The notes beneath the pieces are model-generated. The model saw only the letters and a list, made by a program, of their open reading frames with translations, was not told the DNA's origin and did not search any database. DNA of 64,000 nucleotides from Candidatus Omnitrophota bacterium (GTDB lineage Bacteria > Omnitrophota > Gorgyraeia > Ghiorseimicrobiales > Ghiorseimicrobiaceae): positions 31,207 through 95,206 of the forward strand of contig JAUXSB010000003.1 of the NCBI GenBank assembly GCA_030681595.1, read 5' to 3'. Made by a program: the position numbers and the translations under genes. How positions within the stretch are numbered: the stretch's first letter is position 1; the number at the start of each line of letters is the position of its first letter. This document shows positions 1 through 64,000 of the stretch, one piece after another.

Positions 1-531
1 ACGGTAATTTTCAACGCTGGTGGCGGCGATATTCACGTTAATCCTGCGGATATTGCCCTTAGCGGTTTGCACTGCGTAAATCTCATTAATTGTTTGCCTG
101 ACATAATCGATATTGTTGTTTTCCGGGTCTTCTCCGAATTCAATTAACAGCCGCTTATGCCCCATATTGATTAAGGTTTCAACCTGTTCTTTTATTTCGA
201 ACGAAGAAAGTTTCTTGCGCGCCAGCCCTTTATTGCTGGTATGAAAGTTACAGTATCGGCAGTCATTGACGCAAAAATCAGAAATGTATAAGGGGGCAAA
301 AAATACGATCCTCTCGCCGTAAATTTGGTCTTTGACTAGGCTGGCAATCCCAAAAAGCTCCTCTTTAAAGCCGCTATGATTAAGATTTAAGAGGCATCCC
401 ACTTCCTCTAAACTTAACCCTTTTTTATTTTTGGCCTTATCAAGAATAGAGGTAATATCTTCTTGGCTGGTATTCTCTGTTTTTCTTAGAATACTAAAAA
501 TCTTATCTTCGTTGATTATATTTTGCGGCAT
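1..531 (-). CDS. Radical SAM enzyme of the ThiH/HydG (tyrosine-lyase) family, N-terminal part; gene runs off the window start
   Basis: I translated the minus strand from the ATG at 531-529. It reads MPQNIINEDKIFSILRKTENTSQEDITSILDKAKNKKGLSLEEVGCLLNL...RIVFFAPLYISDFCVNDCRYCNFHTSNK...MGHKRLLIEFGEDP...IRRINVNIAATSVENYR. The CxxxCxxC motif sits in the sequence context typical of ThiH/HydG. The ORF is missing from the supplied track because it is truncated. Confidence 0.6.
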   Translation of the reverse strand, partial: MPQNIINEDKIFSILRKTENTSQEDITSILDKAKNKKGLSLEEVGCLLNLNHSGFKEELFGIASLVKDQIYGERIVFFAPLYISDFCVNDCRYCNFHTSNKGLARKKLSSFEIKEQVETLINMGHKRLLIEFGEDPENNNIDYVRQTINEIYAVQTAKGNIRRINVNIAATSVENYR

Positions 532-539
532 ATTTTCCT

Positions 540-1292
540 TTATTTTCTATAATCAGAACAAACCGTACACTCGGGATCATTCTTTACTCTTAGCTTCTTA
601 AAATCCATGGACTTGCCGTCAAAGACAAGCAGCTGGTTATAAAGATTACCCTCCATACCAAGCAGGCATTTTAACACTTCGGTTGCCTGGATACATCCGA
701 TTATGCCGGGAGTTGCACCAACCACCGGGAATACCCCGACAGGCGGAGACTCAGGGAATATACAATGAAGACAGGCCGTGTAAGGAATACGTATAGTGGT
801 AACCCTGCCCTCAAAACCCCAGATGCTTGCGTGCACAAGAGCTATCTTTTTTTCGACACAAAACTTATTCAATACATAACGCGTAGGAAAATTATCCATA
901 CAGTCAACAATAACCGACGAATCGCCGGCCAATTCCGCGATACTCTCTTCGTCAATTTTTTTATCAAAAGCATCCACCTCTACATGAGGGTTTATTCTTC
1001 TTAGGGTCATTTTAGCGCTTAGCGCCTTATATTTACCTATGCGCGTATGAGTATGCAAAATCTGCCTGTTAAGGTTTGAGATTTCAAGCGTATCGTAATC
1101 ACAGATGCGTATCCTGCCGACTCCGGCAGCGGCTAAATATATCGCCGCGGGGCTGCCTAACCCGCCTGCCCCGGCAATAAAAACAGTAGATTTTTTTAAC
1201 CTCTCCTGCCCTTCTCTGCCCCAGCCGTCAAGAAGCATCTGGCGATGATAACGTTTTAATTCCGGGTTAGTCAGTATTTTTTTATCGGCCAT
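540..1292 (-). CDS. ThiF/MoeB/HesA-family E1-like adenylyltransferase
   Basis: 250 aa. It has RYHRQMLL, the Rossmann motif IAGAGGLGSPAAIYLAAAGVGRIRICDYD, NLNRQ, and two CxxC pairs (CLHC, CTVC), all typical of MoeB/ThiF. Confidence 0.8.
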   Translation of the reverse strand: MADKKILTNPELKRYHRQMLLDGWGREGQERLKKSTVFIAGAGGLGSPAAIYLAAAGVGRIRICDYDTLEISNLNRQILHTHTRIGKYKALSAKMTLRRINPHVEVDAFDKKIDEESIAELAGDSSVIVDCMDNFPTRYVLNKFCVEKKIALVHASIWGFEGRVTTIRIPYTACLHCIFPESPPVGVFPVVGATPGIIGCIQATEVLKCLLGMEGNLYNQLLVFDGKSMDFKKLRVKNDPECTVCSDYRK

Positions 1293-1300
1293 CGGCGGGG

Positions 1301-1786
1301 TTACTTTCTTAATTCATTATTAATAAATAAAGCTATCTTCCTTACAATTTCCTTTTTTTTCTTTTTAAGCTCGCGGCTTAAACCTTCACCAAAAGAAACA
1401 TCCTTTATTTGAATACCGGCAAGGTAAATTTTTGTTTTAACGCCTAATCTTTTAGAGAGCTCAAATAAATCTTTGAGGTTTAACTCATGAGAAGATACCG
1501 CCGGTAAATTTAAATCATATTCTATTTTTTCTAAATCAGAAATTATCAATTTACCGCAAGCTTGCCCCGCGTCTATGGCGTCAATTAAAAGGGCTTTATC
1601 GTAATCCATAAGGCGGGAAATAAGGTCGATGCTGGCACTACCGAAATTAAGGTAATCGATACCTTTTGTTTTTTGCAACGCTAAGAGGGAATCAAGGACA
1701 ACTATCCCGATTGCGTCGTCTCTGCGCGAAAGGCTGCCCAAACCAATTACGGCTTTTTTAGACACTTCGACTCTCTTCAGTGTCAA
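1301..1786 (-). CDS. [NiFe] hydrogenase maturation endopeptidase (HycI/FrhD/HoxW family)
   Basis: 161 aa. The N-terminus VIGLGSLSRRDDAIGIVV matches the GxGNxxxxDDGxG family pattern, with DAID further along. It overlaps the large-subunit stop by 4 nt. Confidence 0.75.
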   Translation of the reverse strand: MTLKRVEVSKKAVIGLGSLSRRDDAIGIVVLDSLLALQKTKGIDYLNFGSASIDLISRLMDYDKALLIDAIDAGQACGKLIISDLEKIEYDLNLPAVSSHELNLKDLFELSKRLGVKTKIYLAGIQIKDVSFGEGLSRELKKKKKEIVRKIALFINNELRK

Positions 1787-3156
1787 TGGTGAGCGTTAGG
1801 CAAACCATTGACAAATTTTACATCCAAAAGGTGTGTGGCGCATGATATGCAAGGGTCATATGAACGCGCGAGCATTTCCAAATCCAAAGTAATCTGCGCT
1901 TGGGTCCTTTTACCTAAAAGCTCGGGTACGAGTTTACGCATATCCGCCTCTAAATTACCCATGTTCTGGTTCGTAGGGATAACACAATTAGCGTAAGAAA
2001 TGTTGCCTTTATTATTTATTGTATAATCATGAAATAACGAACCGCGCGGTACCTCGACACAGCCTACGCCTGAATTAGGCTTGTATTTAATTTTGCGCAA
2101 CTCGCTCCTCTTTGGCCATGAAGAGACTACTGTTTTTTTACTTAAGCCGTCGCCGAGAATCTTCTCCATAATTACGATTGACTCTTCCAAGCAATGCACC
2201 CATTCTACCAGTTGTATCGCGGTATTTAGATAAGGGTTATAACACGGCGCCTTTAACCCTAATTCCTGTACCGCTTCTTTGGCCTTTTTATTTAATTTAG
2301 CGCCGTTATTATTAAAACGCGAAATTGCCCCCACGGCATACGGCTTATTATTAATAGTAGAGATCTTTGCCCGCGAGTGCTCCACCACAGTTTCGGTAAA
2401 TAATTTCTTGTAATCCTTTGCCTTTATTTTATTTCTGCCGTTTACGGCCAAATCCCCGTCATACATCGCATACTCCGTATCATTAGCAAGCGACATATAT
2501 TGGGTGGGGCGTTCAAACTTCGGAAATTTAAGTTTTTTAATTACCTTTAGTGTTTCCTCGCCATCTTTGCGCGCCTCCAGCATCATCTTATATAATTTTA
2601 CCAAGCCTTCCCGCGAAGGCAGCTGGGTTAAGCCGCCGATAACATAACTTATAGGATGGATATGGCGGCCGGCAAGGACTTCTCCGGCATAGTCGCTCAT
2701 CCGTTTCATGCGCAGGGCCGTCTCAATTACCGGCCGGTGCGTCTGAATCAGCGGTATTACGCTTTTTACGCCTAAAAGATCCGGTGCCACCAAAAAATAA
2801 ATATGCAGGATATGGCTATCCATCTGCTCGGTGTATAAAAGGAGCTTACGCAGCATCACTGCCTCGTCAGACGGCTCAACTCCTAAAGCGGCCTCTGCCG
2901 CCTTTATGCTGGCCAGGCTATGCCCGCAGGCGCAAATTCCGCAGATACGGCTGGTCAAATGCTGTGCCTCCCAGATAGAGCGGCCTACCAGCATTGACTC
3001 AAAAAAACGCGGCGACTCAATTACCTGAAATTCACATTTAGTGAGTTTTCCGTTTTTTACATCCACGACTATATTGCCGTGGCCTTCGACACGCGTAAGG
3101 TAATGTACGTCGACTTTAACATCCTTAGAATAAACTTTAGGCGAAACTTTGCTCAT
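1783..3156 (-). CDS. [NiFe] hydrogenase large (alpha) subunit, group 3b (sulfhydrogenase/NAD(P)-coupled) type
   Basis: 457 aa. It has the N-terminal RICGICACGHS motif and the C-terminal DPCISCATH motif, which are the two CxxC Ni-Fe ligand pairs. The surrounding order beta-gamma-delta-alpha matches the Pyrococcus hydBGDA arrangement. Confidence 0.9.
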   Translation of the reverse strand: MSKVSPKVYSKDVKVDVHYLTRVEGHGNIVVDVKNGKLTKCEFQVIESPRFFESMLVGRSIWEAQHLTSRICGICACGHSLASIKAAEAALGVEPSDEAVMLRKLLLYTEQMDSHILHIYFLVAPDLLGVKSVIPLIQTHRPVIETALRMKRMSDYAGEVLAGRHIHPISYVIGGLTQLPSREGLVKLYKMMLEARKDGEETLKVIKKLKFPKFERPTQYMSLANDTEYAMYDGDLAVNGRNKIKAKDYKKLFTETVVEHSRAKISTINNKPYAVGAISRFNNNGAKLNKKAKEAVQELGLKAPCYNPYLNTAIQLVEWVHCLEESIVIMEKILGDGLSKKTVVSSWPKRSELRKIKYKPNSGVGCVEVPRGSLFHDYTINNKGNISYANCVIPTNQNMGNLEADMRKLVPELLGKRTQAQITLDLEMLARSYDPCISCATHLLDVKFVNGLPNAHH

Positions 3157-3901
3157 ATTTATCTCCTGAGGAAGCGTTATATAAAGTAAAATGTTTTAAT
3201 ACATCTTCTAATTTTAATCCGTATTTTAATAATATATCTTTCTGGCCGTCGGAAGCCGGATTATCCACTAAGCCGCGGCAGCCATAGCAACGGTTGCCAT
3301 TATTTACACACCAGGAATTACAGCCTGCGCGCGTAACCGGGCCCATACACTCTTCATCTTTTTCATAGCGGCAGACATTTTCGTTCATCTTACATTCCAC
3401 GCAAACAGCGTAATTAGGCACTGTATAAGCTTTTCCTAAAAGCAGGCATTTTATCACCGAGACTATCTCAGGTATATACGGCGGACAGCCATTAATAACA
3501 TAATCAACTTTTACCACTTCTTGTATCGGCATAACCTTAATCGTATTCACTTTATCCGATTTTTCGCCGTAGACCCGCTTCTTAGCCAGCTCAAGCGAAT
3601 GGAGATTTTTGATCCCGTTTACCCCGCCGATTGAAGCACAAGCACCAAACGCTACCACAACCTTTGCCTTTTCCCTAATCTTTTTAATCCGTTTAACATC
3701 ATTATCCGTAGAGATGCTCCCCTCAACAAAGGCGATATCATAGTCATCACTCGCCTCCGACATCGCCTCGCGGAAATTTACAATATCCACCAATTTTACA
3801 AGCTCTAAAAGGCTGTTGCCCATATTAACAATCTGTAATTGACAGCCTTCGCAGTCAGTAAAATCAAAAAAAGCCAGCTTCGGCTTAGCTTGTTTTTTCA
3901 T
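3137..3901 (-). CDS. [NiFe] hydrogenase small (delta) subunit
   Basis: 254 aa. It contains FDFTDCEGCQ, GACASIGG and GCPP, plus a distal Cys cluster. Its ends overlap both neighbouring genes. Confidence 0.85.
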   Translation of the reverse strand: MKKQAKPKLAFFDFTDCEGCQLQIVNMGNSLLELVKLVDIVNFREAMSEASDDYDIAFVEGSISTDNDVKRIKKIREKAKVVVAFGACASIGGVNGIKNLHSLELAKKRVYGEKSDKVNTIKVMPIQEVVKVDYVINGCPPYIPEIVSVIKCLLLGKAYTVPNYAVCVECKMNENVCRYEKDEECMGPVTRAGCNSWCVNNGNRCYGCRGLVDNPASDGQKDILLKYGLKLEDVLKHFTLYNASSGDKYEQSFA

Positions 3902-4751
3902 GGCATTCTCCTTTAAAATCCCTTAGTTCATGATAGGTAAAAACCGGGCCTGACTGACAGACATATTTCCCTTCAATCTGGCAATGCCCGCATTTGCCCA
4001 ACCCGCAACGCATCCTGCGCTCAAGAGAAACTATAATTTGATGATCGGGGATAGTCTTCTTAAGCAGTTCCTTAATTACAAACTTATACATTATCGGCGG
4101 ACCCACTACCACGGCATAAGTCCTTGCCGGATTAATATCCACTCCCGGAATTAAAGTCGTAATTAAACCCACATTTCCCTTCCAGTCGGGATCTGCCATA
4201 TCTACCGTACAGTTAGATTTAATCTCAGCCCGCTTCATCCACTCGTTGGTCTCCTGCCAAAACAAGAAATCTTTCGGCGTCTTACATCCCAATAATATCT
4301 GCACATAGCCAAAATCATTCCTCTGGCTCATAACATACCTAATTAAAGAACGCAGCGGCACAATCCCCAAGCCTCCTGCGACGATAACCAAATCATACCC
4401 AAACATATTATCTATGGGAAACCCCCGGCCAAAAGGCCCCCTTATCCCGATGGTATCGCCCTTATCCAATTTATGCATTGCATTAGTCAAGGTGCCGACA
4501 TTTCTTACGGTTAAATCAAAAAATCCTTTATCCGTAGGAGATGAACAAATAGAAATCGGCGCCTCTGCGTAGCCAAAGATAGAAACCATTACAAACTGCC
4601 CCGGTTCATGGGCAAGGTTAATTTTTCCTTCAAGCTCTATCCGGAAAAACTTTTCCTTATCGGTAAGCATCTTTGTTTCGATAATCTTTCCCCGCATCGG
4701 CTTATAGGGGGATGTCTTCATTTTTTCTAAAAGTATTTCGCGGTCAATCAT
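3885..4751 (-). CDS. Hydrogenase gamma subunit, FAD/NAD(P)-binding ferredoxin-reductase-like with C-terminal 2Fe-2S Cys motif
   Basis: 288 aa. It has GQFVMV, RGPFG, VAGGLGIVPLRS, and the C-terminal motif RMRCGLGKCGHCQ, as in sulfhydrogenase gamma subunits and DsrB-like reductase subunits. Confidence 0.8.
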   Translation of the reverse strand: MIDREILLEKMKTSPYKPMRGKIIETKMLTDKEKFFRIELEGKINLAHEPGQFVMVSIFGYAEAPISICSSPTDKGFFDLTVRNVGTLTNAMHKLDKGDTIGIRGPFGRGFPIDNMFGYDLVIVAGGLGIVPLRSLIRYVMSQRNDFGYVQILLGCKTPKDFLFWQETNEWMKRAEIKSNCTVDMADPDWKGNVGLITTLIPGVDINPARTYAVVVGPPIMYKFVIKELLKKTIPDHQIIVSLERRMRCGLGKCGHCQIEGKYVCQSGPVFTYHELRDFKGECHEKTS

Positions 4752-4799
4752 CTTTTAACTCCTTTAATGAACCCCGCAGATGGCGGGGCAAATTCGGGT

Positions 4800-5858
4800 T
4801 TATAACTTATGCCGCTTCGTTCTATAAGTTATACCCTCATTTAAAAGCGCATTTACAGTATCAACAAGATTAATCTGCGCCATACAGGTACGCGTGCACC
4901 TTCCGCAACCGGTACAGAAATAACGGTTATATTTATCCACGGAATATTTAAACTTACGGTAATATCTGTGCTTTTGCCTGCCGTCGCGCCCATGCCTAAA
5001 ATCTTCGCCTCCGGCAACTTTAGCGAAATCGTCCATCTGGCAATAATTCCAGATACGGTACCTAATGCCTTCATTTAAAGATAGTTCCATTTCATCTACC
5101 ACGTCGAAACAATAACAGGTTGGGCACACCGCGGTGCAATTTCCGCAGGCAACACACCTCTTTCCCACATTCTGCCAAACTTTAGAGTTAAAGCCTCTGT
5201 CAAAGGCGTCATATACTACGGGAAGAGCATCCCCTAATTCCTCCTTGAACACCTTCTTTTTTTCTTCTCTTATTTGCTCAAGCAAAGAAACCTCTGATTC
5301 TTTTGCCTCCCGGATATAGCCTAAACCTGTAACCAAACCTTCGCCTTTTTCTGAATTGATATGAATAATAAAACTTTTGCCTAAGTCTGTCAGCATCAGG
5401 TCATATCCGCCGCGGGGATTATGATTCCCCATCGAAGCACAGTTGGCAAATTTGTCGCAATAGTTGAGGCATTCAATACCAATTATAGTCATCTTATCCT
5501 TACGATTTAAATAATTGGGGTCTTCCGGGCTATCCCTAAATACCACATCCATACACTGTATTCCGGCAATATCGCAAGTATGTACCCCAAAAAGTATATA
5601 TTCCTCAAAAACATCTATTGCCTTTGCGGTCTTAAAAGGCCGAACACTAAACTTCAGCAGTTTCTCTTTCTGGGGAAAATAATATTTCTTGGGAGGAAGT
5701 ATCGTAGGAATATATTCCAAACATACTTCACTGATATCCCTTACCGGCCTAAAAACAAAAGAATTTTCCTTCTTTCTGGGCGCATAAAGCCGGGCCCTAC
5801 TCTTTAAATGTTCGAGCCATTTGCTCAAGCCCTCTTTCTGAATAATTGCGTATTTCAC
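4800..5858 (-). CDS. Hydrogenase beta subunit, 4Fe-4S ferredoxin-domain protein
   Basis: It has two ferredoxin-type motifs, CVACGNCTAVCPTCYC and CTGCGRCTRTCM. I moved the start to the GTG at 5858 (VKYAIIQKEG...). The 13 extra codons in the track run through the conserved hairpin and the ATTGAGGAG ribosome-binding site of the leader element. Confidence 0.75.
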   Translation of the reverse strand: MKYAIIQKEGLSKWLEHLKSRARLYAPRKKENSFVFRPVRDISEVCLEYIPTILPPKKYYFPQKEKLLKFSVRPFKTAKAIDVFEEYILFGVHTCDIAGIQCMDVVFRDSPEDPNYLNRKDKMTIIGIECLNYCDKFANCASMGNHNPRGGYDLMLTDLGKSFIIHINSEKGEGLVTGLGYIREAKESEVSLLEQIREEKKKVFKEELGDALPVVYDAFDRGFNSKVWQNVGKRCVACGNCTAVCPTCYCFDVVDEMELSLNEGIRYRIWNYCQMDDFAKVAGGEDFRHGRDGRQKHRYYRKFKYSVDKYNRYFCTGCGRCTRTCMAQINLVDTVNALLNEGITYRTKRHKL

Positions 5859-5864
5859 AAAATT

Positions 5865-6040
5865 CTCCTCAATGAGCACATAAGTTACAGAACACAATGA
5901 TGTAACTTATAAGTGCGAATTGATCCCGTTGAGTGCCTAAAAATTATAGTATAGAATTTTTAGGCATATTACGAAACGGGATAGATCCGATTAATGAGCC
6001 CCGAAGCTTCGGGGCGAATTGATCCCAACGATATGTCGGG
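5865..6040 (-). promoter_or_regulatory. Conserved structured upstream element, copy A (with a tandem extra half-unit)
   Basis: Read on the minus strand, an outer stem CCCGTT/AACGGG encloses the palindrome TGCCTAAAAATT-CTATACTAT-AATTTTTAGGCA. This is followed by GGGATCAATTC, the hairpin GCACTTATAAGTTACA...TGTAACTTATGTGCTC, ATTGAGGAG and the GTG start. A second GGGATCAATTC plus the hairpin GCCCCGAAGCTTCGGGGC and TCATTAA lies at 5992-6026. Confidence 0.55.
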
Positions 6041-6046
6041 ATGGCT

Positions 6047-6289
6047 TCATTTAAAATTAATCTTGGTTATCTCAAACTCCGGGCCATATTTTACTTTCTT
6101 TATCACAATGGTTAAGCCTGACCATTTTGTGCCAGAAGTAACCTCTTTAAAATGTTCTAAAAAATGTTGTGCCGTAATAGCGCCGAATTCAGAAAGCGTT
6201 ACGTGTATCTTTTTAATCTTACGGCGTGTTTTGCTTTCCTCGTTTTTAAGGTATTTTAGGATATTATCAATAAGGTGCGTTTCATGCAT
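6047..6289 (-). CDS. HypA-like hydrogenase nickel-insertion factor lacking the zinc-finger module
   Basis: 80 aa. MHETHLIDNILKYLKNEE...KIKKIHVTLSEFGAI...FLEHFKEVTSGT follows the HypA N-terminal pattern (MHE..L...I......V.L.IGE...v....l.F.F). There are no Cys residues and no CxxC...CxxC motif. Confidence 0.5.
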   Translation of the reverse strand: MHETHLIDNILKYLKNEESKTRRKIKKIHVTLSEFGAITAQHFLEHFKEVTSGTKWSGLTIVIKKVKYGPEFEITKINFK

Positions 6290-6336
6290 ATAAGTTTTCT
6301 AGATTATGTTAAATTGTGAAATGTTTCACAAAGTAT

Positions 6337-6364
6337 ATATTACTGTAATATTTTTTATTGTCAA
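6337..6364 (-). promoter_or_regulatory. Putative sigma-70-type promoter for the HypA-like gene
   Basis: The minus strand reads TTGACA (6364-6359), a 16-nt spacer, then TAATAT (6342-6337), about 45 nt upstream of the ATG at 6289. Confidence 0.4.
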
Positions 6365-6372
6365 GAAAAATC

Positions 6373-6606
6373 TGCCAATGCCGCCGTTGGCGGCACCCCG
6401 CTATTCGGCGGTGGCTGGCGATTCCCGCCGTAGGCGAATCCGCCTACGGCGGAAGATTTTGCGCGATGCCGCACATACTTGTGCGGCGCAAGAAAATTTT
6501 ACAGACTTGCCGCGCCCGAACCCGCCCGACCAAACATTCGTCCAGTCCGACTTCGGCCTGCCCGAATTAAGTCTGGCGGGTCTGGCGGGTTCGGGCGCGG
6601 CGCAAG
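6373..6606. other. GC-rich island of four consecutive strong hairpins (candidate ncRNA or clustered REP-like hairpins)
   Basis: There is a perfect 18-bp stem, GCCGCGCCCGAACCCGCC (6509-6526) with GGCGGGTTCGGGCGCGGC (6584-6601). A 12-bp hairpin CCGCCGTAGGCG-aat-CGCCTACGGCGG lies at 6426-6453, and another hairpin at 6459-6491. Further GC stems lie at 6381-6420. Confidence 0.5.
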
Positions 6607-6643
6607 ATTTTTTTAAAAAGTTTTACCGGAAAATTAACCGTGC

Positions 6644-7900
6644 TTAATCTACCGAGATTGTTTTACTTGCCGAAGAAACATTCCCTTTGTTGTCGTAGGC
6701 AAATAAATAAACCCGGTAAAGGCCTTTCTTAGAAGGTAATTCTACTTTTGCCGCGCCATCTCTTATCGTCAAGGAAACATCTATGAAATCATTAACGTAA
6801 TATTGTAAGATGCCTTCGTGTGTGGTACTTAGTTTAATTTCATAGCGTAATCTATCCTTCTCCTCATCTTCAGCAAAAAACCTTACATCTATAATCTCGC
6901 CCGGTTTTACGCTGGCCCTATCCAGCGTAAAGAGTTTAATCTGTGGTGGCATATTCAATGGTTTTTTGCCGGTATAAAACTCATAGACAACCCAAAATGG
7001 CAGCCTTTTAAACATGGAATAATTTATATTCCACCATGTCATTGATTCCTGCGTTGTCTCGCCTAAATGAAAAACAAAGCCGCCTAAATTAAAACCCCTA
7101 AATTCCTCTATTTGACTGCAAAGCTCGCGATACCAGATTGCCTTTGCTTTATCATTAAGCTCAATTGCGGCGCCGTTTTCTTCCTTTCTGGATTGTGAAG
7201 CTATCGGCGGGCCAAATTCGCTTAAGGCATACGGCTTATTCATTTTTAAATAAAGATATGTACCGTGACAGGGGCGCAAAGTCGGGTACACATTCATTCC
7301 TATAATATCTACGGAGGGCATATATTCTTTTATATACTTTAGCTCCACATAGTTTGAGCCTGTATACATTACCGGATGTTTTGGGTCTATCTTATGGATT
7401 TTTTCTGCCAAATAATTTATAAATTTTGCCAAGGCAATTTTTTCATCCTCATCCTGCGTAAAAAATATGCACTCATTTCCTACGCCCCATATTAAGATAG
7501 CGTCGTGGCCTTTATATCGCTCGACATAATCCAGCACTTCCTTTTCTTTCTTCCGTTTATACCCGATGTCGAAATAGCTTACCCCCTTCTCCGGCAAGGC
7601 GCTGTTAATCCATATTCCTGCGCATACATAAATGCCGTATTTTCGCGCCTTCTCTAAATATTCTTCTGTCCCTTGATCTATGCCCCAGGTGCGTACAGTA
7701 TTTGCCCCTAATTCCTTAGCTAGCTTAAGATAATCTTCGCCGCCTTTACCCTTATGCAAGCCGCATCCAGCACCATTAATATAAAAAGGCGCTCCGTCAA
7801 CTAATAGCTGCCATGCGCCTTCCTCACCGTCAATTTTTACTTCTGTGCAATGCGCAATAGTGGAAAAAAATAAAAATAGCAAAGCAAAAAAACATCGCAT
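6644..7900 (-). CDS. Secreted glycoside hydrolase, clan GH-A TIM-barrel (GH5/GH2-like) with C-terminal beta-sandwich domain
   Basis: 418 aa. It has an N-terminal signal peptide (MRCFFALLFLFFSTIAHC). GANTVRTWG and WGVGNE (the Asn-Glu acid/base motif) are typical of GH-A enzymes. Confidence 0.55.
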   Translation of the reverse strand: MRCFFALLFLFFSTIAHCTEVKIDGEEGAWQLLVDGAPFYINGAGCGLHKGKGGEDYLKLAKELGANTVRTWGIDQGTEEYLEKARKYGIYVCAGIWINSALPEKGVSYFDIGYKRKKEKEVLDYVERYKGHDAILIWGVGNECIFFTQDEDEKIALAKFINYLAEKIHKIDPKHPVMYTGSNYVELKYIKEYMPSVDIIGMNVYPTLRPCHGTYLYLKMNKPYALSEFGPPIASQSRKEENGAAIELNDKAKAIWYRELCSQIEEFRGFNLGGFVFHLGETTQESMTWWNINYSMFKRLPFWVVYEFYTGKKPLNMPPQIKLFTLDRASVKPGEIIDVRFFAEDEEKDRLRYEIKLSTTHEGILQYYVNDFIDVSLTIRDGAAKVELPSKKGLYRVYLFAYDNKGNVSSASKTISVD

Positions 7901-7904
7901 AGCG

Positions 7905-8543
7905 CTAACCCTTCTTTTTTAACCTTTCCATATCCGAAGGTAATTCCGAATAGATATCTAAGCGTTTACCGGTTACGGGGTGATCAAAAGTAAGGCGGGA
8001 TGAATGAAGGGCAAGGCGCTTAAACTTTACCTCAAAATCCCTGCCGAAAGCAAATTTTCTTTCGCCTAATAGAGGATGGCCGATTTGCTTAAAATGAATG
8101 CGGATTTGGTTGGTCCTACCGGTGCGCGGGAAAACTTTAATCTCACTAAAACCATTAAAAAAATTCGCTACCTCAAAATCAGTAACGGCCAATTTTGGCT
8201 CTTCTCTCTCATCGTGCCTGATATAACTTTTTATGCGCCCCGAAGATTCTTTCAGTTTACCGCGCACAAAGGCGATATACTCCTTATATACTTTTTGCCG
8301 ATGGAAACTTTCCATCATTGCCTGCTGCGCTCTTTTAGTTTTAGCGTATATTATCAACCCGGAGGTCTGGCGGTCTAAGCGATGGCAGGGATAAAGCCGT
8401 AAATTTGGCTCTTTCTTTTCCGCCTCTTCATTAAGGATAGCAGTAAGGGTGCGGAATTCTTTTTTAGGAGTAGGGATTGTCAGAAGGCCGGAAGGCTTAT
8501 CCACGATAAGCAGATAGTCATCTTCATAGATAGTTTTGATCAT
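7905..8543 (-). CDS. RluA-family pseudouridine synthase
   Basis: 212 aa. It has the catalytic motif HRLDRQTSGLIIYAK, plus GRTNQIRIH. Confidence 0.85.
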   Translation of the reverse strand: MIKTIYEDDYLLIVDKPSGLLTIPTPKKEFRTLTAILNEEAEKKEPNLRLYPCHRLDRQTSGLIIYAKTKRAQQAMMESFHRQKVYKEYIAFVRGKLKESSGRIKSYIRHDEREEPKLAVTDFEVANFFNGFSEIKVFPRTGRTNQIRIHFKQIGHPLLGERKFAFGRDFEVKFKRLALHSSRLTFDHPVTGKRLDIYSELPSDMERLKKKG

Positions 8544-8547
8544 GTGT

Positions 8548-8582
8548 CAAGCTGCAAGCTGCAAGCTCCAAGCTGCAAGCTT
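8548..8582. repeat. Five tandem 7-bp units CAAGCTN
   Basis: The sequence reads caagctg caagctg caagctc caagctg caagctt, directly upstream (in the minus sense) of the rluA-like start. Confidence 0.8.
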
Positions 8583-8589
8583 TTAGCCT

Positions 8590-8650
8590 GAAGCCTGTGG
8601 CTTTGGCTATATTGAAAGCCAAACCACTGCCCTCTGGCTGGTGGCTTGTA
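8590..8650. repeat. Single copy of the 44-bp hairpin repeat family (GGCTTTGGCTATATTGAAAGCCAAACC core)
   Basis: gtggctttggctatattgaaagccaaaccactgcc at 8597-8632 has the same core as the tandem array at 35608-35794. Confidence 0.8.
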
Positions 8651-8679
8651 GCATGAAGCATATTTTCTCGCTACTTCTT

Positions 8680-10800
8680 TCATTTAAACAGACTATTCGA
8701 TACAATAAACGAGGCAAAAACGATAGAAATCATAGACATGAGCTTTATAAGAATATTTAAGCTCGGCCCTGAGGTATCTTTAAACGGATCCCCTACAGTA
8801 TCTCCGACAACACCTGCCTTATGCGCTAAAGAGCCCTTTCCGCCGAAATGCCCTTCTTCAATATATTTTTTGGCATTATCCCATGCGCCGCCAGAATTTG
8901 CCATCATTACCGCAAGGACAAAACCGCTGACAGTAGCGCCGGTTAAAAATCCGGCAACAGCGTTAACGCCTGCAATCATTCCTACTAAAATAGGGGCGAT
9001 TATGGCTAAGAGTGAAGGCAAAATCATTTCCTTTTGTGCTGCAGAGGTTGCGATATCTACGCAGCGCGCGTAATCCGGCTTTACCTCTCCAGACATAAGG
9101 CCGGCGATTTCTTTAAACTGACGACGCACCTCTACAACAATCTTGCCTGCGGCGCGGCCAACCGCGCGCATAGTCATAGAACAAAATAAAAACGGAAGCA
9201 TCCCGCCTAAAAATAAACCAACTAAGGTAGCCGGATTCATAATGCTCAGATCTAAAGAAATATTTAAGCCTTTCTCTTTTACGATTAGGCCTATCTGATC
9301 GCGGTAAGCGGCAATTAAGGCAAGAGCGGTAAGTGCTGCCGAACCGATAGCAAAGCCCTTACCGGTGGCAGCAGTAGTATTACCCAATGAATCCAAGGCA
9401 TCGGTCCTCTTTCTTACTTCCGGATCCAGATGCGACATCTCGGCATTGCCTCCGGCATTGTCAGCTACCGGCCCATAGGCATCGGTTGCCAAAGTAATCC
9501 CTAAAGTAGAAAGCATACCTACGGCAGAAATAGCAACGCCGTAAAGACCGATGGCAGGGTTTGCGGCTCCCCCGGATAAAAAATAACTTGCCAATATTGC
9601 TGCTGCAACGATAATTACCGGAAGCGCCGTAGACATCATTCCTACGGCAAGCCCGCCGATAATCACAGTTGCGGGGCCGGTTAAGGATTGCTCGGCAATA
9701 AAACGCGTAGGCTTAAACAAGCTTGAGGTATAATATTCAGTAGAGAGTCCGATTAACACGCCTGCCAATAAACCCGCCAATATCGACCAATAGACTCCGA
9801 TATGCTGCCAGCCTAAACAATTCCAAATAAGAAAAAACGAAATTACCGCCACTAAAAATGAACTGGTAAAAACTCCCTTACGTAAAGCCGCGAGTAATAC
9901 TCCTTGAGATGCCTCTTCGCGGCTTTGTACAAAAAACGTCCCAATTATGGAAGAAATTACCCCGACTGCCGCCATAACCATCGGCACCGTGACACCCGCA
10001 AGCCCCAAACCCGCAGCAACGCCTAAGGCGGAAGTCGCGACAATCGAGCCCACATAGGATTCATAAAGATCAGCGCCCATCCCGGCAACATCGCCTACGT
10101 TATCACCGACGTTATCGGCAATTACCGCCGGATTTCTCGGATCATCTTCAGGGATGCCCGCCTCAATTTTTCCTACTAAATCAGCTCCTACATCCGCGGC
10201 CTTGGTAAATATGCCTCCCCCGACTCTGGCAAAAAGCGCCTGGGAAGAAGCGCCCATGCCAAAACAAAGCATAGTTGAAGTAATCGCGGTAATCTTATCA
10301 ATTCCTATAGGTATCGGATGGCTAGAATAATACCAATTAAGAAAATAATACCAAATACTTAAATCCAAAAGGCCCAAACCGACCACGGTTAAACCCATTA
10401 CTGTCCCGCTGGAAAAAGCCACGCGCAGGCCGGAATTTAGGCTCTTCATTGCTGCGGCTGCCGTACGAGCCGAAGACTGTGTGGCAATAGCCATCCCGAT
10501 AAAACCGGAAAGCCCGGAAAATAAACCACCGGTTAAAAAAGCAAATGGCACAAAAATCACCAGATATTTATTCAGCGCCAAAACCAAAAGAATAAAAAAT
10601 ACTATTGCAAAAAATAAAAATACGCCTAAATATTGCCGCTTAAGGTAGGCCCACGCGCCGATTCTAACTGCCTGGGCGATTTCGCGCATTTGCGCGTTAC
10701 CTTCATCTTTTTTTAAAATTGACAACGCCAAATACAGCGCAAACAAAAGCGCTATGATCGAACTTATGGGCGCTAAATATAATATATCAAAACTAGACAT
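8680..10800 (-). CDS. hppA: Membrane-bound ion-translocating inorganic pyrophosphatase
   Basis: 706 aa and polytopic. It carries the signature motifs [31 protein letters not shown] and [17 protein letters not shown]. Confidence 0.93.
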
Positions 10801-10901
10801 TTATTCTTTTAACCCGAATCGTGCATTAAAAATGGATGAAGATTAGCCATATTCACCATGATCTAATGCACAATTTGGGTTTAACCCTCTTAAAATTTTT
10901 T

Positions 10902-10947
10902 GGGCCAGGCTTAATTCAGGTTCTTCTCTGATTTTAAAGCCTGGCCC
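10902..10947 (-). terminator. GC-rich hairpin downstream of the membrane-protein gene (possible terminator)
   Basis: The stem GGGCCAGGCTT/AAGCCTGGCCC has a 24-nt loop. On the minus strand it is followed by A6T4 rather than a clean U-tract, so the terminator call is weak. Confidence 0.3.
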
Positions 10948-10960
10948 CTTATTTATTATA

Positions 10961-11632
10961 TTATTTCTTTCTTAACTTTTCTACTGCCTCGGAAACCATT
11001 TTACCTACCAGATCCTTGCATCCTAAACCAAACGCCAAAGCAAATCCTATCCCTAAAGACGCCAAAACAATGGTTATTAAAATATTTATAACCGCGGCGC
11101 CTATACTAAGCTGCTCTAACGCAATCACTACCGCAAGGACAGCAATAGCCACTTCAACAACCTTGGCTAAAATCTTTGCTTGTTCAATTCCGGCGTTTAT
11201 TGCCGCGGTACGTACTGTTGCCGCTAAGAACGTTGAAAGGAATATACCTAGCGCCAAAACAATAATCGCGATAATAACATTGGGCACATACAGTACCATC
11301 CTGTTTAACAGGTCTGCGGCTACGGTCAAACCGACAGCATTAACCGCCACCATTATCACGATCAAGACAACCAGCCAATAACATATAGCCCCTATCAATT
11401 CCGCAAGAGTTAATTTTATACCGCCTTTACTCAAGAAAGAATTAGCCCCAATCTGATCTGCGATAGAATCAATCTTGATAAGCTTAAAAAGCCTGGTAAT
11501 TAAATTCTGTACAAGTTTGGCGATAAGCCAACCTATGACTAAAATTACAATTACCAAAAGCAAATTGCTCACTAAAGTACCAATACGGTTGAGCAGGTTA
11601 CTTACCGGCTCAAAAAGAATTGTTTTCCACAT
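10961..11632 (-). CDS. Multi-pass membrane protein of the 'conserved TM helix' / MscS-N-terminal-like type
   Basis: Repeated amphipathic and TM segments (LLLVIVILVIGWLIAKLVQNLITRLFK...). I moved the start to the ATG at 11632 (MWKTILF) because GAAAGGAGG lies 4 nt upstream. The track's extra 8 codons (MSSLKGGS) are a read-through of the conserved leader. Confidence 0.5.
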   Translation of the reverse strand: MWKTILFEPVSNLLNRIGTLVSNLLLVIVILVIGWLIAKLVQNLITRLFKLIKIDSIADQIGANSFLSKGGIKLTLAELIGAICYWLVVLIVIMVAVNAVGLTVAADLLNRMVLYVPNVIIAIIVLALGIFLSTFLAATVRTAAINAGIEQAKILAKVVEVAIAVLAVVIALEQLSIGAAVINILITIVLASLGIGFALAFGLGCKDLVGKMVSEAVEKLRKK

Positions 11633-11636
11633 ACTG

Positions 11637-11755
11637 CCTCCTTTCAATGACGACACAACTTATGGAGTCACGGACGGCATAAGTTGTATGTCGGAATTGA
11701 TGCCGAAAGCTACGAGAAAATTTGTAGCAAATTTTCGAGTGTTTTGCTTTCGGCG
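11637..11755 (-). promoter_or_regulatory. Conserved structured upstream element, copy B
   Basis: Read on the minus strand: CGCCGAAAGC-AAAACA-CTCGAAAATTTG-CTA-CAAATTTTCTCG-TA-GCTTTCGGC, then ATCAATTCC, the hairpin GACATACAACTTATG...CATAAGTTGTGTC, GTCATTGAAAGGAGG and the ATG. Confidence 0.55.
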
Positions 11756-11828
11756 CAATGCATAACTTACAAATTCCAAAACCTCCGGATGAACGAGTTA
11801 TTTACGCGTAGTAAAACCTACCTTTTCA

Positions 11829-13460
<1,632 letters not shown>

Positions 13461-13536
13461 TTATGGCTCTGTCAATATGCAAATTAAGCTATTTGCTTAA
13501 GGGCATCGGGAATACCTATCATTGTGGATCAAAAGA

Positions 13537-15117
13537 TTAGCCGGGCTTCTCGATATCCAAAAGCGCACTGACTATCTTTTTGTCAAAATGGGTCCCCGCC
13601 TCTTTCTTCAATATCGTAAGCGCTTCTTTCCGGGAATACGCCTTCCTATAAGGCCGGTCGGAAGTAAGCGCTTGATAGGCATCGGCTATGGCAACAATGC
13701 GGGCGCTTAAAGGGATTTCCCCGTCCTTTAAGCCCGAAGGATACCCCTGTCCGTCAACCCTCTCATGGTGATGCAGAATTATCGGCGCAACATCCCTTAA
13801 AAAATGCACCGCCCGGATAATCTCAGCGCCTATCTGTGGATGCGTTTTTATTATTTTATATTCTTCGAAACTAAGCTTACCTTTTTTCCGCAGTATTGCG
13901 TCGCTTATGCCTATCTTGCCGATATCATGCAAGACTGCCGCCCGCTCTAAGCTTTCCAGCATATTTTTAGTAAAACCCATTTTTTTGCCGATACTTAAAA
14001 CTATGGAAACCATCCGCTCGGCATGTTCGGCAGTATAATAATCCCTTGCTTCCAAAGATTTGGAAAAAGCATACATCGACTCAAGCACAGTCTGGTCTAC
14101 GCGCTGGCCCAGCTTAACTATCTTTCTTTTTAAAACTTCCACCTCTTTTCTGTGGTCAATCCTTGCTGCCTTCTTTCTTATATTTCTATACATAGAGCTA
14201 AAAAGCATCGCCCTGTTTCCACCGGACTCTTTGGCGCGCTGCAAAGCGTTATCAGCCGCATCAAGGATCTCCTTCGTAGTGGTTAAGCCGCTGTCCAGAG
14301 AAAAATTCGATACGCCCATACTTAGTTTAACCTTAATGGAAATCTTATCTATCTTAAAAATATGGTTATTTAAACGCTCAATTATTCTGCTTGCGATATA
14401 TAAAGCGTTTTTCTTTTCTGTCTGCGGCATTATTGCCACAAATTCTTCTCCGCCGTATCTGGTTAAAATATCGGTCCTGCGCAAGAGATTCCTGACGAAA
14501 TCAGTAAAATCCGACAACAACCTGTTACCTGTTTGATGGCCGTATACATCATTTATGGATTTAAAATAATCTATATCCATAAGCATAACCGAGAGGTTTA
14601 AAGAATGCCGCCTCGCCAACTCAATTTCCGAAGTAAGCCTCTCCATCATGTAGCGGTAATTATAAAGCCCCGTATGCGGGTCTCTCACCGCCAGCTCTCT
14701 GAGCTTTTCCATCTGCCTGCGGTTCTCTTCTTCTAACTTTTTGCGCTCGGTAATATCCCGGGAGATATGGGCAATTGCTTTTATACCACCCTTTTTGCCG
14801 AAGATCGGGTAAGTAATAATTTCTGAATAGTACATTTCCTTATTTTTGCCATGATGTAGATGTTCAGCCTTGGCTACCTTACCGGTCTTTATTGTCTCAA
14901 GCATAGGGCAGGCATCATTCGGCGGAAGGCACTGCGATGTCCTCCTGTGCGTAATCTCGTAACACTTCTTCCCTTTAATGTCTTTTAAGGAAAGGCCCTC
15001 TTTATCCAAATACTGTTTATTTACCGTAACAATTGTGTAATCTTTCGGATTAACAATTAACACTATATCCGAGATAGCGTCAATTATTTCTTTAAAAAGT
15101 TCTCTGGTGATTTTCAT
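13537..15117 (-). CDS. PAS - GGDEF - HD-GYP cyclic-di-GMP signalling protein
   Basis: 526 aa. An N-terminal PAS-like region is followed by the GGDEF active site RYGGEEF. The C-terminus has HDIGK and HHERVDGQGYP, the HD-GYP motifs. Confidence 0.85.
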   Translation of the reverse strand: MKITRELFKEIIDAISDIVLIVNPKDYTIVTVNKQYLDKEGLSLKDIKGKKCYEITHRRTSQCLPPNDACPMLETIKTGKVAKAEHLHHGKNKEMYYSEIITYPIFGKKGGIKAIAHISRDITERKKLEEENRRQMEKLRELAVRDPHTGLYNYRYMMERLTSEIELARRHSLNLSVMLMDIDYFKSINDVYGHQTGNRLLSDFTDFVRNLLRRTDILTRYGGEEFVAIMPQTEKKNALYIASRIIERLNNHIFKIDKISIKVKLSMGVSNFSLDSGLTTTKEILDAADNALQRAKESGGNRAMLFSSMYRNIRKKAARIDHRKEVEVLKRKIVKLGQRVDQTVLESMYAFSKSLEARDYYTAEHAERMVSIVLSIGKKMGFTKNMLESLERAAVLHDIGKIGISDAILRKKGKLSFEEYKIIKTHPQIGAEIIRAVHFLRDVAPIILHHHERVDGQGYPSGLKDGEIPLSARIVAIADAYQALTSDRPYRKAYSRKEALTILKKEAGTHFDKKIVSALLDIEKPG

Positions 15118-15131
15118 AGATTTAGCCCGAT

Positions 15132-15380
15132 TTAATGGTTTATATGCGGATGTTTTAGCTTATACCATTCGCAGAAAAAGCATTTCTCAATGCCGCGTTT
15201 ATCGCTGACTCTGCCGCAATATTGAGCCGCGACATGCCAACACTCTTTATCCGATTTATGGCTTTGGCGATATGGAAAGCCAAACCATTGCCTTGCCGGC
15301 TTATAGGCGGGGCAATTTTCTCTTGATTCTATTTTACATTCAAAATATTCCCAGCATGTTTTGGCATCTTTGTCAGGCAT
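15132..15380 (-). CDS. Small Cys-rich protein with two C-W motifs ('two-CW'-type)
   Basis: I take the start at the ATG at 15380 (MPDKDAKTCWEYFEC...CPAY...ECWHVAAQYCG...CFFCEWYK). The ATG overlaps the upstream kinase stop by 8 nt (ATGCCTGA). It is a paralog of 25662-25904. Confidence 0.55.
   Translation of the reverse strand: MPDKDAKTCWEYFECKIESRENCPAYKPARQWFGFPYRQSHKSDKECWHVAAQYCGRVSDKRGIEKCFFCEWYKLKHPHINH
15257..15304. repeat. Copy of the 44-bp hairpin repeat embedded in-frame in the two-CW gene
   Basis: ttatggctttggcgatatggaaagccaaaccattgccttgccggcttat is about 90% identical to the units at 35608-35794. It encodes KPARQWFGFPYRQSHK, a segment absent from the paralog. Confidence 0.75.
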
Positions 15381-16917
15381 GCTTTTTAGGTATAGTAAAG
15401 ATGAATTTGCTCCCCTCGCCCGGTTCCGACTCAACCCAAATTTTACCTTTATGCGCCTCAACAATTGCCTTTACTATGGATAAACCTAAGCCGGTTCCTC
15501 CCTGTTTACGTGATTCCCTATCGTATATTTGCTTAAATTTATCAAAAATTTTTTCCTGATCCTCTTTGGCTATGCCTTTTCCGGTATCAGAAACCGAACA
15601 CTCTATTGCTCCGGAAACATCTTTAACATCAATATGGATCCGGCCGTTTTCCGGAGTAAACTTAACCGCGTTAGAGATAAGATTAATAAAAACCTGCTCC
15701 AGCTTACTAAAATCTGCTAAAAACTCTACCCCTTCAGAAATAGAATAACCGGCGTTAAGATGCCGCTGCGCTATTAGAGGCTCAAAATCCGCCAGGCATT
15801 GTTGAATAAGCCGTTTTATATCTATCCGCTCTATATTTAGCTCATATTCTCCGGATTCTATTTTAGATAAATCCAACAGGTCTCCGGCCAAACCCAAGAG
15901 GCGGCTCGAAGTATTCCTGATTATTTCCAGGCATTGTTTCTGCTCTTCATTTATCGCGCCGGTTATCCCATCCAATACATTATTTACGCTTGCCTTGATT
16001 ATAGACAAAGGGGCCTTTAATTCATGGGTAACCATAGAAACAAAATCTGCCCGCATCTTCTCTATCGCCCTAATCTTACTGATATCTTTAAAAACCCAAA
16101 CGGCTCCGGTAACCCTGCTGTCGTTATCTTTTAATAATGAAAGACTGCTTAGGACAGGGATCTTCGCGTTGGGGCTGGGGCTTAATATAAATTCTGCCTC
16201 AAGAGTATTGCTGCCTGATGAAAGTAATTTTTCAAAATAGCAAACATTTTCGCATAGCGATCCAGAAAAAACCTGACAACACTCCCTGCCTAATACGTCC
16301 TTAGCCAAAAACCCGCTCATCAGTTCCATCGCGGGGTTAAAAGAGGTGATTTTTTTTTCGGAATCTAGGGTAATCAGGCCCTCGGTAAGGCTTAAAAGTA
16401 TAGCTTCAAGCTTTGTCTTTTCTAATGTCAGGCGATAGAGTTGCTTGTCTAAAAGGATGCTTACCTTAGAAAGGATCTCAACCGGATCCGAAGGAGAAAT
16501 AACCGCATCCGGTATGGCAATATCCCGCTTAGCCTTCCGGTAACCAGCAATAAATTTTTTAACTGTCTTTATGATTATTTCCGGAGTGTTAAAATCCTTA
16601 ACCATGAATTCATCTGCGCCGGTCTCAAGGCTCCAGAATTTTTCACTCTCTCCCTCCCGGCTGGTTAACATTAACACGGGTATACCAGAAATATCTTTAT
16701 CATCTTTAAGCAGGCGGCAAACCTGATAACCGTTCATCCGCGGCATAAATATATCCAAAAGTATTATATCCGGCCGCTCCCGATAAACGCTCCTGATGGC
16801 TTCGATTCCATCCGATGAAGTAACTGTCAAATACCCCTCATTTTTAAAAATGGAACTCAGCATATCCCTAACGGTAGGGCTGTCATCAGCGATTAAAATT
16901 TTCCCTTTATTATTCAT
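15373..16917 (-). CDS. Hybrid sensor: N-terminal receiver - PAS - histidine kinase
   Basis: 514 aa. The receiver region reads ILIADDSPTVRDML...LLDIFMPRMNG. It also has the H-box HELKAPL, the N-box NLISNAVKFT, and GTGLGLSIVK. Confidence 0.88.
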   Translation of the reverse strand: MNNKGKILIADDSPTVRDMLSSIFKNEGYLTVTSSDGIEAIRSVYRERPDIILLDIFMPRMNGYQVCRLLKDDKDISGIPVLMLTSREGESEKFWSLETGADEFMVKDFNTPEIIIKTVKKFIAGYRKAKRDIAIPDAVISPSDPVEILSKVSILLDKQLYRLTLEKTKLEAILLSLTEGLITLDSEKKITSFNPAMELMSGFLAKDVLGRECCQVFSGSLCENVCYFEKLLSSGSNTLEAEFILSPSPNAKIPVLSSLSLLKDNDSRVTGAVWVFKDISKIRAIEKMRADFVSMVTHELKAPLSIIKASVNNVLDGITGAINEEQKQCLEIIRNTSSRLLGLAGDLLDLSKIESGEYELNIERIDIKRLIQQCLADFEPLIAQRHLNAGYSISEGVEFLADFSKLEQVFINLISNAVKFTPENGRIHIDVKDVSGAIECSVSDTGKGIAKEDQEKIFDKFKQIYDRESRKQGGTGLGLSIVKAIVEAHKGKIWVESEPGEGSKFIFTIPKKHA

Positions 16918-18470
16918 TTTGGTTTTACTGTTTCTATGTTTTTTTTGCAGGCGGCAAGCAATACTCCCGTGGTGACATCTTCCGAAAAAACAACCACTTC
17001 GTCTTTAGGCCTCTTAGCTAATATCTCCGAAGCGTTTCTAAATTCCCGCTCTGCTTTTTTAAATCTTTTCTGGCAATAAAAAATATTCCCCAGGTTAAAA
17101 TAGGCTAAGGCCATCGCCGGGTTAATATAGATCACCTTCTGAAAACCCTCTATCGCCTTATCCAAATCGCCCAACCTATTGAAAAGTACCCCCATTAAAT
17201 AATAAGCCTCTATAAAAAGGTTATCCACCTTGATAATCCGCTTTAATTCAGCTACGGCTTTTGCGTATTCGGCTTGATTAGAAAGTATCGTGGCTTTGGC
17301 AAAATATGCCTGGGTAAACTCGCGGTCTTCGGAAATTATCTTGTCAAAAACCGTAAGGGCTCTGTCGTATTTTTTCTCCTTAAACAACCTTACCCCTTCT
17401 TCAAAATCCGCTAAGTGCGCATCAAGAGCGGGCTTCTTCTCCGGTTCTTCCTGCCTTAAGGCAGGTTCTGCTATTTCCGGCAGCTCTTCGGCAACATGTA
17501 ATACCGACTCCAGATCAAGCTCCGGAATATTTATAAAAGGTTTTTCTGTTTCAATGGCTGCGCCGATTTGTTTTCTGTGAATAAAAACGTGGGGGAATTC
17601 AACTGCGCGAAATTTATTGGAAATCTGCCACAGGCTTTCTGCCGGGCCGATAAAAAGATATCCTTCGTCATTTAAGCAATTATAAAAATTATCAATAATC
17701 TTTTTGGTATTGGCTAAATCAAAATAAATAAGCACATTACGGCAGAAAATTATATCCAGATCCTGCATGTCGCCTAAATCAAATTCATCTTTAGACAAAT
17801 TATGGCGGGCGAATTTAACCATCATTCTTAGCGAAGGGCTGACCTCATACTTATCTCCGGCCGGAATAAAATATTTCTCAAGGATTTCCGGGCCTAAATT
17901 TCTTACTGCCTTTTTACTATAAAGGCCGAGCCTTGCTTTTTCAAGGCGCTCTCTGTTCACATCGGTAGTAAATACCGAAACTGCCCCATAGGCTGCCTGC
18001 GGTATCGTTTCCAGGGCATTTATTGCTATGGTGTAAGGCTCCTCACCTGTTGAACATCCCGCAGACCATATCTTAATCACCGGCTCGATATGGCCCGCCT
18101 CATTCTGCTTTGAAAGTTTATTTAAACGAGCAAATTTCCTGCGCGCAATCTCCGGCAGGATAAACTCACGTAAAACATCAAAATGCGCGGGGGTCCTGAA
18201 AAAGTCTGTTTCTCCTACTGTAATCAAATCAAGAAGATTAAAAATCTCCCTTCTACCCTCTAATCCGGAAGTTAAAAAACTATAGTAATCAGCAAAAGAC
18301 CGCTTGCCTGCCTTTTCCATTCTTTCTACAAGGCTAAAAGAAAGCGAATCCTTCTGGTCGATATTAAAATATATGCCGCTTTCTTGTAAAATAATCGGTT
18401 GGAATAAAGCGAACTCTTCTTTGGTCAGGGCATTAGGGTTAACTTTAAGATCCGGCATAGTTAAGATCAA
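16914..18470 (-). CDS. cheR: CheR-type chemotaxis methyltransferase fused to C-terminal TPR repeats
   Basis: 518 aa. ETDFFR, IWSAGCSTGEEPYTIAI and IFCRNVLIYF are CheR motifs. The C-terminal ~170 aa are TPR-like (YFAKATIL...AYYLMGVLF...AYFNLGNIF). Confidence 0.85.
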   Translation of the reverse strand: MILTMPDLKVNPNALTKEEFALFQPIILQESGIYFNIDQKDSLSFSLVERMEKAGKRSFADYYSFLTSGLEGRREIFNLLDLITVGETDFFRTPAHFDVLREFILPEIARRKFARLNKLSKQNEAGHIEPVIKIWSAGCSTGEEPYTIAINALETIPQAAYGAVSVFTTDVNRERLEKARLGLYSKKAVRNLGPEILEKYFIPAGDKYEVSPSLRMMVKFARHNLSKDEFDLGDMQDLDIIFCRNVLIYFDLANTKKIIDNFYNCLNDEGYLFIGPAESLWQISNKFRAVEFPHVFIHRKQIGAAIETEKPFINIPELDLESVLHVAEELPEIAEPALRQEEPEKKPALDAHLADFEEGVRLFKEKKYDRALTVFDKIISEDREFTQAYFAKATILSNQAEYAKAVAELKRIIKVDNLFIEAYYLMGVLFNRLGDLDKAIEGFQKVIYINPAMALAYFNLGNIFYCQKRFKKAEREFRNASEILAKRPKDEVVVFSEDVTTGVLLAACKKNIETVKPK

Positions 18471-18472
18471 CT

Positions 18473-18841
18473 TTAATCAAGAACAAGCATGCTCTTGGCA
18501 GTATTAATTATCTCACGGGGGTCTGTTTCTTTAGTTACGTATTTATCCGCGCCACATTCTAAGCCTAAATTTTTGGAACTGTCGTCTTTTCTTCCGGTCA
18601 GCATCAATACTTTTATTTTTTTAAGTTTCACGTCTTTCTTAACCATCGCACAGACATGAAAACCGTCTAACTGGGGAAGCATTAAATCTAAAATTATCAA
18701 ATCCGGTATTTCCTTGCGAGCTACAGTTAAGGCGTCTACGCCGTTATTCGCGGTTAATATGGTATTTTCGCTATCCTCCAATCCTTTACTCAGCATCTGA
18801 ACTATTGTAGGGCTATCATCGACAATTAAGATCTTAGGCAT
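18473..18841 (-). CDS. cheY: CheY-like single-domain response regulator
   Basis: 122 aa. It has ILIVDDSPTIVQML, DLIILDLMLPQLDG and the conserved K in ADKYVTK. Confidence 0.85.
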   Translation of the reverse strand: MPKILIVDDSPTIVQMLSKGLEDSENTILTANNGVDALTVARKEIPDLIILDLMLPQLDGFHVCAMVKKDVKLKKIKVLMLTGRKDDSSKNLGLECGADKYVTKETDPREIINTAKSMLVLD

Positions 18842-19331
18842 TGCCTTCCCTCCTTCGAATACCCACGAGATGTCTTAATTCTTCCTCATCCAAGACTAAA
18901 TCTAAACTAAGAATAAAAACCATTTTGTCATCTTTTTTAGCTACTGCCTTAATGAAGCTATTTTTTACTTCTAGGTTTACCAGCGGCGGCGCCGCTTCAA
19001 CAGCCTCTTCAGGAATACTCGTTACCTCAAGTACGCTGTCTACAATAAGGCCGACTAAAGCATTTTTTATGCGTACGATCATAATTCGTGTTTCTTTATC
19101 AAATACCTGTTTCTTTAATTCAAAAAGTTTCCTTAAGTCAATAACTCCTATTATGTGGCCCCTTAAATTTATTACCCCTTCAATAAAAGGCGGCATCTTG
19201 GGTAAAGGAGAAATCTCCTGAATTTTTAAAACTTCTCTTATATTTTTAACATCTACCCCGAATCGTTCTTTGCCTAAAGTAAAAATCACCACGTTTAAAT
19301 TTTGCCTTTTTTCCTTAATGAAGTCTCCCAT
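18834..19331 (-). CDS. cheW: CheW coupling protein
   Basis: It has FTLGKERFGVDVKNIREV...INLRGHIIGVIDLRK. I placed the start at the ATG at 19331 (MGDFIKE), which is preceded by GGGGAAAG. The track uses an upstream TTG. Confidence 0.85.
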   Translation of the reverse strand: MGDFIKEKRQNLNVVIFTLGKERFGVDVKNIREVLKIQEISPLPKMPPFIEGVINLRGHIIGVIDLRKLFELKKQVFDKETRIMIVRIKNALVGLIVDSVLEVTSIPEEAVEAAPPLVNLEVKNSFIKAVAKKDDKMVFILSLDLVLDEEELRHLVGIRRREGNA

Positions 19332-19351
19332 AATCTTTCCCCGCAAACAAC

Positions 19352-20395
19352 CTACGAATTATTTATGAGTTCGTTGGCTATTTTATCAATGGGCAGCACC
19401 TTGTCTACCGCGCCCAGATCAATTGCCTCCTTGGGCATACCGAAAACTATGCAAGTTTTTTCATCTTGAGCGATAGTCTTACCGCCTGCTTCTTTAATTG
19501 CCTTAATGCCGCCTGCGCCGTCTCGGCCCATGCCGGTTAATATTACTCCCACGCTTTCATTCTTATAAACATCCGCCACTGACTTAAAAAGGATATCTGC
19601 GGATGGCTTAAAATTACCATAAGGCGCTTCGTCACTAAGTTCAATCGCCCCCGATTTTACTACCTTCATTTGAAAATCATTAGGCGCCACATAAGCTGTA
19701 CCCGCCTCGATACCTTCGTTATTCTCGGCTAATTTTATCTTAAGCGCACAGCAATTCGCCAGCCATTCCACCAATCCCTGGTCAAAACCTTTAGCAATAT
19801 GCTGGACTATCAGTATGCCCCAGGGAAAATTTTTAGGAATTCCGGTCAGAATAGAAGACAGGGCCTGAGGGCCTCCGGTAGAGGCGGCGATAGCCACAAT
19901 CTTTTTAAGCAATGCTTCTTTCGGAGGTGCCTGCCCTGATTTAACAGAGACTATAGGCACTGCTGATTTTTCTAACTTTGCCAAAGGGTGCTTGATTACT
20001 TTTACTTTAGACAAAAGCTTAATTTTATCAATAAGGGCGTCCTTTACTTTCTCTTCGATAAAGTCATTTTCAAAATTAATTTTCTCTACTACATCCAGCG
20101 CACCGAAAGAAATAGCCTTAAAAACCTCATCCATTTTACGCGGATAAGACGAAGTCAAAAGTAAAATAGGGGTAGGTTGGTAAGCCATGATCTGCTTAGT
20201 CGCTTCAACGCCGTTAATATCCGGCATCATAATATCCATCGTAATAATGTCCGGCTTAAGCGAAAAAGCAAGCTTTATCCCTTCTCTGCCGCTTGCGGCA
20301 ATACCAACAACTCTTAATTCCCGGTCAGAATCAAAAAGTTTTGTTAAGACCTTACTCACTAAAGGTGAATCCTCAACGATGAGAATGTTAATCAA
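19352..20395 (-). CDS. cheB: CheB protein-glutamate methylesterase (receiver + esterase)
   Basis: 347 aa. An N-terminal receiver domain is followed by the esterase motifs AIAASTGGPQAL, VQHI and LTGMGRDG. Confidence 0.9.
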   Translation of the reverse strand: MINILIVEDSPLVSKVLTKLFDSDRELRVVGIAASGREGIKLAFSLKPDIITMDIMMPDINGVEATKQIMAYQPTPILLLTSSYPRKMDEVFKAISFGALDVVEKINFENDFIEEKVKDALIDKIKLLSKVKVIKHPLAKLEKSAVPIVSVKSGQAPPKEALLKKIVAIAASTGGPQALSSILTGIPKNFPWGILIVQHIAKGFDQGLVEWLANCCALKIKLAENNEGIEAGTAYVAPNDFQMKVVKSGAIELSDEAPYGNFKPSADILFKSVADVYKNESVGVILTGMGRDGAGGIKAIKEAGGKTIAQDEKTCIVFGMPKEAIDLGAVDKVLPIDKIANELINNS

Positions 20396-20463
20396 ATTAT
20401 AAACCTCCTTTAAAATAAATGGCGCTAAAAAATTTAGCCAAAAACCTGCGCTTTTTTTATTTA

Positions 20464-21738
20464 TTACTCCAATTTAAATTTACTAATAGACGACTTAAAT
20501 GCCTCGGATAATTTATTCAACTGCATAGCGCTATTGGCTATCTGCTTGGCCGCCACAGCAAACTGCTTGGTAACCGTATCAATGTTTTTCATTGCCTCGG
20601 CGACTTGCGAGGAGGCGGTCTTCTGCTGCTGGGTAGCCAGCGAGATTTCCTTGGAAATCTTGGCACTGTCTTCTACCATCTTTAAACCTTCGGAAACTCC
20701 CTGCGTTGAGTCTTCTATGCCCATTACTACATTATTAGTCTCGGATTGTATTTCACCAATCAGCTGCCTAATCTCACCGGTAGACTCTATGGAACGCTCG
20801 GCTAATTTCCTTACCTCGGAAGCGACTACGGCAAAGCCGCGCCCTGCCTCTCCTGCGCGCGCCGCCTCAATAGCGGCATTTAAAGCCAAAAGGTTGGTCT
20901 GGCTTGAGAGGTCGTCAATCATGGAAGTAATCTTGCCGATGGCCTGCGATTTTTCGCCTAGGCATAAGATTTTCTTGGCGGCATCGGAAACTTTGGCGTT
21001 TATCTCTTTCATTTCAAGCAGGGTGCGCTCTGCGGCACGGGTGACGTTAAAGGCATTTTCGGCAATCGCTGTGGCTGTGCGGGAAAGCTCTTCCATCGTA
21101 GAAGTGGTTTCAGTAACAGCGGAAGCCTGCTCAGTTAAAGCTACGCTCTGCTCTTCGGCGGCAGAACGAATCTGCGTAGTTTCAGCGCTCACTTCCAAGC
21201 CAGCCTCACGAATTTGTTTAATCAACTCTTTCAGGCTTTTAATCATATGGTTGAAAGATTCTACCAGAGGCTTAAGCACAGGCAAGATATCTAAGGCCAT
21301 CTCCTGCGCCAGATTGTTTTCTTTCGAAGCATTTATTGTAAATACAGTTAACCTGCTTATGTCTTCCTCTAATTCCCTTCTTGCCCTAACCGCAGACCCC
21401 TCTTCCATCCTTTTATCTATAAGCATCTGATGCAAGATTTCAACGGTCTTATTAAAAGTCTCGGAGAATTTCCCAAACTCATCATTTGTTTTTACATCTA
21501 ATACTAAATCGTAATTACCCATAGCCAGGCCTTTAGAGGTAATCAATATTATGTCTATGGCGGCTACTATCCCGCGGATCTTCCGCCAGCTAAAAAAAAC
21601 ACATACCCCTACTAATACCAATTGTATCAACACCTTTAAAATTATGGGTATATTCAATAATCCCACCGCTAAAATTCCAAGCGAACCGGCAACAGTACAG
21701 CTGCCGCTTACCAAAATCAATTTATGCCTGACTAGCAT
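20464..21738 (-). CDS. Methyl-accepting chemotaxis protein (two TM, HAMP, no large sensor domain)
   Basis: 424 aa. It has the highly conserved signalling-domain core [40 protein letters not shown]. Confidence 0.9.
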
Positions 21739-21891
21739 TTAACACCCCCGTTTAAAAACTTAAAAATAAAAAGTAAAAAATAAAATATTATGACTGTTTG
21801 ATTCTCGCGATTTTTAAGCTTCAGTTGTCATTTTTTATTATTGGCTTTTAGTTTTTTATATTTAATATTTAATTTTTATTTTAGTTTTTAA

Positions 21892-24216
21892 CTATCCTGC
21901 CAGCCTCTCGATAGTCTCCAATAAATTAGTCTGGTCAAAGGCACTTTTAACAATATAAGCCTGGGCTCCTACTTCAATGCCGCGCCTCTTGTCTTCTTCT
22001 TTGGCAAGAGCCGTAACAAATATTAAAGGAATATCTTTATACTGCTCCTTTTGTTTAAAAGTCTTGCAAAATTCAAATCCGTCCATTCTCGGCATCTGCA
22101 CATCACAGACAATCAAATCATATTTTACCTGCGCTAATTTATCCAAAGCATCCAAACCGTCTATAGCGGTATTCACATGGTACCCTTGAGATTCCAAAAT
22201 ACTGCGTTCTAGTTCGCGCGTGGTAAGCGAATCCTCTACCACCAATATCTTCTTCTTTGCTTTCTCTTCTATTGAGAAAGTTTTCTGCTGAGCGAGTGCC
22301 GAATGGTCCATCCGGCTTGAAGCAATTAAATCCGCTACGTCTAAAATTACAATCACCTTGCCTGTCCCTAAAACCGTTGCCCCCGCGATGTTCTTGATTT
22401 TACCTAAATGCGGGCCTAAACTTTTAATGAATACCTCCTGCTCCGCCACAATGGTATCTACGATAAAACCAACCCGTTTTTCTAAAGAGGTAACGATAAT
22501 TACATTCAACTCTTCTTTATTTCTTCGTTCTTCATCTTCCTTAATTATGGCCGGTAAACCCAAAACATCGCTTAAACGCACCAATGCAACAGTACGCTCC
22601 CTTACCCGAATAGCCATTTTGTTCTCGACCGTAGAGATATCGGAGGGCTTAATTTTTAAAATCTCCTCTATTGAAAGCATAGGAAAAGCGTAGCTCTGAG
22701 CGTTAACATTAGCCAAAAGCACATCAATTATGGCGATAGTTAACGGCAATTCTAAAATTATCTTTGTACCCTTACCTTTTTCAAAAGTAATATGAACCTT
22801 ACCTTTTAACTTGTCGATCTGGGTCTTGACAATGTCTAACCCTACCCCTCTTCCGGAAATATCGGTGATAATAGGCGAGGTGGAAAACCCGCTCCTGAAA
22901 ATAAATAACGATACCTCTTCTTCGTTCATTTTATGTAATTCTATTTCTGAAGCCAGCCTCTTTTTAAGGATAATTTCTTTAATTTTATCAATATTTAAGC
23001 CCCGGCCGTCATCGGAAACCTCAATAACAACTTGGCCGCCTTCCTGGGCGGCATAAATGCGTATGGTTCCCTCCTCATTCTTACCGGCGGCCTTCCTTTC
23101 CTCGGGTAATTCTATCCCATGGTCAACGCAATTCCTCAAGATATGTATCAGCGGATCCTTTATTGCCTCCAGTACTTTTTTATCCAATTCCGTTTCATCC
23201 CCTTTTACTATCAGATTAATTTTTTTTGCCTGTTCAAATGCGATATCGCGCACCAGGCGCGGAAAATCGTCAAATATCGTTGAACACGAAAGCATCCTTA
23301 TCTCTTTCATCCGCTGTTGCAGCTCATCAATAATCGGATCCATGTGTATGGCTTCATTGGAAATTTCTTCAAATATAGCCGCCATTTCTTCCTTTATTTT
23401 TTCCGCGTCAACATTACACTGGTGCAAAACATCAAGGGAGCGCTTAAAATCAGCGCTGTTTTTAAAATCATCATTATTTTTAAAATCATCAAAAAAAACG
23501 GATAATCTCTTTTGGTGTTCTTTGGTAGACTTAGTTATTTTTTTAAGGGCGATTATTTTCTGCGATGCCTTAATTTTGTTTATCACCATCTCGCCTAACA
23601 GGTTAAGCAGCTTATTTATGCGGCTTAAAGAAACGCGCACATATTCGTCTATCGGCGCAGGCGAGGCTTGCGGCAGGGTGGAATTATTGACAGTTTCAAG
23701 AAAGCTCTCCTCTTTCTTTTTAATAACCTCCTCCTCGGCGGCAGGAGACTCTTTTTTCCTTTCCTCTTTTTTATCTTTTGCGCGGGATTGGGCCTTTAAT
23801 TCCTTATGCAGAGATTTACTATCCCTGCTTACTAAACATAATTCCAGCTCGCTGCATACCACGCTAACATCTATATCAACATGCTGGCCGCGTATAATCT
23901 TATCTAAAATGATTTTTATGGAATCTAAAGCTTTAAAAGTCTTATTTGCTATTTCCGATGAAAACTTCAAATTCTTTTCGGTTAGGGCGCCAAAAATATC
24001 CTCTATGCGGTGGGCGATCTCTTGTATCTCAAAAAAACCCATCATCCGGGCTACGCCTTTTAAAGTGTGCGCTACCCTAAAGAGCTCCTTTAGAAGCTCG
24101 GCATCATCAGGGTTTTTTTCCAAAACCACTAAACCCTTGCTTAATTTGCCTAAATGCTCCTCGGCTTCTGTCTTAAAAGTGGCGATAAACTCTGCCCTGT
24201 TAAATGCCCCTGACAT
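21892..24216 (-). CDS. cheA: CheA histidine kinase with C-terminal receiver domain (CheA-REC fusion)
   Basis: 774 aa. The domains run Hpt (FRVAHTLKGVARMMG), then HATPase (HILRNCVDHGIE, DDGRGL, GRGVGLD), then a CheW-like domain. The C-terminal REC domain reads ILVVEDSLTTRE...CDVQMPRMDG. Confidence 0.92.
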   Translation of the reverse strand: MSGAFNRAEFIATFKTEAEEHLGKLSKGLVVLEKNPDDAELLKELFRVAHTLKGVARMMGFFEIQEIAHRIEDIFGALTEKNLKFSSEIANKTFKALDSIKIILDKIIRGQHVDIDVSVVCSELELCLVSRDSKSLHKELKAQSRAKDKKEERKKESPAAEEEVIKKKEESFLETVNNSTLPQASPAPIDEYVRVSLSRINKLLNLLGEMVINKIKASQKIIALKKITKSTKEHQKRLSVFFDDFKNNDDFKNSADFKRSLDVLHQCNVDAEKIKEEMAAIFEEISNEAIHMDPIIDELQQRMKEIRMLSCSTIFDDFPRLVRDIAFEQAKKINLIVKGDETELDKKVLEAIKDPLIHILRNCVDHGIELPEERKAAGKNEEGTIRIYAAQEGGQVVIEVSDDGRGLNIDKIKEIILKKRLASEIELHKMNEEEVSLFIFRSGFSTSPIITDISGRGVGLDIVKTQIDKLKGKVHITFEKGKGTKIILELPLTIAIIDVLLANVNAQSYAFPMLSIEEILKIKPSDISTVENKMAIRVRERTVALVRLSDVLGLPAIIKEDEERRNKEELNVIIVTSLEKRVGFIVDTIVAEQEVFIKSLGPHLGKIKNIAGATVLGTGKVIVILDVADLIASSRMDHSALAQQKTFSIEEKAKKKILVVEDSLTTRELERSILESQGYHVNTAIDGLDALDKLAQVKYDLIVCDVQMPRMDGFEFCKTFKQKEQYKDIPLIFVTALAKEEDKRRGIEVGAQAYIVKSAFDQTNLLETIERLAG

Positions 24217-24219
24217 AGC

Positions 24220-25374
24220 TTAAGTTTCCCTATCTGCTATTTCTTCCCTGAATTTGACTACATGTTTTTTAAGATTATCCGCGAGATCATTCAGCTTGGT
24301 GGAACTAGCAACTGACTGCTTGGCCGCCACGGCAAACTGCTTGGTAACCGTATCGATGTTTTTCATTGCCTCGGCGACTTGCGAGGAGGCGGTCTTCTGC
24401 TGCTGGGTAGCCAGCGAGATTTCTTTGGAAATCTTAGCACTGTCTTCTACCATCTTTAAACCTTCGGAAACACCGCGTGTTGAATCTTCTATGCCCATTA
24501 CTACGCTGTTAGTTTCCGCCTGTATTTCATTAATCAGCTGCCTAATCTCCTCGGTGGACTCGACTGAACGCTCGGCTAATTTCCTTACCTCGGAAGCGAC
24601 TACGGCAAAGCCGCGCCCTGCCTCTCCTGCGCGCGCCGCCTCAATAGCGGCATTTAAAGCCAGGAGGTTGGTCTGGCTTGAGAGGTCGTCAATCATGGAA
24701 GTAATCTTGCCGATGGTCTGCGATTTTTCGCCAAGTGCCAATATTTTCTTGGCGGCATCGGAAACTTTGACGCTTATCTCTTTCATTTCAAGCAGGGTGC
24801 GCTCTGCGGCACGGGTGACGTTATACGCGTTTTCAGCGATAGATGAAGCGGTACGGGAGAGCTCTTCCATTGTGCTGGTAGTTTCAGTGACGGCGGAAGA
24901 CTGTTCAGAGGCACCCGAGGCCTGTTCTTCGGTCGAGGCCATTATTTGGGCAGCGCAGGAAGTTACTTCCAGGCTTGCCTGCTGGATCTGATACATTAAA
25001 TTTCTTATACTTGCTATCCTCTTTACTGCCGCTCCTTCTTCCATCCGTTTATCAATAAGCATCTCATGAAGGATATCTATGGTGCGGTTAAAACTTTCGG
25101 CGAATTTACCAAATTCATCCTTGGTTTTTATATCCAACACTAAATCATAGTTGCCATAATTAAGCCCTTTGGATACATCCACAATCAACTCTAAAGGCGC
25201 AAGAAGCCTAAAAATGCCATATATGATAAGAATTACGCTAACCGCTATTAAGATAAACTTTGAACCGAGGTTTAAAGAAGGGGTTAATTGCAGGGTGTCT
25301 ATCCAGAATAAGCCGATAAAAAGCAAAATAATAGCTGCGCCGGTGATTAATAATAATTTATACTTTACACGCAT
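24220..25374 (-). CDS. Methyl-accepting chemotaxis protein, paralog of 20464-21738
   Basis: 384 aa. It has the same signalling core. The 3' ~600 nt are nearly identical at DNA level to the other MCP. Confidence 0.9.
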
Positions 25375-25550
25375 AACTACCTCCTATCCCGCGTAAAAAA
25401 TTTTACTAAAAAATAAGTAAACTTTCATCGTCACGGCAGCCACAAAAATACCTGCTAAATAAATCAACTTTTCTGCCGGCCTGAAAGATTCTTTAAATAA
25501 ATGGGATCCGGTAGCCTTATTTAGCCTCTAAAAAACCTAGCGCGGGATTT

Positions 25551-25661
25551 ACCCCGTTAGAGAAACCGTCTTATTTTAGTCAGCGGTCATTACTAAATCC
25601 AACGATGGTCAAAACTCAGCGTCAGCGCAAACCATTAGAGAATTTCGTTCTCTAACGGGGT
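25551..25661. repeat. 111-bp element bounded by 14-bp terminal inverted repeats ACCCCGTTAGAGAA / TTCTCTAACGGGGT (copy 1)
   Basis: The left repeat is at 25551-25564 and the right repeat at 25648-25661. The element abuts the TAA stop (25664-25662) of the two-CW gene. A third TTAGAGAA at 25634 can pair locally with the right arm. Confidence 0.75.
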
Positions 25662-25904
25662 TTACTGACTAACCTTAATTTCATCCCCTTTACCGTGATC
25701 CTTATAGACCTTACAAATCTTACAAACGCTGACATCTATGCCGGATTCGCCTTTACAGATAGTACCTTTTATTATCCAGCAAGGATATTCCTGTTTTTTG
25801 TATGCCGCGCAACTTGGCGCCCCACCGGGCTTAATCTCACAACCTCTTACTTCCCAACAAGCTGTTTTTCCGGACCAGAATCCTGTTCCTTTTGGTAAAG
25901 CCAT
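25662..25904 (-). CDS. Small Cys-rich protein with two C-W motifs ('two-CW'-type)
   Basis: 80 aa: ...TACWEVRGC...SCAAYKKQEYPCWIIKGTICKG...VCKICKVYK. A strong RBS (GGGGAGG) lies 5 nt upstream of the ATG. Confidence 0.6.
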   Translation of the reverse strand: MALPKGTGFWSGKTACWEVRGCEIKPGGAPSCAAYKKQEYPCWIIKGTICKGESGIDVSVCKICKVYKDHGKGDEIKVSQ

Positions 25905-25908
25905 CTTT

Positions 25909-26028
25909 TCCTCCCCTCAATGACGGCATAACTTATGGAGCCAGAGACGACATAAGTTATCAGCCGGAATTGATCCCGATAGTTACAAGAAAATTTAGTA
26001 TAAATTTTCGCAGTGTTTTACTATCGGG
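25909..26028 (-). promoter_or_regulatory. Conserved structured upstream element, copy C
   Basis: Read on the minus strand: CCCGATAGT-AAAACA-CTGCGAAAATTT-ATA-CTAAATTTTCTTG-TA-ACTATCGGG, then ATCAATTCC, the hairpin GGCTGATAACTTATG...CATAAGTTATGCC, GTCATTGAGGGGAGG and the ATG. Confidence 0.55.
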
Positions 26029-26147
26029 ACAATGATCCCCGTCGGTTATCTTATCCTCTGCAATTCGAAGAATTACGAGGACTTAGTCCCTGAAATTGCT
26101 TCGCAATTTCTAGGGGCGAGACGGGACAAACCGACCTTTCTATTTTC

Positions 26148-26669
26148 TTACCTCTTTAAAGCAAAAATCTTTTCTACGTTTAAAATCGCGAAAAAAACAT
26201 CGCCGGATTTGCATTCTCCGACAATATATTCCGCCCGCTCCGGATCCAGCGTCTCCAGCGGCGGGTCGATATTATTTAATTCCACGTCTGCAACTTTAGA
26301 TATCTCATCTACGACTATGCCGGTTTCAAACTCGTTTGCGCGGATAACCAAGATCCGGCTTTCCCTGCCAATAGGCAGAGGTGTAAGACCGAATATCTTT
26401 TTTAAATCAGTAATAGATAAAATATTGCCTCTTAGGTTAACTATACCGGCAATATGTGCCGGCGCGCAAGGAAGATAGGTAAGTTCAAATATTTTTGCCA
26501 CATCTTTTACCTTAGAAATTTCAACCCCGTACCACTCCTTACCGAGCCTAAAATTAATAAAGCGGAGTTTCCGCGCTTCCGGCCGCCTCTCTTCATCATA
26601 AAAATCCTTATCAAGGCCAACCCCTGCTTCCAATGCAGCATCCTTATTTTGCGCTAATTGATTATCCAT
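26148..26669 (-). CDS. cheW: CheW coupling protein (second copy)
   Basis: 173 aa. It has FRLGKEWYGVEISKVKDV...VNLRGNILSITDLKK. Confidence 0.85.
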   Translation of the reverse strand: MDNQLAQNKDAALEAGVGLDKDFYDEERRPEARKLRFINFRLGKEWYGVEISKVKDVAKIFELTYLPCAPAHIAGIVNLRGNILSITDLKKIFGLTPLPIGRESRILVIRANEFETGIVVDEISKVADVELNNIDPPLETLDPERAEYIVGECKSGDVFFAILNVEKIFALKR

Positions 26670-26726
26670 AATTATGTTACAATAACATAAATAACGCTTT
26701 AAGGCAATTATTTTTACAGAGATATT

Positions 26727-27617
26727 TTAGTTCTTATACCTTCCTGAGACATTCGGCTTCGGCTCCATATGTATAATAACATCCGAAACACCTGAGATTT
26801 TATCTTTTATTTCTGTTTCTATTCTGTAACTTAATTTATGGGCGATATCCATACGCATATCATTCATTACTAAAACATGTAGGTCAACATGTATGTCATC
26901 ACATCTGCCGCGCGTACGGATCTTATGGACGCTCAAAACTCCTTCTATGGACATGGCTATTTCCTCTATCTTTTTTGTATCTACCACCGCTGAATCGCAA
27001 AGCACTAACGCGCTGTCCCTTAAAATCTCTACAGCGGCATGGGCGATAAATACCGAAATAAAGATAGCGATAAGCGGGTCCAGGAAATACCACCCTGACT
27101 TTACCGCGAATAATGCCGCAATTACAGAAAACGAAGTAAGTATATCCGCCTTAGTATGCGCGGAATCTGCTATTAATATATCGCTCTTTAGGCGCCTGCC
27201 TGCATTATATTCATAGAACACAACCATAAAATTAATAATTAAAGTGGCAAACATCACCGCAAAACTTAAAAAGTTCGCATCGGGGACAACCGGTTTGCGA
27301 AAACGCTCTATGCTTTCATGGATTATCCCGATACAGACAAAGAACAATAAAAATGCAATCCCTATAGAGGCGAACGTTTCGTACTTTTTGTGGCCGTATG
27401 GATGAGATTCGTCTTTCGGGCGCGAGGCAAGCCAGATACCCAGAAAGCCGATGATGTTTGATGCTCCATCAGACAAAGAATGATAACCGTCGGCGACCAT
27501 AGAACTGCTTTTAATAATATAGCCCATGATAAGTTTGGCCAAAGCGACCACCCAGTTTAAGGCTAATACATAAATAAGCAGCCTCTTTATTTCTAACGCC
27601 CTATTTTTGGCACCCAT
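26727..27617 (-). CDS. Cation diffusion facilitator (CDF) family metal efflux transporter
   Basis: 296 aa with six TM segments. It has the HSLSDGASN and HTKADILTS motifs and the C-terminal cytoplasmic domain (VHKIRTRG...HVDLHV). Confidence 0.85.
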   Translation of the reverse strand: MGAKNRALEIKRLLIYVLALNWVVALAKLIMGYIIKSSSMVADGYHSLSDGASNIIGFLGIWLASRPKDESHPYGHKKYETFASIGIAFLLFFVCIGIIHESIERFRKPVVPDANFLSFAVMFATLIINFMVVFYEYNAGRRLKSDILIADSAHTKADILTSFSVIAALFAVKSGWYFLDPLIAIFISVFIAHAAVEILRDSALVLCDSAVVDTKKIEEIAMSIEGVLSVHKIRTRGRCDDIHVDLHVLVMNDMRMDIAHKLSYRIETEIKDKISGVSDVIIHMEPKPNVSGRYKN

Positions 27618-27963
27618 ATTTATCCAATATCCCGTCTAACTGTTTGAGCATAAAAGGTTTTCTTAGAAATTCATCCACGCCGGCGACTTTCGCGAAAACT
27701 TCGCCTATATCCTTATACCCGGAAATCATAACCAACTTTGCCTGAGGATTTTCTTTTTTTATCGTCTTGATCAAATCTACGCCTGATAAATACGGCATAT
27801 CGCAATCAATAAATACAATATCATAGGTATCGCTTTCCACGCAACGCTTGGCTTCCCGTCCGTCAAAGGCAAGGCTTATTTCGTAATCATTATTTTTCTT
27901 CTTGAGGTATCTCTTCAGCGATAAACAATACTCTCTATCGTCGTCAGCAATAAGAATTTTCAT
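27601..27963 (-). CDS. Single-domain response regulator
   Basis: 120 aa. It has ILIADDDRE, DIVFIDCDMPYLSG and DEFLRKP. Confidence 0.8.
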   Translation of the reverse strand: MKILIADDDREYCLSLKRYLKKKNNDYEISLAFDGREAKRCVESDTYDIVFIDCDMPYLSGVDLIKTIKKENPQAKLVMISGYKDIGEVFAKVAGVDEFLRKPFMLKQLDGILDKYGCQK

Positions 27964-27975
27964 TTTTTATTTTTT

Positions 27976-28095
27976 ACCCCGTTAGAGATACCCTATCTAC
28001 TGCTTAAGACCAACTACTTATTTATAGAAGCTCTATTCTGTTTTTGCCTATCCCGTAATAGACGGCCATCTATGATGGCCTATCTCTAACGGGGT
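27976..28095. repeat. 120-bp element bounded by terminal inverted repeats ACCCCGTTAGAGATA / TATCTCTAACGGGGT (copy 2)
   Basis: The left repeat is at 27976-27990 and the right repeat at 28081-28095. The aldolase TAG stop (28088-28086) lies inside the right arm. The interior is unrelated to that of copy 1. Confidence 0.75.
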
Positions 28096-28877
28096 TTATG
28101 CTTTATCTCTTCATACAGCTCAAATGCCTGTTTTACCTTCGCCTTCTTATGTACGATTTCCCTCACTGCCATAATCATTCCAACAGGACAGTCAGATTGA
28201 AAAATATTCCTGCCCATATCCACCCCTATCGCTCCGTCGGACACTGCATTAAACGCCAGCTCCAGGGCAGCTTTTTCCTCAATTTTTTTTCCTCCGGCAA
28301 TAACCACCGGAACCGGGCATTCCTTAACTACCTGCGTAAAATTCTCGCAATAATAAGTTTTTACAAAATGCGCACCCAATTCCGCGGCAATCCTGCAACA
28401 CAGGCTCAAATAACGCGCGTCGCGGTTCATTTCTTTGCCTACGGCAGTAACTGCTAATACCGGAATGCCGTACTTTTGGCCTTCATCTACAAGATGAGCA
28501 AGGCTCAACAGCGTCTCTTTCTCGTATTCGCTACCCACAAATATCGAAAGAGCAACCGCGGAAACATTTAACCGTAAAGCATCCTCCATTGAAACAGTGA
28601 GCCCTTCGTTAGCTAAGGATTTTCCGATAACGCTTGTGCCTCCGGAAACGCGCAAAACAACCGGGACGTCATCTTGGGCATTAACGGACGCACGCAAGAT
28701 ACCCCGAGTAAGCATAAGAGAATCCGCGTACGGCAGAAGCGGCTTAATAGTTTCTTTCGGCTCTTCTAAACCTGAAGTAGGCCCTAAAAAATAACCATGG
28801 TCTATAGCCAGCATTACAGTACGTCCTGTCTCCGGTTTTATTATACGAGATAACCTGTTTTTTAATCCCCAATCCAT
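28086..28877 (-). CDS. Class I aldolase of the DhnA/FbaB/LsrF family
   Basis: It has MLAIDHG, VLRVSGG, the Schiff-base Lys context FVKTYY, and AGG. I placed the start at the ATG at 28877 (MDWGLKN), which is preceded by GAGGAGGAGG. The track's MSSLRRKS extension reads through the leader. Confidence 0.7.
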   Translation of the reverse strand: MDWGLKNRLSRIIKPETGRTVMLAIDHGYFLGPTSGLEEPKETIKPLLPYADSLMLTRGILRASVNAQDDVPVVLRVSGGTSVIGKSLANEGLTVSMEDALRLNVSAVALSIFVGSEYEKETLLSLAHLVDEGQKYGIPVLAVTAVGKEMNRDARYLSLCCRIAAELGAHFVKTYYCENFTQVVKECPVPVVIAGGKKIEEKAALELAFNAVSDGAIGVDMGRNIFQSDCPVGMIMAVREIVHKKAKVKQAFELYEEIKHKPR

Positions 28878-28883
28878 GGATTT

Positions 28884-29002
28884 CCTCCTCAATGACGACA
28901 TAATTTACGGAAACGAAGTTGACGTAAATTATATGTCGGAATTGATCCCGCCGAATGTACCAAAATTATAGAATATAATTTTGGTACATTTTATGAGGCG
29001 GG
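28884..29002 (-). promoter_or_regulatory. Conserved structured upstream element, copy D
   Basis: Read on the minus strand: CCGCC-TCATAA-AATGTACCAAAATTATA-TTC-TATAATTTTGGTACATT-CGGCGG, then GATCAATTCC, the hairpin GACATATAATTTACG...CGTAAATTATGTC, GTCATTGAGGAGGAGG and the ATG. Confidence 0.55.
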
Positions 29003-29013
29003 ATAAACATTAA

Positions 29014-30042
29014 TCATTTCTGCGGATAAATAATTACTTTCACCGATTCTTTTGCCTCACTGACTAATTTAAAACCCAAAGCCGTATCTTTAAGCGGAAG
29101 CCGGTGCGTAATCATTTTCTCTAAACTAAGGCGCCCGGATTTTATCCAATCTAGCGCCTCGATGTGGTCGCAAGGGCTGCCTGCGTATGAAGAAATAATT
29201 TTACGCTCTGTACGCCAAAAGAGCTTATTTACCGGTAAATTTACGGCCGCGTCTTTATCGGTAGGCGCAAAAAATATTATTGTCCCTGCCAAATCCACTG
29301 ATTCAAACGCCTGATTTATAGCACTTGTTGCTCCCGTGCATAAGATAACTACATCAGCAAACCTTCCTTTATTGAGCTGGTAAAACCCTTGAGGCGTAAA
29401 TTCTTTTGCGTTTACGGCAAAGTCTGCGCCTAACTCTTTAGCTTTACTAAGCCGATGCTCATTGATATCTACCGCTACAATTAAACCAGCACCGCTTGCC
29501 CGCGCAAGATGGATATGTAAAAGCCCGGCTATTCCGCTTCCAATAACTAAAATTGATTGGTTCTTAGATAGATCGGCAATTCTTTGAGCTCGCAAGACAC
29601 AGGCAAGCGGCTCAATAAATGTAGCCAAATCAAAAGAAATATTTTCCGGCAGGCGATATACGCCGTCACGCACATTTATCGCCGGCAGGCGCACATATTC
29701 TGAAAATCCCCCGGGATAAAAATTAGTTTTACGCAGCGTCTCGCAGACCGTCTGGTAGCCATTTTTACAATAATAACACTCGTTGCAAGGGACATGGTGC
29801 GAAGCAGAAACCCTATCGCCCGTATCATATCCTTTAACGCCTTCTCCAACCTCAGCAACAGTCGCGGCTATTTCATGGCCCAATACTAAAGGAACCTTAT
29901 CTTTCCTGTACCACTCCATCACATCAGAACCGCATATCCCTGATGCCTCAACGCGTAACAAAAGCTCGCCCCTGCCTATTTTAGGCTTATCCGTTTCTTC
30001 GATACGCACATCAGAATTGCTGTAATATTTTGCTATACGCAT
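29014..30042 (-). CDS. Zinc-dependent alcohol/polyol dehydrogenase (MDR family, threonine/sorbitol dehydrogenase-like)
   Basis: It has GICGSDV, GHE and the structural-Zn motif CNECYYCKNGYQTVC, plus the Rossmann motif VIGSGIAG. The start is probably the third in-frame ATG (MRIAKYY); the track begins at 30063. Confidence 0.8.
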   Translation of the reverse strand: MRIAKYYSNSDVRIEETDKPKIGRGELLLRVEASGICGSDVMEWYRKDKVPLVLGHEIAATVAEVGEGVKGYDTGDRVSASHHVPCNECYYCKNGYQTVCETLRKTNFYPGGFSEYVRLPAINVRDGVYRLPENISFDLATFIEPLACVLRAQRIADLSKNQSILVIGSGIAGLLHIHLARASGAGLIVAVDINEHRLSKAKELGADFAVNAKEFTPQGFYQLNKGRFADVVILCTGATSAINQAFESVDLAGTIIFFAPTDKDAAVNLPVNKLFWRTERKIISSYAGSPCDHIEALDWIKSGRLSLEKMITHRLPLKDTALGFKLVSEAKESVKVIIYPQK

Positions 30043-30202
30043 ATTCGTCATTCTTCCGAGCATGTTTAAATCTACTCGTCATTAAAATAAAAATGCTTCT
30101 GAAACTTTATAAAAAAGCGATAGATGTTTCTTTTGTCGCCCGATGTTTTTCACTTCGCTGGGCACATTTTAGGCGCAGGGATTTGCTTAAAAAACCACTC
30201 CT

Positions 30203-30778
30203 TCATCTTAAACAAAAGGTTTTGCCATCCATCATTTTTTCCAGCCAAAAAACCTTCGTTATTTCATGCACTTCAGTGCTTCCGACAAACAAAAAATCTA
30301 ATTTCGGCCCCATTTGTTTTAAATATTCCTCTAACAAAATAAACTCATCTTTTTGATCATCATAACGTGTTAAAATTAAACGGCCGCCGGATTCGAGCAT
30401 GTCGAGATATCTCTTTAAGTATTTTTCTTGGCCTCTTTTCCCCCTCAAATCAAAAGATGTACAGATAAAAGTAAATTTTCTCTTTGGTTTAAATTTATAT
30501 TTGTCAGCGACCATGAAATTCATTTTAAATCCGGGAATCTTTTCTTTGCACTCTCCTACAAGCTCTTTACTAATATCAATTCCGAAAGGTATGAGGGTAA
30601 TGCCTTTCTCCTGCGCCCAAATACATAAATCTCTGAGTAAAATACCATTTGCACACCCAACGTCAAGAAAAGTTCCGTCTTTATGAACGCCTTCTAAAAT
30701 TACTTCTCTTGCTTTTCGCCACATTTCTTTCGAATTCAGCCAGGAAGATCGCGTTAGTTCAACATCGCAATTATCCAT
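30203..30778 (-). CDS. Class I SAM-dependent methyltransferase
   Basis: 191 aa. FLDVGCANG is motif I, and there is an acidic loop at FGIDIS. Confidence 0.6.
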   Translation of the reverse strand: MDNCDVELTRSSWLNSKEMWRKAREVILEGVHKDGTFLDVGCANGILLRDLCIWAQEKGITLIPFGIDISKELVGECKEKIPGFKMNFMVADKYKFKPKRKFTFICTSFDLRGKRGQEKYLKRYLDMLESGGRLILTRYDDQKDEFILLEEYLKQMGPKLDFLFVGSTEVHEITKVFWLEKMMDGKTFCLR

Positions 30779-30838
30779 AAATTTTTTCCAGCGGCGCTTC
30801 GCTCACCGCAATCTTTCTCTATTCCAAGTCTAAATTTA

Positions 30839-30926
30839 CGGAGGCGGAAGGATTCGAACCTTCGATCCACTTGCGCAGACTCCGGTTTTCGAAACCGGTG
30901 CACTCAACCAACTATGCGACGCCTCC
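30839..30926 (-). tRNA. tRNA-Ser (anticodon CGA), class II with long variable arm, no encoded CCA
   Basis: The minus strand reads GGAGGCG-TC-GCA-TAGTTGGTTGAG-TGC-A-CCGGT-TTCGAAA-ACCGG-AGTCTGCGCAAGTGGATC-GAAGG-TTCGAAT-CCTTC-CGCCTCC-G. This folds into a full cloverleaf with a 3-bp D stem. Confidence 0.92.
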
Positions 30927-30935
30927 AAAATATTT

Positions 30936-31013
30936 CCGCCGAAGGCGAAACCTCGCCAAACTAAAAGTTTGGCGGGCGAGAACGGCCCGTTATGACCACT
31001 TCGGTACCTCTCC
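30936..31013 (-). other. tRNA-like 5' fragment followed by hairpins (not a complete tRNA)
   Basis: The minus strand starts GGAGAGGTACCGAAGTGGTCATAACGG, which looks like a class II acceptor plus D arm. It continues with CGGGC-CGTTCTC-GCCCG, CCAAAC-TTTTA-GTTTGG and GGCGA-GGTT-TCGCC. There is no T-arm and no CCTCTCC 3' acceptor strand. Confidence 0.35.
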
Positions 31014-31057
31014 AAAGTAAAAACAATAAATACAAAAACTAAAAATTAAGGAATCTT

Positions 31058-33265
31058 CTAGTAACTCTGCGAGCCCTCCTTGGGAGCATGGTAACCATTG
31101 CTAAACTCTACGCCATTTTCCGGAAACGCCTTTATCCTAAAAACCAAAAATATCTCTTCTCCGTATCCACGCCTTACATTATAATTAATCTCAACCTGCC
31201 AACAATGTAAATTTTTATATATTATATAGTTTTGCTCGCGGACACCGCCTGTCTCTCTTTCCCATCTTTCATAAACCCTAAACTTCCAATCCTCGTTTAA
31301 CCTATAAACAAGCTGGCCGGTAAATTGATTACGGTTATTTCTCTGATAGCGATAACCTGCGCCAAAAAAGTATTTGTAATCATCGCCTTCTGTTTTATGA
31401 TTTTCCTTATCGCCCATTAGCACCAAATCAAAGTTCGCGGCCTTAAAGGCACGGTCATCTTTGTCGTATTCTGAATCTGCCTCAAAACGCATCCATTCGT
31501 AAGGCGTAGCCTCAAAGTCAAAATTAATATTGCCAAATCTTGAACCTTGCGGCTTTAAGTGAAAATCATATCTGGTGTCCATGATAAACCTGACTAAATC
31601 TACGCTTTTTCCGCTGCGCTTGGTCTGCAATTTATTCTCTAGCCCCAAAGAGGCAGAATTAGACTTGGCTATGGAATCAATTCCATCAAAAGCAAAAAAT
31701 TTGGAAGAAGGCACTGTCGGCTCATGGATATACCCATAGCTTACCGAAGGCGTAATAACGTGGCGTAATTTATTAATGTCCAGTTTTAAAAAATCAGTCT
31801 TTGCGTCAAAAATACGGTAAAACTTAGTACTCATATCTATACCGGTATAAAAAGTACTGCGTAAAGCATCATCGCTTTCAGAATCCCTGTCCCTATCATA
31901 ATAGGTCTCTCTTAAAGCGACATAAGGGCTAGTCTCCACAAAACCGATTTTTTTAGGGTAGGAAAGCTGACTGTAGCTATCAATCCTGCTTACGTGATTG
32001 GTAGTATCGGACGGAGCGGCGGCCTTACTGTTTAAATTAACGACAGAGGCGACTCCGCTATAATAGAGCTTCGTTTCCCCTATTTCAGTGCTTGAAATAT
32101 CCCACTTTACTTCAGGCAGCTTTTCAGTTTCCGCCATAAATCTGTTTGTCCTCTTTTGGGCAAGAATGCTAAAAGTAGAAAAAGGCATGAGGCGTGTAAA
32201 TAAAAGATAAGAAGTATTGGTTACATCTTTTTCTTGTTCACGCAAAAAATAGTCATTCATAAAATTCGCATCGCTTAAACGGCTATACTCCAGTTTAAGG
32301 CTAGTGTCTTCATCCATATCCCACTTATGCCGCAGGCTGATCCTATACCTCTCCCGTTCAACTGTATTGCGGTTTTTTTCATCTACGTCTTCTTTCTTAA
32401 GTATTTCTTCGTTGATATTTTCCGAGAGGGAATTTATCCAAGGCTTCTTTAATTCCACATTTCTTTCATTCATATAATAAGTACGCAAGAACCCTTCGCC
32501 GAATAAATGCGTTTCGTATTTAGTGTCAAAACCGGAGGCGAAGTCCTTTCTTTCGCGGTAATCCAAATGGATCCTTCCGCGTAAATCCTCATTAAGATAA
32601 TACCTCCACGCGCTCAAAACATAATAACCCCAATCCTTAGACATCCCCGGAGTAACCGTAACCCTCGGGCGGTTGTCGTTTAAAGGGTGGACATAATTAG
32701 GCAGATAGGCAAGGGAAGAATTATAAAGCATGAAGTCGATACCGCGGGCGGTAACTTTTTCTCCTAAAGCAAAATCTATTTCTTTTGCCTTAAGCCTGTA
32801 ATGTGGCTTATCCCGGTCGCAGGTAGTAAAATACCCTTTATACATCCTTACCTCTTTATCTGATATTTTTTCCATGAGGTCCGCGGAAGCATAAAAAGGC
32901 AAAGATGTTAAGCGGGCGTTATCCATCGTCCCTTTTTGGGTATCTAAATTATAATTTGCTTCATCCGCTAATATTACGCTTCCTTCGCTCTCTATCCTGA
33001 CATTGCCAAAAGCGTGCGCGTCTTTAGTCTGTGTATTTACTGTCACTTTATCGCAGGTCAGCTTCGAGCCCTTATGGACAATAACGATATTTCCTTCAGC
33101 CAGAATTTTATTTTCTCCGCTGATAACTTCTACCTTATCACCGTCTACAATTATCGGCTCTATCTCTTCTGCGCAAAAACCAGAGGCGCTACCATAAGAT
33201 ATCAAAAACACCTGGATTAACGCAGCTATAACCCTGTTGTTTAAAAAATTTGAATTTAACCTCAA
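31058..33265 (-). CDS. lptD: LPS-assembly outer-membrane protein LptD (OstA family)
   Basis: 735 aa with a signal peptide. The N-terminal OstA-like beta-jellyroll reads AEGNIVIVHKGSKLTCDKVTVNTQTKDAHAFGNVRIE. A long aromatic-rich beta-barrel region follows, ending in an aromatic residue. Confidence 0.8.
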   Translation of the reverse strand: MRLNSNFLNNRVIAALIQVFLISYGSASGFCAEEIEPIIVDGDKVEVISGENKILAEGNIVIVHKGSKLTCDKVTVNTQTKDAHAFGNVRIESEGSVILADEANYNLDTQKGTMDNARLTSLPFYASADLMEKISDKEVRMYKGYFTTCDRDKPHYRLKAKEIDFALGEKVTARGIDFMLYNSSLAYLPNYVHPLNDNRPRVTVTPGMSKDWGYYVLSAWRYYLNEDLRGRIHLDYRERKDFASGFDTKYETHLFGEGFLRTYYMNERNVELKKPWINSLSENINEEILKKEDVDEKNRNTVERERYRISLRHKWDMDEDTSLKLEYSRLSDANFMNDYFLREQEKDVTNTSYLLFTRLMPFSTFSILAQKRTNRFMAETEKLPEVKWDISSTEIGETKLYYSGVASVVNLNSKAAAPSDTTNHVSRIDSYSQLSYPKKIGFVETSPYVALRETYYDRDRDSESDDALRSTFYTGIDMSTKFYRIFDAKTDFLKLDINKLRHVITPSVSYGYIHEPTVPSSKFFAFDGIDSIAKSNSASLGLENKLQTKRSGKSVDLVRFIMDTRYDFHLKPQGSRFGNINFDFEATPYEWMRFEADSEYDKDDRAFKAANFDLVLMGDKENHKTEGDDYKYFFGAGYRYQRNNRNQFTGQLVYRLNEDWKFRVYERWERETGGVREQNYIIYKNLHCWQVEINYNVRRGYGEEIFLVFRIKAFPENGVEFSNGYHAPKEGSQSY

Positions 33266-33289
33266 AGCTATTACGCCCTTTCTTTAATC

Positions 33290-34201
33290 TTACTCAATGA
33301 ATAATAATGCCGCGCCAATTATCCCCGCGTCCTGGCCTAATTTTGCCCTAACAATTTTTACGATATTTTTTGCCGGAGCCATCGCCCGCCCTATGACAAC
33401 TTTTTCTACGGCGTCAAAAAGAATACTCCCTGCGCCGGCAACCCCTCCGCCAATCACAATACAATCCGGATTAAAAAAGTTAACTATGCCGGATAAGCAT
33501 AAGCCTAAATAGCTGCCCACCTCCTGCCATAGTTTTCTCGCTTCTCTATTGCCATGCCTTGCTTTTTGAGTTAATTCTTCCAGCTTGATAGCGCCGAATA
33601 AAGCCTTTGCCTTCTTTAAAATGCGGCTGTTACCGATATAGCTTTCCAGGCATCCTTTTGCGCCGCAGCCGCACTTAGGCCCATCCGCGGCAACAGGAAT
33701 ATGCCCTATCTCTCCCGCAGAAAGGCTTGAACCGCGATAAAGCTTGCCCTCTACTATTATCCCTCCTCCTACGCCTGTACCTAAAGTCAAACAAACCATG
33801 TTACGGGATTTTTTCCCCGCCCCAAGTTTAAATTCAGCAAGCGTGATAAGATTTACGTCGTTATCAATTAATACAGGAAGGTGGATTTTCTGCCGGATAA
33901 TTCTGGCAAGAGAAACCTCCTTCCATCCGGCGATATTAGGGAAATAATGCACGATGCCTTTTTGGCTGTCTATCGGCCCGGGCAAACCTATACCTACACC
34001 CCGGACTTTTTCTTTACGTATCTTATGCTTATTTAATAAGTTTTGAATATAAAAAAGGAGTGCGTTAATGAGGCACTCTTTTCCGCGGAATTTCTGGGTA
34101 GAAAAAATAATCTTATCTTTAATTTTAAGCCTATTGTCTAGAAGCCCGATTTTAGTATTAGTCCCGCCTAAGTCTATACCAATGATAAAATCCTGGCTCA
34201 T
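33290..34201 (-). CDS. ROK-family sugar kinase (glucokinase-like)
   Basis: 303 aa. It has IGIDLGGTNTK, DNDVN, GTGVGGG and the Zn motif GHIPV...CGCGAKGCLE. Confidence 0.85.
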   Translation of the reverse strand: MSQDFIIGIDLGGTNTKIGLLDNRLKIKDKIIFSTQKFRGKECLINALLFYIQNLLNKHKIRKEKVRGVGIGLPGPIDSQKGIVHYFPNIAGWKEVSLARIIRQKIHLPVLIDNDVNLITLAEFKLGAGKKSRNMVCLTLGTGVGGGIIVEGKLYRGSSLSAGEIGHIPVAADGPKCGCGAKGCLESYIGNSRILKKAKALFGAIKLEELTQKARHGNREARKLWQEVGSYLGLCLSGIVNFFNPDCIVIGGGVAGAGSILFDAVEKVVIGRAMAPAKNIVKIVRAKLGQDAGIIGAALLFIE

Positions 34202-34314
34202 ATATAAGAGTATTTAAATTTATTAAGGTATAAAAATAAAAAACTTATTAAAAAATTATACCATTGAAAAATTTGAGAGGCAAGTTTTATTATTAAACAG
34301 TTAAACAAGTATTT

Positions 34315-35364
34315 TTAGGCAGGATTCACAAAGAAAAGCGAAGGGAATACATTCATCAGGATTATAAATATGGCAACTACTATTATCCAACCCGCCAACG
34401 CAGATAATATACTTAAAGCCGCTTCTTTCTTCAAAACTCTCCTGATATCGCAGGTAAGGCCGATGGCCGCCAGGGCCGCGCCGAAAATAATCTTATACCA
34501 TGGCTTAATCAGGGGCGAATATTGCTCTAGGGGCGTATAAGTAAAAAGCAGGGCCGCGCCAAAGAACAAATAAGCGATAGTTAAGCTGTATTTAATTACC
34601 GAAAGGCGTATCTCTGCGGTAGCTTTTTTTGACTTTAACTGATTCAAGAAAAGCACGATAAAACTAAACGGAAGGATGAGCGTGGTGCGGATATATTTAA
34701 CATTCAAGGCGAGCTTATCCAGGCCCTTTTCCATAAAAGTTCCTGCCGTCTGGACTAAGCCATCCTGATTAAAGGTCAACCCGCAGAATATGGCAAACTT
34801 TTCGCCATAAACATCGGCCGCGAAAAACAATTTATTCAGGAAAAATACACTGGCAAAAAATGACACCACGCCTACGAGAAGTATGCTGATAAGCGCTTTA
34901 GTCACATCTTCTTCCTCGGCATCAACCATGGGAGAACTTACCGCGATGGCGGCCACCCCGCATATAGCCGAGCCCACAGATGTAAGAAGGTTAGTCTTGT
35001 ACGTTACCTTGAGTAACTTATTAAGAAAATAAACTATTAAAAAAGTAAGCGCTGAATAAATTACGCATTGGAAGAGGATATCGCTGCCGATAACGCAGCA
35101 TAAAGCGATCTTTTTAAAATTAATCTCGGTGCCGTACAAAAACAAACCTACGGGCAAAAGAATATCTTTGCATAATGCCGTACCTATCCAAAGCGAATTT
35201 TTACGCGGAAAACAAGAACCGATAATAACGCCGATAATTACCGCGACAGCGAACGCGTTAATAAACTTATACAAACCGGATAACCAATAACTAAAAATAG
35301 ATATGCCCAAGGCAAGCAAAAAACCGGGTAACGCTAAAGCAAACAATCCCTTTTCTTTACCCAT
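34315..35364 (-). CDS. Polytopic membrane protein, possibly YeiH/UPF0324-type transporter
   Basis: 349 aa with about 10 predicted TM segments. The family assignment rests only on general resemblance. Confidence 0.35.
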   Translation of the reverse strand: MGKEKGLFALALPGFLLALGISIFSYWLSGLYKFINAFAVAVIIGVIIGSCFPRKNSLWIGTALCKDILLPVGLFLYGTEINFKKIALCCVIGSDILFQCVIYSALTFLIVYFLNKLLKVTYKTNLLTSVGSAICGVAAIAVSSPMVDAEEEDVTKALISILLVGVVSFFASVFFLNKLFFAADVYGEKFAIFCGLTFNQDGLVQTAGTFMEKGLDKLALNVKYIRTTLILPFSFIVLFLNQLKSKKATAEIRLSVIKYSLTIAYLFFGAALLFTYTPLEQYSPLIKPWYKIIFGAALAAIGLTCDIRRVLKKEAALSILSALAGWIIVVAIFIILMNVFPSLFFVNPA

Positions 35365-35593
35365 GGCTCTTTTCCCCTTCTTGGCTTAAACCAGATATAG
35401 TCAAACTATCGGTTTTAAGTATTTTTTTTGCTTCTTCGACAAGCTTTGTTTCCAGCTGCACGTCATCAGGCGTATCTTCGGAAAAACTCTCCACATCCTG
35501 GCCAAGCTTGAAACTCAACATCGCCACAGCCAGATTCTTAAAAACAGACCTCGCCTTTACTACATCAACTATCGCCTTAAGTTTTCCCGCCAT
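35357..35593 (-). CDS. Hypothetical small acidic protein
   Basis: 78-aa ORF that overlaps the downstream gene by 8 nt. I recognise no motif. Confidence 0.35.
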   Translation of the reverse strand: MAGKLKAIVDVVKARSVFKNLAVAMLSFKLGQDVESFSEDTPDDVQLETKLVEEAKKILKTDSLTISGLSQEGEKSHG

Positions 35594-35607
35594 AAATTAC
35601 CTTTGCA

Positions 35608-35794
35608 CTTATGGCTTTGGCTAAATTGAAAGCCAAACCATTGCCTTGTGGCTTATGGCTTTGGCTATATTGAAAGCCAAACCATTGCCTTGTGGCTTAT
35701 GCCTTTGGCTATATTGAAAGCCAAACCATTGCCTTGTGGCTTATGCCTTTGGCTATATTGAAAGCCAAACCATTGCCTTACCGGCTTATGCCTT
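35608..35794. repeat. Tandem array, 4.2 copies of a 44-bp hairpin unit
   Basis: The unit is CTTATGSCTTTGGCTATATTGAAAGCCAAACCATTGCCTTGTGG. Copies lie at 35608, 35652, 35696 and 35740, with a partial copy at 35785. Each unit contains the hairpin TGGCTTTGGCT-atattgaa-AGCCAAACCA. Confidence 0.9.
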
Positions 35795-36032
35795 ATTCAA
35801 ATTTACTATTTTAATTATATCAACTTTCTTCAAATATTGCAACCCAATAAATTACCGCGAGCCTTATTATAGTTATAGCACATAAATTAACTACTGGCGC
35901 AGAAAATAACGCCTTATACATAAGCGCATTAAGGTTACAAGACATTCTGCTATGCAGGCAACACTTCAACTTATCTTTCCGCATTAATGCTCATTTAAAT
36001 ATAATGCTGCTTATGAAAATATTAATGCAGTA

Positions 36033-36956
36033 TCACAAAAACCAGGTTATAAGCGCTCCGGAAAACATCCAAAAGGCAAAGGGCGTAGTTTTCTGAATAG
36101 TTCTTTCGGAATAAAAATCAATTATTTTCTTAAGCATAGGGAACAGCAGCATAATCAATACGGTCGATATGAATGTATTTTTTATTTCAAAAATAAATCT
36201 TTTATCCGTATACACAAAGTATAGTATCAAAAAAACAAAAGTAATCATTATAAATTTGGTATTTTTTTTAAACATTTTGGAAAGCTTTTTAAAAAGCAAT
36301 AGGGCGATCAACATCAAAATATTCTGATCGGGTAAAATCCTACCGATTAAATTTTGTAATGCTTGTCGTAAAACCTTAAAAGCTAGAAAAAGAGTAAGAA
36401 AGCCAAAAAAGACTTTGCTTAATTCAATTTTATTAAATTTACTCTTCTCTTTAATTAATTCTGCGGTTTGCTTCTTTAATTTCCCAAAATTAAATTTTTT
36501 AATAAAGTAGGCGCATGACCGCAAAAAAAGATAAGCTGTCGCCGGTATAAAAATACTTAACAACAATGAAAAGGAAGCAAAGTAATAATTAAAATAAACC
36601 CGAGAATACTGCCCCATTGGAATAAGGGCAGAATAGCAGATAAAAAGCTTCGCATCCCCTGCTCCCCACATCTTAAAATACCATAGCGAATATGCCACAA
36701 TTATACTCGTTATTAAATTAACGCACCATTTGTCAAAATTATGGACTAAACCAGAAGATATTTCTGCTAAAACATTATTCGTAATTCCGCTTAAGGACAG
36801 ATAATAAATAATCCAGGAGGATAAATATAAAACACATGCGTAGATTAATCCTATTAAAATCCACTTATTTCTGATTTTAGAATACCTTAAGTCTTCGTAA
36901 GACGTAACAAGCCCGATAAAGAAAATTATCGGCAAAAAAATAATATTATTAATCAT
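36033..36956 (-). CDS. A24-family (prepilin-peptidase/CpaA-TadV-like) aspartic membrane peptidase with an extended C-terminal TM region
   Basis: 307 aa and polytopic. The first Asp motif is YEDLRYSKIRNKW (D-x5-I-x-N) and the second is MWGAGDAKLF (GxGDxKL). Confidence 0.6.
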   Translation of the reverse strand: MINNIIFLPIIFFIGLVTSYEDLRYSKIRNKWILIGLIYACVLYLSSWIIYYLSLSGITNNVLAEISSGLVHNFDKWCVNLITSIIVAYSLWYFKMWGAGDAKLFICYSALIPMGQYSRVYFNYYFASFSLLLSIFIPATAYLFLRSCAYFIKKFNFGKLKKQTAELIKEKSKFNKIELSKVFFGFLTLFLAFKVLRQALQNLIGRILPDQNILMLIALLLFKKLSKMFKKNTKFIMITFVFLILYFVYTDKRFIFEIKNTFISTVLIMLLFPMLKKIIDFYSERTIQKTTPFAFWMFSGALITWFL

Positions 36957-37214
36957 ATAACTAATAAGCTTTGTTAAAATTTATTTTATTTATTCTTGTT
37001 TCTAAATTATTACTATTACAACACATTGGCAACAAACAAGTTATGTATTTTTTAAAGCATCGTTAATAAATAAGGTTATATCTTTGCAACGCATAACCAT
37101 AACGTAACGCATTGCATTACAATAAGTTGTGAAAGAAGATTTCGCAAGATGCCCCTATTTTTAATAAAGCCCTGTAATAAATATTCCTCACGTAATTTTT
37201 TCTGTATTAAAGAT

Positions 37215-37700
37215 TCAAATATTATTGGATAATATCTTTTCCGAAATTTCTAACACCAAGCTTTTCAACTTAGAAAAATTGTTAGCATTTAATTTTAGAT
37301 ATTTATAGTAATATATAACGTAATCATGGTTAAAAAGTATGCCGTTACTCAGTTTATATTCGCCAAGATGCCGTAAAGCGAAAGCTAAATCTATCCAGTT
37401 ATCAAGATTGTCGGGGTTACGAGAAATGGATTTTAAAAAATATTTCTTCGCCTGAGAAAAGTCTTCGGCGATATAATAAATATATCCTGCAAGCGAAAAG
37501 ATTGTTTCTATCTGTTCTTCTTTTAACCAATTTTTAATTTTCCCTTGCAACATTCTTAATTTCTCGGGAGAAGAAAAATAAAGAATGGATAACCGGTAGA
37601 AAAGCGAATCTATCCGTTCAATATAGCCAGAAATATAATTTGTCTGACGAGGCGAGAGATCAAAACCAGCAATATTTTTAAATTCGTTACATATATCCAT
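37215..37700 (-). CDS. TPR-repeat protein
   Basis: 161 aa. AGYIYYIAEDFSQAKKYFLKSISRNPDNLDNWIDLAFALRHLGEY fits the TPR consensus. Confidence 0.55.
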   Translation of the reverse strand: MDICNEFKNIAGFDLSPRQTNYISGYIERIDSLFYRLSILYFSSPEKLRMLQGKIKNWLKEEQIETIFSLAGYIYYIAEDFSQAKKYFLKSISRNPDNLDNWIDLAFALRHLGEYKLSNGILFNHDYVIYYYKYLKLNANNFSKLKSLVLEISEKILSNNI

Positions 37701-38770
37701 TAATTAAACTGAACAATAAAAGGTATCTCCGGGGCAAAATTTCTCCTCTGCCATCTGATCCTTCTTATCAACTTGCCATTATTCAAAATCACAACATCTC
37801 TATCCTCTAAAAATACACAGTTTCCTCTTTTTAAGTCACTTTCATAAAGGTTATTTTCAGACATTTGACCAATGAAGTAGACATCTTTATAATGTAACTT
37901 ACCATTTTTAATCTCGCCATCAAAGGCATAAAATTTTATTTCATAAAAGATTAATAGGGGTAGTTTTAAATGCCTATCAATCTTTTCTACAAATTCCGGC
38001 TCTTCCGCATAAATCGCTTTTTTTATTTTTCTGGCCAATTCTATCGTAGCCTTACAATTATAAGCACAAGGCATATGATAGATATAGGAATAGGTAATAT
38101 CCCTAGTACAAGGATTAGATAAATAATGGTATCTATTTTTCTTGGTATTCTTAAATGCTTCATAAAGATAACTATACTTATACCAGTTATTAAACTGTCG
38201 AAAAAAACCGACACAACATTTTGGATATCCAAGGTTATATCCAAATTTAAAAATATCTATACCAGGCCTATCAATTACTCTATGTTTGATTATTAAAGGA
38301 TACCATCCATCTCTAAAACAATTTTCTAAGTTACCTTTTGATTTAGCAATAAATACATGAACAAGGCCATCTTTGCTTGACCCATTAAACGGTAAGCCAA
38401 ATGCATAAGTCGTAGTTAGGCGTTTACCACCTATAACATTTTTTAAAATATTTTTCTTTTTTGACATCCTAAAAACAGTATCGGTCCTTACAATAAGACC
38501 ATAGCGTTTGCATATTCTACGGTATTCATCATATCTATCCACCCTTACCCAGTCGTCCATCGCTGGCTTTATCTCTTTCACTGTAGCCATTATATTCACT
38601 AACTGCCCACTGCCCTTAATCTGGACAAATTCTCTACAGAATTTTTTTGGATAATAGGATTCAAACATTATAGATATAATGAAACTCCATGGCTTTACAG
38701 ACGCAGCACCCAAGAACCGCCTGCGCTTCGTTTTAGCTATGCCTGAAAGCAGGCATAGCTGCGACATCAC
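37700..38770 (-). CDS. Hypothetical protein (unknown family) in radical SAM cluster
   Basis: 356-aa ORF tightly packed with its neighbours (shared ATGA-type junction at 37700). It contains GYPKCCVGFF and MPCAYNCKAT. The start is uncertain, with alternative Met codons downstream. Confidence 0.5.
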   Translation of the reverse strand: MMSQLCLLSGIAKTKRRRFLGAASVKPWSFIISIMFESYYPKKFCREFVQIKGSGQLVNIMATVKEIKPAMDDWVRVDRYDEYRRICKRYGLIVRTDTVFRMSKKKNILKNVIGGKRLTTTYAFGLPFNGSSKDGLVHVFIAKSKGNLENCFRDGWYPLIIKHRVIDRPGIDIFKFGYNLGYPKCCVGFFRQFNNWYKYSYLYEAFKNTKKNRYHYLSNPCTRDITYSYIYHMPCAYNCKATIELARKIKKAIYAEEPEFVEKIDRHLKLPLLIFYEIKFYAFDGEIKNGKLHYKDVYFIGQMSENNLYESDLKRGNCVFLEDRDVVILNNGKLIRRIRWQRRNFAPEIPFIVQFN

Positions 38771-38794
38771 GCCACAACGCTTTTTGCGGATAAC

Positions 38795-39766
38795 TTAAGC
38801 GCCTTTTATCGGCCTGAATTCTTCAGAGCCATATGCCTTTAAATAATGGACATATGGCCCAAGACAAAGGCTATTGAATACGCACCCACTACAAGAAACC
38901 ACCTTCCTTCTAGAGGTATATTTAAATGAATCATCTTTATTCTTTACACTCACCAAATAACCTCTGGAAATTTTTAATATTACGCATCTGAACATCTCCT
39001 TGTCAATCTTATTAATTATGCAAAATGGCATAGAGAGAAAATATCTTGCAAAATATATAAATAAATCAGAATGATAACGATATCTTTTTGTATACAACTC
39101 TACGGCTTTTTTAAAATACCTTATGACCTTTGTATATCTGGGCATTAGAAAATGGTAAAAAATAAGGGAAGCGGCATGCGGCCTATAATGATCTATCATA
39201 AAACGCATTCCAGGAAACTGTTCAATTTTAAGCCTTACCAAAGATGGAATATCCGCATAATTTTGCGTTAAAAAAATACCGTTTAATGTTACGGGTAAAT
39301 CAAACCGAGATAAATTGTTCAATGCCTCCATCAAATCAACAAATGAACCTGGAGAATTAGTTATCGCATCGTTTATCTTTGCAGTAGATCCGTAAATAGG
39401 AACATGAAATCCATTAGCTCCTGCCGTTACGACTTTCTTTAGAAAAACAAAATTCTTTAATTTTCTTCCCGTGGTTTGAACGGTGATATTTGTAAAAGAT
39501 AATTTACGCGCAAAAACTAATAAATCAATAATGGATGAACGGTTCAGTATTTCGTTACCCGTAAAGCATATCTTGCGAAAACCAAGCGACTTCGCAAGGC
39601 GTATCCTACATTTAATTGTATTTATATCATCCGGCTCATCATGGGTAAGTTGTTGCGTATTTTTTCCATGTACTAATCGGCTGTTCTGACAAAACACGCA
39701 AGAGTTATCGCATTGCGAATCTAATACTAAAATTATTTCATCGTTGTTTTGGAGAATAGGCATCAC
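38795..39766 (-). CDS. Small radical SAM protein, paralog S13 (divergent)
   Basis: It has CDNSCVFC (CxxxCxxC), with FTGNEIL in place of GGEP. The C-terminal signature is CSGCVFNSLCLGPYVHYLKAYGSEEFRPIK. Confidence 0.7.
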   Translation of the reverse strand: MMPILQNNDEIILVLDSQCDNSCVFCQNSRLVHGKNTQQLTHDEPDDINTIKCRIRLAKSLGFRKICFTGNEILNRSSIIDLLVFARKLSFTNITVQTTGRKLKNFVFLKKVVTAGANGFHVPIYGSTAKINDAITNSPGSFVDLMEALNNLSRFDLPVTLNGIFLTQNYADIPSLVRLKIEQFPGMRFMIDHYRPHAASLIFYHFLMPRYTKVIRYFKKAVELYTKRYRYHSDLFIYFARYFLSMPFCIINKIDKEMFRCVILKISRGYLVSVKNKDDSFKYTSRRKVVSCSGCVFNSLCLGPYVHYLKAYGSEEFRPIKGA

Positions 39767-40650
39767 TTAACAGGTTTAAACTCTTGCCACCCAAAAAACT
39801 CAGGATATTCACGCCAGGGTCCCTCGCAAATTTTGAAATATTTGCATTCTTCACACTTCGGCCCTTTAAGTTTTCCATGTTCTCTGCGCCACTGGTTAAA
39901 ATTGGTTATCGGTTTAATATCAAATACCTTGGTTTCAGGAATAATCGCTTCACTAGCACAATTGGCATATTCGCTTAAAAAACAATACGGTATGGCTTCA
40001 GTTTTTGGCATTTTTTTCTTCCTAATGCCAATTTCCAGGCCGCGTTTTAAATAAAGAATAATATCTTTTTTCTGCGGTATTAGCCAACTATGATTCGCTA
40101 ATGCGTTTCCTAAAATATGAGGAAAGGAAAAACGATATTCAACCACCCCTAAGCCAACTAACATCAAAGCAATCTTAGGTAAAAAGCGGTAATTCAATGC
40201 AGTAATAACTGTATTAGTAAATACTACGCGACCAGAAGAAAGGAGATGCTTAATACCACAAATCGTCTGAGCGAAACTTCCCCTCGCTCCCGTATGGCTA
40301 TCATGCAACTCAGCATTATGTCCATGTACCGATATAGTAAAAAGACTTGCACCTGCCTCTATCATTTTTTTACAAAAATCTTTATACCTAAACATTCTTC
40401 CGTTGCTTTGAATATGAACAATATATCCTAACTTTTTAGAATATCTTACCAAGTCTATGATATCAAAACGTATTGTAGGTTCTCCACCTGTAAAAATTAC
40501 CTCTTTATAACTATCTTTCGAATCAGCTAAAATAGTTTCTATCTGTGAGCGCGCCATATCGTTGTAGATTTTGCGCTTGTTACCTTGGACACAAAAACTA
40601 CAGTGGTTATTACATCTAAAACTAATTTTTATATCCAGCCTCTTATGCAT
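39763..40650 (-). CDS. Small radical SAM protein, paralog S12
   Basis: It has RCNNHCSFCVQG, FTGGEPT, SVHGHNAELHD and IPYCFL. The C-terminus is CEECKYFKICEGPWREYPEFFGWQEFKPVK. Its closest paralog is 55967-56872. Confidence 0.85.
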   Translation of the reverse strand: MHKRLDIKISFRCNNHCSFCVQGNKRKIYNDMARSQIETILADSKDSYKEVIFTGGEPTIRFDIIDLVRYSKKLGYIVHIQSNGRMFRYKDFCKKMIEAGASLFTISVHGHNAELHDSHTGARGSFAQTICGIKHLLSSGRVVFTNTVITALNYRFLPKIALMLVGLGVVEYRFSFPHILGNALANHSWLIPQKKDIILYLKRGLEIGIRKKKMPKTEAIPYCFLSEYANCASEAIIPETKVFDIKPITNFNQWRREHGKLKGPKCEECKYFKICEGPWREYPEFFGWQEFKPVK

Positions 40651-40681
40651 ACATCTATCCTAACCTTAATTATCCGTTGTC

Positions 40682-41614
40682 TTACGGCTCGCTTTTAACA
40701 TGTTTTATTGTCTCTTCTTTGGAAACAAAAACAGCGTATAGTTCTTGCGAAGAAAAATATTTATCCATCGCATAAAGGCCGGGACATATTTCATTCAAAA
40801 AACAAACACTACAACACTCAACCTTGCCATATGACCATCCTCTTTGGACTTTAAGGCCCTTTTCATCTAAGAAATAAATCGCGCGCTTCTCTCTCTTTAT
40901 TATTTTTCTGGCTTCCGTAGAACAATGTGCAAAATCAGCCATGTAACATAAGGGTACGCGTTCCGCCCTAAAAGTTCTCTTTTGCTCGGCTAAAAAATGC
41001 ATTGCCCTATTGAGCTCTAATTCAAAATCTATCAGTCGGGGAATCGTATCGGGATTTTCTGATGCGCGGTTCATCGAAGGGTCAATATTATTCCAGATAA
41101 AATGGCGAATAAACGGATATCTATTCACAAGCCACGCCGTAATTCTGCTTAAATGATCGGCATTATATTTATTAATCACGGTAATAACATCAACCTGCAA
41201 ATTTAACTTTTTGGCATTGTTAAGCGTTTTTTTAATGTTACATAAAGAATCCTTGTTCTCAGTAAGAAAACCCTGAATATCAGCACTATCAGAGTAGATG
41301 GATAAATTGATATGGTTTAATCCTGCCTCTGCCAATGAGTTAATATATTTAAAGTCGGCTGTTTTTTGGCCATTCGTTATTATTCTGACTGGAAAATTTT
41401 TGTTTGTTGCATACGCGATCAATTCAATGAGATCTGGATATAGGGTCGGCTCTCCTCCGCTTAAAATAACCCCATCGCAACCTATCTTGACATAATAATC
41501 AATTAACTCCTTAGCTTTCTTAAGAGATATGGTTTTATCAAACGACGGATTAGAACAAAATCTGCATTTTTGATTACAAATACGCGTAACCTGTATATAA
41601 GCTAATTCGGCCAT
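40682..41614 (-). CDS. Small radical SAM protein, paralog S11
   Basis: It has ICNQKCRFCSNP, LSGGEPTLYP and VPLCYM. The C-terminus is CCSVCFLNEICPGLYAMDKYF. Confidence 0.85.
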   Translation of the reverse strand: MAELAYIQVTRICNQKCRFCSNPSFDKTISLKKAKELIDYYVKIGCDGVILSGGEPTLYPDLIELIAYATNKNFPVRIITNGQKTADFKYINSLAEAGLNHINLSIYSDSADIQGFLTENKDSLCNIKKTLNNAKKLNLQVDVITVINKYNADHLSRITAWLVNRYPFIRHFIWNNIDPSMNRASENPDTIPRLIDFELELNRAMHFLAEQKRTFRAERVPLCYMADFAHCSTEARKIIKREKRAIYFLDEKGLKVQRGWSYGKVECCSVCFLNEICPGLYAMDKYFSSQELYAVFVSKEETIKHVKSEP

Positions 41615-41618
41615 GTTT

Positions 41619-42644
41619 TCAGTAATTGCATTTATGTTTATGCTTGTTTTTTATTTCTGAATCAAATATGCTAATCCGCTCTAAAGTATGCAATATTTCT
41701 TTCGGATTTTTATCTGAAAGCGTTAGATTAAAATTAGGATAAACTTTTAGATAATCTCTTCTTACCCCCGGGCATATTTCACACAAAGAACAGCCTCTGC
41801 ATTCTCTGTATTTATAAAAATCTTCTTTGGCGATATCATTTTGAGTCCTGAGATTATTTATCCCGCGCGAATCAAGATATAAGTTATTATGATATAAATT
41901 TTCTTTTAATTCAACACTGGACCATTCATAAGAAGAGAGGATACATAACGGAAAACCGCAAGCAGAAATTTTATCCGTAGGGTTATCCCCTCCTAACGCC
42001 TTTAACGCTTTTAAAAGATAAGGCTGAATCTTATTTAGCGGAGGAAGTATCTTTTTGTAAAAAGTACTGTCATTGCCGCCTAAATCCATAAATTTAAATT
42101 TTACCCTGAATGGCGTATGCCTTAATATTTTTTTAAGATGAGTCGCCATGCCCTCTAATTCTTTATAATTCAAGCTATTAATTACCGTGTTGAAATTAAT
42201 CGCTAGCCTTTCTCTTATCTTTTTATTATCCTTATTAAATGATTCGATATTTAGTAAAGCCTTTTCCTGTAAAGAATGGCAAAACTTATTTCTTGATATG
42301 GCATTTGCAACCTTTGGGATATGCGAGTGAAAAGAAAAATTTATCTGCACGACTCCGCCTTTAATAACCTTAACTAAAAAATCATAGTAACTAAGCATTG
42401 AACCGTTAGTTGTAACCTTAAGTTTTAAATTACATTTTTTGGCTTCTTCCAATATTTTTAAAAAATCTGGCCTAATGAATGATTCCCCGGTCATTAACAT
42501 AACTGTATCTTCCTTGTAACTCTTAACTTTTTGAAACAATTGCCTAATTTCTCCAAAAGAAAGATCTTTTTTATGCTTATGCTGCCTATCCAGACAAAAT
42601 AAACAGTTGAAATTACATTTTTGGGTAATGCCTGTAATAATCAT
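41619..42644 (-). CDS. Small radical SAM protein, paralog S10
   Basis: It has KCNFNCLFCLD, LMTGESF and FPLCIL. The C-terminus is CRGCSLCEICPGVRRDYLKVY. Confidence 0.8.
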   Translation of the reverse strand: MIITGITQKCNFNCLFCLDRQHKHKKDLSFGEIRQLFQKVKSYKEDTVMLMTGESFIRPDFLKILEEAKKCNLKLKVTTNGSMLSYYDFLVKVIKGGVVQINFSFHSHIPKVANAISRNKFCHSLQEKALLNIESFNKDNKKIRERLAINFNTVINSLNYKELEGMATHLKKILRHTPFRVKFKFMDLGGNDSTFYKKILPPLNKIQPYLLKALKALGGDNPTDKISACGFPLCILSSYEWSSVELKENLYHNNLYLDSRGINNLRTQNDIAKEDFYKYRECRGCSLCEICPGVRRDYLKVYPNFNLTLSDKNPKEILHTLERISIFDSEIKNKHKHKCNY

Positions 42645-44734
42645 TAATTTTCTATCGGCTTTAAATCAGAAAACGAATAAATTAATGCGTATTCTCGCCA
42701 TACGCCATTACAAAAATTATATAAATTACATTTAACACAATTTGGCCCCTTAATTTTGCCTAAATTTAAATTATTTTCCCGCGAATTAAATCTTAAAGTA
42801 TTTTCGGTATATTCCACACATTGGCTAAGGTACTTATGCCATCCTCCTATACATAACGGGACACCGCAATATGGATTAAATATCATTAAATCACATTTTT
42901 TAGCCAGCTCGACTGCCTTTTTGATATAGGGAGAGATTATTCCATATGACGGTATAAGATACTTATTTATTAATGCCCGCTCCCGCGGCTGGATAACCGA
43001 AAGCGAGATATTTTTAATTTGGGGAAATTTATTATGAACAAATTTTATGTATTCGGGTAACTCTTTGTAATTTTGGGTAGTTATAACCGGATTTAAGGTA
43101 ACATCAATATTTAATTCTAATGAATTCCTAATCCCTGCGATAGCCATATCGAAGGCACCCTCCAACCCTACCAGCTTATCATGAATTCCAGGTACTGAAG
43201 AATGCAGGCTAATAAATAGCTTATTCAGCCCGGCATATTTCAATTTTTTTAAATAATCGTTATCGGATAGCCTTATCGCGTTAGTTTGAACCTGAACTAT
43301 TTTTACTCCTTTTCTATGGGCATATTTTATCAACTCCGAAAGGTCTTTTCTCAGGGTAGGCTCACCGCCGGTAATATCCAACTCCAACCTTAATTCCTTA
43401 TCAAGTGCGGTCAAGCGGCCTATTTCAAGTTTAGCCTGTTTAGTCGAAAGCTCTTTTAGAGCATACGATTCCGGAGGAACATTACAAAATAAACATCCGG
43501 CATTACACGCTGAGCCTAATCGTAAAAGCTTATATGGGGAGTTTTTCTTGACATCACCAATACTAATTTTCTTTAACCCGGCTTTAATCGGTGATAAAAC
43601 CTCAAATCCGTGCTTACGGATATAATTACACTGCATTCCAGCACAGCCTGCCATATGTTTGCACTCCTTGCATCTTTTACTTTTCAAAAAATATCTGTGT
43701 TGAATATAAAAATCAAGAAACTTTAAAATATCTTTATTTTTTTGGTCATTTTGCACATATACTGCCGGCCTGCCCGAATATCCCGGTTCATTTATTTCCC
43801 CTAAACAAAAAGGGGAGGCATGCGAAAGTATTTTATTTTTTTTCTTTAATTCTATTAAATCCTTACAAAAATTTTCTAAAAAACAAAACCGGCACCTCAA
43901 GCCTTTACAATCCATCACTTTGCCTTTAAAAAGAAAATTATTAAACATATCCTTGCGGCCGCCTACTTCATCGTATAATTTAGCCGGGTGCTGGATTAAA
44001 TATTCAAATCCTTCAAGATACTGCGGGGGGAAACGATTTGTCCATATATGTAGCCGCGGATCTTTGGATAGCATAAAAGCTTTGCGCAAAAATTTAATTG
44101 ATTTTTGAATATCATAAAAGAGAATATCCCTCTTAGCCCATGCTTGCCCAAATGGGATAACTTGCAAAAGATCAAACTCATATACGCCCAAATTAATAAA
44201 GAATTCTAAAATACTTGCTAAATACATTACATTAATTTTGTTTATCACAATATCAACACTAACAATCAAATCTTTTTCTTTTAAAGCATTAACTAAGGCT
44301 ACTAACGACTGCTGAAATGATCCCGGTACTTTAGTTTGTTGATCATGAAGCCTGCTATTATGCCCATGCAGCGAAAAGGTTATTTCTGATACACCGCTTT
44401 CTATTGCCTGCTTTAAGAAGCTCTGGTAGGCAAACATCCGGCCATTGGTAATAACTTGAATATGGCTGTATCCTAATGTCCTCGCCATATTAACAATATT
44501 AAAAAAATCCGGATGGATTGTTGGTTCTCCCCCGCTTAAAACAACTCGTCTTATCCCTAAACCTCTGCCTTTTTGTAAATCGGCTTTGATCTTCTCTAAA
44601 GGGATTACGCTCCCATCATGGGCTTCTTTATCTAAACAAAAGAGGCAGCGGTTATTACAACCCCGGGTTAGCCGTACCCAGTGTCTTTTTACCTGTGGTA
44701 TAATTTCTCGTTGCATAGAATAGCCTTTTATCAT
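42644..44734 (-). CDS. Fused di-domain radical SAM protein (paralogs S8 + S9 in one 696-aa polypeptide)
   Basis: There are two complete units. Unit 1 has GCNNRCLFCLDK...LSGGEPT...CKECKHMAGCAGMQCNYIRKHGFEVLSPIK. Unit 2 has ACNAGCLFCNVP...ITGGEPT...VPLCIGG...CVKCNLYNFCNGVWREYALIYSFSDLKPIEN. Confidence 0.85.
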   Translation of the reverse strand: MIKGYSMQREIIPQVKRHWVRLTRGCNNRCLFCLDKEAHDGSVIPLEKIKADLQKGRGLGIRRVVLSGGEPTIHPDFFNIVNMARTLGYSHIQVITNGRMFAYQSFLKQAIESGVSEITFSLHGHNSRLHDQQTKVPGSFQQSLVALVNALKEKDLIVSVDIVINKINVMYLASILEFFINLGVYEFDLLQVIPFGQAWAKRDILFYDIQKSIKFLRKAFMLSKDPRLHIWTNRFPPQYLEGFEYLIQHPAKLYDEVGGRKDMFNNFLFKGKVMDCKGLRCRFCFLENFCKDLIELKKKNKILSHASPFCLGEINEPGYSGRPAVYVQNDQKNKDILKFLDFYIQHRYFLKSKRCKECKHMAGCAGMQCNYIRKHGFEVLSPIKAGLKKISIGDVKKNSPYKLLRLGSACNAGCLFCNVPPESYALKELSTKQAKLEIGRLTALDKELRLELDITGGEPTLRKDLSELIKYAHRKGVKIVQVQTNAIRLSDNDYLKKLKYAGLNKLFISLHSSVPGIHDKLVGLEGAFDMAIAGIRNSLELNIDVTLNPVITTQNYKELPEYIKFVHNKFPQIKNISLSVIQPRERALINKYLIPSYGIISPYIKKAVELAKKCDLMIFNPYCGVPLCIGGWHKYLSQCVEYTENTLRFNSRENNLNLGKIKGPNCVKCNLYNFCNGVWREYALIYSFSDLKPIEN

Positions 44735-45693
44735 TTAATTGCCCTGAATTCGCCCCAGCCAACCTTTTCGGCATAAAGATTATCTATACCGCTGCATTTA
44801 TAATAATATTTGCATGGTTTACAGCTTTTATTTTTTATATTCCTTGATTCACGAGGTAATATTTCTACTCTTTTATTTTTAACCTGAAGTGGGATTTCGG
44901 ATTCCCCGACGTAATTTTCATAACCTACCATCAAACAAAGCGGCACAGGAGATATCTGTATAACGCCGGATAATCTAAACAGCTTATCTACTTTTAACCT
45001 ATCAATTACATTCCTAACTTCTTTAGCTACATCCAAATAAGTAACAAATAACTGACTGAAGAATCTTTCTGCGTTGCCGGAATACATTGGCATATTTAAC
45101 ACAATGCTATCTACTTTATTAAACGGTAAGATTTTTCTTAAGAAATTTTCAATATCTCTGTAGTTAATTTTTGTCATGGTAAAATTAACATTAAGCCGAA
45201 ATCTATATTTTTCCTTTAAAGAGACCATGTTGCATAACCCTTGCCATGTTTGTTCAAATGCACCGCTGCTACGAGTTAAGGCATCATGGATTTTTTTATT
45301 ACTCCCGTGAAGAGAAATATTAATCTCATTTAGCCCGCTATCTAATAATTCAATGCAAAAGTTTTTATATCTTAATAAACGCCCGTTTGTCTGTAGGCAA
45401 ATATCTTTATATCCCCACTTCTTAGATAATCTTATGAAATAAAGTAAGCCCTTATTCAGCGTTGACTCTCCCCCCGTAAATGATATGGAATCGACTTCTT
45501 TTGTTTTTCTTCCATCTCTTTTAAACATATCCAGATTTAAAAATGGTTCTCCGTTGACACTGCAATAATATTTTGACAACATATTCTGGCCATTAATACA
45601 ATCGCGATCACAGCAAAAAATACAATTATTGTTACAACACCCGCTGGTTTTAATATGAATTCTACTATCAGGGCTTATAATTACGTTATCCAT
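44731..45693 (-). CDS. Small radical SAM protein, paralog S7
   Basis: It has CCNNNCIFCCD, FTGGEST, SLHGSNKKIHD and VPLCLM. The C-terminus is CKPCKYYYKCSGIDNLYAEKVGWGEFRAIK. Confidence 0.85.
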   Translation of the reverse strand: MDNVIISPDSRIHIKTSGCCNNNCIFCCDRDCINGQNMLSKYYCSVNGEPFLNLDMFKRDGRKTKEVDSISFTGGESTLNKGLLYFIRLSKKWGYKDICLQTNGRLLRYKNFCIELLDSGLNEINISLHGSNKKIHDALTRSSGAFEQTWQGLCNMVSLKEKYRFRLNVNFTMTKINYRDIENFLRKILPFNKVDSIVLNMPMYSGNAERFFSQLFVTYLDVAKEVRNVIDRLKVDKLFRLSGVIQISPVPLCLMVGYENYVGESEIPLQVKNKRVEILPRESRNIKNKSCKPCKYYYKCSGIDNLYAEKVGWGEFRAIK

Positions 45694-45696
45694 TCT

Positions 45697-47055
45697 CTAA
45701 CGGTAAAAAAATAATGCGTAGATATATTTTTCTTCCGGCTTATCAAAATAAAAACAAATGTAATCATCAAAAATCTTTATTTTTCCAAGCCGCTTTAAAG
45801 CGTAAATAGCATAAGGAAAGGCAACAAAAATACTTGTACCAAACACAGCCTCAAATATTTTTTGAGGAACCTTGGATTCTAAGGCTAAATGATTTATTAT
45901 AAATTTTATCATCGCCTCTTTTTTCCTTAATATTCTACCCTCATATATTTTACTATCAAACTCAAAATGCCTCGGTTGCTTAACTTGACGATACTCCAGC
46001 ATACCATGTATATACGACCTGGAAAATGTTCCCAGGCCAAAGGTACACCCTGCGTATTCACCGGAATAATCTTGGGAAAAACTAGAGTCAAGATGTTCCT
46101 TATGGCGAAAGCCCCAATGGAACCTGGCAGGGTCAAAAGAGTCCGCTACATAGCCGAATTTCCGGCTTAATACACGCATAATTTTTAATGCCCGTGAAAT
46201 CATGGATGGATAATGCTTTTGAAAATAATCTGCGCGGCTCATCTTGAAATATTTACGCAGATATCCGTCATTAGGCGGCATTAAACCATAGACAACGATA
46301 TTATAAGGCCTTAATTTAGCAATTTCAGAAAAACTTTTTGTAAAGCCATTTGGGCTATCCCCTGCGAGACCGGCTATTAAATCGACACTAATATCCCTAA
46401 AACCATTTTCTTTTACCAGCCCAATTGCTTTTTTAATGCTCGCGTAATCCTGATAGTCCCTTTTATGAATTTTTAAAACCTTAGCATTTAAAGTTTGCAC
46501 GCCAAAACTAACTCTATTAAATCCAAAATGCTTAAGTAAGCTCAATCTTGAATTTCTTGTACTGCCTGGATTACATTCGGCTGTTTTTTGGCTATCGCCA
46601 CAAAATGAAAAATACCGGAAAAGATTTGTGAGAACCTTATCAAGTTGTTTGCTGTTTAAAATACTTGGTGTACCGCCTCCGACATAAAGATTACGGAATT
46701 TAATTTGGCTGAATGTATCGGAAAAAAAACACATATTCTCAATCAAATAATCCACATACCGGTCTATCTCTCTCCTGTCTCTTGCTGTCTGCGAAGGATA
46801 CGAACAATAAACACATTTTGACTGACAAAATGGGATATGGATGTAGAAATCGATATCGCACGGGTTGTTTTTATTTTTAGCATACTGGATAAATTTAGCC
46901 CAATAATCTTTAATTAGGCGGGGGCTAATCTGCCGGTTATAATCGGAATATGTATGCAGTTGATTAATATCATAAAAATAATCCCTCCGCCTAAGAATAT
47001 TTTCAAAATACGACACCTCATTCCTTAATATTTTTAAAATGTTGTTATCGCTCAT
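45697..47055 (-). CDS. HemN-like (oxygen-independent coproporphyrinogen oxidase family) radical SAM enzyme, copy 2
   Basis: 452 aa. It has YIHIPFCQSKCVYCSY, LYVGGGTPS and NRVSFGVQT, the classic HemN/HemZ-family motifs. Confidence 0.8.
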   Translation of the reverse strand: MSDNNILKILRNEVSYFENILRRRDYFYDINQLHTYSDYNRQISPRLIKDYWAKFIQYAKNKNNPCDIDFYIHIPFCQSKCVYCSYPSQTARDRREIDRYVDYLIENMCFFSDTFSQIKFRNLYVGGGTPSILNSKQLDKVLTNLFRYFSFCGDSQKTAECNPGSTRNSRLSLLKHFGFNRVSFGVQTLNAKVLKIHKRDYQDYASIKKAIGLVKENGFRDISVDLIAGLAGDSPNGFTKSFSEIAKLRPYNIVVYGLMPPNDGYLRKYFKMSRADYFQKHYPSMISRALKIMRVLSRKFGYVADSFDPARFHWGFRHKEHLDSSFSQDYSGEYAGCTFGLGTFSRSYIHGMLEYRQVKQPRHFEFDSKIYEGRILRKKEAMIKFIINHLALESKVPQKIFEAVFGTSIFVAFPYAIYALKRLGKIKIFDDYICFYFDKPEEKYIYALFFYR

Positions 47056-47063
47056 ATGAATAA

Positions 47064-47990
47064 CTAAATAGGGCTTAATTCTTTATCGCCAAATTCTTTA
47101 TAATAACGCTTAAATATTCCCCCGCAGATATTCTTCTTTGCGCAACGCTGGCATACAACTGTATAGATCCTCCCCCTAACCGGCCTGTACGAATGCGTAA
47201 CCTTAAGAAATCTTTGGCTACTTCTATGCATCTTTTCGATTGTCGTCCGGGGAGACCACCAAAGATCATTAGAACAGCCCTGATAATTATTCAATATACA
47301 AAGCGGTATCCCAAAAAATCTAACAACCAAAGAATTCCTATCGGCTTCGGATATAATTGTTCTAATGTTTTCTTTAATTAACTTAAGGGGCACGGATAGC
47401 TCGCAAAAATTATCCAAAGCATTGCCTTCAGGAGCAATATTAGAAATGAGTATCTGCTTTATTTTTTTGAAATTAGAGATAAATTTGATTATGCGATCTA
47501 GCGATCCAAAATTATACCGCGTCAATACGATATTAACAATGCCGAATATGTCTTTCGGATGCCTATCTATATTTTTTAACGCACGAAGCAAATTATCAAA
47601 ACTATGTTCGTTATTTGTATGAAAATTATGGAGTTTAGCGCTGTGGCCATGCAAAGAGAAGCAGAACTCATCAACATAATTTAAGGCCTCCCGAGTGAAA
47701 TCTTTTAAATAAAATAATCCTCCGTTACTCGTAGTATAAGTTTTATAGCCTTTAGTTTTTGCTAATTTAACTATTTCCACAAAATCGGGATGAAAAGTCG
47801 GTTCTCCTCCGGTAAAAGTAACATGATTAATTCTTCCCTTGTGATATTTTTCCAAAACGTTATTTACAACCGATTTCGGCAAAAAATACCCTTTAAACTT
47901 TATTAGCTGCTTATGCTCACTGCAAAAAATACAGTTATTTACGCAATCATAGGATATATGCAATTCTAATCGTTGTATATTATTTTCCAT
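47064..47990 (-). CDS. Small radical SAM protein, paralog S6
   Basis: It has DCVNNCIFCSEH, FTGGEPTFHP, SLHGHSAKLHN and IPLCIL. The C-terminus is CQRCAKKNICGGIFKRYYKEFGDKELSPI. Confidence 0.85.
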   Translation of the reverse strand: MENNIQRLELHISYDCVNNCIFCSEHKQLIKFKGYFLPKSVVNNVLEKYHKGRINHVTFTGGEPTFHPDFVEIVKLAKTKGYKTYTTSNGGLFYLKDFTREALNYVDEFCFSLHGHSAKLHNFHTNNEHSFDNLLRALKNIDRHPKDIFGIVNIVLTRYNFGSLDRIIKFISNFKKIKQILISNIAPEGNALDNFCELSVPLKLIKENIRTIISEADRNSLVVRFFGIPLCILNNYQGCSNDLWWSPRTTIEKMHRSSQRFLKVTHSYRPVRGRIYTVVCQRCAKKNICGGIFKRYYKEFGDKELSPI

Positions 47991-47994
47991 ATCA

Positions 47995-48912
47995 TTATTT
48001 AATCGGCTTTATTTCGCGATCACCATAATATTTTAGGTATATATCCCAAACACCTTTACACTTATCAGCAATCTTACAAAATAAACATTTTCTAATTTTT
48101 ATTCGATTAATTATTTTTTTTGACTCGATATTTTCGTACTGTTCAATTTTATTTTTAGATATCAACCGAGGCGTACTTTCAAACGAATATTCATTTTCCT
48201 CGATAGTACCGGATATCTGCTTAAGATAGTCCCCAAAATAGCATAAGCAGGGAACATTTAAAGCCGCATAGCTAACCTCATCATCTAACCGCCCAATATC
48301 TAAAAATTTGCGAATATAATACGCGGCTGTAGAAATACGCGGCGTATATTTATAAAAATCACGCGGGGAACTAACATAAATGAGGCATGCCGTTTTTATC
48401 CCAACACGATAGATTAACTTACCTATATCATATAAATATTTATAATTCTGCTTAACAATTACCGTGTTTGTACCTATATTATCAAACCCGAATTTCCTAA
48501 GGTTGGCAATCCCTTCCTTAAGATGTTTAAAGCTCCCCTCTACCTGCGATAGATAATCGTGTAATTTTGCATTATGCCCGTTGATCGTAAAGATTATACG
48601 AGAAATTCCTGCCTCAATAGCCCTACGAGTAAAATCTTCATAAGAGAAAAACCTGCCATTTGTAGTCAAAGTGATATTTTGAAAACCTATATTTTTGGCA
48701 AATTTTAGCAAATAAAAAAAGTCCGGCCTAATCGTAACCTCCCCCCCGGCAAAAAAAGCATCAACAGCCCCAGCTTTTTTCGCTTCTTTAATCTCCCGCA
48801 TTATTTCCTGTGTCGTTTTAACAGGAATACCCCTATATGCCCTATCGCCGCAAAAACGGCAATAATTATTACAGGAATAACCGGTAAGAAATTTTGCTGT
48901 TTTATCTTGCAT
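47995..48912 (-). CDS. Small radical SAM protein, paralog S5
   Basis: It has SCNNYCRFCGD, FAGGEVT, TINGHNAKLHD and VPCLCY. The C-terminus is CLFCKIADKCKGVWDIYLKYYGDREIKPIK. Confidence 0.85.
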   Translation of the reverse strand: MQDKTAKFLTGYSCNNYCRFCGDRAYRGIPVKTTQEIMREIKEAKKAGAVDAFFAGGEVTIRPDFFYLLKFAKNIGFQNITLTTNGRFFSYEDFTRRAIEAGISRIIFTINGHNAKLHDYLSQVEGSFKHLKEGIANLRKFGFDNIGTNTVIVKQNYKYLYDIGKLIYRVGIKTACLIYVSSPRDFYKYTPRISTAAYYIRKFLDIGRLDDEVSYAALNVPCLCYFGDYLKQISGTIEENEYSFESTPRLISKNKIEQYENIESKKIINRIKIRKCLFCKIADKCKGVWDIYLKYYGDREIKPIK

Positions 48913-48922
48913 TGATAATAGT

Positions 48923-50455
48923 TTATTGCTTGGAGTTAGAGTTGAAGCACCGATTGTACTGCCCGCATTCTCGGCAAAATCCCCGCCATAAGTTTAAATT
49001 GAGATTATCCACCATAAGGCGACTTTGTGTTAACGCCGCAAGATATTTCGATTTCTTATAAATACAATAGATCTCGGAATGATACAACTTCAAAATTTCG
49101 CTGATATCGGCTTCGGAAAAAAATTCTGTGCAATATGGGATGACGGATAAATTAGATTTGGAGAAATTATAAAAATCCTTTAAGGAATTTACTTTACTTA
49201 ATACTCCGTATTTTTCTGGATAAAGGAATAGTGGAGAAGCAGGGTCAATCGCAGTTGAGTCCTGGCGTATTTCAACATTCGCTAATCTATTCCGTATGGA
49301 ATTAATGAATTTTAATGTTTCATATATATTTTTTTTTGTTTCAAAAGGCAAACCCGCGGAAAACGATAAGCATAATTTAAGATTTTTTTTATTGGCATAC
49401 AATAAAATCTCTAATATTTCATTATTTGAATAGCCCGCCTCTTTATTCATTTTCCTGATTTTTCGCGATCCGCTTTCTAAAAAAATTGAAATAATTGACC
49501 CCCTTTGAAATGTTTTCGCGAATTCGTCAATAAATACCTTTGTTGATAATCTGCAATCACCAAAATTTATAGTTAGGTCGATTTTATTTTTCCGTATTTC
49601 TTTAAACAAATCCATAAAATATGCATCATTCTGGCTCACCGCATACATATGCAGTTTATTGATATTATATTTTTTCAGTCTTTTTAAATCCTTAATCACA
49701 TATTTCACATCGGCAAAAACAATTTTACTTCTCTTGTTAATATTTTTTTGGGCCGAACACCCTCCCCCACAAAAAGAACAGCTCCTGACGCATCCCCGGC
49801 TAGCAGTATAATAAAATATTGGTTCGCTATCCTTATTGTTTAAATCCATAGAGAAGAATCTTATATATTTATCGTGGTTACGAATAAGTTTAAAGTTCGC
49901 ATATGATAATCTGTTAATTATGGCTTTGCCGGCAACATAAGTATGGGGGTTTTCAACTATGCCTTCACCGTCTCTCCATACCAAGTTCGGGATAAGGCGC
50001 AACCCCTCCGGAGATTTACTTCGGATACTATTTAAAAGCGCTAATAAAGGGATTTCCGCATCACCCTTGATGACAAAATCTATTTCTTTATATGTACGCA
50101 TAATTTCAGTGGCGAAAAGTGAAGCCGTCATCCCGCCTACTATCACCGTAATCTTTTTAATCCCGCGTTTTAAATATTTAATCGCCTCCAATACTTCGTA
50201 TGTATGCTGATACCAATGAAGATCAAATAATACTGCCCAATAACCTCTACTTATAACAAAATTTTTCAAGTCAAAACTGGGATTTAAGCTTTTTTCCAGG
50301 CCCAGATGAATAATAGACGGTTTAAAGCTATTTTTTGATAAATAGTCTGCGATGCCTATCATGCCGCGAGGCATCAATTTTATGCTAGGATTTTTCCCCT
50401 CTCTGGATACATGGACAAAACAAACTTTATTATTAAGCTTAAGGTTAGCAGCCAT
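48923..50455 (-). CDS. B12-binding-domain radical SAM enzyme (class B)
   Basis: 510 aa. The N-terminal Rossmann-like cobalamin-binding region reads VIVGGMTASLFATEIM...DFVIKGDAEIPLLALL. This is followed by ASRGCVRSCSFCGG and a C-terminal CRECGQYNRC. Confidence 0.75.
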   Translation of the reverse strand: MAANLKLNNKVCFVHVSREGKNPSIKLMPRGMIGIADYLSKNSFKPSIIHLGLEKSLNPSFDLKNFVISRGYWAVLFDLHWYQHTYEVLEAIKYLKRGIKKITVIVGGMTASLFATEIMRTYKEIDFVIKGDAEIPLLALLNSIRSKSPEGLRLIPNLVWRDGEGIVENPHTYVAGKAIINRLSYANFKLIRNHDKYIRFFSMDLNNKDSEPIFYYTASRGCVRSCSFCGGGCSAQKNINKRSKIVFADVKYVIKDLKRLKKYNINKLHMYAVSQNDAYFMDLFKEIRKNKIDLTINFGDCRLSTKVFIDEFAKTFQRGSIISIFLESGSRKIRKMNKEAGYSNNEILEILLYANKKNLKLCLSFSAGLPFETKKNIYETLKFINSIRNRLANVEIRQDSTAIDPASPLFLYPEKYGVLSKVNSLKDFYNFSKSNLSVIPYCTEFFSEADISEILKLYHSEIYCIYKKSKYLAALTQSRLMVDNLNLNLWRGFCRECGQYNRCFNSNSKQ

Positions 50456-50536
50456 TTAAAAGCGTGAAAATGTGTTTTCTTTCGAATAAATACGCAAATT
50501 ACTGTGAATCATTTTTTTAAATTTACGGTTATCCCC

Positions 50537-50775
50537 CTAGGTGTTTAAAAGTATATCCCGTATAGACGAAGAGGTTTTTCCGATATCATCCAAACTTTTT
50601 ATATCATTCACTGTGCCAAAATAAAATTCTCTTTTTAGCTTTTTAAATTTAGTCTCAAGCAATGGCCCCCCACAAAATATATCCCCCCGTCGCAATCAAC
50701 AGCCGGTTCAGAAGATATGATCCGCTCACCTTCCCGAATTTTGAAATTCGCTATAAAATTAATAATCTATTGATA
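50537..50775 (-). pseudogene. Possible decayed or frameshifted small ORF in the only large intergenic gap of the cluster
   Basis: Two overlapping minus-strand frames read ...EGERIISSEPAVDCDGGIYFVGG and GGPLLETKFKKLKREFYFGTVNDIKSLDDIGKTSSSIRDILLNT*. Adding one G in the G6 tract (50666-50671 on plus) would fuse them. No canonical start codon is present. Confidence 0.25.
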
Positions 50776-50800
50776 CTGGGTAAAACTTGCGTATCCATAA

Positions 50801-51742
50801 TCATTTTATCGGCTTTAATTCTGAATCGCCGTATAGCTTATAATAAGGCCGAAAAATTCCTTTGCAAAAATTATTTTTTTTACATACCCTGCATAATCTG
50901 GTTTTAGCGGCCATTGGGGTAGAGCGATTAATTTTTCGCAGGCGCAAAGAACCTTTCTTGTACTCCATTCTATCGTATTGCTCGTTAGCCTCTGCACTAC
51001 AATCATCTATATTGCCTGAAAAATCAGGCAGTACACAAGAAGGAACCCCAAAAATCCTGATATTCATCTTCAGGATTTGAGCTAAATTAAAAATGAGATG
51101 CGCTTTTTTTTCCCATTTACTTAACCTTACCGTATATTCCATGATAAATTTTTTATTTGCCGTTACGGGGACCATATTTGAAAATAACACCCTCTTTACT
51201 CCCAAATTATGCAACCCTATAATTATATCTTTTAAATATGGAAAATTATATTTTGTGACTACGGAGTTAGTTAATAAGTTAATTCGCGGATTTATGTCCA
51301 GGATATTCCGTAAGGCGCCGATTACTTTTTTGAAACTTCCGGGATTATTGGTATGACTATCATGAAGCCCAGCATTATGGCCATGCATAGAAATAACTAT
51401 CTCATCAATAAATGGGACTACCTTAGCCGCGAAAGAATACGAACTAAGCATAACGCCATTAGTGTTAAGATGCACCTCAAAACCATGGCTTTTTGCGGCA
51501 TAAAGAACATCGAAAAAATACGGATACAGCGTCGGTTCTCCCCCGGTAATAAATAGTGAACTATATTTCCCGGAATTTTTTTTAAAGAATGCGGTAATCC
51601 TATTCAAAGCAAAAGGTTGTAGGCTAAGATTCTCCTGTGCTCTGTTATCGGCTTCCAAACAAAAATCGCAATTGTTGGTACAGGCATAAGAAAGCATTAT
51701 TTCTAAGCGCTTTATTTGCTTACTCTTCTTCAATGTATGCAT
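50801..51742 (-). CDS. Small radical SAM protein, paralog S4
   Basis: It has ACTNNCDFCLE, ITGGEPTLYP, SMHGHNAGLHD and VPSCVL. The C-terminus is CRVCKKNNFCKGIFRPYYKLYGDSELKPIK. Confidence 0.85.
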   Translation of the reverse strand: MHTLKKSKQIKRLEIMLSYACTNNCDFCLEADNRAQENLSLQPFALNRITAFFKKNSGKYSSLFITGGEPTLYPYFFDVLYAAKSHGFEVHLNTNGVMLSSYSFAAKVVPFIDEIVISMHGHNAGLHDSHTNNPGSFKKVIGALRNILDINPRINLLTNSVVTKYNFPYLKDIIIGLHNLGVKRVLFSNMVPVTANKKFIMEYTVRLSKWEKKAHLIFNLAQILKMNIRIFGVPSCVLPDFSGNIDDCSAEANEQYDRMEYKKGSLRLRKINRSTPMAAKTRLCRVCKKNNFCKGIFRPYYKLYGDSELKPIK

Positions 51743-53114
51743 CTAAGTCTTGATGTTCTATATCATTAATTCTACTTTTAGCAACAGAATACTTACTTTT
51801 AAAAATATTCATAACTTTTTTGCTGTAAAAAATTTTGGATAAGATAAAATACTGTTTTTTATCCTTAAAATTTGGCCGAAAAATTAAACTGCTGTCTAAA
51901 CAATTTAAATTTCGCTTTAAAAAACTAATTTCTTTTTTAAAGGCCGGATTAAAATCAACGCCAAACAGCTTAAAAAACTTTCTTTTGTTTATCCCTTGAT
52001 AAAGAAACTTAATAATATAATATCTGCTTTCTTCATCCCTGTTCATTTTATAGCCATTATATAACTGGGCTGATTTAAAATAATTATTAATACCGGTTGA
52101 TAAACGGTAACATCTGTTTGCAAACGCATAAGATATCGCGCCGTATCCTAAGCCCAAAATAGATACCTTAAAATCTGGGGACTCAAATAAATTAATCTGC
52201 GGGTTTATTGCTTCCTTTGATAAAGCCGACCCTGCGCGGCCGATGCTTTTATAGCCAGAAAATTTCTCTAAAATATTTCTCTTGATATCAACCATCATCT
52301 TCCTTCTTCTTATGTCGCGTTGCGTAAATTTAAAATTTTTCCTTGAAAATAAGGTATTTTTATCTGGCAAAAAAGGATTAACATGAATAATATCGGGGTG
52401 CAATTTAACAACCATCAATAATGATTTAACGAATGACTGTATTGTCTGCCCCGGTAAGCCAGCCATTAAATCAATATTCAAATACGGAATGCCTATTTCT
52501 CTTGCCTGAGTAAACGCTCGGTAAACTGAATCTCGGGTTTGTTTTCTCGCCATCTTTACCAATACTTTTTTATCCAGTGTTTCTACGCCGATAGTCAGGC
52601 GCTTTAATCCTAGATCCTTAAGTAATCTTAACTTACCGCTATCAAGAGAATTCGGATGCGCATCAATGGCGAATAAAAAATAATCCTCAAAGCAGAACTT
52701 TCCTTTTATGTATTGAATCAAATCTGCAATCTGCTGGTTTCTCAATACAGTCGGCGTGCCTCCTCCTATATATAAAGAACTAAATTTAATGCCCCTGAAT
52801 AGGCTATGAAAAGAATCGATTTCTTTCTTTAAAGCTCCCAGGTAAGTATCAAGCTGAGAGAAACTCGATAGCGGGAAAGAAACACAATTACAATAAACGC
52901 ATTTTGTCTGGCAAAAAGGAATATGTATATAAAGGCATATTTTATTAAGACGGGGGTCTCGCTTTAAATTACGGGCAACGTTTTTCCATGATTTAATAAT
53001 CTCATCCTTGCTAACATTAGACCAAATCAAAGGCGGAGGATATAATACGGGATAACCATCTTCCAAAGAATGCAATGTGATATTTGTAAAAAGCGCATTA
53101 TCCATAATATCCAT
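51720..53114 (-). CDS. HemN-like radical SAM enzyme, copy 1
   Basis: 464 aa. It has LYIHIPFCQTKCVYCNC, LYIGGGTPT and KRLTIGVET. It is a paralog of 45697-47055. Confidence 0.8.
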   Translation of the reverse strand: MDIMDNALFTNITLHSLEDGYPVLYPPPLIWSNVSKDEIIKSWKNVARNLKRDPRLNKICLYIHIPFCQTKCVYCNCVSFPLSSFSQLDTYLGALKKEIDSFHSLFRGIKFSSLYIGGGTPTVLRNQQIADLIQYIKGKFCFEDYFLFAIDAHPNSLDSGKLRLLKDLGLKRLTIGVETLDKKVLVKMARKQTRDSVYRAFTQAREIGIPYLNIDLMAGLPGQTIQSFVKSLLMVVKLHPDIIHVNPFLPDKNTLFSRKNFKFTQRDIRRRKMMVDIKRNILEKFSGYKSIGRAGSALSKEAINPQINLFESPDFKVSILGLGYGAISYAFANRCYRLSTGINNYFKSAQLYNGYKMNRDEESRYYIIKFLYQGINKRKFFKLFGVDFNPAFKKEISFLKRNLNCLDSSLIFRPNFKDKKQYFILSKIFYSKKVMNIFKSKYSVAKSRINDIEHQDLDAYIEEE

Positions 53115-54082
53115 TAATTAATAGACGTGAAATCGTCAACGCCAAAATTATCGATATAATCTTTATATGGCCCGATACAGCTGTTCCTTCTCTTGCAATC
53201 CAGGCATTTATCAATCGGGGGATTTTGAATAATTACCTCCTTAGCATATAAATTGGGGTAAGAATCTAAATTTAAAACTTTTTTATCAAACGCAATACAA
53301 AATGGAAGTTCGGAAGAAGCGTCGTTTAGTTTACCGAATCTCTCCAAAACACAAACCGGAAAACCACGGAGAAATTCTTTTGACTTTTTTAGCTTGAAGA
53401 ATAAATTACGATACGGAACCATTAAATCCTTATAGTTAATGTCCTTGGGAAATGGATGAAATTTAACATGGATGAACCCATCAAAAAAAAATCTTGGGAA
53501 GGCATAATTACAAAACCCGAGAATATCATCTAAAAAACAATAATTTTGCTTTAATACAATGGAATGAAGATTGATATTCAACTCCCTAATCTTATTTAAT
53601 GCGCGTAAAACGCTGACAAGCGCTTCAAATGAACCTTTTTTCCGGACAACTCTGTCATGCACTCTAGCATCGGCGCCATAAATCGGTATATAGAAATTAA
53701 ATTTTAAAGGCAGACGCAAGATATTATCTAATGTATCTTTTTGTCCTAATTTTAACCCGGAAGTATGCAGATTGACTTCTTCATAGCCAAGCTTATGGCT
53801 AAAATTTAAAATTTGCGCTATAAATGGATGTGCCAGAGGCTCATCACCGCTTAAAAATATCTTTTTTAACTTTAGCCGCCTTCCAATGGCTAAAAGCCCT
53901 TTTATCCTAAACAATTCGCTATTAAGGCTATTATTTTTAATTTTACCCGGCTTACCGGGATAATTGGAAGTGCAAAAAATACAGTCATAGTCGCATTTAC
54001 TTGAAATTGGCAGAAGCGCATATTCAATTTTATTTAAAAGGGGCAAATTCTTTGTCACCATAGATTTTAAGGTATTCTTCAA
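53114..54082 (-). CDS. Small radical SAM protein, paralog S3
   Basis: It has KCDYDCIFCTS, LSGDEPLAHP, IYGADARVHD and FPVCVL. The C-terminus is CLDCKRRNSCIGPYKDYIDNFGVDDFTSIN. It overlaps the upstream gene by 32-53 nt, depending on which start is used. Confidence 0.8.
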   Translation of the reverse strand: MKNTLKSMVTKNLPLLNKIEYALLPISSKCDYDCIFCTSNYPGKPGKIKNNSLNSELFRIKGLLAIGRRLKLKKIFLSGDEPLAHPFIAQILNFSHKLGYEEVNLHTSGLKLGQKDTLDNILRLPLKFNFYIPIYGADARVHDRVVRKKGSFEALVSVLRALNKIRELNINLHSIVLKQNYCFLDDILGFCNYAFPRFFFDGFIHVKFHPFPKDINYKDLMVPYRNLFFKLKKSKEFLRGFPVCVLERFGKLNDASSELPFCIAFDKKVLNLDSYPNLYAKEVIIQNPPIDKCLDCKRRNSCIGPYKDYIDNFGVDDFTSIN

Positions 54083-54977
54083 AGATTCCTCCGCATACAG
54101 AAAATAGCCGGCATTTTATACATTTAGCGATTTTTATTCTCGACATATCAATTATATTGCTGGAAAAATTTGATATTGATTTTCGCGTGCTTATTTCCCT
54201 ATTCCAAAGGCACATTTCTGAGTCATTCTTAAACCTTTTACCTATCCTCATCTCTGGCTCATAAACTTCAAAAGCATACATAAAATTATCCTTGCCTAAA
54301 ATACATAACGGCACGCCCCCGAATCTTAACGGTATCCCGGATTCTTTTGAATATTCTGCCAATTTAAGGATATATTGCTTAAGCTTACTAAAATTTACTA
54401 CTAAATTTTTATAATCGTTTTTCGCATTTCCGCTAGGGACCAAATTTAAGTACCTTACGCAGCGGGGGCTATATTTAGACACGACTTTAAATATATCCAG
54501 CAATGACGCGGCATTATGTTTTGTTATGGTTACATTTACAAGAAATGCTTTTTTATAATATTTCCTAACATTTTTAAAAGCTTTTATCAATATCTTAAAA
54601 CTATTCTTATTGCCGGTATGTAAATTATGCACATATTCATCCGGGCCTTGTATTGAAAGGCACAAATCGTCGATATATTCAAAAGCCCTATTGCAAAAAA
54701 CTTTATCGGTAAACATAACACCATTCGATATAACATAAATTTGATAATTTAGATTTTTTGCGGCATGTAAAATTTCAAGAAACTTAGAATGCAAAGTTGG
54801 TTCTCCTCCCATAAAATGGACTAAACGCGCTCCCCGCTTTTTCTCTTTTTTCAGAACTTTTATTATAAATCCAAACGGGAGTTCACTATTATCAAACCTT
54901 GAATTCTCGCTGCAAAAAATACAGTTATTTGAACATTTATTCGCGATAAATAATTCTATCCTGTTTATTTTAAACAT
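54030..54977 (-). CDS. Small radical SAM protein, paralog S2
   Basis: It has KCSNNCIFCSEN, FMGGEPTLHS, SIQGPDEYVHN and VPLCIL. The C-terminus is CIKCRLFSVCGGIFEEYLKIYGDKEFAPFK. Confidence 0.85.
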   Translation of the reverse strand: MFKINRIELFIANKCSNNCIFCSENSRFDNSELPFGFIIKVLKKEKKRGARLVHFMGGEPTLHSKFLEILHAAKNLNYQIYVISNGVMFTDKVFCNRAFEYIDDLCLSIQGPDEYVHNLHTGNKNSFKILIKAFKNVRKYYKKAFLVNVTITKHNAASLLDIFKVVSKYSPRCVRYLNLVPSGNAKNDYKNLVVNFSKLKQYILKLAEYSKESGIPLRFGGVPLCILGKDNFMYAFEVYEPEMRIGKRFKNDSEMCLWNREISTRKSISNFSSNIIDMSRIKIAKCIKCRLFSVCGGIFEEYLKIYGDKEFAPFK

Positions 54978-55977
54978 ATGATTTATGTTTTATGGAAAAA
55001 TGCAGGTCTGCCTTATAATTCATGCCCTGATTTCGTTTCCTGTCCGTACTGATAATGCATGGATACATAACAAAATCATTTTTATCGCAAATTTTAATAA
55101 GATCTTCAATCGCGTTAAGATGAGATCTTAAATTCCAGCATTTCAAAAAATTAAAAATCTCTTTGTACGAGCTACTGAAATCGGAAATATTGTTTTCGTA
55201 AATTTTTAATATTTTTAACGGAATAAGGTGGCCGCCCTTATCAAAACGGTATGCGATTTGGTAAAAAGCGGACTTTTCTTTTGTGAATTTTTCAAAGAAA
55301 TTTTCAAAATAAGCATACTGCCGCCAAGTAAGCAGGTCTCTATACCTGCCTAAACTCAAATGCTTTGAATAATTGTATATTTTAATGCTGTATGTTGAAT
55401 CGCAAAAAAAATCTATCCCAATAACACTTATTAAATAATCTTTTAAGGCAGTAATAATATCTTCGCCATTAAAATTTATAATTTTACTAATAGTTGAAAT
55501 TTTGTTAAGCCTGCTCTTTTGAGAATCAGAAATGAGTAATTCTTCTAAGTATATTTTTAATCTTGGGTATGAGCCTATAGGCCAATCCATGCCGAATGTG
55601 GTCTGATGTTTATCCCTAACTTTTATCGCATTGAAAATCTCTTTAAGCTTGAGTGTGTTGTAGCGTGTTTTATAATTATAATTCAATACGTTAAAAGCAT
55701 TAATTATTTTTTTATCAAATGATTGTTTTTCATTATAATTGTTGTAGGTAAACCTAAAATTTGAAATATGGTCATACCCTTTGATTAAAGAAAAGGAAAA
55801 GTCAAATTTAAAATGCGCCGGGACATCTCTATGGTTGGAATGTTTTATTATCGAATCTTTTACTGCGCTTACAACTTTTTTATTAATGCTACCGCCTATC
55901 TCGCCTAACAGATAGCCTATAATATTCGAGATGGATAAAAAAAATAAACGATTTCTATTTATTGCGCTATCGCCCAT
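54970..55977 (-). CDS. Hypothetical protein (unknown family) embedded between radical SAM genes
   Basis: 335-aa ORF that overlaps both neighbours (8 and 11 nt). It has no Cys motif and no feature I recognise. Confidence 0.5.
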   Translation of the reverse strand: MGDSAINRNRLFFLSISNIIGYLLGEIGGSINKKVVSAVKDSIIKHSNHRDVPAHFKFDFSFSLIKGYDHISNFRFTYNNYNEKQSFDKKIINAFNVLNYNYKTRYNTLKLKEIFNAIKVRDKHQTTFGMDWPIGSYPRLKIYLEELLISDSQKSRLNKISTISKIINFNGEDIITALKDYLISVIGIDFFCDSTYSIKIYNYSKHLSLGRYRDLLTWRQYAYFENFFEKFTKEKSAFYQIAYRFDKGGHLIPLKILKIYENNISDFSSSYKEIFNFLKCWNLRSHLNAIEDLIKICDKNDFVMYPCIISTDRKRNQGMNYKADLHFSIKHKSYV

Positions 55978-56872
55978 ATTTTTTTAGGACAGGGACAAAT
56001 TCTGACCAGCCAAATTTTTCAGGATACTCTTTCCACGGCCCTTCACAAATTTTATAATGATAGCAATGCCTGCAAGACAAATTCTTCGCTTTTCCTTCTT
56101 TTTTACGTACTTTCGTAAAATCATCGATAACCTTTCCAAGGTCATAAATTATTGTTTCGGGTATAATCTTTTCAGCGATATAATCTTCATAGCCTTGCAT
56201 GAAACAATAAGGTATTGCTTCTGTCATGACTTTTTTATTAGCCTTGATACCTATACCCAAACCTTCCTTAACATAGGGCATAACCATTGAAATTCTCGGC
56301 ACAACAGAATAAAAATTATCGCCTGCCGAACCGGCAGCATGGACAAATGCAAATTGAAATTGGTCAACGCCAAGTTTTACCAAAAGCTCAGCGATTTGCG
56401 CTAGATGCCTATAATTAGGTTTAGTAATAACCGTGTTAGTGATTACAGTTTGATTTCGTTGTTTTAAATTTATTATTCCCGCGACAGTCTCGTTAAAGCT
56501 GCCGGCAGAAGAAGTCAAATAATCATGGACTTGGGCGATATGCCCATGGAGTGCCGGAGAAAATTCATTCGCCCCTGCGGCAATAATTTCATCGCAAAAC
56601 TTTTTATAATAGAATATCCTGCCGTTAGTTTGTATTTGGATAATTTTAAATTTCAATCTTTTGGCATGGCCAACCAAATCTAAAATATCGCTTCGTATTG
56701 TAGGCTCGCCTCCGGTAAAAACAACCCCATCGCAGTCTCGCCTGGCATCCTCTAAAATCTTCTTTATAGCAAGAGTATCTTTATCGCTTTGCAGGTGTCT
56801 CTTCTTGCCCTGGACGCAAAACCGGCAATGGTTATTGCAAGCAAATCCGATTTTAATATCAACTCTTTTCAT
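55967..56872 (-). CDS. Small radical SAM protein, paralog S1
   Basis: It has ACNNHCRFCVQG, FTGGEPT, ALHGHIAQVHD and IPYCFM. The C-terminus is CRHCYHYKICEGPWKEYPEKFGWSEFVPV. Confidence 0.85.
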   Translation of the reverse strand: MKRVDIKIGFACNNHCRFCVQGKKRHLQSDKDTLAIKKILEDARRDCDGVVFTGGEPTIRSDILDLVGHAKRLKFKIIQIQTNGRIFYYKKFCDEIIAAGANEFSPALHGHIAQVHDYLTSSAGSFNETVAGIINLKQRNQTVITNTVITKPNYRHLAQIAELLVKLGVDQFQFAFVHAAGSAGDNFYSVVPRISMVMPYVKEGLGIGIKANKKVMTEAIPYCFMQGYEDYIAEKIIPETIIYDLGKVIDDFTKVRKKEGKAKNLSCRHCYHYKICEGPWKEYPEKFGWSEFVPVLKKYGR

Positions 56873-57842
56873 TTTTAAGGTAGCGCACGAAAGATGTTAA
56901 AACTTTATCTACTGCCATTGTAGAATCAAAAATCGGCTTAGAGACGCCCTCTTTAATTATTTGCCTAATATTTGCCAAACCGGGAAAATGAGTTTTTATA
57001 AAAGGAAGGCTTCTAACGGACCCGATCTTAAGTTGTTTTCTAAAAGGGGCGAAATATTTAGCCAAAAATAAATTATTTGTGAAAATGTCGCCATTACAGT
57101 CAACGACTAAACCGGCGTTAAATAAAGGAACGGTATTCGTAAAGTCTAAATTCCTAATATAGATATCCATTTTATTTCTGTTCCCTAGTATAAATCTTGC
57201 GATTTTATAAAAATTATTTTTCAACAATTTTATTTTATTTTTATCCCAATAAATAAAATAAGCCGGCAAAAAGTTAAAACGATTAAAACCCAGCTTCAGG
57301 ACATAGATAAAATTATTATAAAATACCTCTGCGGTATTGGGCGCAATAACCATATTTATAGTTACGCGGCCCGGATAAGAAGAAAAGAGTTTGTGTCTAT
57401 TTAAAATTATTGTATCAAACGATTCTTTTTTATTCTTTGTAATCCTATTGCGTAATTGGGTATCTCGATCGCCATCTAAACTTATAATTAATTCTATATC
57501 CCTGTTTGTCTTTAAAAAATCTATGATTTTATTGTTTAATAACGACCCGTTGGTCGTCAGTTGAAATTGAATTTTTTTATGCAAAATTTCCGCTTTTTTT
57601 CTTGCGAATATTATAATATCCCTTAGCAAAGCAAAATTCATTAATGGCTCGCCGCCGGAAAATTTGATTAAACAATTATCGGGCGCGATTTTCAAAAAAA
57701 AATCTACGGATATTATGGCGATATCATAATTTATCTTTGAAAAATCACGTATGGTTGGACAATACCGGCACTGGAAATTACAGCGATGGTTTATTATAAT
57801 TATTAGTTGCGGGGGGAGCGAATTAATATTACCATTGGCCAT
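56859..57842 (-). CDS. Radical SAM enzyme, HxsC-like (no full SPASM Cys set)
   Basis: It has HRCNFQCRYCPT, FSGGEPLMNF and VDCNGDIF. I placed the start at the ATG at 57842 (MANGNINS). This overlaps the precursor stop by 14 nt. The track's longer N-terminus (MAPMAPMAP...) is the HGS-repeat DNA read in another frame. Confidence 0.65.
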   Translation of the reverse strand: MANGNINSLPPQLIIIINHRCNFQCRYCPTIRDFSKINYDIAIISVDFFLKIAPDNCLIKFSGGEPLMNFALLRDIIIFARKKAEILHKKIQFQLTTNGSLLNNKIIDFLKTNRDIELIISLDGDRDTQLRNRITKNKKESFDTIILNRHKLFSSYPGRVTINMVIAPNTAEVFYNNFIYVLKLGFNRFNFLPAYFIYWDKNKIKLLKNNFYKIARFILGNRNKMDIYIRNLDFTNTVPLFNAGLVVDCNGDIFTNNLFLAKYFAPFRKQLKIGSVRSLPFIKTHFPGLANIRQIIKEGVSKPIFDSTMAVDKVLTSFVRYLKNEKS

Positions 57843-58125
57843 GAGAACCATGGGAACTATGGGAGCCATGGGAGCCATGGGAGCCATGCGGAGTGCCCGA
57901 ATTATGCCCTCCTCTGCCGGCTGTAACAAGAGCATTAGCATGGTTATTATGCGAAGCATGGCTGGCAGCCTGGGCAGAATCAGGCTTAAACATCGCGGAT
58001 AAAACAGCTAAAGATATCCCTATCTTAGCGATATCCTTTTTGCTAATTTTACCTTCTTCTCTTAAAAGGAAATCTTTTATTTGCTTCTTGATCCGCGGTA
58101 ACCTACTTTCGTTTTTTTCTTTCAT
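57829..58125 (-). CDS. His-Xaa-Ser repeat peptide (HxsA-like), candidate RiPP precursor
   Basis: 98 aa. The N-terminus is charged (MKEKNESRLPRIKKQIKDFLLREEGKISKKD) and is followed by the hydrophobic segment IAKIGISLAVLSAMF. The C-terminus is ASHASHNNHAN...HNSGTPHGSHGSHGSHSSHGSHGQW. The DNA has 9-bp tandem CATGGCTCC repeats. A G8 tract lies 4 nt upstream of the ATG. Confidence 0.65.
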   Translation of the reverse strand: MKEKNESRLPRIKKQIKDFLLREEGKISKKDIAKIGISLAVLSAMFKPDSAQAASHASHNNHANALVTAGRGGHNSGTPHGSHGSHGSHSSHGSHGQW

Positions 58126-58154
58126 CGTACCCCCCCCTTGCTTATAGCTAGAAA

Positions 58155-58895
58155 CTACTCTACCGGCTGTCTATCGGCTTCTTTAGAAAAACTATCTTTT
58201 GAAGCTGGATAATACTGTTCAAAGAAATTTCTAAAACTTTTGCATTTCTTGCAAACACTCTCATCCCGTGATACGCTGCCTTTACATAACATGCTAAGGT
58301 ATTCATCGCTTATCTCATTACACTTATTAACATCATTAGTTTCCAACGCCTGTATATAATAAACCCTACCGGTGCACTTCTTATCCCCTTTACTGCAATA
58401 CTTAGGGTCTCTAAGCCTAAGCGCCATACAGTCATTTTTCTGGTCCTTACTTATTGAATTATCACACGCAGCAACATCTTGAGCAAAAAAACTGTCCGCT
58501 ACTTTACGGCAATCTACGGCAGTTGGTTTACCTTCCTGTTTCTGGCAGGCCTCCATAAACTTCTGGGTAACAGAACCCATCACAACCAGTTCGCTAAAAA
58601 ATCTGTGGAAACCATAGAAATTACGCCTACATAAATTAGCTTCATCTTTCGATAAATTATTGCATACACTTACGTTATCTCTAGCGGCTGCTAAACACGT
58701 CAGATATGTATCTAAAAAACCCTGCCTTTTCGAATAACCTTCAAATATAACTTTACTTAAATTGTCTATATTAAAATCATTGATTGCTTGTTCCTTGGCA
58801 TTATCTTCGGCCAAAGCATTACAATTATTAAACCCAACTAAAAAGCATCCACCCAACAAAGCTATTACTAAAAACCTGAATATGAAAGTTTTCAT
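58155..58895 (-). CDS. Secreted or lipoprotein-like Cys-rich protein (about 15 Cys)
   Basis: I placed the start at the ATG at 58895 (MKTFIFRFLVIALLGGCF), which forms an ATGA overlap with the upstream stop. It has a signal peptide with a lipobox-like LLGGC. Cys residues are spread throughout, including CKKC. Confidence 0.55.
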   Translation of the reverse strand: MKTFIFRFLVIALLGGCFLVGFNNCNALAEDNAKEQAINDFNIDNLSKVIFEGYSKRQGFLDTYLTCLAAARDNVSVCNNLSKDEANLCRRNFYGFHRFFSELVVMGSVTQKFMEACQKQEGKPTAVDCRKVADSFFAQDVAACDNSISKDQKNDCMALRLRDPKYCSKGDKKCTGRVYYIQALETNDVNKCNEISDEYLSMLCKGSVSRDESVCKKCKSFRNFFEQYYPASKDSFSKEADRQPVE

Positions 58896-60361
58896 AGCGC
58901 CGCCTTTCCTTTCGTGCAATCTTTTACCCAGCGTTCAAATATATTCTTATATTGACTATTCTGTAATTTTTCAAAGAGATAGTCCAAAATCGCGCCGTTA
59001 ATCTTACATCTTCCATTAAAAGGCTGAAATATATTTTTGCTTTCCGTATAATTTAATAAAGGGCACACACCGCAATATGGTTTATAGACACATTGGCTGC
59101 ACTCAGGGATATTATCTAAACAGGAGCTTATACACATCGCCTTAACAGTTGGATGCTCAATTATATTTTTATATGTGTCGGTTTTTACGTTTCCGACCTT
59201 AAATGATTCATCTCCTAGCCTGCTAAGCATCCTGCCTTCGTCGCATGTGTAGATATCACCGTTATAATTATAAGCTACTTGGCCGATACCGGCGCCGCAA
59301 GGAGAGCGCATATCCATATAGCCGGGGTCATAATCAGTAAGTATTTTATATAGGAATATGAACGCCGTCCTCTCGTAAAAATTGCTTCCTTTTAAATTTA
59401 ACTCTAAGATATAATCCAGGGATTCTTTATAAAACTCAATAAATTCTCCCCACGAATACGCGAGGCTATCCGCCTTGGGCGCCAATGCAAATGTGGACAA
59501 GGGACGTAAATGGATACAATCTAATCCACCCTTTATATACTCATCAATAATCTCTTTGGAATGGCCGAAACAACGATTGGTCACCGTCAATAATGCATTT
59601 GGGCGGTGCTTAAAACCCGTTTTTTCAAATTCTATTTTTATCTTCCTAAGCCACTTTACGGTATTGCGGTAGCTATTGATATTCTTATTAAGGCTTACGC
59701 GATTTCTATTATGTATATGTTCCGGGCCATCAAGCGATGTACAAATACTTACGTCATTTTTTATTAAAAATTTTAATATCTCATCTGTTAAACAACTCAA
59801 ATTAGAAACAAGAGAAAGCGTTAATTTTTTTTCTTTATTCTTATTTTTTTTCTTGGCATATTCAATTATAAATTTTACTGTATTAAAATTAAGTAACGGC
59901 TCTCCTCCTTGAAATTCGATAGTAATTTCGGGGGCCGGAAATTCAAAAATTTTATCAACAACAGACTTGGCTGTCGGGATATCCATATCTAAACCGGCCG
60001 TCTTAATGCCTCCGGAGTTAGCTTGACAATAGGCGCATTTGTGGTCGCATCTTAATGTTACCACTATTATATGCAAGCTAGTCCCTCGAGATAAAAAATC
60101 GTGCTTGTTTGCATATTTGGCAATTAACTTATCAAAATCTAATTTATTACGCACAAAACTTTTGTTTATAAGCTCATCGTATTTAACCTCATCCTGCTTC
60201 ATAATCTCGTTAATCTCTCCCTTTATGAAGCTATTAAACCAGCCCGGTTTTAAAAAACAGTATTCTCCTACATCATTAGTGACAAGATAGCTGCCGTTAA
60301 ACCTCTTGAAACGAAAGTATGAAACCGCTTTCTTGTCAATCAAATTTACATCTATAGCCAT
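58892..60361 (-). CDS. Radical SAM/SPASM-domain peptide maturase, HxsB-like
   Basis: 489 aa. An N-terminal ~95-aa extension precedes RCDHKCAYCQA and FQGGEPLLNF. The C-terminal SPASM-type motifs are CGAGIGQ...YTCDEG...CSQCVYKPYCGVCP. Confidence 0.7.
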   Translation of the reverse strand: MAIDVNLIDKKAVSYFRFKRFNGSYLVTNDVGEYCFLKPGWFNSFIKGEINEIMKQDEVKYDELINKSFVRNKLDFDKLIAKYANKHDFLSRGTSLHIIVVTLRCDHKCAYCQANSGGIKTAGLDMDIPTAKSVVDKIFEFPAPEITIEFQGGEPLLNFNTVKFIIEYAKKKNKNKEKKLTLSLVSNLSCLTDEILKFLIKNDVSICTSLDGPEHIHNRNRVSLNKNINSYRNTVKWLRKIKIEFEKTGFKHRPNALLTVTNRCFGHSKEIIDEYIKGGLDCIHLRPLSTFALAPKADSLAYSWGEFIEFYKESLDYILELNLKGSNFYERTAFIFLYKILTDYDPGYMDMRSPCGAGIGQVAYNYNGDIYTCDEGRMLSRLGDESFKVGNVKTDTYKNIIEHPTVKAMCISSCLDNIPECSQCVYKPYCGVCPLLNYTESKNIFQPFNGRCKINGAILDYLFEKLQNSQYKNIFERWVKDCTKGKAAL

Positions 60362-60561
60362 TCTTTATTACTCCATAAGGCATAATTGGCAAACTCGTCA
60401 ACAAATACTTTTTTAAAATCTTGATCAATATCATTTATTTCTACCTGCGTATAGTTTTTAGTATTTTTAATTATAAATTTCGCCAAATGGGCATAAGCCG
60501 AAACTGCCGCTTTAACCGCCCTCCTATTATATAATTTATTATTAAACTTTAGATTCCACAT
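60352..60561 (-). CDS. Small HxsD-like protein (short paralog)
   Basis: 69 aa. ...AVKAAVSAYAHLAKFII...VEINDI...FVDEFANYALW resembles the HxsD pattern, in which a strand-rich N-terminus is followed by an F-x-N-E/D-x-x-D/N-Y-x-L-R-like motif. Confidence 0.4.
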   Translation of the reverse strand: MWNLKFNNKLYNRRAVKAAVSAYAHLAKFIIKNTKNYTQVEINDIDQDFKKVFVDEFANYALWSNKEWL

Positions 60562-60967
60562 TATCTTTTTTTACTTTTTTATTTTTACCGTATTTATCTT
60601 CCCAGGGCACAGCTATCCCAAGCGGATCATCGCGATAATCCAGCTTTTCATCAGAAGAAAACAAATCAAAATTTGAATCCGGCGGAGTAGAGTATAGGGC
60701 ACGGGCAACAACATATTCGCGTATCTTCTTATTATTTTTACTTACTATACACCTTAAAGCAGAATATAATAGTTCATTCATAAAGCTATCTTTCAGTAAC
60801 TCTATTTGCCTATCGGAAAGTTTCTTTTTGGGCTTAAGCGAAACTACCACCTTCTCGTCTTTACCGGCATCTAAATCCAGAAAAAAATAAATAGAATCAA
60901 TAAAAAGATAACACGTGCTTAAAATGGCTTCTAACGGATATATTTTGGTTCTTAGTTCTATTTTCAT
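60542..60967 (-). CDS. HxsD-like protein
   Basis: 141 aa. IYPLEAILSTCYLFIDSIYFFLD...VVVSLKPK...LKDSFMNELLYSALRCIVSKNNKKIREYVVARAL matches my recollection of the HxsD family (LLNDYxLRE-type motif). Confidence 0.55.
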   Translation of the reverse strand: MKIELRTKIYPLEAILSTCYLFIDSIYFFLDLDAGKDEKVVVSLKPKKKLSDRQIELLKDSFMNELLYSALRCIVSKNNKKIREYVVARALYSTPPDSNFDLFSSDEKLDYRDDPLGIAVPWEDKYGKNKKVKKDNVESKV

Positions 60968-61010
60968 GCCTCACCTTTTTTAAAAAGCTAATCTGGATAT
61001 CACTACAATA

Positions 61011-61601
61011 CTATGTTTCACAACACATCATCGATCCGGCTTTAGGCAAAACCATATCCGTACAGCTTGTGCTAGCTGCTGAAGTAGTGCAAGTCCCGCC
61101 TTGCGTAAAAGGTATATAAGACAAGCGTGAAGTGCAACTCTCCCCCGCATCAGTACAGACACCATTATTATTCCAATCGCCGCATTGCATCAACGAAGGA
61201 ACATCATTAGCAGTAAAAGTCATCAGACGACAACCGAGTCCTGCGGCTTGAATTCGCGCAAGCTGAGCAGTCCGAATATTCCAGAAAGTTACAGTATTTG
61301 AGAATGTCGCTCCATCACTAATTCTTATCTCTAAATCATTAGCTCCGGCATCACCGCCGATACCGATTACATCTCCATAACCTGTCCTAACTATGGCGAA
61401 ATTCGGCCACCAAGTAACATCACCAACAGGAAAACCAACCCTAGCTCGTTGCGCTTCAAGGTCTCCGTAAACCCCAAAAGGCGAAGGGTAATAATTAGTG
61501 ATGGTGATATCTTCAGCTTGAGATAAAACAGGGGATGCGGAAAATAAAAGGCAGGAAAAAGAAAAAAGAAAAACAGCAACAATTAATTTTACCTTTTGCA
61601 T
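61011..61601 (-). CDS. Secreted hypothetical protein with Cys-rich C-terminus
   Basis: 196 aa. It has a Sec signal peptide with an LSQA|ED cleavage site and a Thr/Ser/Cys-rich tail ending MMCCET. GC content looks higher than in the neighbouring cluster. Confidence 0.5.
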   Translation of the reverse strand: MQKVKLIVAVFLFSFSCLLFSASPVLSQAEDITITNYYPSPFGVYGDLEAQRARVGFPVGDVTWWPNFAIVRTGYGDVIGIGGDAGANDLEIRISDGATFSNTVTFWNIRTAQLARIQAAGLGCRLMTFTANDVPSLMQCGDWNNNGVCTDAGESCTSRLSYIPFTQGGTCTTSAASTSCTDMVLPKAGSMMCCET

Positions 61602-61674
61602 AAAAGATAATTAGTGATACTTTATGATATAATTTTAATTTACAACTTAAATATACCTCAATTACCCACGGCTG

Positions 61675-62997
61675 TCAACTTATTTTTGCCTTGCTTTTAA
61701 GCTTTCCAATCATTACGCCTGAAGCACATTCCACTAAGAGCGCTTTTATTAACCTGTTTTTTAAATCAGCGCGGCTTTTAATCAAAACTTTAATATAGTT
61801 ATCTGTATGGCCCTGCCAAAAATACGGCTCTTCTTTAGAACGGTTTTCAATAAGCACAAAAGGTTCCTTACCTAGAAACCTCTTTCGATAAACCAAAGAA
61901 CAATCGTTGGCGACACCTTTAAGATATGCCGCTCTGCGTTTAACTGTTTGCGGCGCGATATTACTTTTAAATTTTTTTGCCGCGGCCGTAGGCTCTCTTC
62001 TGGAATAACAAAAGATATGTGTCCTTAGGGGGTTAATCTCCCTGATTAAATTAACGGTGTTTTGAAAATTTTCTTCGCTCTCACAAGGAAAACCTACTAA
62101 GACATCAGTAGTAATAGCAATACCTTCAATCAACCCTTTTATCTCATTAATCAGCCGTAAGTACGTGGCGCTATCATAATTACGATTCATCATTTTTAAA
62201 ATACTGTCGTCGCCTGACTGCAGCGGAATATGCAAATGCCGGCATAATTTTTTCGAACTGCGTAATTTTCTAATTAAGGCGGCATTAACATCCATTGGCT
62301 CAATAGAGCTTAAGCGGATGCGTAAAAGGCCGCCGATATTTTCCAGGCTTTCTATTACTTCAACTAAATTTGCCTCCTGAAGGCCATCCTTACCGTAGGA
62401 ACCTAAGCATATGCCGCATAAGACGATCTCTTTAACCCCGGTTTTTACCAAACGCTCTGCCTCAAGCGTAACCTCTGAAAGCGTACGGCTGCGGGACCGC
62501 CCACGCACATAAGGGACTTTACAGAAACTGCAAAAGTTGTTGCAGCCATCTTGTATTTTTAAAAAAGCGCGGGTATTACCTTTAAAAACGCCTATACCAT
62601 CAGGAAAAAAGCTTTTAGAGATGATGAAATCTACATCGGGCACACCGGAAAGAGACGGGGCATCTTTTTGCGCTAAACACCCTGTTACAATAATTTTAGC
62701 ATCGGGATTTTCTCTTTTTATGCGCCGGATAAGCTCACGGCTCTTTGCATCGGCAACAGCAGTAACTGTACAGGTATTAATCAGGCAGAAACGCGAAGGA
62801 CAACCGTTATCAAGCTCTTCAAAACCGGCGCGCATAAAGCGTGCCCTGATGCTCTGTGTATCGTATTGATTGACTTTACAACCAAGAGTATAAAATTTAA
62901 TGGTTCGACTACGTGCTTCGACAGGCTCAGCATCCTGAGCGGAGTCGAAGGACTCACCATTAATCCTGAGCGAAGTCGAATGGTTAATTGTTTTCAT
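61675..62997 (-). CDS. mtaB: MiaB-family methylthiotransferase, MtaB-like
   Basis: It has FYTLGCKVNQYD (UPF0004 domain), the radical SAM motif DGCNNFCSFCKVP, and a TRAM-like C-terminus. An unusual ~32-aa N-terminal extension is encoded by repeat-like DNA. Confidence 0.8.
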   Translation of the reverse strand: MKTINHSTSLRINGESFDSAQDAEPVEARSRTIKFYTLGCKVNQYDTQSIRARFMRAGFEELDNGCPSRFCLINTCTVTAVADAKSRELIRRIKRENPDAKIIVTGCLAQKDAPSLSGVPDVDFIISKSFFPDGIGVFKGNTRAFLKIQDGCNNFCSFCKVPYVRGRSRSRTLSEVTLEAERLVKTGVKEIVLCGICLGSYGKDGLQEANLVEVIESLENIGGLLRIRLSSIEPMDVNAALIRKLRSSKKLCRHLHIPLQSGDDSILKMMNRNYDSATYLRLINEIKGLIEGIAITTDVLVGFPCESEENFQNTVNLIREINPLRTHIFCYSRREPTAAAKKFKSNIAPQTVKRRAAYLKGVANDCSLVYRKRFLGKEPFVLIENRSKEEPYFWQGHTDNYIKVLIKSRADLKNRLIKALLVECASGVMIGKLKSKAKIS

Positions 62998-63032
62998 CCC
63001 TTAGAAATTATATCCCGCAGAAATATCAATTT

Positions 63033-63770
63033 CTAACGGGACAGGTACAACTTTATAAAACTCACAACTGCTATCGCGGCAGTTTCCACACGCATTACCA
63101 AATCCCCTAATGAAACCGGGATAAATCCTTTTTGCACCGCTAGCTCAACTTCCTGAACGCTGAAATCGCCTTCTGGCCCAATAAGGATCAGTATTTCTTT
63201 ATAATCAGAACGTATAAAAACATCTTTTAGGGGCTTGTGGCTTCCGCCTAAAGTAGGTATCAATTTCAAATCAAAATCACCTGCCTTGGAGAAAACTTCC
63301 CCTATTCCTCTAACCGGCTCAACAATGGGCAAGCCGCTTCTCTGGCTCTGTTTGCTTGCGCTTAAAGCAATTTTTTGCCAACGCTGATGATGTTTTTCTT
63401 TCTGCTCATTGTTCCACCTGACAACAGTATGTTCTGTCAGAAGAGGGATTATTCTATTTGCTCCCAATTGGGTAAGCTTATCTATAATATCATCCATCTT
63501 GCTACTCTTAGGCACAGCGCAGGCGATGGCGATATTTATCTTGTTATCTCTTGTAGCAGCTGTCTTAATTTTTTGTATCTTTACAGCGACAAAATCCGGA
63601 TTTATTTTATGAATCGCACCTTCATATTCATAACCTTTATCATTAAACACAACAACCTTATCATTTACCTTCATACGTAAGACATTTTTGATATGATGCA
63701 GCTCTTTTGTATCTTTAATATAGATATAGCTGCCTGTTATATCAGCATTTCCACAATAAAATCTCTTCAT
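63033..63770 (-). CDS. rsmE: 16S rRNA (uracil1498-N3)-methyltransferase RsmE
   Basis: 245 aa. It has the PUA-like N-terminus (HHIKNVLRMK) and the C-terminal SPOUT motifs IGPEGDFS and RVETAAI. Confidence 0.85.
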   Translation of the reverse strand: MKRFYCGNADITGSYIYIKDTKELHHIKNVLRMKVNDKVVVFNDKGYEYEGAIHKINPDFVAVKIQKIKTAATRDNKINIAIACAVPKSSKMDDIIDKLTQLGANRIIPLLTEHTVVRWNNEQKEKHHQRWQKIALSASKQSQRSGLPIVEPVRGIGEVFSKAGDFDLKLIPTLGGSHKPLKDVFIRSDYKEILILIGPEGDFSVQEVELAVQKGFIPVSLGDLVMRVETAAIAVVSFIKLYLSR

Positions 63771-64000
63771 TATTCGGAGAATACTTCTGCGGTGAAGGTA
63801 TAGAGCTCAGTATCCTTATCTTTCCAGGCATCTGGGGGCAATCCGGCCTTATGGGAGCAAAGATTAGAAAGGAATTCTTCGCGGCTCCAGCCGGTTTCAG
63901 CAGCAACTTGCGGAAGGAATACCCCGGAATAAAAACCTTTTTTTACGATTACGCCGTGTTTACCCATAATAATATTAGCGGGGTTAAATTCACGCGCAGG
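63770..64000 (-). CDS. AMMECR1-domain protein, C-terminal part; gene runs off the window end
   Basis: GVFLPQVAAETGWSREEFLSNLCSHKAGLPPDAW is the conserved AMMECR1 C-terminal region. The frame stays open to position 64000. Confidence 0.75.
   Translation of the reverse strand, partial: PAREFNPANIIMGKHGVIVKKGFYSGVFLPQVAAETGWSREEFLSNLCSHKAGLPPDAWKDKDTELYTFTAEVFSE

Follow-up and report, generated by a model that had tools for sequence, protein, structure and literature searches.

The closest described counterparts of the element reported here are the REP2 (CREN) repeats of Neisseria and the IR-A/IR-B repeats of Borrelia plasmids, which are 120–180-bp intergenic repeats without terminal inverted repeats (Delihas 2011, PMC3184786). 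Each contains two internal stem-loops and is placed directly upstream of unrelated open-reading frames with a ribosome-binding site (and ATG) at the 3′ end, and both have been proposed to originate from duplication of an upstream region together with its 5′ UTR (PMC3184786). The Omnitrophota element is similar in that the unit is ~135 nt long, has two stem-loops and no terminal inverted repeats, carries a ribosome-binding site at its 3′ end and precedes unrelated open-reading frames. The two were compared by description and their hosts are unrelated, so REP2/IR is regarded as an analogue and not a homologue. REP2/IR is known from ~25 copies in one genus, whereas the Omnitrophota element is present in at least 150 copies across a phylum and its phages, and while for REP2 a promoter has been mapped and contact regulation described, the Omnitrophota element has a −10-like hexamer in its long copies only. 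Unlike REP2/IR, it is also found before tRNA and tmRNA genes, within operons as its second hairpin alone, inverted behind stop codons and in tandem arrays.

Correia elements (CREE) of Neisseria and other MITEs (ERIC, BOX, RUP) are short dispersed intergenic repeats that form long mRNA hairpins, with possible outward promoters and a possible role as RNase III targets that alter mRNA stability (summarised in PMC3184786). Correia elements are bounded by terminal inverted repeats, duplicate a TA target and occur in either orientation, whereas no such repeats or duplications were seen for the Omnitrophota element, which has one orientation in ~80% of copies and a fixed junction with the Shine-Dalgarno (SD) sequence. 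REP/BIME elements, which can stabilise upstream mRNA, resemble it in their homogeneity within genomes, divergence between genomes, clusters or arrays and intergenic placement in operons; REPs differ in being ~35 nt long with a GTAG-type head, in lying 3′ of genes and in flanking their RAYT (Y1 HUH) genes, whereas the RAYT genes seen in the stretches examined here are not flanked by the Omnitrophota element. The intergenic RNase III sites of phage T7 and the 5′-hairpin mRNA stabilisers of the ompA, aprE and thrS leaders also place an irregular ~20-bp hairpin with an internal loop just 5′ of a ribosome-binding site in a polycistronic transcript; the likeness, which includes the mode of action proposed here of processing followed by protection of the flanking cistrons, is a functional analogy with no sequence relation. 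CIRCE/HrcA, which operates on DNA as well as on mRNA, likewise has an inverted repeat, its arms 9 nt apart, that precedes groES and dnaK, but the CIRCE sequence TTAGCACTC-N9-GAGTGCTAA is missing from the Omnitrophota element, whose targets extend far beyond chaperones.

The Omnitrophota are uncultivated, mostly ultra-small bacteria, and to our knowledge almost nothing is known of their gene-expression signals. In the 64-kb window (the whole stretch of DNA that was analysed), an earlier note had pointed to four look-alike upstream elements on the coding strand, and covariance model (CM) scores, shuffled folds and the sequence itself all bore this out. The window contains four full copies, all on the minus (coding) strand, together with one mini unit and one degenerate inverted copy. 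With a covariance model built from homologues of other genomes, the full copies scored 137, 122, 100 and 80 bits (E-values 1e-14 to 3e-26), and the folding of each copy was better than that of its own shuffles (z −4.2 to −9.1). The exact motif GG(G/C)ATCAATTC occurs five times in the window, on the minus strand only and each time within the two-hairpin architecture.

Copy D (28875..29008, minus strand; 137.1 bits, fold z −9.06) is located 5′ of a gene for a DeoC/LsrF-type aldolase (Pfam DeoC) and shows the complete arrangement, with hairpin 1 (HP1, ATCCC...GGGAT) at 28945-29004, the linker GGGATCAATTC at 28939-28949, hairpin 2 (HP2) at 28889-28945, TCATTGA at 28889-28895, the SD sequence GGAGG at 28884-28888 and the ATG at 28875-28877, all on the minus strand. 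Copy C (25903..26034, minus strand; 99.9 bits, supported by its fold) precedes a gene for an 80-aa Cys-rich protein, with its linker at 25967-25977, TCATTGA at 25917-25923 and ATG at 25902-25904. Directly 5′ of copy C, a branched HP1-type module (26035..26127, minus strand), in which GTCCCGTC...GACGGGGAT encloses two small hairpins, is connected to the copy by the short linker CATTG (GGGGATCATTGTCCC). By blastn this module is 90–94% identical to sequences in two other genomic stretches (L045 and L021), and its two small hairpins are also found within HP1 of the orthologous copy D (L119). Copy B (11628..11760, minus strand; 80.1 bits) lies 5′ of a gene for a membrane protein with a mechanosensitive-channel transmembrane helix and has the linker GGCATCAATTC at 11694-11704, TCATTGA at 11644-11650 and ATG at 11630-11632.

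Copy A (5855..5986, minus strand; 121.9 bits) is placed 5′ of a gene for a 4Fe-4S dicluster (HydB-like) protein (Pfam Fer4_22), with its linker at 5917-5927, TCATTGA at 5869-5875 and a GTG start at 5856-5858. An extra half unit had been proposed at this copy. The extra unit exists, in tandem and 5′ of copy A (5991..6041, minus strand; 13.4 bits with the expected alignment), but it is a complete mini unit, in which a small HP1 (CCCGAC..GTTGGG) is followed by GGGATCAATTC at 6016-6026, by a short GC hairpin that replaces HP2, and by TCATTAA without an SD sequence; it begins 4 nt past the stop codon of a hypA-like gene. The inverted degenerate copy (4767..4857, plus strand; 44.3 bits) is antisense to its flanking genes and overlaps the 3′ end of the ORF at 4800-5897 on the minus strand. 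It consists of a mini GC-rich HP1, the linker CAAATTC, a canonical HP2 and TCATTTAAAAG, again without an SD sequence, and belongs to an inverted subclass with the linker pair UAAAU/AUUUA, of which ten comparable inverted copies were found in other genomes.

The general unit reads (A/G)TCCC-HP1-GGGAT, CAATTC-HP2-TCATTGA and GGAGG-N4-7-start codon. HP1 is variable and can be long, short, branched or absent, with an apex that is usually AT-rich. Its outer stem is closed by ATCCC/GGGAT, so GGGAT belongs to hairpin 1, and GGGAT is kept even where its partner in the stem is missing (L021, L045). HP2 is a rod of ~22 bp with an invariant 2x2 UC/UC internal loop, which runs on through the linkers by pairing of UCAAU with AUUGA and ends in a loop of 3 to 17 nt. 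Apart from CAAUUC and UC/UC, few unpaired nucleotides are conserved. Several features that had been read from the window hold on the sequence: outer stems that vary and remain complementary, an AT-rich inner palindrome with a −10-like hexamer, a second hairpin built on ATAACTTAT/ATAAGTTAT arms, and TCATTGA followed by GGAGG and the start codon, with a spacing after the SD sequence of 4–6 nt in the window. The linkers, which had been called invariant, are so within the window but vary with compensation across the phylum.

Selection on structure, also suggested before, is supported by strong covariation in both hairpins. With a pairing structure set by hand, 91.4% of cells were paired, compared to 70% in shuffles and 31–44% in slid controls, and double changes were present in 37 of 39 pairs. 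At the linker-helix pair, C-G was counted 117 times and A-U and U-A 13 times each, with no unpaired case, and one phage copy has a compensatory deletion of a base pair. Since the pattern used for the genome scan fixes GGGATCAATTC and TCATTGAGG, linker conservation was judged only on the 45 CM hits outside that pattern. In HP1, the sequence of the apex is conserved phylum-wide while the stems beneath it vary. The stems are almost purely Watson–Crick (G:U 31 versus A:C 44 in HP2, 110 versus 96 in HP1), which is what a DNA palindrome or a repeat of recent origin by copying would be expected to show; these wobble counts neither support nor exclude a sense RNA, and a loop test was used instead. The apical loops of HP2 are strand-biased, with UUCG in 51 cases against 5 of CGAA, cUUCGg in 14 against 1 and UACG in 18 against 4, which we count in favour of a sense-strand RNA.

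Further copies and covariation were recovered in other genomes. The genome scan returned at least 117 stretches from 185,579 genomes, nearly all of them Omnitrophota MAGs among the matches listed, and the covariance model gave 154 hits in 743 kb; at least 150 copies were found across Candidatus Omnitrophota MAGs and Mu-like phage contigs. At the gathering threshold of Rfam 15, a tRNA was the sole match in the whole window, and an Rfam search of copy D by E-value gave only miRNA-hairpin noise far under the cut-offs. Literature searches with the motif strings returned only primers in unrelated papers, and searches for structured RNA, palindromes or UTRs of Omnitrophota found nothing matching. 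The element appears to be an undescribed gene-expression cassette, comparable in general type to the Neisseria REP2 repeats. The previous opinion that a metabolite riboswitch is unlikely is supported.

About 80% of copies adjoin a start codon, and 117 of 150 have an ORF start 2–29 nt past TCATT; in the scan-selected set the start codon is most often 10–11 nt past TCATTGA. In the ~80% that share one orientation, the 3′ end is set to within 2 nt against the SD sequence and start codon, similarity between copies of the same genome ends at the SD, and the unit boundaries are sharp. As suspected from the window, this is a portable family ahead of unrelated genes, with 93 clusters among 124 downstream proteins. 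The genes include groES, dnaK, clpP, recA, ssb, rpsB, rpoA, pilT and ferredoxin, often ones needing high or separately set expression, and the same families recur across genomes (pilT five times, ferredoxin four, rpoA three). TCATTGA adjoins the mature 5′ end of a tmRNA (L050) and of a tRNA-Glu (L069), placements that the earlier note had overlooked. Obligate operons contain copies too: in a Mu-like phage, those of the head operon lie on either side of the major head gene, and a unit consisting of HP2 only occupies the groES-groEL spacer; in L090 the full unit stands before groES and HP2 alone before groEL. Copies with a short HP1 begin a median of 13 nt from the upstream stop codon, compared to 63 nt for copies with a long HP1, and the inverted copies are located behind stop codons. 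From the operon-internal, phage head, rpoA, tmRNA and tRNA positions, we infer that the element must lie within transcripts.

Duplicative behaviour, too, was overlooked in the earlier note and is seen in tandem arrays with a period of ~140 nt, in the inverted copies, in the similarity of copies within a genome and in presence or absence between close relatives. HP1 identity is 0.69 within genomes versus 0.52 between them, and 18% of within-genome pairs are >90% identical versus 0.09% between genomes. Orthologous sites differ in presence of the element between relatives at 78–95% amino-acid identity; it is missing at the ADH-aldolase site of the closest relative (95% amino-acid identity) and at the CheW site of three relatives. 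Judged by these comparisons, the element is dispensable at a given locus.

No terminal inverted repeats were found at the unit ends, where ..ATCCC and TCATTGA are not inverted repeats of each other, no regular target duplications were seen and no transposase was linked to the element in the examined stretches. TCATT is often present on both sides of a unit and is mostly the end of the preceding one. Insertion next to a CCTCC or TCATT target was rejected, as neither a guide-like complement nor a clean empty site was found and the L118 site is not a simple empty one. Mobility driven by IS200/IS605 or RAYT was also rejected: tblastn with approximate IS200 TnpA and E. coli RayT queries gave one Y1 gene, flanked by a different REP, and the Y1/RAYT genes at L055 477-1151 and L119 1072-1740 are flanked by another palindrome, CCACACCCCCGGGGTGTGG. 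A MITE is at odds with the strongly biased orientation and the lack of terminal inverted repeats and target-site duplications, and an integron attC site with linkers (GGGATCAATTC and TCATTGA) that on reading show no GTTRRRY core, flanking genes of the housekeeping type and dispersed copies. Other, unrelated hairpin repeats are present in the same genomes.

The reading that we prefer, tentatively and with somewhat less than even confidence, is a modular, duplicative leader or intercistronic RNA cassette, phylum-wide in Omnitrophota and their phages, that would control mRNA stability or processing and the presentation of the ribosome-binding site. A 5′-UTR hairpin tied to the ribosome-binding site was the part of the previous interpretation that is best supported by the present results. 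Sense-strand transcription would place the cassette in the RNA, either as the 5′ leader of the gene that follows or as the intercistronic spacer before it, and there the HP2 rod, closed by UCAAU/AUUGA, would fold directly against the SD sequence with HP1 folding beside it. The downstream cistron, or the tRNA or tmRNA precursor, would thereby gain a defined, structured 5′ end that may act as a block to exonucleases or as an endonuclease processing site, and the upstream cistron would gain a 3′ hairpin. The SD sequence would stay single-stranded and insulated from upstream sequence, and the predicted outcome is raised or uncoupled expression of the cistron within compact polycistronic units. Copies would spread via duplication or recombination and be readily gained and lost. 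The near equality of G:U and A:C and the dispensability at a given locus count against this leader reading, which needs neither the inverted copies behind stop codons nor the tandem arrays, and a hairpin that simply protects would leave both the conserved AT-rich HP1 apex and the invariance of the UC/UC loop unexplained.

A promoter may also be present in the long HP1 module, and a promoter reading is compatible with the leader reading in that it could hold in addition for the long-HP1 copies. As an explanation in its own right, a REP2-type portable promoter, with the long HP1 as promoter, the −10-like sequence at its apex, a start in its 3′ arm and HP2 plus SD as the transcribed leader, is possible but doubtful. 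In long copies a gATAAT hexamer ends exactly 15 nt before GGGAT; among 90 distinct long copies its last position is T in 94%, A2 and T6 are combined in 61, and a purine is found at the predicted +1 in 76. This fixed position and the purine are what a promoter would give, as are the greater upstream space of long-HP1 copies, the full unit at groES with HP2 alone at groEL in L090, and targets (groES, dnaK, recA, rpsB, clpP, tmRNA, tRNA) that typically have their own promoters. Moreover, the analogous repeats of Neisseria and Borrelia carry a promoter, ribosome-binding site and ATG (PMC3184786). The promoter and operator proposed earlier retain the hexamer in long copies but lack a −35 partner, and many copies have no AT-rich apex. 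In the window copies, a sigma-70 scan of the coding strand found no promoter in the HP1/HP2 body and no −35/−10 pair. The sole coding-strand match within copy coordinates (11647-11619, TTGAAA-17-AACAAT) runs across the TCATTGA, SD and start codon of copy B into the ORF, and so cannot drive the gene. By reading, the sequence 17 nt upstream of the hexamer is not TTGACA-like, only 13% of hexamers have T at position 1, and the hexamer consists of loop and AT stem in equal parts, so that an AT-rich palindrome would mimic it. Apex and hexamer are missing from the groES-groEL unit and from the phage copies and those before tmRNA and rpoA (L080), which have a short GC hairpin instead. Covariation of the basal HP1 stem is also unexplained if its 5′ arm is untranscribed, and good TATAAT boxes are located 5′ of HP1 where the preceding gene is transcribed divergently (L084). 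Sigma-54, ECF and other promoters, including one in HP2, were rejected by reading, as candidate hexamers coincide with stem positions that covary and the loops range from 3 to 17 nt in length. An intrinsic terminator was rejected as well, since HP1 is followed by AUCAAUUC and HP2 by GGAGG with no U tract after either; a terminator scan found none within the six copies themselves and one site at 26090-26078 (minus strand), inside the branched module, with the tail CGTAATTCTT, which is not a clean T run.

A palindromic DNA repeat of the MITE, REP or BIME type, selfish or neutral, that builds up between genes without a dedicated host function would account for the within-genome likeness of HP1, the sharp unit boundaries, the tandem and inverted copies, the variable presence at orthologous sites and the G:U to A:C ratio, and would match the other hairpin repeats of these genomes. 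We consider it unlikely, given the prevailing orientation with a 3′ end placed to within 2 nt at the SD and start codon, the recurrent pilT, ferredoxin and rpoA families, the strand bias of UUCG and a phage copy ahead of the major head gene, and no terminal repeats, regular target duplications or linked transposase were found to go with it. The conserved HP1 apex over variable stems, the invariant UC/UC, the GGGAT kept without a partner and the chaperone and protease genes among the targets would instead suit a site for a global regulator or RNA-binding protein, either the AT-rich AAAATT-N9-AATTTT of HP1 as a CIRCE-like operator or the UC/UC loop with its flanking helix, or both, controlling a co-regulated regulon. 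Such a regulon is improbable with targets this heterogeneous, many copies without the apex, absence at orthologous genes of close relatives and no candidate protein identified. Least probable of all, and a very distant prospect, is a catalytic or RNA polymerase-modifying cis RNA, that is, a new self-cleaving ribozyme, a dedicated RNase site for trimming before SD, tRNA or tmRNA, or a two-hairpin antiterminator like put of phage HK022. Two adjacent helices linked by conserved unpaired nucleotides, strong covariation, a 3′ edge placed exactly at the mature 5′ end of one tmRNA and one tRNA, and copies in phage late regions would fit, but the conserved unpaired nucleotides beyond CAAUUC and UC/UC are few, HP1 can be long, short, branched or absent, no Rfam ribozyme model matched, and RNase P already accounts for tRNA and tmRNA 5′ ends. 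A bolder form of the leader reading, to which we give a low probability, is a RiboJ-like 'insulator' in which the module (GGGAU-CAAUUC junction, UCAAU/AUUGA helix and UC/UC loop) would undergo self-cleavage or cleavage by a dedicated endonuclease, or else reprogram the polymerase as put RNA does, giving a standardised, protected 5′ end at the SD for about a tenth or more of the phylum's transcription units, including tRNA, tmRNA and phage late genes.

If mRNA stability, processing or translation is set by the element, as the leader reading supposes, it would represent a major unrecognised regulatory layer and a ready-made expression part for such organisms; if it carries a promoter, it would provide a first handle on Omnitrophota transcription units, and the RiboJ-like form would establish a novel class of cis-acting RNAs and, with it, a new layer of gene expression that acts generally in an uncultivated phylum. 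The element enlarges the small, poorly understood class of upstream repeats that bear a ribosome-binding site (REP2, Borrelia IR) and may serve as a marker for binning Omnitrophota contigs and for assigning phage hosts. Regarded as no more than a repeat, it still marks true start codons and accounts for the mis-called MSSL... N-termini, which had rightly been noted as spurious and arise at an ATG within the 3′ arm of HP2.

Both strands were read for the four upstream regions of the window, and all four are on the minus strand, as is the gene that follows each: copy A (5855–5986) before a HydB-like gene, copy B (11628–11760) before a membrane protein gene, copy C (25903–26034) before a Cys-rich, two-CW gene, and copy D (28875–29008) before an aldolase gene. 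A four-way alignment gave a mean column identity of 73% with long invariant blocks, and a motif search of the window found TCATTGA followed by a purine run in all four. Exact matches to GG(G/C)ATCAATTC number five in the 64-kb window, all of them on the minus strand and in the context of the element. All four copies fold as a pair of neighbouring hairpins, with greater stability than their dinucleotide shuffles (z from −4.2 to −9.1), and a covariance model with source sequences almost entirely from homologues in other genomes scored the copies at 137, 122, 100, and 80 bits. The observation is real and far beyond chance, and the shared blocks, folds, and scores place the four regions in one family, as the earlier note had claimed. 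The extra unit it saw beside copy A is present as a mini unit with a short GC first hairpin (5991–6041, minus strand), recovered with covariance model R1; the noted spacing from the Shine-Dalgarno (SD) sequence to the start codon holds for the four copies at 4–6 nt, and the MSSL... N-termini it called spurious are artefacts of an ATG in the 3′ arm of the second hairpin. False extensions of this kind occur in the ORF track at 10961–11656 and 28086–28901. The family is larger than that note saw, as R1 also recovered an inverted, degenerate sixth copy on the plus strand (4767–4857); the C-terminal ~19 residues of ORF 4800–5897 are encoded by the antisense of this copy.

On the coding strand, the unit runs 5′ to 3′ from a short AT-rich flank through the first hairpin (HP1), the linker CAATTC, the second hairpin (HP2), the linker TCATTGA, and the SD sequence GGAGG to a start codon 4–7 nt further on. 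HP1 has the closing stem (A/G)TCCC...GGGAT, a variable lower stem, an asymmetric purine-rich internal loop on its 5′ side, and an upper stem, usually AT-rich (AAAATT/AATTTT), under a pyrimidine-rich loop. HP2 had been drawn too short, as the linkers also pair, UCAAU of the first with AUUGA of the second, to form its base. Above this helix come an invariant symmetric UC/UC internal loop, a covarying 4–5-bp helix, a 5′-side bulge of 1–2 nt, an 8–10-bp helix with typical arms AACUUAUG/CAUAAGUU, and a small apical stem-loop. HP1 is modular, being a single long hairpin in copies A–D, a short GC hairpin in the mini unit, in phage copies, and in copies before tmRNA and rpoA, or a branched domain with extra small hairpins, as at 26035–26127 in the window and in locus L119 from another contig. 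Within a genome, similarity between units starts ~60–70 nt before GGGAT and stops at the SD, indicating that the unit is discrete.

When one genome from each of 185,579 species was scanned with the pattern GGGATCAATTC-N36-48-TCATTGAGG, at least 117 stretches matched, with ~100 true copies among the matches listed. Nearly all of these listed true copies are in Candidatus Omnitrophota MAGs, counting several deposited as ‘uncultured Planctomycetia’, which are presumed to be Omnitrophota too; the remaining listed matches, in other phyla, are chance matches without a hairpin. The covariance-model search that the earlier note had proposed found further copies, R1 reporting 154 in 743 kb of scan-derived loci. 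True copies in bins labelled Smithella or Smithellaceae (L007, L068) and Victivallales (L014) point to either mis-binned Omnitrophota contigs or horizontal transfer. The source of the window is related to the ‘GWA2_41_15’ groundwater lineage, and the aldolases of the closest syntenic contigs, one of them from Hainich groundwater, share 95% and 86% amino acid identity with that of the window. Copies are also carried by six IMG/VR viral contigs; in one, a Mu-like phage (L128) with portal, gpT major head, and FluMu_N genes, units immediately precede the major head gene and the gene after it.

The 3′ boundary of the unit is tightly placed, with an ORF starting 2–29 nt after TCATT in 117 of 150 copies, and likewise in a few further copies at locus edges or before small ORFs; in the scan-selected set, starts fall 9–12 nt after TCATTGA in 84 of 105. 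Placement at the 5′ end is variable, with the linker 17 to ~700 nt beyond the upstream stop codon, and upstream ORFs are co-directional in 78 of 87 cases. Downstream proteins form 93 clusters. Families recurring across genomes are a PilT-like ATPase (five times), a 61-aa ferredoxin (four), RpoA (three), and, twice each, ClpP, GroES, SSB, aldolase, the V-ATPase K subunit, and others; DnaK, RecA, and ribosomal protein S2 are single cases. Two copies adjoin stable RNA genes with base-exact junctions, as an Rfam tmRNA match (L050) and an ARAGORN tRNA-Glu (L069) each begin at the base right after TCATTGA. At a third locus (L033, 1440–1590, minus strand), a ~130-nt structured insert separates a copy from a tRNA-Val gene; its 5′ start duplicates the first 15 nt of the tRNA (GGGCAATTAGCTCAG), and it contains TCATTGA...GGATCAATGG, the linker motifs with their order exchanged. 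Some ten copies point the opposite way to the genes around them, with a short GC-rich HP1 and UAAAU/AUUUA-type linkers, and in nearly all of them the preceding gene's stop codon lies in or near TAAATGA, the reverse complement of TCATTTA. The window copy at 4767–4857 belongs to this class, except that an ORF runs through its HP2.

The element also behaves as a repeat. HP1 identity is 0.69 between copies of the same genome and 0.52 between genomes, and pairs above 90% identity make up 18% of comparisons within genomes versus 0.09% between them. Full units also stand two or three in a row before a single gene, repeating every ~140 nt, as at clpP (L064) and a Trm112-like gene (L074); the inner units of these arrays end in CTCATT without an SD, and TCATTGAGGAGG is found in the last unit only. 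At the ADH-aldolase junction, the element directly follows the stop codon in both the window and L119 (86% identity), where HP1 has two extra hairpins, while the closer relative L118 (95%) has a 64-nt spacer without it and the hairpins found there in L120 and L121 are unrelated. At the CheW/two-CW junction of copy C, the L119 and L121 spacers are 16–20 nt and L118 has other hairpins. Quite different long hairpins occupy the same intergenic sites at L120 2880–2985, L121 2890–2950, and L118 2935–2990 and 5600–5700, the L120 hairpin being ~45 bp of 9–10-nt repeats (GGTTGCGTAA/TTACGCAAC), and hairpin-rich spacers before start codons may be typical of these genomes as a whole.

In the 150-copy alignment, 91.4% of cells hold standard pairs, compared to 70% with partners shuffled and 31–44% with partners slid, and both partners have changed in 37 of 39 pairs, the covariation that the earlier note had expected, although these counts are biased towards the model structure to which the alignment was fitted. 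HP2 nevertheless came out alike in an independent MAFFT/RNAalifold run, as did part of HP1, and 17 of the 23 pairs found there were compensated. The scan pattern had forced the linkers to be invariant, so their variation was judged on 45 model hits outside it, in some of which UCAAU/AUUGA is replaced by UUAAU/AUUAA, UAAAU/AUUUA, or UAAGU/ACUUA. Over the whole alignment, the variable linker pair is C-G in 117, A-U in 13, U-A in 13, and unpaired in none, and one phage copy has lost the same base pair on both sides (GGGAU-AAUUC...UCAUU-AGGAGG). The UC/UC loop showed no variation in the alignment or model hits.

Whether this structure acts as RNA or DNA was addressed by a wobble test and a loop test, with opposite outcomes. 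In the stems of functional RNAs, G:U is usually much better tolerated than A:C, whereas HP2 has 31 G:U and 44 A:C among ~2,700 Watson-Crick cells and HP1 has 110 and 96 among ~2,000; equal rarity would be the pattern of a DNA palindrome or a recently copied repeat, as a purely selfish palindromic repeat, one rival reading, would have it. The loops are non-palindromic and so report the strand. In the HP2 apical region of 137 distinct sequences, UUCG outnumbers its complement 51 to 5, cUUCGg 14 to 1, and UACG 18 to 4. UNCG loops are specifically stabilising in RNA, and cUUCGg on different stems argues for repeated selection on the sense-strand RNA, although some UUCG cases are common by descent. 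Position also argues for RNA. In L090, an HP2-only unit fills the 60-nt spacer of groES-groEL, an operon co-transcribed in bacteria generally; units bracket the major head gene in a phage late region; and in three genomes units precede rpoA, a gene that most bacteria have inside a ribosomal-protein operon.

The best explanation is a duplicative leader or intercistronic RNA cassette, which would account for most of these facts. HP2, with or without HP1, would fold in the transcript directly against the SD or, before stable RNAs, against the 5′ end of the tRNA or tmRNA precursor. It may define protected ends and insulate the ribosome-binding site, as the analogous T7 RNase III sites, REP-stabilised operon segments, and 5′-hairpin stabilisers suggest, so that expression of one cistron could be set within compact operons. 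Such a cassette fits the SD junction, the intra-operon positions, the phage head gene between two units, the sense-strand UUCG loops, and the bias to genes needing high or separately tuned expression. It leaves unexplained the wobble result, the invariant UC/UC loop, and the conserved HP1 apex, the latter two suggesting a specific protein or RNase partner; a regulator binding site and a ribozyme or put-like RNA are further rivals. The interpretation in the earlier note, a portable promoter and operator with a 5′-UTR hairpin or a global regulator's site, was partly right. A portable promoter of the REP2 type in the long HP1 is rather unlikely, and would be compatible with the leader cassette as an added function. 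Long HP1s carry a −10-like hexamer (consensus gATAAT) ending exactly 15 nt before GGGAT, with T at the last position in 94% and A at position 2 plus T at position 6 in 61 of 90 distinct sequences, and a purine at the predicted start in 76 of 90. However, T is found at its first position in just 13%, half of it is AT stem, no −35 partner was found, and a consensus promoter scan of the window copies gave no coding-strand promoter able to drive the downstream gene, the sole coding-strand match within a copy (11647–11619, copy B) spanning TCATTGA, the SD, and the start codon. Apex-less copies also precede genes that certainly need transcription, such as tmRNA. Long-HP1 copies have more upstream space (median 63 versus 13 nt for short-HP1 copies), and L090 has a full unit before groES and a bare HP2 before groEL, facts that fit a promoter in HP1 and, no less well, a hairpin at the 5′ end of a transcript whose promoter lies shortly before it; L084, L007, and array spacers have TATAAT-like boxes immediately 5′ of HP1.

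No Rfam family matches the element, and a literature search found no paper with its motifs or describing such an element in Omnitrophota. It fails the tests that define a MITE, REP/RAYT, an integron attC, an intrinsic terminator, or a sigma-70 promoter. The closest known kind is the class of Neisseria REP2 (CREN) and Borrelia IR-A/IR-B, 120–180-bp repeats without terminal inverted repeats, with two internal stem-loops, that lie immediately upstream of unrelated genes and supply promoter, ribosome-binding site, and ATG (Delihas, PMC3184786). The element agrees with this class in position and structure, and of a promoter it has the −10-like hexamer alone. Unlike these repeats, it spans a whole phylum and its phages, has modular hairpins with strong covariation, also precedes stable RNA genes, occurs as HP2 only inside operons, and includes a subclass of inverted copies behind stop codons. 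Nothing gives cause to expect homology, and the element fits best as a variant of a kind that is known but rare. Precedents exist for upstream repeats with a ribosome-binding site; a phylum-wide structured leader cassette shared with phages would be noteworthy to specialists.

No transposase linked to the element was found in the loci examined. IS200-like Y1 (RAYT-type, Pfam Y1_Tnp) genes occur in L055 (477–1151, minus strand) and L119 (1072–1740, plus strand), both flanked by a palindrome other than the element (CCAAAACCACACCCCCGGGGTGTGG on both sides in L055), and constitute a separate, unrelated REP/RAYT system. Between its aldolase and response-regulator genes, the window has another repeated, structured upstream element (27964–28094, minus strand), closed by the long-range stem CCCCGTTAGAGATA...TATCTCTAACGGGG. 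It has no Rfam match and is 88–91% identical to segments in L045, where it adjoins the start of a different gene, a putative malate/lactate dehydrogenase-like ORF, and L080; the closest relative, L118, lacks it, and the two genes overlap there. A 44-nt unit with the hairpin GGCTTTGGCTATATTGAAAGCCAAACC is repeated ~5 times in tandem at 35596–35815, a CRISPR array being rejected as there are no spacers. Single copies are at 8582–8669 and 15256–15304, one just downstream of a 706-aa membrane ORF (8680–10800, minus strand), a putative H+-pyrophosphatase, and another inside ORF 15132–15464. Two neighbouring ORFs share DNA segments of 74–88% identity (20515–20814 with 24289–24588, and 21389–21537 with 25025–25173); their translations resemble methyl-accepting chemotaxis proteins, the L121 orthologue of one having Pfam MCPsignal, and the similarity would indicate recent tandem duplication or gene conversion in the chemotaxis cluster. 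Finally, a 60-nt segment ending GGTTCTCC(T/C)CCGGTAA occurs eight times at 1–3-kb intervals over 40434–56718 (plus-strand coordinates), probably marking a conserved motif in a minus-strand run of paralogous genes.

Follow-up and report, generated by a model that had tools for sequence, protein, structure and literature searches.

Introduction

In the 64,000-nt stretch of Omnitrophota DNA analysed here (the window), two genes end at elements that share their terminal inverted repeats and have unrelated interiors, which raises the question of what such elements are and how they came to lie there. A sequence-only reading of this DNA had regarded each of them as the hairpin of a cassette made up of leader, open reading frame (ORF) and inverted repeat, and had likened them to recombination sites or to long terminator and stabiliser hairpins. 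That interpretation is partly supported: much of the description of the elements stands, with ends that form a conserved and functionally relevant inverted repeat around a variable interior, and the idea of a gene-cassette system has been removed for the window. We consider it likely that each of the two represents a selfish palindromic DNA that is mobile but non-autonomous, comparable to MITEs, REP/REPIN and the Rickettsia palindromic elements.

Results

Two elements with common arms, different interiors and a direct repeat

The sequence ACCCCGTTAGAGA occurs exactly at positions 25551 and 27976 of the plus strand and its reverse complement at 25649–25661 and 28083–28095; with up to two mismatches the window holds six ACCCCGTTAGAGA-like matches against 0.62 expected, and no shuffled sequence reached six. 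The conserved unit of both elements is the pair of exact arms CCCCGTTAGAG...CTCTAACGGGG, found at 25552–25562 with 25650–25660 in copy 1 and at 27977–27987 with 28084–28094 in copy 2. The conserved terminal inverted repeats reported earlier are thus confirmed, as exact arms within perfect stems of 14 bp (copy 1) and 15 bp (copy 2), and the interiors, of 85 and 94 nt respectively, are unrelated, as had been stated. A direct repeat, TTTA, which the sequence-only reading had not recorded, lies on both sides of each element (in copy 2 at 27973–27976 and 28095–28098).

Every gene in this region lies on the minus strand. Copy 1 belongs to an interior family designated family 0 and reads in the forward direction of that family along the minus strand, and copy 2 has the layout of family 1, with an arm followed by ATAGG, a GC hairpin, CCGT and an AT-rich stretch; its GGCCATCATAGATGGCC hairpin is common to a second locus (L025). 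Both sense strands are predicted to fold into long hairpins, with z values against shuffled sequence of -4.7 (copy 1) and -6.6 (copy 2). The features are as follows; where no strand is given, none was assigned.

25548–25664, minus strand: copy 1 with both direct repeats (TTTA + 109 nt + TTTA), aligned with 19 relatives from other phyla
25548–25551: left TTTA direct repeat of copy 1, read in the sequence
25552–25564: left arm of copy 1, CCCCGTTAGAGAA
25630–25640: inner degenerate arm copy of copy 1, AACCATTAGAG, a typical family 0 feature that is able to form a local stem with the right arm
25648–25660: right arm of copy 1, TTCTCTAACGGGG
25661–25664: right TTTA direct repeat of copy 1; the two-CW gene has its TAA stop (25662–25664) on the complement of this repeat
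25662–25904, minus strand: two-CW domain gene (80 aa), the upstream neighbour of copy 1, outside the element
27973–28098, minus strand: copy 2 with both direct repeats (TTTA + 118 nt + TTTA), interior of family 1 type
27977–27990: left arm of copy 2, CCCCGTTAGAGATA
28064–28080: subterminal GC hairpin of copy 2, GGCCATCTATGATGGCC, a family 1 feature whose stem sequence varies among relatives
28081–28094: right arm of copy 2, TATCTCTAACGGGG, which holds the TAG stop of the LsrF-like aldolase/thiolase gene (28086–28088)
28086–28901, minus strand: LsrF-like thiolase/DhnA-type aldolase gene (NF006081), whose last three codons (P, R, stop) come from copy 2

Reconstruction of the insertion sites in the window

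The placement of the two stop codons had been read correctly: copy 1 adjoins the TAA of the two-CW gene, and the TAG of the aldolase gene falls within the right arm of copy 2. On the minus strand, a gene for an MCP begins 177 nt downstream of copy 1, and 9 nt separate the end of copy 2 from the ATG of a response-regulator gene. In silico deletion of copy 1 together with one TTTA leaves ...AAG GTT AGT CAG TAA ATCCCG..., which indicates that the element inserted at a TAAA with the stop codon of the two-CW gene in it, and that the left repeat preserved this stop. When copy 2 and one TTTA are deleted, the aldolase ORF continues as ...KHKKIKNENSYC-stop across the response-regulator ATG, which is a typical overlapping gene junction, and with copy 2 present it ends as ...KHKPR-stop at the TAG of the arm. 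The target of copy 2 would be the TAAA at this junction, and the last few non-conserved codons of the aldolase-like gene would have been swapped for the P-R-stop of the arm. The NF006081 profile is matched to position 290 of 291 by residue 267 of the 271 residues of the product, so copy 2 appears to have cost the aldolase nothing conserved.

As to population polymorphism at the two loci, one further contig (L125) bears the two-CW gene, with a 287-nt spacer as in the window, and the aldolase product was absent from the records. Any effect of the window copies on their host would be secondary: a stem of 14–15 bp in the operon mRNA could act as an RNase III site or as a 3' stabiliser.

The leader on which the cassette proposal had relied proved to be an independent 5'-UTR motif. 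It is well conserved, includes a covarying hairpin that directly precedes the Shine-Dalgarno sequence, and occurs four times in the window, before genes of unrelated function (two-CW, LsrF-like aldolase, MscS-like channel and sulfhydrogenase-beta-like); other Omnitrophota loci carry it too. An element stands behind two of these four genes, and elements are found in hundreds of unrelated contexts without the leader, so the combination of leader, ORF and hairpin is not supported as a unit.

Spread of the element

Arm pairs are far from confined to the two copies of the window. A scan of genomes (one per species) for CCCCGTTAGAG-N70-100-CTCTAACGGGG gave at least 120 stretches, and a scan of metagenomes for the same arms at a spacing of 3–30 nt also gave at least 120. 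The 70–100 nt matches listed come from about 12 phylum-level groups, as judged by record titles and with the taxonomy of metagenome-assembled genomes (MAGs) taken as labelled in the records: Omnitrophota, many Patescibacteria/CPR lineages, Planctomycetota, Desulfobacterota, Nitrospirota and Elusimicrobiota, and further Ratteibacteria, Stahlbacteria, WOR-3, Auribacterota, Bdellovibrionales and one Clostridia MAG. From the matches listed, 254 exact copies of 25–128 nt made up the set used to describe the anatomy of the element; a few copies are as long as about 280 nt. The scans demanded exact arms and their counts are lower bounds, so that abundance and conservation are only partly measured and the constancy of the 11-mer is itself partly imposed; the unbiased sample consists of additional copies that came to light secondarily within these loci. 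A 7.7-kb contig (L135) has a hairpin at either end, the two being exact reverse complements of each other, flanks included, and they probably represent a fold-back assembly artefact.

Searches of viral contigs (0 matches) and plasmids (no match) led us to reject a viral or plasmid origin. Rfam gave nothing at the gathering score and, at E<=10, only a chance match to an sRNA (bit score 20 vs a gathering score of 45). Literature searches with DNA and peptide strings yielded nothing relevant, at most unrelated primer matches, and searches joining REP/MITE topics with the host phyla found no description of the element.

Flanks, arms and interior families

The 4-nt flanks are equal on both sides in 155 of the 254 copies, against 16 expected from marginal frequencies, and unequal in 39%. 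The pattern YNNR fits 154 of the 155 equal flanks, which in AT-rich genomes are mostly TAAA/TTTA, TGAA/TTCA and TCAA/TTGA and in GC-rich genomes CGAG/CTCG, CAAG/CTTG and CGTG. Arm positions 2–10 (CCCGTTAGA) are nearly invariant in the secondarily found copies, and variants at positions 1 and 11 are altered on both arms, as in CCCCGTTAGAA with TTCTAACGGGG or TCCC... with ...GGGA; these mirrored changes indicate that pairing of the ends is maintained.

Between the arms lie several interior families, with lengths from 3 to about 110 nt. Family 0, which includes copy 1 of the window, has 28 members from Omnitrophota, Desulfobacterota, Nitrospirota, Elusimicrobiota and CPR, and is marked by an inner arm copy beside one of its ends and by a pair of internal hairpins in which changes are compensatory. 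Hairpins of 31 nt, composed of an arm, a loop of 3–4 nt and an arm, may be deletion derivatives of family 0 that arose between its two direct arm copies, as their sequence suggests. Nested and tandem copies also occur, in which the 4-mer is common to the neighbours, e.g. ...CTCTAACGGGG-TTGA-CCCCGTTAGAG....

The 4-mer flanking family 0 is TNAA in a single orientation in 27 of 27 cases, with G at position -5; another interior family has its 4-mer in both orientations. Such a one-orientation flank fits no simple model and is not predicted by symmetric cut-and-paste insertion. Candidate sources, each of which would explain the bias, are inherited overhangs like those of piggyBac, a cleavage site of the HUH type and the overlap region of a recombinase. 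A guide-sequence model of the IS200/IS605 kind was rejected because the CTTT before the right arm is unchanged when the flank is TGAA and no covariation was found between interior positions and the flanking 4-mer.

Position relative to genes

Many copies lie within genes, where they would be translated. The length plus 4 nt is divisible by three in 141 of the 254 copies, and of 44 copies in a frame that is open for at least 150 nt on both sides, 40 are in-frame. The arms are open in three of the six frames, reading as TPLE...LTG or NPVR...SNGV, and give TAA, TGA or TAG in the others. Host genes encode leucyl-tRNA synthetase (LeuRS), UvrD/PcrA-like helicases, an Mfd-like protein, an acyl-CoA synthetase-like protein and the product of a giant Omnitrophota ORF. 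For LeuRS from an Elusimicrobiota single-cell genome, the alignment with the T. thermophilus enzyme (PDB 1h3n) is continuous except for an insert of 37 aa, residues 171–207 of the query, which is exactly the element. A small protein-coding gene was rejected as an explanation: a search with the family 0 peptide profile found only 20 tiny, spurious ORFs (33–72 aa), and the compensatory changes in the stems alter the encoded residues, which points to selection on the nucleic-acid structure and not on a peptide.

In 37 of the 254 copies, an ORF of 90 aa or more terminates inside the element. We attribute this to the preferred AT-rich targets TAAA, TGAA and TAGA, which contain stops, together with selection mostly against other intragenic insertions. 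Such copies could also be claimed for a structured cis-acting RNA, selected at the 3' ends of mRNAs as a stabiliser, a processing site or an insulator/terminator and spread by horizontal gene transfer. This reading would suit the window copies, which both lie just past stop codons in the sense orientation of their family and fold far better than shuffled sequence, but the orientation of copies relative to flanking genes is random (between co-directional genes, 15 in the same and 15 in the opposite orientation), and 44 copies lie within ORFs. It would likewise suit the conserved internal hairpins of family 0 with their compensatory changes, but the interiors are interchangeable, down to 3 nt, the flanks carry 4-nt target duplications, and no Rfam family was matched even at E<=10. 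Intrinsic terminators differ in that the sense-strand tails here, UAAAUCC and UAAAAAAU, contain no U-tract, and the terminator scan flagged neither. The earlier comparison with long terminator or stabiliser hairpins therefore holds in so far as long hairpins are predicted in the 3' regions of the mRNAs, and fails for a simple terminator, given the missing U-tract, the unflagged scan and the random orientation. Taken together, we regard a selected cis-RNA as an unlikely origin of the elements.

Copying within genomes and a hot spot in pseudopilin genes

Returning to the mobile-element explanation, copying within genomes is directly evident. A Desulfobacterota MAG (JAFDFZ01) has four copies on four contigs with interiors that are 90–99% identical (97–99% for three of them), and the 100-nt flanks of these copies show background identity; copy pairs at 82–90% are found in other genomes. 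Different interior families exist side by side in one genome, that of the window included.

Insertion polymorphism is equally plain in orthologous genes. Among Omnitrophota orthologues of the major pseudopilin GspG, which are about 70–85% identical, most have a short leader (MRNKGFTLIEL...), and a subset carries unrelated N-terminal inserts of 15–40 aa at the same G-F-T codons, bounded by ...GFTPLE and LTGFTLIEL. Together with the near-identical JAFDFZ01 copies at unrelated loci, these orthologues with and without inserts bear out the suggestion of the sequence-only reading that presence and position might vary among relatives. At eight pilin-gene sites in six organisms, the element and one 4-nt repeat were deleted in silico; at seven of them, excision restored an ordinary prepilin leader followed by FT(L/F/I)(I/V)E, with F followed by T, and at the eighth (L053_6072) it gave GFSLLE. 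About 9 of 126 long copies occupy exactly this position, more than the frequency of TTTAC alone would give by a rough estimate, so that the G-F-T codons appear to be a hot spot. The target there, GGN-TTTA-CNCTNATHGAR, resembles the joined ends ACGGGG-TTTA-CCCCGTTAGAG.

Search for a mobilising enzyme

No gene family recurs at about 240 loci, and no transposase or recombinase does so within 4–7 kb of them; nor did 1.6 Mb of loci contain an extended version of the element in which these ends enclose coding sequence. Two candidate systems were considered. An IS1380 transposase gene lies near an arm-like hairpin (L111), and IS1380 was rejected as the parent because this element has inverted repeats of its own (CCTTGTAGTTGCATAAA/CCTTAACGTTGCATAAA) and its relatives are without arms; the proximity is therefore coincidental. 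Among the 150 ORFs closest to an arm, each at most 400 nt away, two encode a Y1_Tnp domain, neither with these hairpins on both sides: the gene in L151 has classical CTAC-AAGGGGCACCCTT-GTAG REPs of its own on its flanks, and the gene in L111 is split by an element, its ORF continuing after in silico excision. Neither supports RAYT/IS200 as the mobiliser, though the enzyme may still be of this kind.

Discussion

Proposed mode of insertion

These observations show that the element is a hairpin with inverted-repeat ends, the invariant core CCCGTTAGA and a free interior, that 4 bp of the target, with the consensus YNNR, are duplicated on insertion, and that copies are tolerated at harmless sites, namely between genes, at stop codons and in-frame within proteins. 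We propose in addition a putative trans-acting enzyme, which would recognise the ends in their paired state, probably a hairpin or cruciform of DNA in view of the mirrored arm changes, and would cut the target with a 4-bp stagger. It is unusual that the same termini of 9–11 nt are found across phyla, since MITE and REP families are normally lineage-specific. Joining these points, we tentatively advance a wider reading, which may be correct though we do not hold it as firmly as the mobile nature of the two window copies: an undescribed, pan-phylum family of mobile hairpins, whose termini of 9–11 nt would be kept constant by a widely shared putative enzyme acting on the folded ends with 4-bp staggered insertion. 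The termini would moreover be 'codon-aware', regenerating the prepilin-peptidase site (..LTG↓FT..) in one frame and so being silent in T2SS/T4P pseudopilin leaders and in essential proteins of streamlined CPR/Omnitrophota genomes.

Recombination sites and uptake signals as alternatives

The sequence-only reading had also thought of recombination sites, and the arms could in principle be recombinase sites around a crossover of 4–6 bp that bound mobile units, as integron attC or Xer/dif sites do. The joined form CTCTAACGGG-GYNNRC-CCCGTTAGAG resembles a core site, tandem copies make exactly that palindrome and the preferred GspG target is similar to the joined ends, but the flanks of most insertions are unlike the arms. 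An inherited, orientation-specific 4-mer, as seen in family 0, would be expected of such sites, but no integrase or Xer-like gene recurs nearby, and the units between the sites are 3–110 nt long and are not genes; a duplex circle of 30–120 bp would presumably be a poor substrate. With attC sites the elements share an imperfectly conserved hairpin whose ends are kept and whose centre varies, a position that directly follows a stop codon or includes it, and GTT/AAC triplets and stop codons in the arms. In contrast to attC, the order here is CCCC-GTTAGAG ... CTCTAAC-GGGG, i.e. GTT...AAC, reversed with respect to RYYYAAC...GTTRRRY, and the stems are perfect over 14–15 bp, with zero extrahelical bases and no unpaired central spacer. 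There is no IntI gene and there are no ORF-attC arrays at these loci, where arrays consist of back-to-back hairpins, and many copies lie inside ORFs. We rejected identity with integron attC sites for reasons of triplet order, perfect stems, the lack of integrases near the loci and the intragenic copies, and we judge site-specific recombination of any of these kinds to be a distinctly improbable account.

A DNA-uptake signal of the DUS/USS kind, often found as inverted pairs behind genes, is very improbable: the 9–11-mer is short, strictly conserved and frequently just behind genes, and the hosts are lineages rich in type IV pili with a link to pilin genes, but the motif is almost never single (the four exact arms in the 64-kb window all belong to the two pairs), its density is far below one per kb, and target duplications and in-frame intragenic copies are foreign to uptake sequences.

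Implications

If the mobile element is as widespread as the scans suggest, it would be a common, unannotated source of spurious small ORFs, extended N-termini and peptide inserts in the annotation of MAGs from Omnitrophota, Patescibacteria, Planctomycetota and their neighbours. It would mark DNA exchange, or a shared enzyme, between widely separated phyla whose members share groundwater and sediment habitats, and would extend 'selfish DNA inside protein genes', as known from Rickettsia, to many more lineages. The clean, repeated insertions at the G-F-T codons of pseudopilin genes offer a natural assay site for the mobilising enzyme.

Comparison with known systems

With MITEs such as Correia/NEMIS and RUP, the elements have in common terminal inverted repeats of 11–15 bp, small size, variable interiors and a target duplication of fixed length (4 nt, in 155 of 254 copies). 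Further points of likeness are the near-identical copies that one genome carries at unrelated loci (97–99% in JAFDFZ01), nested and tandem insertions, sites beside genes and potential RNA hairpins. Within the MITEs, the IS1380/piggyBac type is the nearest by end sequence and duplication (CC... ends, 4–5 bp). Unlike MITEs, however, the present elements have no autonomous partner IS with these ends in the 1.6 Mb of loci, and the inverted repeats of the IS1380 candidate differ. Copies here go down to 25–30 bp, the termini are conserved across phyla, and the mirrored arm changes point to a hairpin as the substrate.

REP/REPIN elements with their RAYT (Y1 HUH) transposases (PMC3116915, PMC3733652, PMC6006769) are similar in being extragenic palindromic hairpins, often behind genes and many per genome, with stems kept by compensatory change. 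The size of a REPIN, two inverted arms and a spacer of about 70–100 nt, matches as well, and on this model the mobiliser would be expected as a single-copy gene elsewhere in the genome. REPs are defined by a GT[AG]G or CGTC tag and by lineage specificity (PMC3733652, PMC6006769). In contrast, the foot of the present hairpins has neither tag and shows a variable YNNR direct repeat instead. REPs are species-specific, and target duplications are unreported for them, whereas the arms described here occur in about 12 phylum-level groups.

The Rickettsia palindromic elements (RPE), reportedly described by Ogata et al. in 2000, are palindromic repeats of 30–150 bp, non-coding by themselves, that lie between genes and in-frame in housekeeping genes, where they are translated as peptide inserts. 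They are not known to have a dedicated transposase. The likeness is in the in-frame inserts in conserved protein genes, here the 44 intragenic copies (40 in-frame), LeuRS and the GspG leaders. RPE are confined to one genus, whereas the termini reported here are found in many phyla, and the present elements have a clear 4-bp YNNR target duplication and a hot spot at prepilin leader codons. RPE have been placed among CGTC-tagged repeats (PMC3733652); going by their description, they are set apart from the elements found here, which have no apparent sequence similarity to them, no CGTC tag and no CCA tail.

In summary, what sets these elements apart from the known kinds is the combination of termini shared across phyla, a tiny minimal size, mirrored changes in the two arms and a hot spot in pseudopilin leaders.

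A structured leader upstream of unrelated genes

The sequence-only reading had proposed a conserved upstream element shared by the two-CW gene and the LsrF-like aldolase gene. This upstream element is a conserved structured 5'-UTR motif with the layout ...CGGGATCAATTCCGACATATAACTTATGTCGTC...CTCCATAAGTTATGTCGTCATTGAGGAGG-N4-7-ATG, whose hairpin carries compensatory changes (ACTTATG:CATAAGT, ATTTACG:CGTAAAT and AGTTACA:TGTAACT). It occurs both in the window and in three of the genome or metagenome stretches matched by the arm-pattern scans (L-numbers).

Occurrences of the 5'-UTR leader motif
window ~25905-26035, upstream of a minus-strand gene
window ~28902-29010, upstream of a minus-strand gene
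window ~11657-11760, upstream of a minus-strand gene
window ~5898-5990, upstream of a minus-strand gene
L062 3136-3256
L025 4084-4183
L046 1676-1752

The genes behind the motif are unrelated (two-CW, LsrF-like aldolase, MscS-like channel and sulfhydrogenase-beta-like), and a comparison of the motif with Rfam gave no match. The motif may represent a new cis-regulatory RNA of Omnitrophota.

Other repeats and duplications in the window

A second palindromic repeat family, TTATGGCTTTGGCTATATTGAAAGCCAAACCATTGCCTTG..., is unrelated to the arm-hairpin element.

Further features of the window
35596-35815, tandem array of four 44-nt units of the TTATGGCTTTGGCTATATTGAAAGCCAAACCATTGCCTTG repeat
near 8582-8669, singleton of the TTATGGCTTTGGCTATATTGAAAGCCAAACCATTGCCTTG repeat
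near 15256-15304, singleton of the TTATGGCTTTGGCTATATTGAAAGCCAAACCATTGCCTTG repeat
20515-20814 and 24289-24588, matching MCP signalling-domain segments
21389-21537 and 25025-25173, matching MCP signalling-domain segments
30839-30926, minus strand, tRNA of 88 nt whose variable arm is long (60 bits against Rfam tRNA)

Two MCP genes flank cheA, and because their DNA is 88% identical over the signalling domains, we attribute them to recent duplication or gene conversion. Between ~40300 and 56800, a 60-nt segment (family D1, 3' end ...GGTTCTCCTCCGGTAA) recurs in eight dispersed copies of 60-70% identity, accompanied by further shared blocks; together, these suggest a cluster of approximately eight paralogous genes, which we would guess from the motif to be radical-SAM-like. 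The anticodon loop of the tRNA, read by eye as UUCGAAA, would make it a tRNA-Ser(CGA).

Elements within genes and beside Y1 transposases

In two stretches, the element lies inside a multi-kb open frame of the minus strand: in L048 (whole 8 kb), it is translated in-frame (..SVGM FTPLE...SLTG FTSRG..), and in L096 (448-7746) the frame translated contained stops and so did not bear out an in-frame position. In the 7.7-kb metagenome contig L135, the two near-end hairpins (121-172 and 7531-7582) are exact reverse complements, flanks included; the palindrome probably caused the assembly to fold back on itself, which would make these mirrored ends an artefact.

An IS200/RAYT-like Y1 gene (PF01797; L111 2081-2898) is interrupted at 2698-2803 by an element resembling interior type family 0, and its ORF runs on (...KLVQWGIGKKTIWTEVRGQTLLGEDDF...) once the element and the right 4-mer are deleted in silico. 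The coding DNA of its Y-motif region LNPVRA (AAYCCNGTNAGRG) is similar to the element arm. In L151, a RAYT gene (904-1533, minus strand) is flanked by the classical GTAG-type REP, CTAC-AAGGGGCACCCTT-GTAG (copies at ~840-870, ~1550-1575 and ~1805-1825). One CCCCGTTAGAG hairpin lies ~200 nt away, and two hairpin-repeat systems therefore coexist on one contig.

What the first reader, a model, noticed from the sequence alone, without database searches (positions are those of the whole stretch)
35600..61650. The cluster looks like a compositional island bounded by repeats
By eye, 36-61 kb is markedly more AT-rich than the flanks. Sampled 60-nt lines give roughly one third G+C inside and about 40-45% outside.

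The low-coordinate edge is marked by the 4.2-copy 44-bp tandem array (35608-35794). The high-coordinate edge returns to higher GC at the secreted-protein gene and mtaB. A tRNA-Ser and a tRNA-like fragment lie about 5 kb from the low edge. This is consistent with horizontal acquisition, although I see no integrase or transposase.
Basis: partly seen in the sequence, partly recalled or inferred. Interest (0 to 1): 0.4.

Follow-up and report, generated by a model that had tools for sequence, protein, structure and literature searches.

The report
Swapped AT-rich radical-SAM gene cassette

Summary
The GC drop is real: 0.347 inside against 0.42 outside, with computed edges at 35.8 and 61.0-61.6 kb, and it holds at silent sites and in tetranucleotides. 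The block is one co-directional cassette of 26 genes. It holds a His-Xaa-Ser system (HxsD, HxsD-rel, HxsB, HxsA4) plus 16 further radical SAM genes, in a Candidatus Omnitrophota genome. In relatives the same flanks, mtaB on one side and a small ORF plus yeiH-like gene on the other, are either adjacent (empty site, L169) or separated by different Hxs/rSAM cassettes (L086; CG11, about 36.7 kb). Against the close relative L086, fourfold sites are 52-73% identical in flank genes but at random level (20-30%) in HxsD and HxsB. The cassette therefore did not co-diverge with its flanks and was replaced. About 57% of the GC drop comes from amino-acid composition, which is typical of this family; about 43% is synonymous. 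"Bounded by repeats" fails. The 44-bp array is a dispersed host hairpin element inserted in the 5' leader of the conserved small ORF, nothing matches it at the other edge, and no integrase is present. The tRNA-Ser is conserved flank, and no tRNA-like fragment was found. This is an ordinary kind of island with unusual cargo.

The parts
61675..62997 (-). mtaB, the conserved high-side flank gene
   Evidence: Pfam UPF0004 plus Radical_SAM. It is 85-86% identical to L086, 65% to L169 and 57-58% to CG11. Nucleotide homology to L086 runs through it.
61650..61678 (-). Promoter-like site (TTGACA-17-TATATT, 11/12) overlapping the mtaB stop codon and facing into the cassette
   Evidence: Consensus scan only.
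61011..61601 (-). First cassette gene: a secreted Cys-rich 196-aa protein with a conserved N-terminal TNYYPSPxGxY motif and a variable C-terminus
   Evidence: No Pfam or NCBIfam match. GC3 is 0.33. The first ~56 aa are 75% identical to L086 and the rest is unrelated; nucleotide homology to L086 stops at 61467. The motif is also present in the CG11 paralogs.
60542..60967 (-). HxsD
   Evidence: TIGR03976 scores 55.4 bits against a cut-off of 50.
60352..60561 (-). HxsD-like protein (69 aa)
   Evidence: NF038315 scores 64.8 bits against a cut-off of 41.
58892..60361 (-). HxsB, a radical SAM/SPASM maturase
   Evidence: TIGR03978 scores 490 bits against a cut-off of 370. It is 61% identical to L082/L083/L089, 56% to L090, 54% to L086 and 38-39% to CG11.
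58155..58919 (-). Secreted or lipoprotein-like Cys-rich 254-aa protein, a recurrent cassette member
   Evidence: No family match. It is 40% identical to L082 and 23% to L086.
57829..58125 (-). HxsA4-type His-Xaa-Ser repeat peptide (98 aa, ending ...TPHGSHGSHGSHSSHGSHGQW); the 9-bp tandem repeat at 57838-57893 encodes the repeats
   Evidence: ORF and sequence. NF038313 scores 60.7 bits against a cut-off of 55. Tandem repeat. One-unit indel relative to the Logan assembly.
56859..57842 (-). Radical SAM gene immediately after hxsA (start re-set to 57842; no SPASM match)
   Evidence: Pfam Radical_SAM. NCBIfam gives only sub-threshold matches to peptide maturases. CxxxCxxC is intact. It is 52% identical to L082 and has no ortholog in L086.
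55967..56872 (-). The most conserved HxsC4-like radical SAM gene
   Evidence: NF038332 scores 166 bits (cut-off 500) and TIGR03977 scores 104 bits (cut-off 267.9). More than 3000 homologs were found, the best at 90% and 70-71% identity.
54970..55977 (-). 335-aa protein of unknown family
   Evidence: No Pfam or NCBIfam match. No homolog in any fetched locus.
38795..54977 (-). Run of 14 radical SAM genes. Eleven are HxsC-like: 54030-54977, 53114-54082, 50801-51742, 47995-48912, 47064-47990, 44731-45693, 42644-44734 (a double domain), 41619-42644, 40682-41614, 39763-40650 and 38795-39766. Two are HemN-like (51720-53114, 45697-47055). One is a B12-binding rSAM (48923-50455).
   Evidence: Pfam, NCBIfam. 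The paralogs are 20-35% identical to each other, with one pair at 50%. All keep CxxxCxxC.
37700..38770 (-). DUF483-like 356-aa protein, a recurrent cassette member
   Evidence: Weak PF04467 match. It is 46% identical to the CG11 cassette protein.
37215..37700 (-). Small TPR protein
   Evidence: Pfam TPR families, weak.
36033..36956 (-). Last cassette gene: a polytopic membrane protein with a weak prepilin-peptidase (A24) match
   Evidence: PF01478 scores 24.3 bits, below the cut-off of 26.5. Homologs lie inside the L085 and CG11 cassettes.
35909..35927 (-). Terminator-like hairpin followed by a T run, downstream of the last cassette gene
   Evidence: Consensus scan only.
35814..35842 (-). Promoter of the flanking small ORF (TTGCAA-17-TATAAT); the conserved low-side flank starts here
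   Evidence: Consensus scan, 10/12. Both hexamers and the preceding GGT are conserved in L169 and L170 (alignment A2).
35608..35794 (+). 44-bp x 4.2 tandem array with one hairpin per unit, inserted between that promoter and the small ORF's ribosome-binding site; a dispersed host element, not an island boundary repeat
   Evidence: Tandem repeat. Single copies at 8594 and 15255. RNA fold of -73.2 kcal/mol, z=-4.2. Absent from the homologous leader in L169 and L170.
35357..35593 (-). Conserved 78-aa ORF, the low-side flank
   Evidence: 82% identical to the L169 68-aa ORF and 77% to the CG11 73-aa ORF.
34315..35364 (-). yeiH-like membrane protein (PF03601), the low-side flank
   Evidence: Pfam. 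77% identical to L169 and 64% to CG11.
30838..30927 (-). tRNA-Ser(CGA); conserved flank, not associated with the block
   Evidence: ARAGORN and Rfam. Homology to CG11 runs through lptD up to this position.

Best explanation
The AT-rich block is an accessory gene cassette of about 25.8 kb (window ~35846-61674; 26 genes in one direction, running from a promoter-like site that overlaps the mtaB stop codon to a terminator-like hairpin at 35927-35909). It occupies a replaceable slot between two conserved chromosomal genes, mtaB and a small ORF followed by a yeiH-like gene, in a clade of Candidatus Omnitrophota. Its cargo is an HxsA4-type His-Xaa-Ser system: a secreted protein, HxsD, HxsD-rel, HxsB, a Cys-rich secreted protein and the HxS-repeat peptide. 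This is extended by 16 more radical SAM genes, giving 17 rSAM genes and 18 domains in all, 12 of them divergent HxsC-like paralogs. Shown: the slot is empty in one relative and holds different, homologous but very divergent Hxs/rSAM cassettes in others; and the cassette did not co-diverge with its flanks. Inferred: cassettes are exchanged by homologous recombination in the conserved flanks or cassette ends, as at capsule or O-antigen loci and core-gene-flanked defence hotspots, and not by an integrase. Also inferred: the present cassette came from a lower-GC lineage, because its nearest known relative sits in a genome of about 0.37 GC at another locus. The low GC has two layers. About 57% is the Cys/Asn/Tyr/Phe/Lys-rich, Ala/Glu/Val/Gly-poor composition typical of this gene family in most hosts. 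About 43% is a synonymous AT shift, which is the real signature of foreign or non-equilibrated DNA. The 44-bp array next to the low edge is an unrelated dispersed hairpin element that expanded in the 5' leader of the flanking small ORF.
For: Composition is covered (see the observation check). The organism and source are an Omnitrophota MAG and Logan SRR13727519. Empty site: L169 has rsmE, mtaB (65%), a 57-nt spacer, a 68-aa ORF (82%) and yeiH-like (77%). Alternative cassettes between the same flanks: in CG11 contig PCWA01000089.1, mtaB ends at 7305 and the small ORF starts at 43997, so 36.7 kb of different Hxs, rSAM and glycosyltransferase genes lie between them. L086, whose MtaB is 85-86% identical, has the same head but a different tail (GT28, DUF2334, amine oxidase). 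L090 and L004 also carry Hxs genes after mtaB. Silent sites, window against L086: fourfold identity is 0.73 in Memo, 0.52 in RsmE and 0.73 in MtaB, against 0.30 in HxsD and 0.20 in HxsB. Incongruence: the window's HxsB, 254-aa protein, post-A rSAM and HxsC4-like protein are 61/40/52/70% identical to L082/L083, which sit at a different locus with flank GC 0.37. The corresponding values for L086 are 54/23/absent/absent. No MtaB outside the L086/L088 lineage exceeds 65% in the 5.8-billion-protein database. Breakpoints: 86% nucleotide identity to L086 runs from mtaB to 61467 and then stops; on the low side the conserved promoter lies at 35842-35814. The same cassette type occurs in unrelated neighbourhoods in other Omnitrophota and in a Parcubacteria genome. 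Canonical hxsB lies on 410 plasmids, 325 of them conjugative. The cassettes at this slot are AT-shifted at GC3 in all three genomes: by 9.5 points in the window, 6.9 in CG11 and about 3.6 in L086.
Against: There is no mobility gene, no att-like repeat and no donor identified. The nearest cassette is only 61-70% identical in protein, so the transfer is not recent on a nucleotide scale, or its source is unsampled. Hxs-type cassettes sit beside mtaB in lineages spanning 55-86% MtaB identity, so the locus itself is old and L169 may be a secondary deletion rather than the ancestral state. Across 19 metagenomic HxsB loci the cluster's GC3 tracks host GC3 (slope 1.03, no offset) and only GC1 and GC2 are shifted. 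Much of the AT-richness is therefore intrinsic to the proteins. That survey used a crude ORF caller. The relatedness of the L082 genome to this one is inferred only from the absence of a closer MtaB in the database, and a MAG may simply lack the gene. The other end of the L086 cassette was out of reach.
Confidence: 0.75

Rival explanations
1. The cluster is an ancient, vertically inherited resident. An Hxs/rSAM cluster has sat beside mtaB since the ancestor of this clade, it evolves very fast, L169 lost it by deletion, and its AT-richness is an intrinsic property (protein composition, low expression) rather than a sign of transfer.
For: Hxs genes follow mtaB in L086, L090, L004 and CG11. These cassettes share a core: the secreted-protein motif, HxsD, HxsD-rel, HxsB and HxsA, plus A24-like and DUF483-like genes in CG11. 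Family-wide, the AT shift lies in GC1 and GC2 and not in GC3, and cluster GC tracks host GC. 57% of the drop here is amino-acid composition. With RsmE as the yardstick, the ratio of HxsB to flank protein divergence is similar for L086 and CG11.
Against: Fourfold sites are at random level in HxsB and HxsD but 52-73% identical in three flank genes against L086, which faster protein evolution cannot produce. Gene content downstream of hxsA is unrelated between the window and L086. The window's cassette is closer to one at a different locus in a lower-GC genome. GC3 and fourfold-site GC are significantly low here and in CG11.
Confidence: 0.15
2. The block is a classical integrative genomic island, inserted by a site-specific recombinase at a tRNA gene and bounded by direct repeats (att sites).
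For: The block is compositionally deviant, a tRNA-Ser lies within 5 kb, and a tandem repeat sits at one edge. CG11 has an integrase plus HTH_17, but on the far side of rsmE-mtaB.
Against: No integrase, transposase or excisionase occurs anywhere in the 64 kb. The edges share no direct repeat of 10 nt or more. The tRNA lies 4.8 kb away behind four conserved flank genes that are syntenic in CG11. The 44-bp unit is dispersed in the host genome and lies inside the conserved leader of the small ORF.
Confidence: 0.03
3. The block is a metagenome assembly or binning chimera, with an AT-rich contig from another organism joined into this scaffold.
For: The source is a MAG. An independent short-read assembly of the same sample breaks inside the 44-bp array, at about window 35754.
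Against: The independent Logan contig spans the high junction (Memo, rsmE, mtaB and the cassette) with 100% identity apart from one 9-bp repeat-unit indel. The same mtaB-to-Hxs junction occurs in L086/L087, L090 and CG11. The junction from cassette to small-ORF promoter to yeiH occurs in CG11 on a single contig. Tetranucleotide usage inside the block is still correlated with the flanks (r = 0.91).
Confidence: 0.03

Closest known systems
Canonical HXS antiphage system (HxsD-HxsB-HxsC-HxsA; Li et al. 2026, PMC13128918; families defined by Haft & Basu 2011, cited from my own knowledge)
   Same: HxsD, HxsB and an HxS-repeat HxsA all score above their NCBIfam cut-offs. The peptide has an N-terminal export-like segment, and the system belongs to the accessory, horizontally mobile gene pool: hxsB occurs on 410 plasmids.
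   Different: The paper reports 99.7% of systems in Pseudomonadota and more than 99.8% with four genes in the order D-B-C-A. Here the host is Omnitrophota. The peptide is a short HxsA4 type with no peptidoglycan-binding domain detected. No gene reaches the HxsC or HxsC4 cut-off. The gene order is D, D-rel, B, x, A, rSAM, C-like, and 16 additional rSAM genes plus secreted and membrane proteins are attached. Antiphage function is untested here.
Core-gene-flanked variable hotspots and cassette loci (defence-island hotspots; O-antigen and capsule loci), cited from my own knowledge of the literature
   Same: Conserved flanking core genes, alternative gene sets between them, an empty variant, no integrase, lower GC than the genome, and divergence in the cassette far exceeding that in the flanks.
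   Different: All occupants seen so far are variants of one system type (Hxs/rSAM) rather than a mix of unrelated systems. The clade is uncultivated, so recombination is inferred and not observed.
tRNA-associated integrative genomic islands and ICEs
   Same: A compositional island that is present or absent among relatives.
   Different: It has no recombinase, no att repeats and is not adjacent to the tRNA.
REP/BIME-like dispersed intergenic hairpin repeats (for the 44-bp array), cited from my own knowledge
   Same: A short hairpin-forming unit found at several intergenic sites and tandemly amplified at one of them.
   Different: The sequence is unrelated to known REPs. It was seen at only three sites in this window, it was not found in any fetched relative, and its function and genome-wide copy number are unknown.

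Membership tests
Integrative genomic island (tRNA/integrase/att type) | Encodes a site-specific recombinase (integrase) | tested here: not met
   Pfam scans of all ORFs of at least 100-120 aa across the window found no integrase, transposase or excisionase.
Integrative genomic island (tRNA/integrase/att type) | Inserted at or next to a tRNA or tmRNA gene | tested here: not met
   The only tRNA (30838-30927) lies 4.8 kb away, separated from the block by lptD, ROK, yeiH-like and the small ORF, which are syntenic in CG11.
Integrative genomic island (tRNA/integrase/att type) | Flanking direct repeats (attL/attR) | tested here: not met
   The two edges share no direct word of 10 nt or more. The best direct 29-mer match is at chance level (63% of shuffles reach it). 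A 21/29 inverted match was reached by only 1 of 200 shuffles, but it is AT-rich promoter-like sequence.
Integrative genomic island (tRNA/integrase/att type) | Compositional deviation from the host genome | tested here: met
Core-gene-flanked variable cassette locus (hotspot) | The same conserved flanking genes in related genomes | tested here: met
   Memo/AMMECR1, rsmE and mtaB lie on one side, and the small ORF, yeiH-like, ROK, lptD and tRNA-Ser on the other, in L169, L086 and CG11.
Core-gene-flanked variable cassette locus (hotspot) | Different gene content between the flanks in different genomes, including an empty state | tested here: met
   The interval is 57 nt in L169, 25.8 kb here and 36.7 kb in CG11, and L086 has a different tail.
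Core-gene-flanked variable cassette locus (hotspot) | Cassette divergence discordant with flank divergence | tested here: met
   Fourfold-site identity is 0.52-0.73 in flank genes against 0.20-0.30 in cassette genes, window against L086. There is also protein-level incongruence with L082 and L090.
Core-gene-flanked variable cassette locus (hotspot) | Recombination breakpoints in the conserved flanks or cassette ends | tested here: inconclusive
   Nucleotide identity of 86% to L086 extends 135 nt into the first cassette gene and then stops. The low-side breakpoint lies at the conserved promoter.
His-Xaa-Ser (HXS) system | HxsA: a peptide or protein with tandem His-Xaa-Ser repeats | tested here: met
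   The ORF at 57829-58125 scores 60.7 bits on NF038313 (HxsA4), above the cut-off of 55, and carries five HGS/HSS units plus earlier SHASH.
His-Xaa-Ser (HXS) system | HxsB radical SAM/SPASM maturase | tested here: met
   TIGR03978 scores 490 bits against a cut-off of 370.
His-Xaa-Ser (HXS) system | HxsD small protein | tested here: met
   TIGR03976 scores 55.4 bits against 50, and the HxsD-like model NF038315 scores 64.8 against 41.
His-Xaa-Ser (HXS) system | HxsC radical SAM partner at equivalog level | tested here: not met
   The best single-domain paralog (55967-56872) scores 104 bits on TIGR03977 (cut-off 267.9) and 166 bits on NF038332 HxsC4 (cut-off 500). The double-domain gene 42644-44734 scores 187 and 217 bits over the whole protein, also below both cut-offs. 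All 12 HxsC-like genes are sub-threshold.
His-Xaa-Ser (HXS) system | Four-gene operon in the order D-B-C-A | tested here: not met
   The cassette has 26 genes in the order secreted protein, D, D-rel, B, Cys-rich protein, A, rSAM, C-like and onward. The paper reports more than 99.8% of systems as four-gene.
His-Xaa-Ser (HXS) system | Blocks phage DNA entry (antiphage function) | not testable with these tools
   This was shown only for the E. coli system (PMC13128918).

The most novel reading that the evidence does not exclude
The interval between mtaB and the yeiH-like gene is a long-lived hypervariable slot in an Omnitrophota clade, dedicated to giant Hxs-derived cassettes. Similar cassettes occur in other Omnitrophota and in Patescibacteria. 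In these cassettes a single exported HxS-repeat peptide and accompanying secreted Cys-rich proteins are served by a dozen or more divergent radical SAM enzymes. On this reading the cassettes are envelope-acting defence (or host-interaction) systems under diversifying selection, which drives cassette turnover. This would be a far larger and more elaborate form of HXS immunity than the four-gene proteobacterial operon, in ultra-small bacteria that are themselves thought to be host-dependent.
Probability: 0.3. Interest if true: 0.7.

Novelty: new variant of a known kind. Interest (0 to 1): 0.45.

Why it matters
As a genomic island this is an ordinary phenomenon, but here it is unusually well resolved. 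The analysis gives both breakpoints, an empty site, alternative occupants and silent-site evidence of replacement, all in an uncultivated phylum where such population-level events are rarely documented. It also carries a methodological caution. More than half of the GC drop is protein composition that this gene family shows in most hosts, so GC alone would have overstated how foreign the block is, and the nearby repeat and tRNA were red herrings. The cargo is the more interesting part. The HXS system was shown in 2026 to block phage DNA entry and was described as essentially proteobacterial and four-gene. This locus and its relatives show a widespread, much larger Omnitrophota/Patescibacteria form with up to 17 or more radical SAM genes, which behaves like an exchangeable cassette. 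That makes both its function and the chemistry of so many paralogous rSAM enzymes directly testable.

Tried and rejected
- **Polysaccharide cluster.** My first guess from the ORF sizes was a polysaccharide or O-antigen cluster. Pfam rejected it.
- **EF-G.** I guessed that 8680-10800 was EF-G. It is an H+-pyrophosphatase.
- **GTDB scan with MtaB.** The best species representative was only 59% identical, and most Omnitrophota loci shared no synteny downstream of mtaB. This scan could not give an empty-site test. The protein-database searches with MtaB and YeiH succeeded instead.
- **Flanking repeats.** I found no shared direct repeat. The 29-nt inverted match at 35794-35822 and 61625-61653 (21/29; reached by 1 of 200 shuffles) sits at both edges, but it is AT-rich promoter-like sequence. 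I do not regard it as an att site or terminal inverted repeat.
- **tRNA-like fragment.** It was not found by three scans.
- **The 44-bp element in relatives.** It was not found in any fetched locus.
- **Survey of 80 metagenomic HxsB loci.** This used a home-made ORF caller. Only 19 loci had usable flanks and some frames are probably wrong, so the 'no GC3 shift family-wide' result is tentative. It conflicts in part with the three same-slot genomes, which do show GC3 shifts.
- **L001 identity check.** My first check gave a spurious 63% because of a 9-bp indel. This was resolved.
- **rSAM gene count.** Earlier notebook entries and working text said about 20 rSAM genes. The correct count is 17 genes and 18 domains (note).
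- **Not attempted.** I did not try structure prediction or a formal phylogeny.

Full report
**1. The observation**

A sliding GC profile shows 0.40-0.46 from 1 to 35 kb, 0.30-0.37 from 35 to 61 kb, and 0.42 again after 61 kb. Overall, GC is 0.347 for 35601-61650, against 0.421 to the left and 0.413 to the right. Non-overlapping 2-kb windows give 0.345+/-0.019 (n=12) inside and 0.422+/-0.017 (n=18) outside, with no overlap and Welch p=6e-10. The best two-breakpoint segmentation of 100-bp bins is 35801-61000. It explains 23.9% of the variance, against at most 2.7% in 100 permutations.

The shift is present in every gene of the block:

| Measure | Inside | Flanks | p |
|---|---|---|---|
| GC3 (24 against 31 genes) | 0.332+/-0.021 | 0.427+/-0.041 | 3e-9 |
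| GC1 | 0.385 | 0.483 | 6e-9 |
| GC2 | 0.328 | 0.346 | barely different (0.02) |
| GC at fourfold sites | 0.416 | 0.493 | 1e-5 |

The correlation of GC-corrected tetranucleotide usage with the flanks is 0.90-0.955 for flank windows and 0.76-0.87 inside. GC skew does not change.

The 44-bp array of 4.2 copies at 35608-35794 and the tRNA-Ser(CGA) at 30838-30927 are both real. A 'tRNA-like fragment' was not found by ARAGORN, by Rfam at gathering scores, or by Rfam at E<=1. The secreted-protein gene 61011-61601 has a high overall GC because of GC2 (0.51), but its GC3 is 0.33, so it belongs to the block.

**2. What the block contains**

All ORFs from 28 to 64 kb are on the minus strand. Reading in the direction of transcription, from high to low coordinates, the block contains:

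- a secreted Cys-rich 196-aa protein (61011-61601);
- HxsD (TIGR03976, 55.4 bits against a cut-off of 50);
- an HxsD-like 69-aa protein (NF038315, 64.8 against 41);
- HxsB (TIGR03978, 490 against 370);
- a Cys-rich secreted 254-aa protein;
- a 98-aa HxsA4-type peptide ending ...TPHGSHGSHGSHSSHGSHGQW (NF038313, 60.7 against 55). The 9-bp tandem repeat at 57838-57893 encodes its repeats. The long ORF first listed there (56859-57959) is a mis-extended radical SAM gene that really starts at 57842;
- that radical SAM gene;
- an HxsC4-like radical SAM gene (55967-56872);
- an unknown 335-aa protein;
- fourteen more radical SAM genes: eleven HxsC-like (one a double domain), two HemN-like and one B12-binding;
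- a DUF483-like protein, a small TPR protein and a membrane protein with a weak A24-peptidase match.

In all there are 26 genes, 17 of them radical SAM (18 domains), and every one keeps an intact CxxxCxxC motif. The 12 HxsC-like genes are old paralogs, 20-35% identical to each other with one pair at 50%. None reaches the NCBIfam cut-off for HxsC or HxsC4.

No integrase or transposase is present here or anywhere else in the window. The flanks are ordinary core genes: NiFe hydrogenase, H+-PPase, CTP synthase, a chemotaxis operon, lptD, a ROK kinase, mtaB and rsmE.

**3. Organism and relatives**

The flanking MtaB is 100% identical to a protein of an NCBI Candidatus Omnitrophota MAG (307-kb contig) and to a Logan assembly of SRR13727519. 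The best GTDB species representative is only 59% identical, and most Omnitrophota have nothing similar downstream of mtaB. The large protein database yielded closer relatives: MtaB at 89%, 86% and 65% identity, and the yeiH-like protein at 77% and 64%.

**4. The synteny test**

- **Empty site.** L169 (Logan SRR22388050, 4.3 kb) carries rsmE, mtaB (65%), a 57-nt spacer, a 68-aa ORF (82% to the window's 78-aa ORF) and the yeiH-like gene (77%). There is no block.
- **A different occupant in a close relative.** L086 (ENA ERZ21828306, 218-kb contig; MtaB 85-86%) has Memo/AMMECR1, rsmE and mtaB, followed by a secreted protein, HxsD, HxsD-rel, HxsB (54%), a 267-aa protein (23%) and an HxsA-like peptide. 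After that come unrelated genes: GT28, rSAM/SPASM, DUF2334, an rSAM on the other strand and an amine oxidase.
- **A third occupant.** On the single CG11 Omnitrophica contig PCWA01000089.1, mtaB (57-58%) ends at 7305 and the small ORF (77%) starts at 43997. The small ORF is followed by yeiH-like, ROK, lptD and the tRNA-Ser region. The 36.7 kb between them holds two secreted paralogs, an HxsC4-like gene, HxsD, HxsD-rel, HxsB (38-39%), an HxsA-like peptide, an A24-like gene, a DUF483-like gene (46%), and many rSAM, glycosyltransferase and aminotransferase genes.
- **Further cases.** L090 (MtaB 55%) and L004 (MtaB 55%) also have Hxs genes directly after mtaB.

The slot is therefore old and the occupants differ.

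**5. Breakpoints**

On the high side, homology with L169 and CG11 ends at the 3' end of mtaB. With L086, 86% nucleotide identity continues 135 nt into the first cassette gene (to 61467) and then stops. A promoter-like site (TTGACA-17-TATATT, 11/12) overlaps the mtaB stop codon.

On the low side, blastn homology with both L169 and CG11 begins at window 35598. A three-way alignment shows that the small ORF's promoter, GGTTGCAA-N17-TATAAT, is conserved in the window (35842-35814), in L169 and in CG11. Only the window has about 195 nt, the four 44-bp units, inserted between this promoter and the ribosome-binding site. A terminator-like hairpin at 35927-35909 follows the last cassette gene.

**6. 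The repeats**

The 44-bp unit also occurs as single diverged copies at 8594 and 15255, in intergenic gaps of the normal-GC flank. Each unit forms a hairpin: the four-unit RNA folds at -73.2 kcal/mol with z=-4.2. The element lies inside the conserved leader of the small ORF. It is a dispersed, REP-like host element, not an island terminus.

The two edges share no direct repeat of 10 nt or more. One 21/29 inverted match lies at both edges and was reached by 1 of 200 shuffles, but it is AT-rich promoter-like sequence and I give it no weight. An independent short-read assembly breaks inside the array, at about 35754.

**7. Vertical or horizontal**

Between the window and L086, fourfold-degenerate sites are 73% (Memo), 52% (RsmE) and 73% (MtaB) identical in flank genes. 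They are 30% (HxsD) and 20% (HxsB) identical in cassette genes, which is the random level. Neighbouring genes inherited together should show similar silent divergence. The cassettes are therefore much older alleles than the split of these two genomes, and at least one was replaced.

Consistent with this, the window's HxsB, 254-aa protein, post-A rSAM and HxsC4-like protein are 61/40/52/70% identical to those of L082/L083/L089. That cassette sits beside smpB in a genome with flank GC 0.37. The values for L086 are 54/23/absent/absent. L090, a distant relative by its flanks, has an HxsB as similar to the window's (56%) as that of L086. No MtaB outside the L086/L088 lineage exceeds 65% in the database. 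The L082 host is therefore probably more distant than L086; this is an inference, because a MAG can lack the gene.

The same cassette architecture occurs in different neighbourhoods in other Omnitrophota and in a Parcubacteria genome. Canonical hxsB is common on conjugative plasmids.

**8. What the low GC means**

Recoding the cassette's own proteins with the flank's codon preferences predicts a coding GC of 0.381, against 0.349 observed and 0.425 for the flanks. So 57% of the drop is amino-acid composition (more C, N, Y, F, K; less A, E, V, G) and 43% is synonymous.

In 19 metagenomic HxsB loci with usable flanks, the cluster is lower than its flank in GC1 (-6.8 points, 18 of 19 loci) and GC2 (-3.0 points, 17 of 19) but not in GC3 (p=0.54; slope 1.03 against host GC3). 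The protein-composition component is thus a family trait. That survey relied on a crude ORF caller.

The three cassettes at the mtaB slot do show GC3 deficits: 9.5 points in the window, 6.9 in CG11 (p=4e-4) and about 3.6 in L086. L085 shows about 10 points. I read the synonymous component as non-equilibrated, imported DNA. The window's large deficit suggests it is the more recently replaced of the window/L086 pair; this is an inference.

**9. How it most likely works**

- **Shown:** a slot bounded by conserved genes, with alternative occupants and an empty state, and discordant silent-site divergence.
- **Inferred:** cassettes are exchanged by homologous recombination using the conserved flanks and the conserved cassette head. 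The signal-peptide and TNYYPSPxGxY region of the first gene is shared by all occupants. No element-encoded mobility is involved.
- **The cargo:** by homology, an exported HxS-repeat peptide matured by HxsB, HxsD and further rSAM enzymes. In E. coli the four-gene HXS system blocks phage DNA entry (PMC13128918). Whether the 26-gene form does the same is untested. Failing the HxsC and operon-architecture tests means it should not be filed as a canonical HXS system.

**10. Comparison and novelty**

As an island it is a new member of a familiar kind, a core-gene-flanked variable cassette locus. The cargo is a new variant of a known kind. The 2026 paper describes HXS as 99.7% Pseudomonadota and more than 99.8% four-gene. 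NCBIfam has HxsA4 and HxsC4 models, but I found no paper describing these giant Omnitrophota/Patescibacteria forms.

**Verdict**

Noticed in passing
window 57838-57893 (hxsA) against L001 ~7890-7960: The Logan assembly of the same sample is identical to the window over 12.3 kb except for one 9-bp indel, which is exactly one His-Gly-Ser unit of HxsA. This is either repeat-number heterogeneity in the population or an assembly ambiguity.
   Followed up: partly
window 8594-8637 and 15255-15298 (also the 7-bp x 4.9 tandem repeat at 8548-8581): Single diverged copies of the 44-bp hairpin unit lie in intergenic gaps 51 and 138 nt upstream of the next minus-strand gene. One of them is adjacent to a separate CAAGCTG tandem repeat. 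This looks like a REP-like dispersed element of this genome, with unknown function.
   Followed up: partly
window 61011-61601; L086 11325-11831; L171 7324-7947 and 7969-8535; L082 5480-5980: Every cassette begins with one or two small secreted proteins that share a signal peptide and a TNYYPSP(F/Y)G(V/I)Y motif but have unrelated C-terminal halves. No family matches them.
   Followed up: partly
L171 3141-4557 (CG11 contig PCWA01000089.1): An HTH_17 gene and a phage-type integrase lie immediately upstream of AMMECR1-rsmE-mtaB. The Memo half of the Memo/AMMECR1 fusion seen in the window's genome and in L086 is missing there. This is possibly a separate integration event on the other side of the slot.
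   Followed up: no
window 42644-44734: A 696-aa protein made of two complete HxsC-like radical SAM domains, each with CxxxCxxC. Relatives carry still larger fusions, up to about 1290 aa with several rSAM domains, or rSAM fused to glycosyltransferase (L082, L084, L170).
   Followed up: no
window 61675-62997: The mtaB ORF as listed (440 aa) carries about 21-30 N-terminal residues that are absent from all relatives, which are 403-425 aa long and match from residue ~31. The true start is probably downstream.
   Followed up: no
window ~35754: The 30-kb Logan contig that carries mtaB and the cassette ends inside the 44-bp array. The low junction therefore rests on the NCBI MAG contig and on the homologous arrangement in CG11. 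The copy number of 4.2 may be uncertain.
   Followed up: partly
window 54970-55977: A 335-aa protein sits in the middle of the rSAM run. It has no Pfam or NCBIfam match and no homolog in any of the related cassettes fetched.
   Followed up: no
L085 (Parcubacteria GCA_030631305.1, DAOVLK010000001.1): A candidate-phyla-radiation genome carries the same cassette type, with at least 12 Pfam-annotated rSAM genes within about 16 kb and still continuing at the locus end. Its GC is 0.29 against 0.36 in the flanks, and its HxsA has ten consecutive SHG units.
   Followed up: partly
L005 (PCWB01000016.1) 4588-6600: The H+-pyrophosphatase (window 8680-10800) is 82% identical in a relative whose MtaB is only 54% identical. 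In that relative it lies just 2 kb from mtaB, so the gene order around mtaB has been rearranged among Omnitrophota.
   Followed up: no
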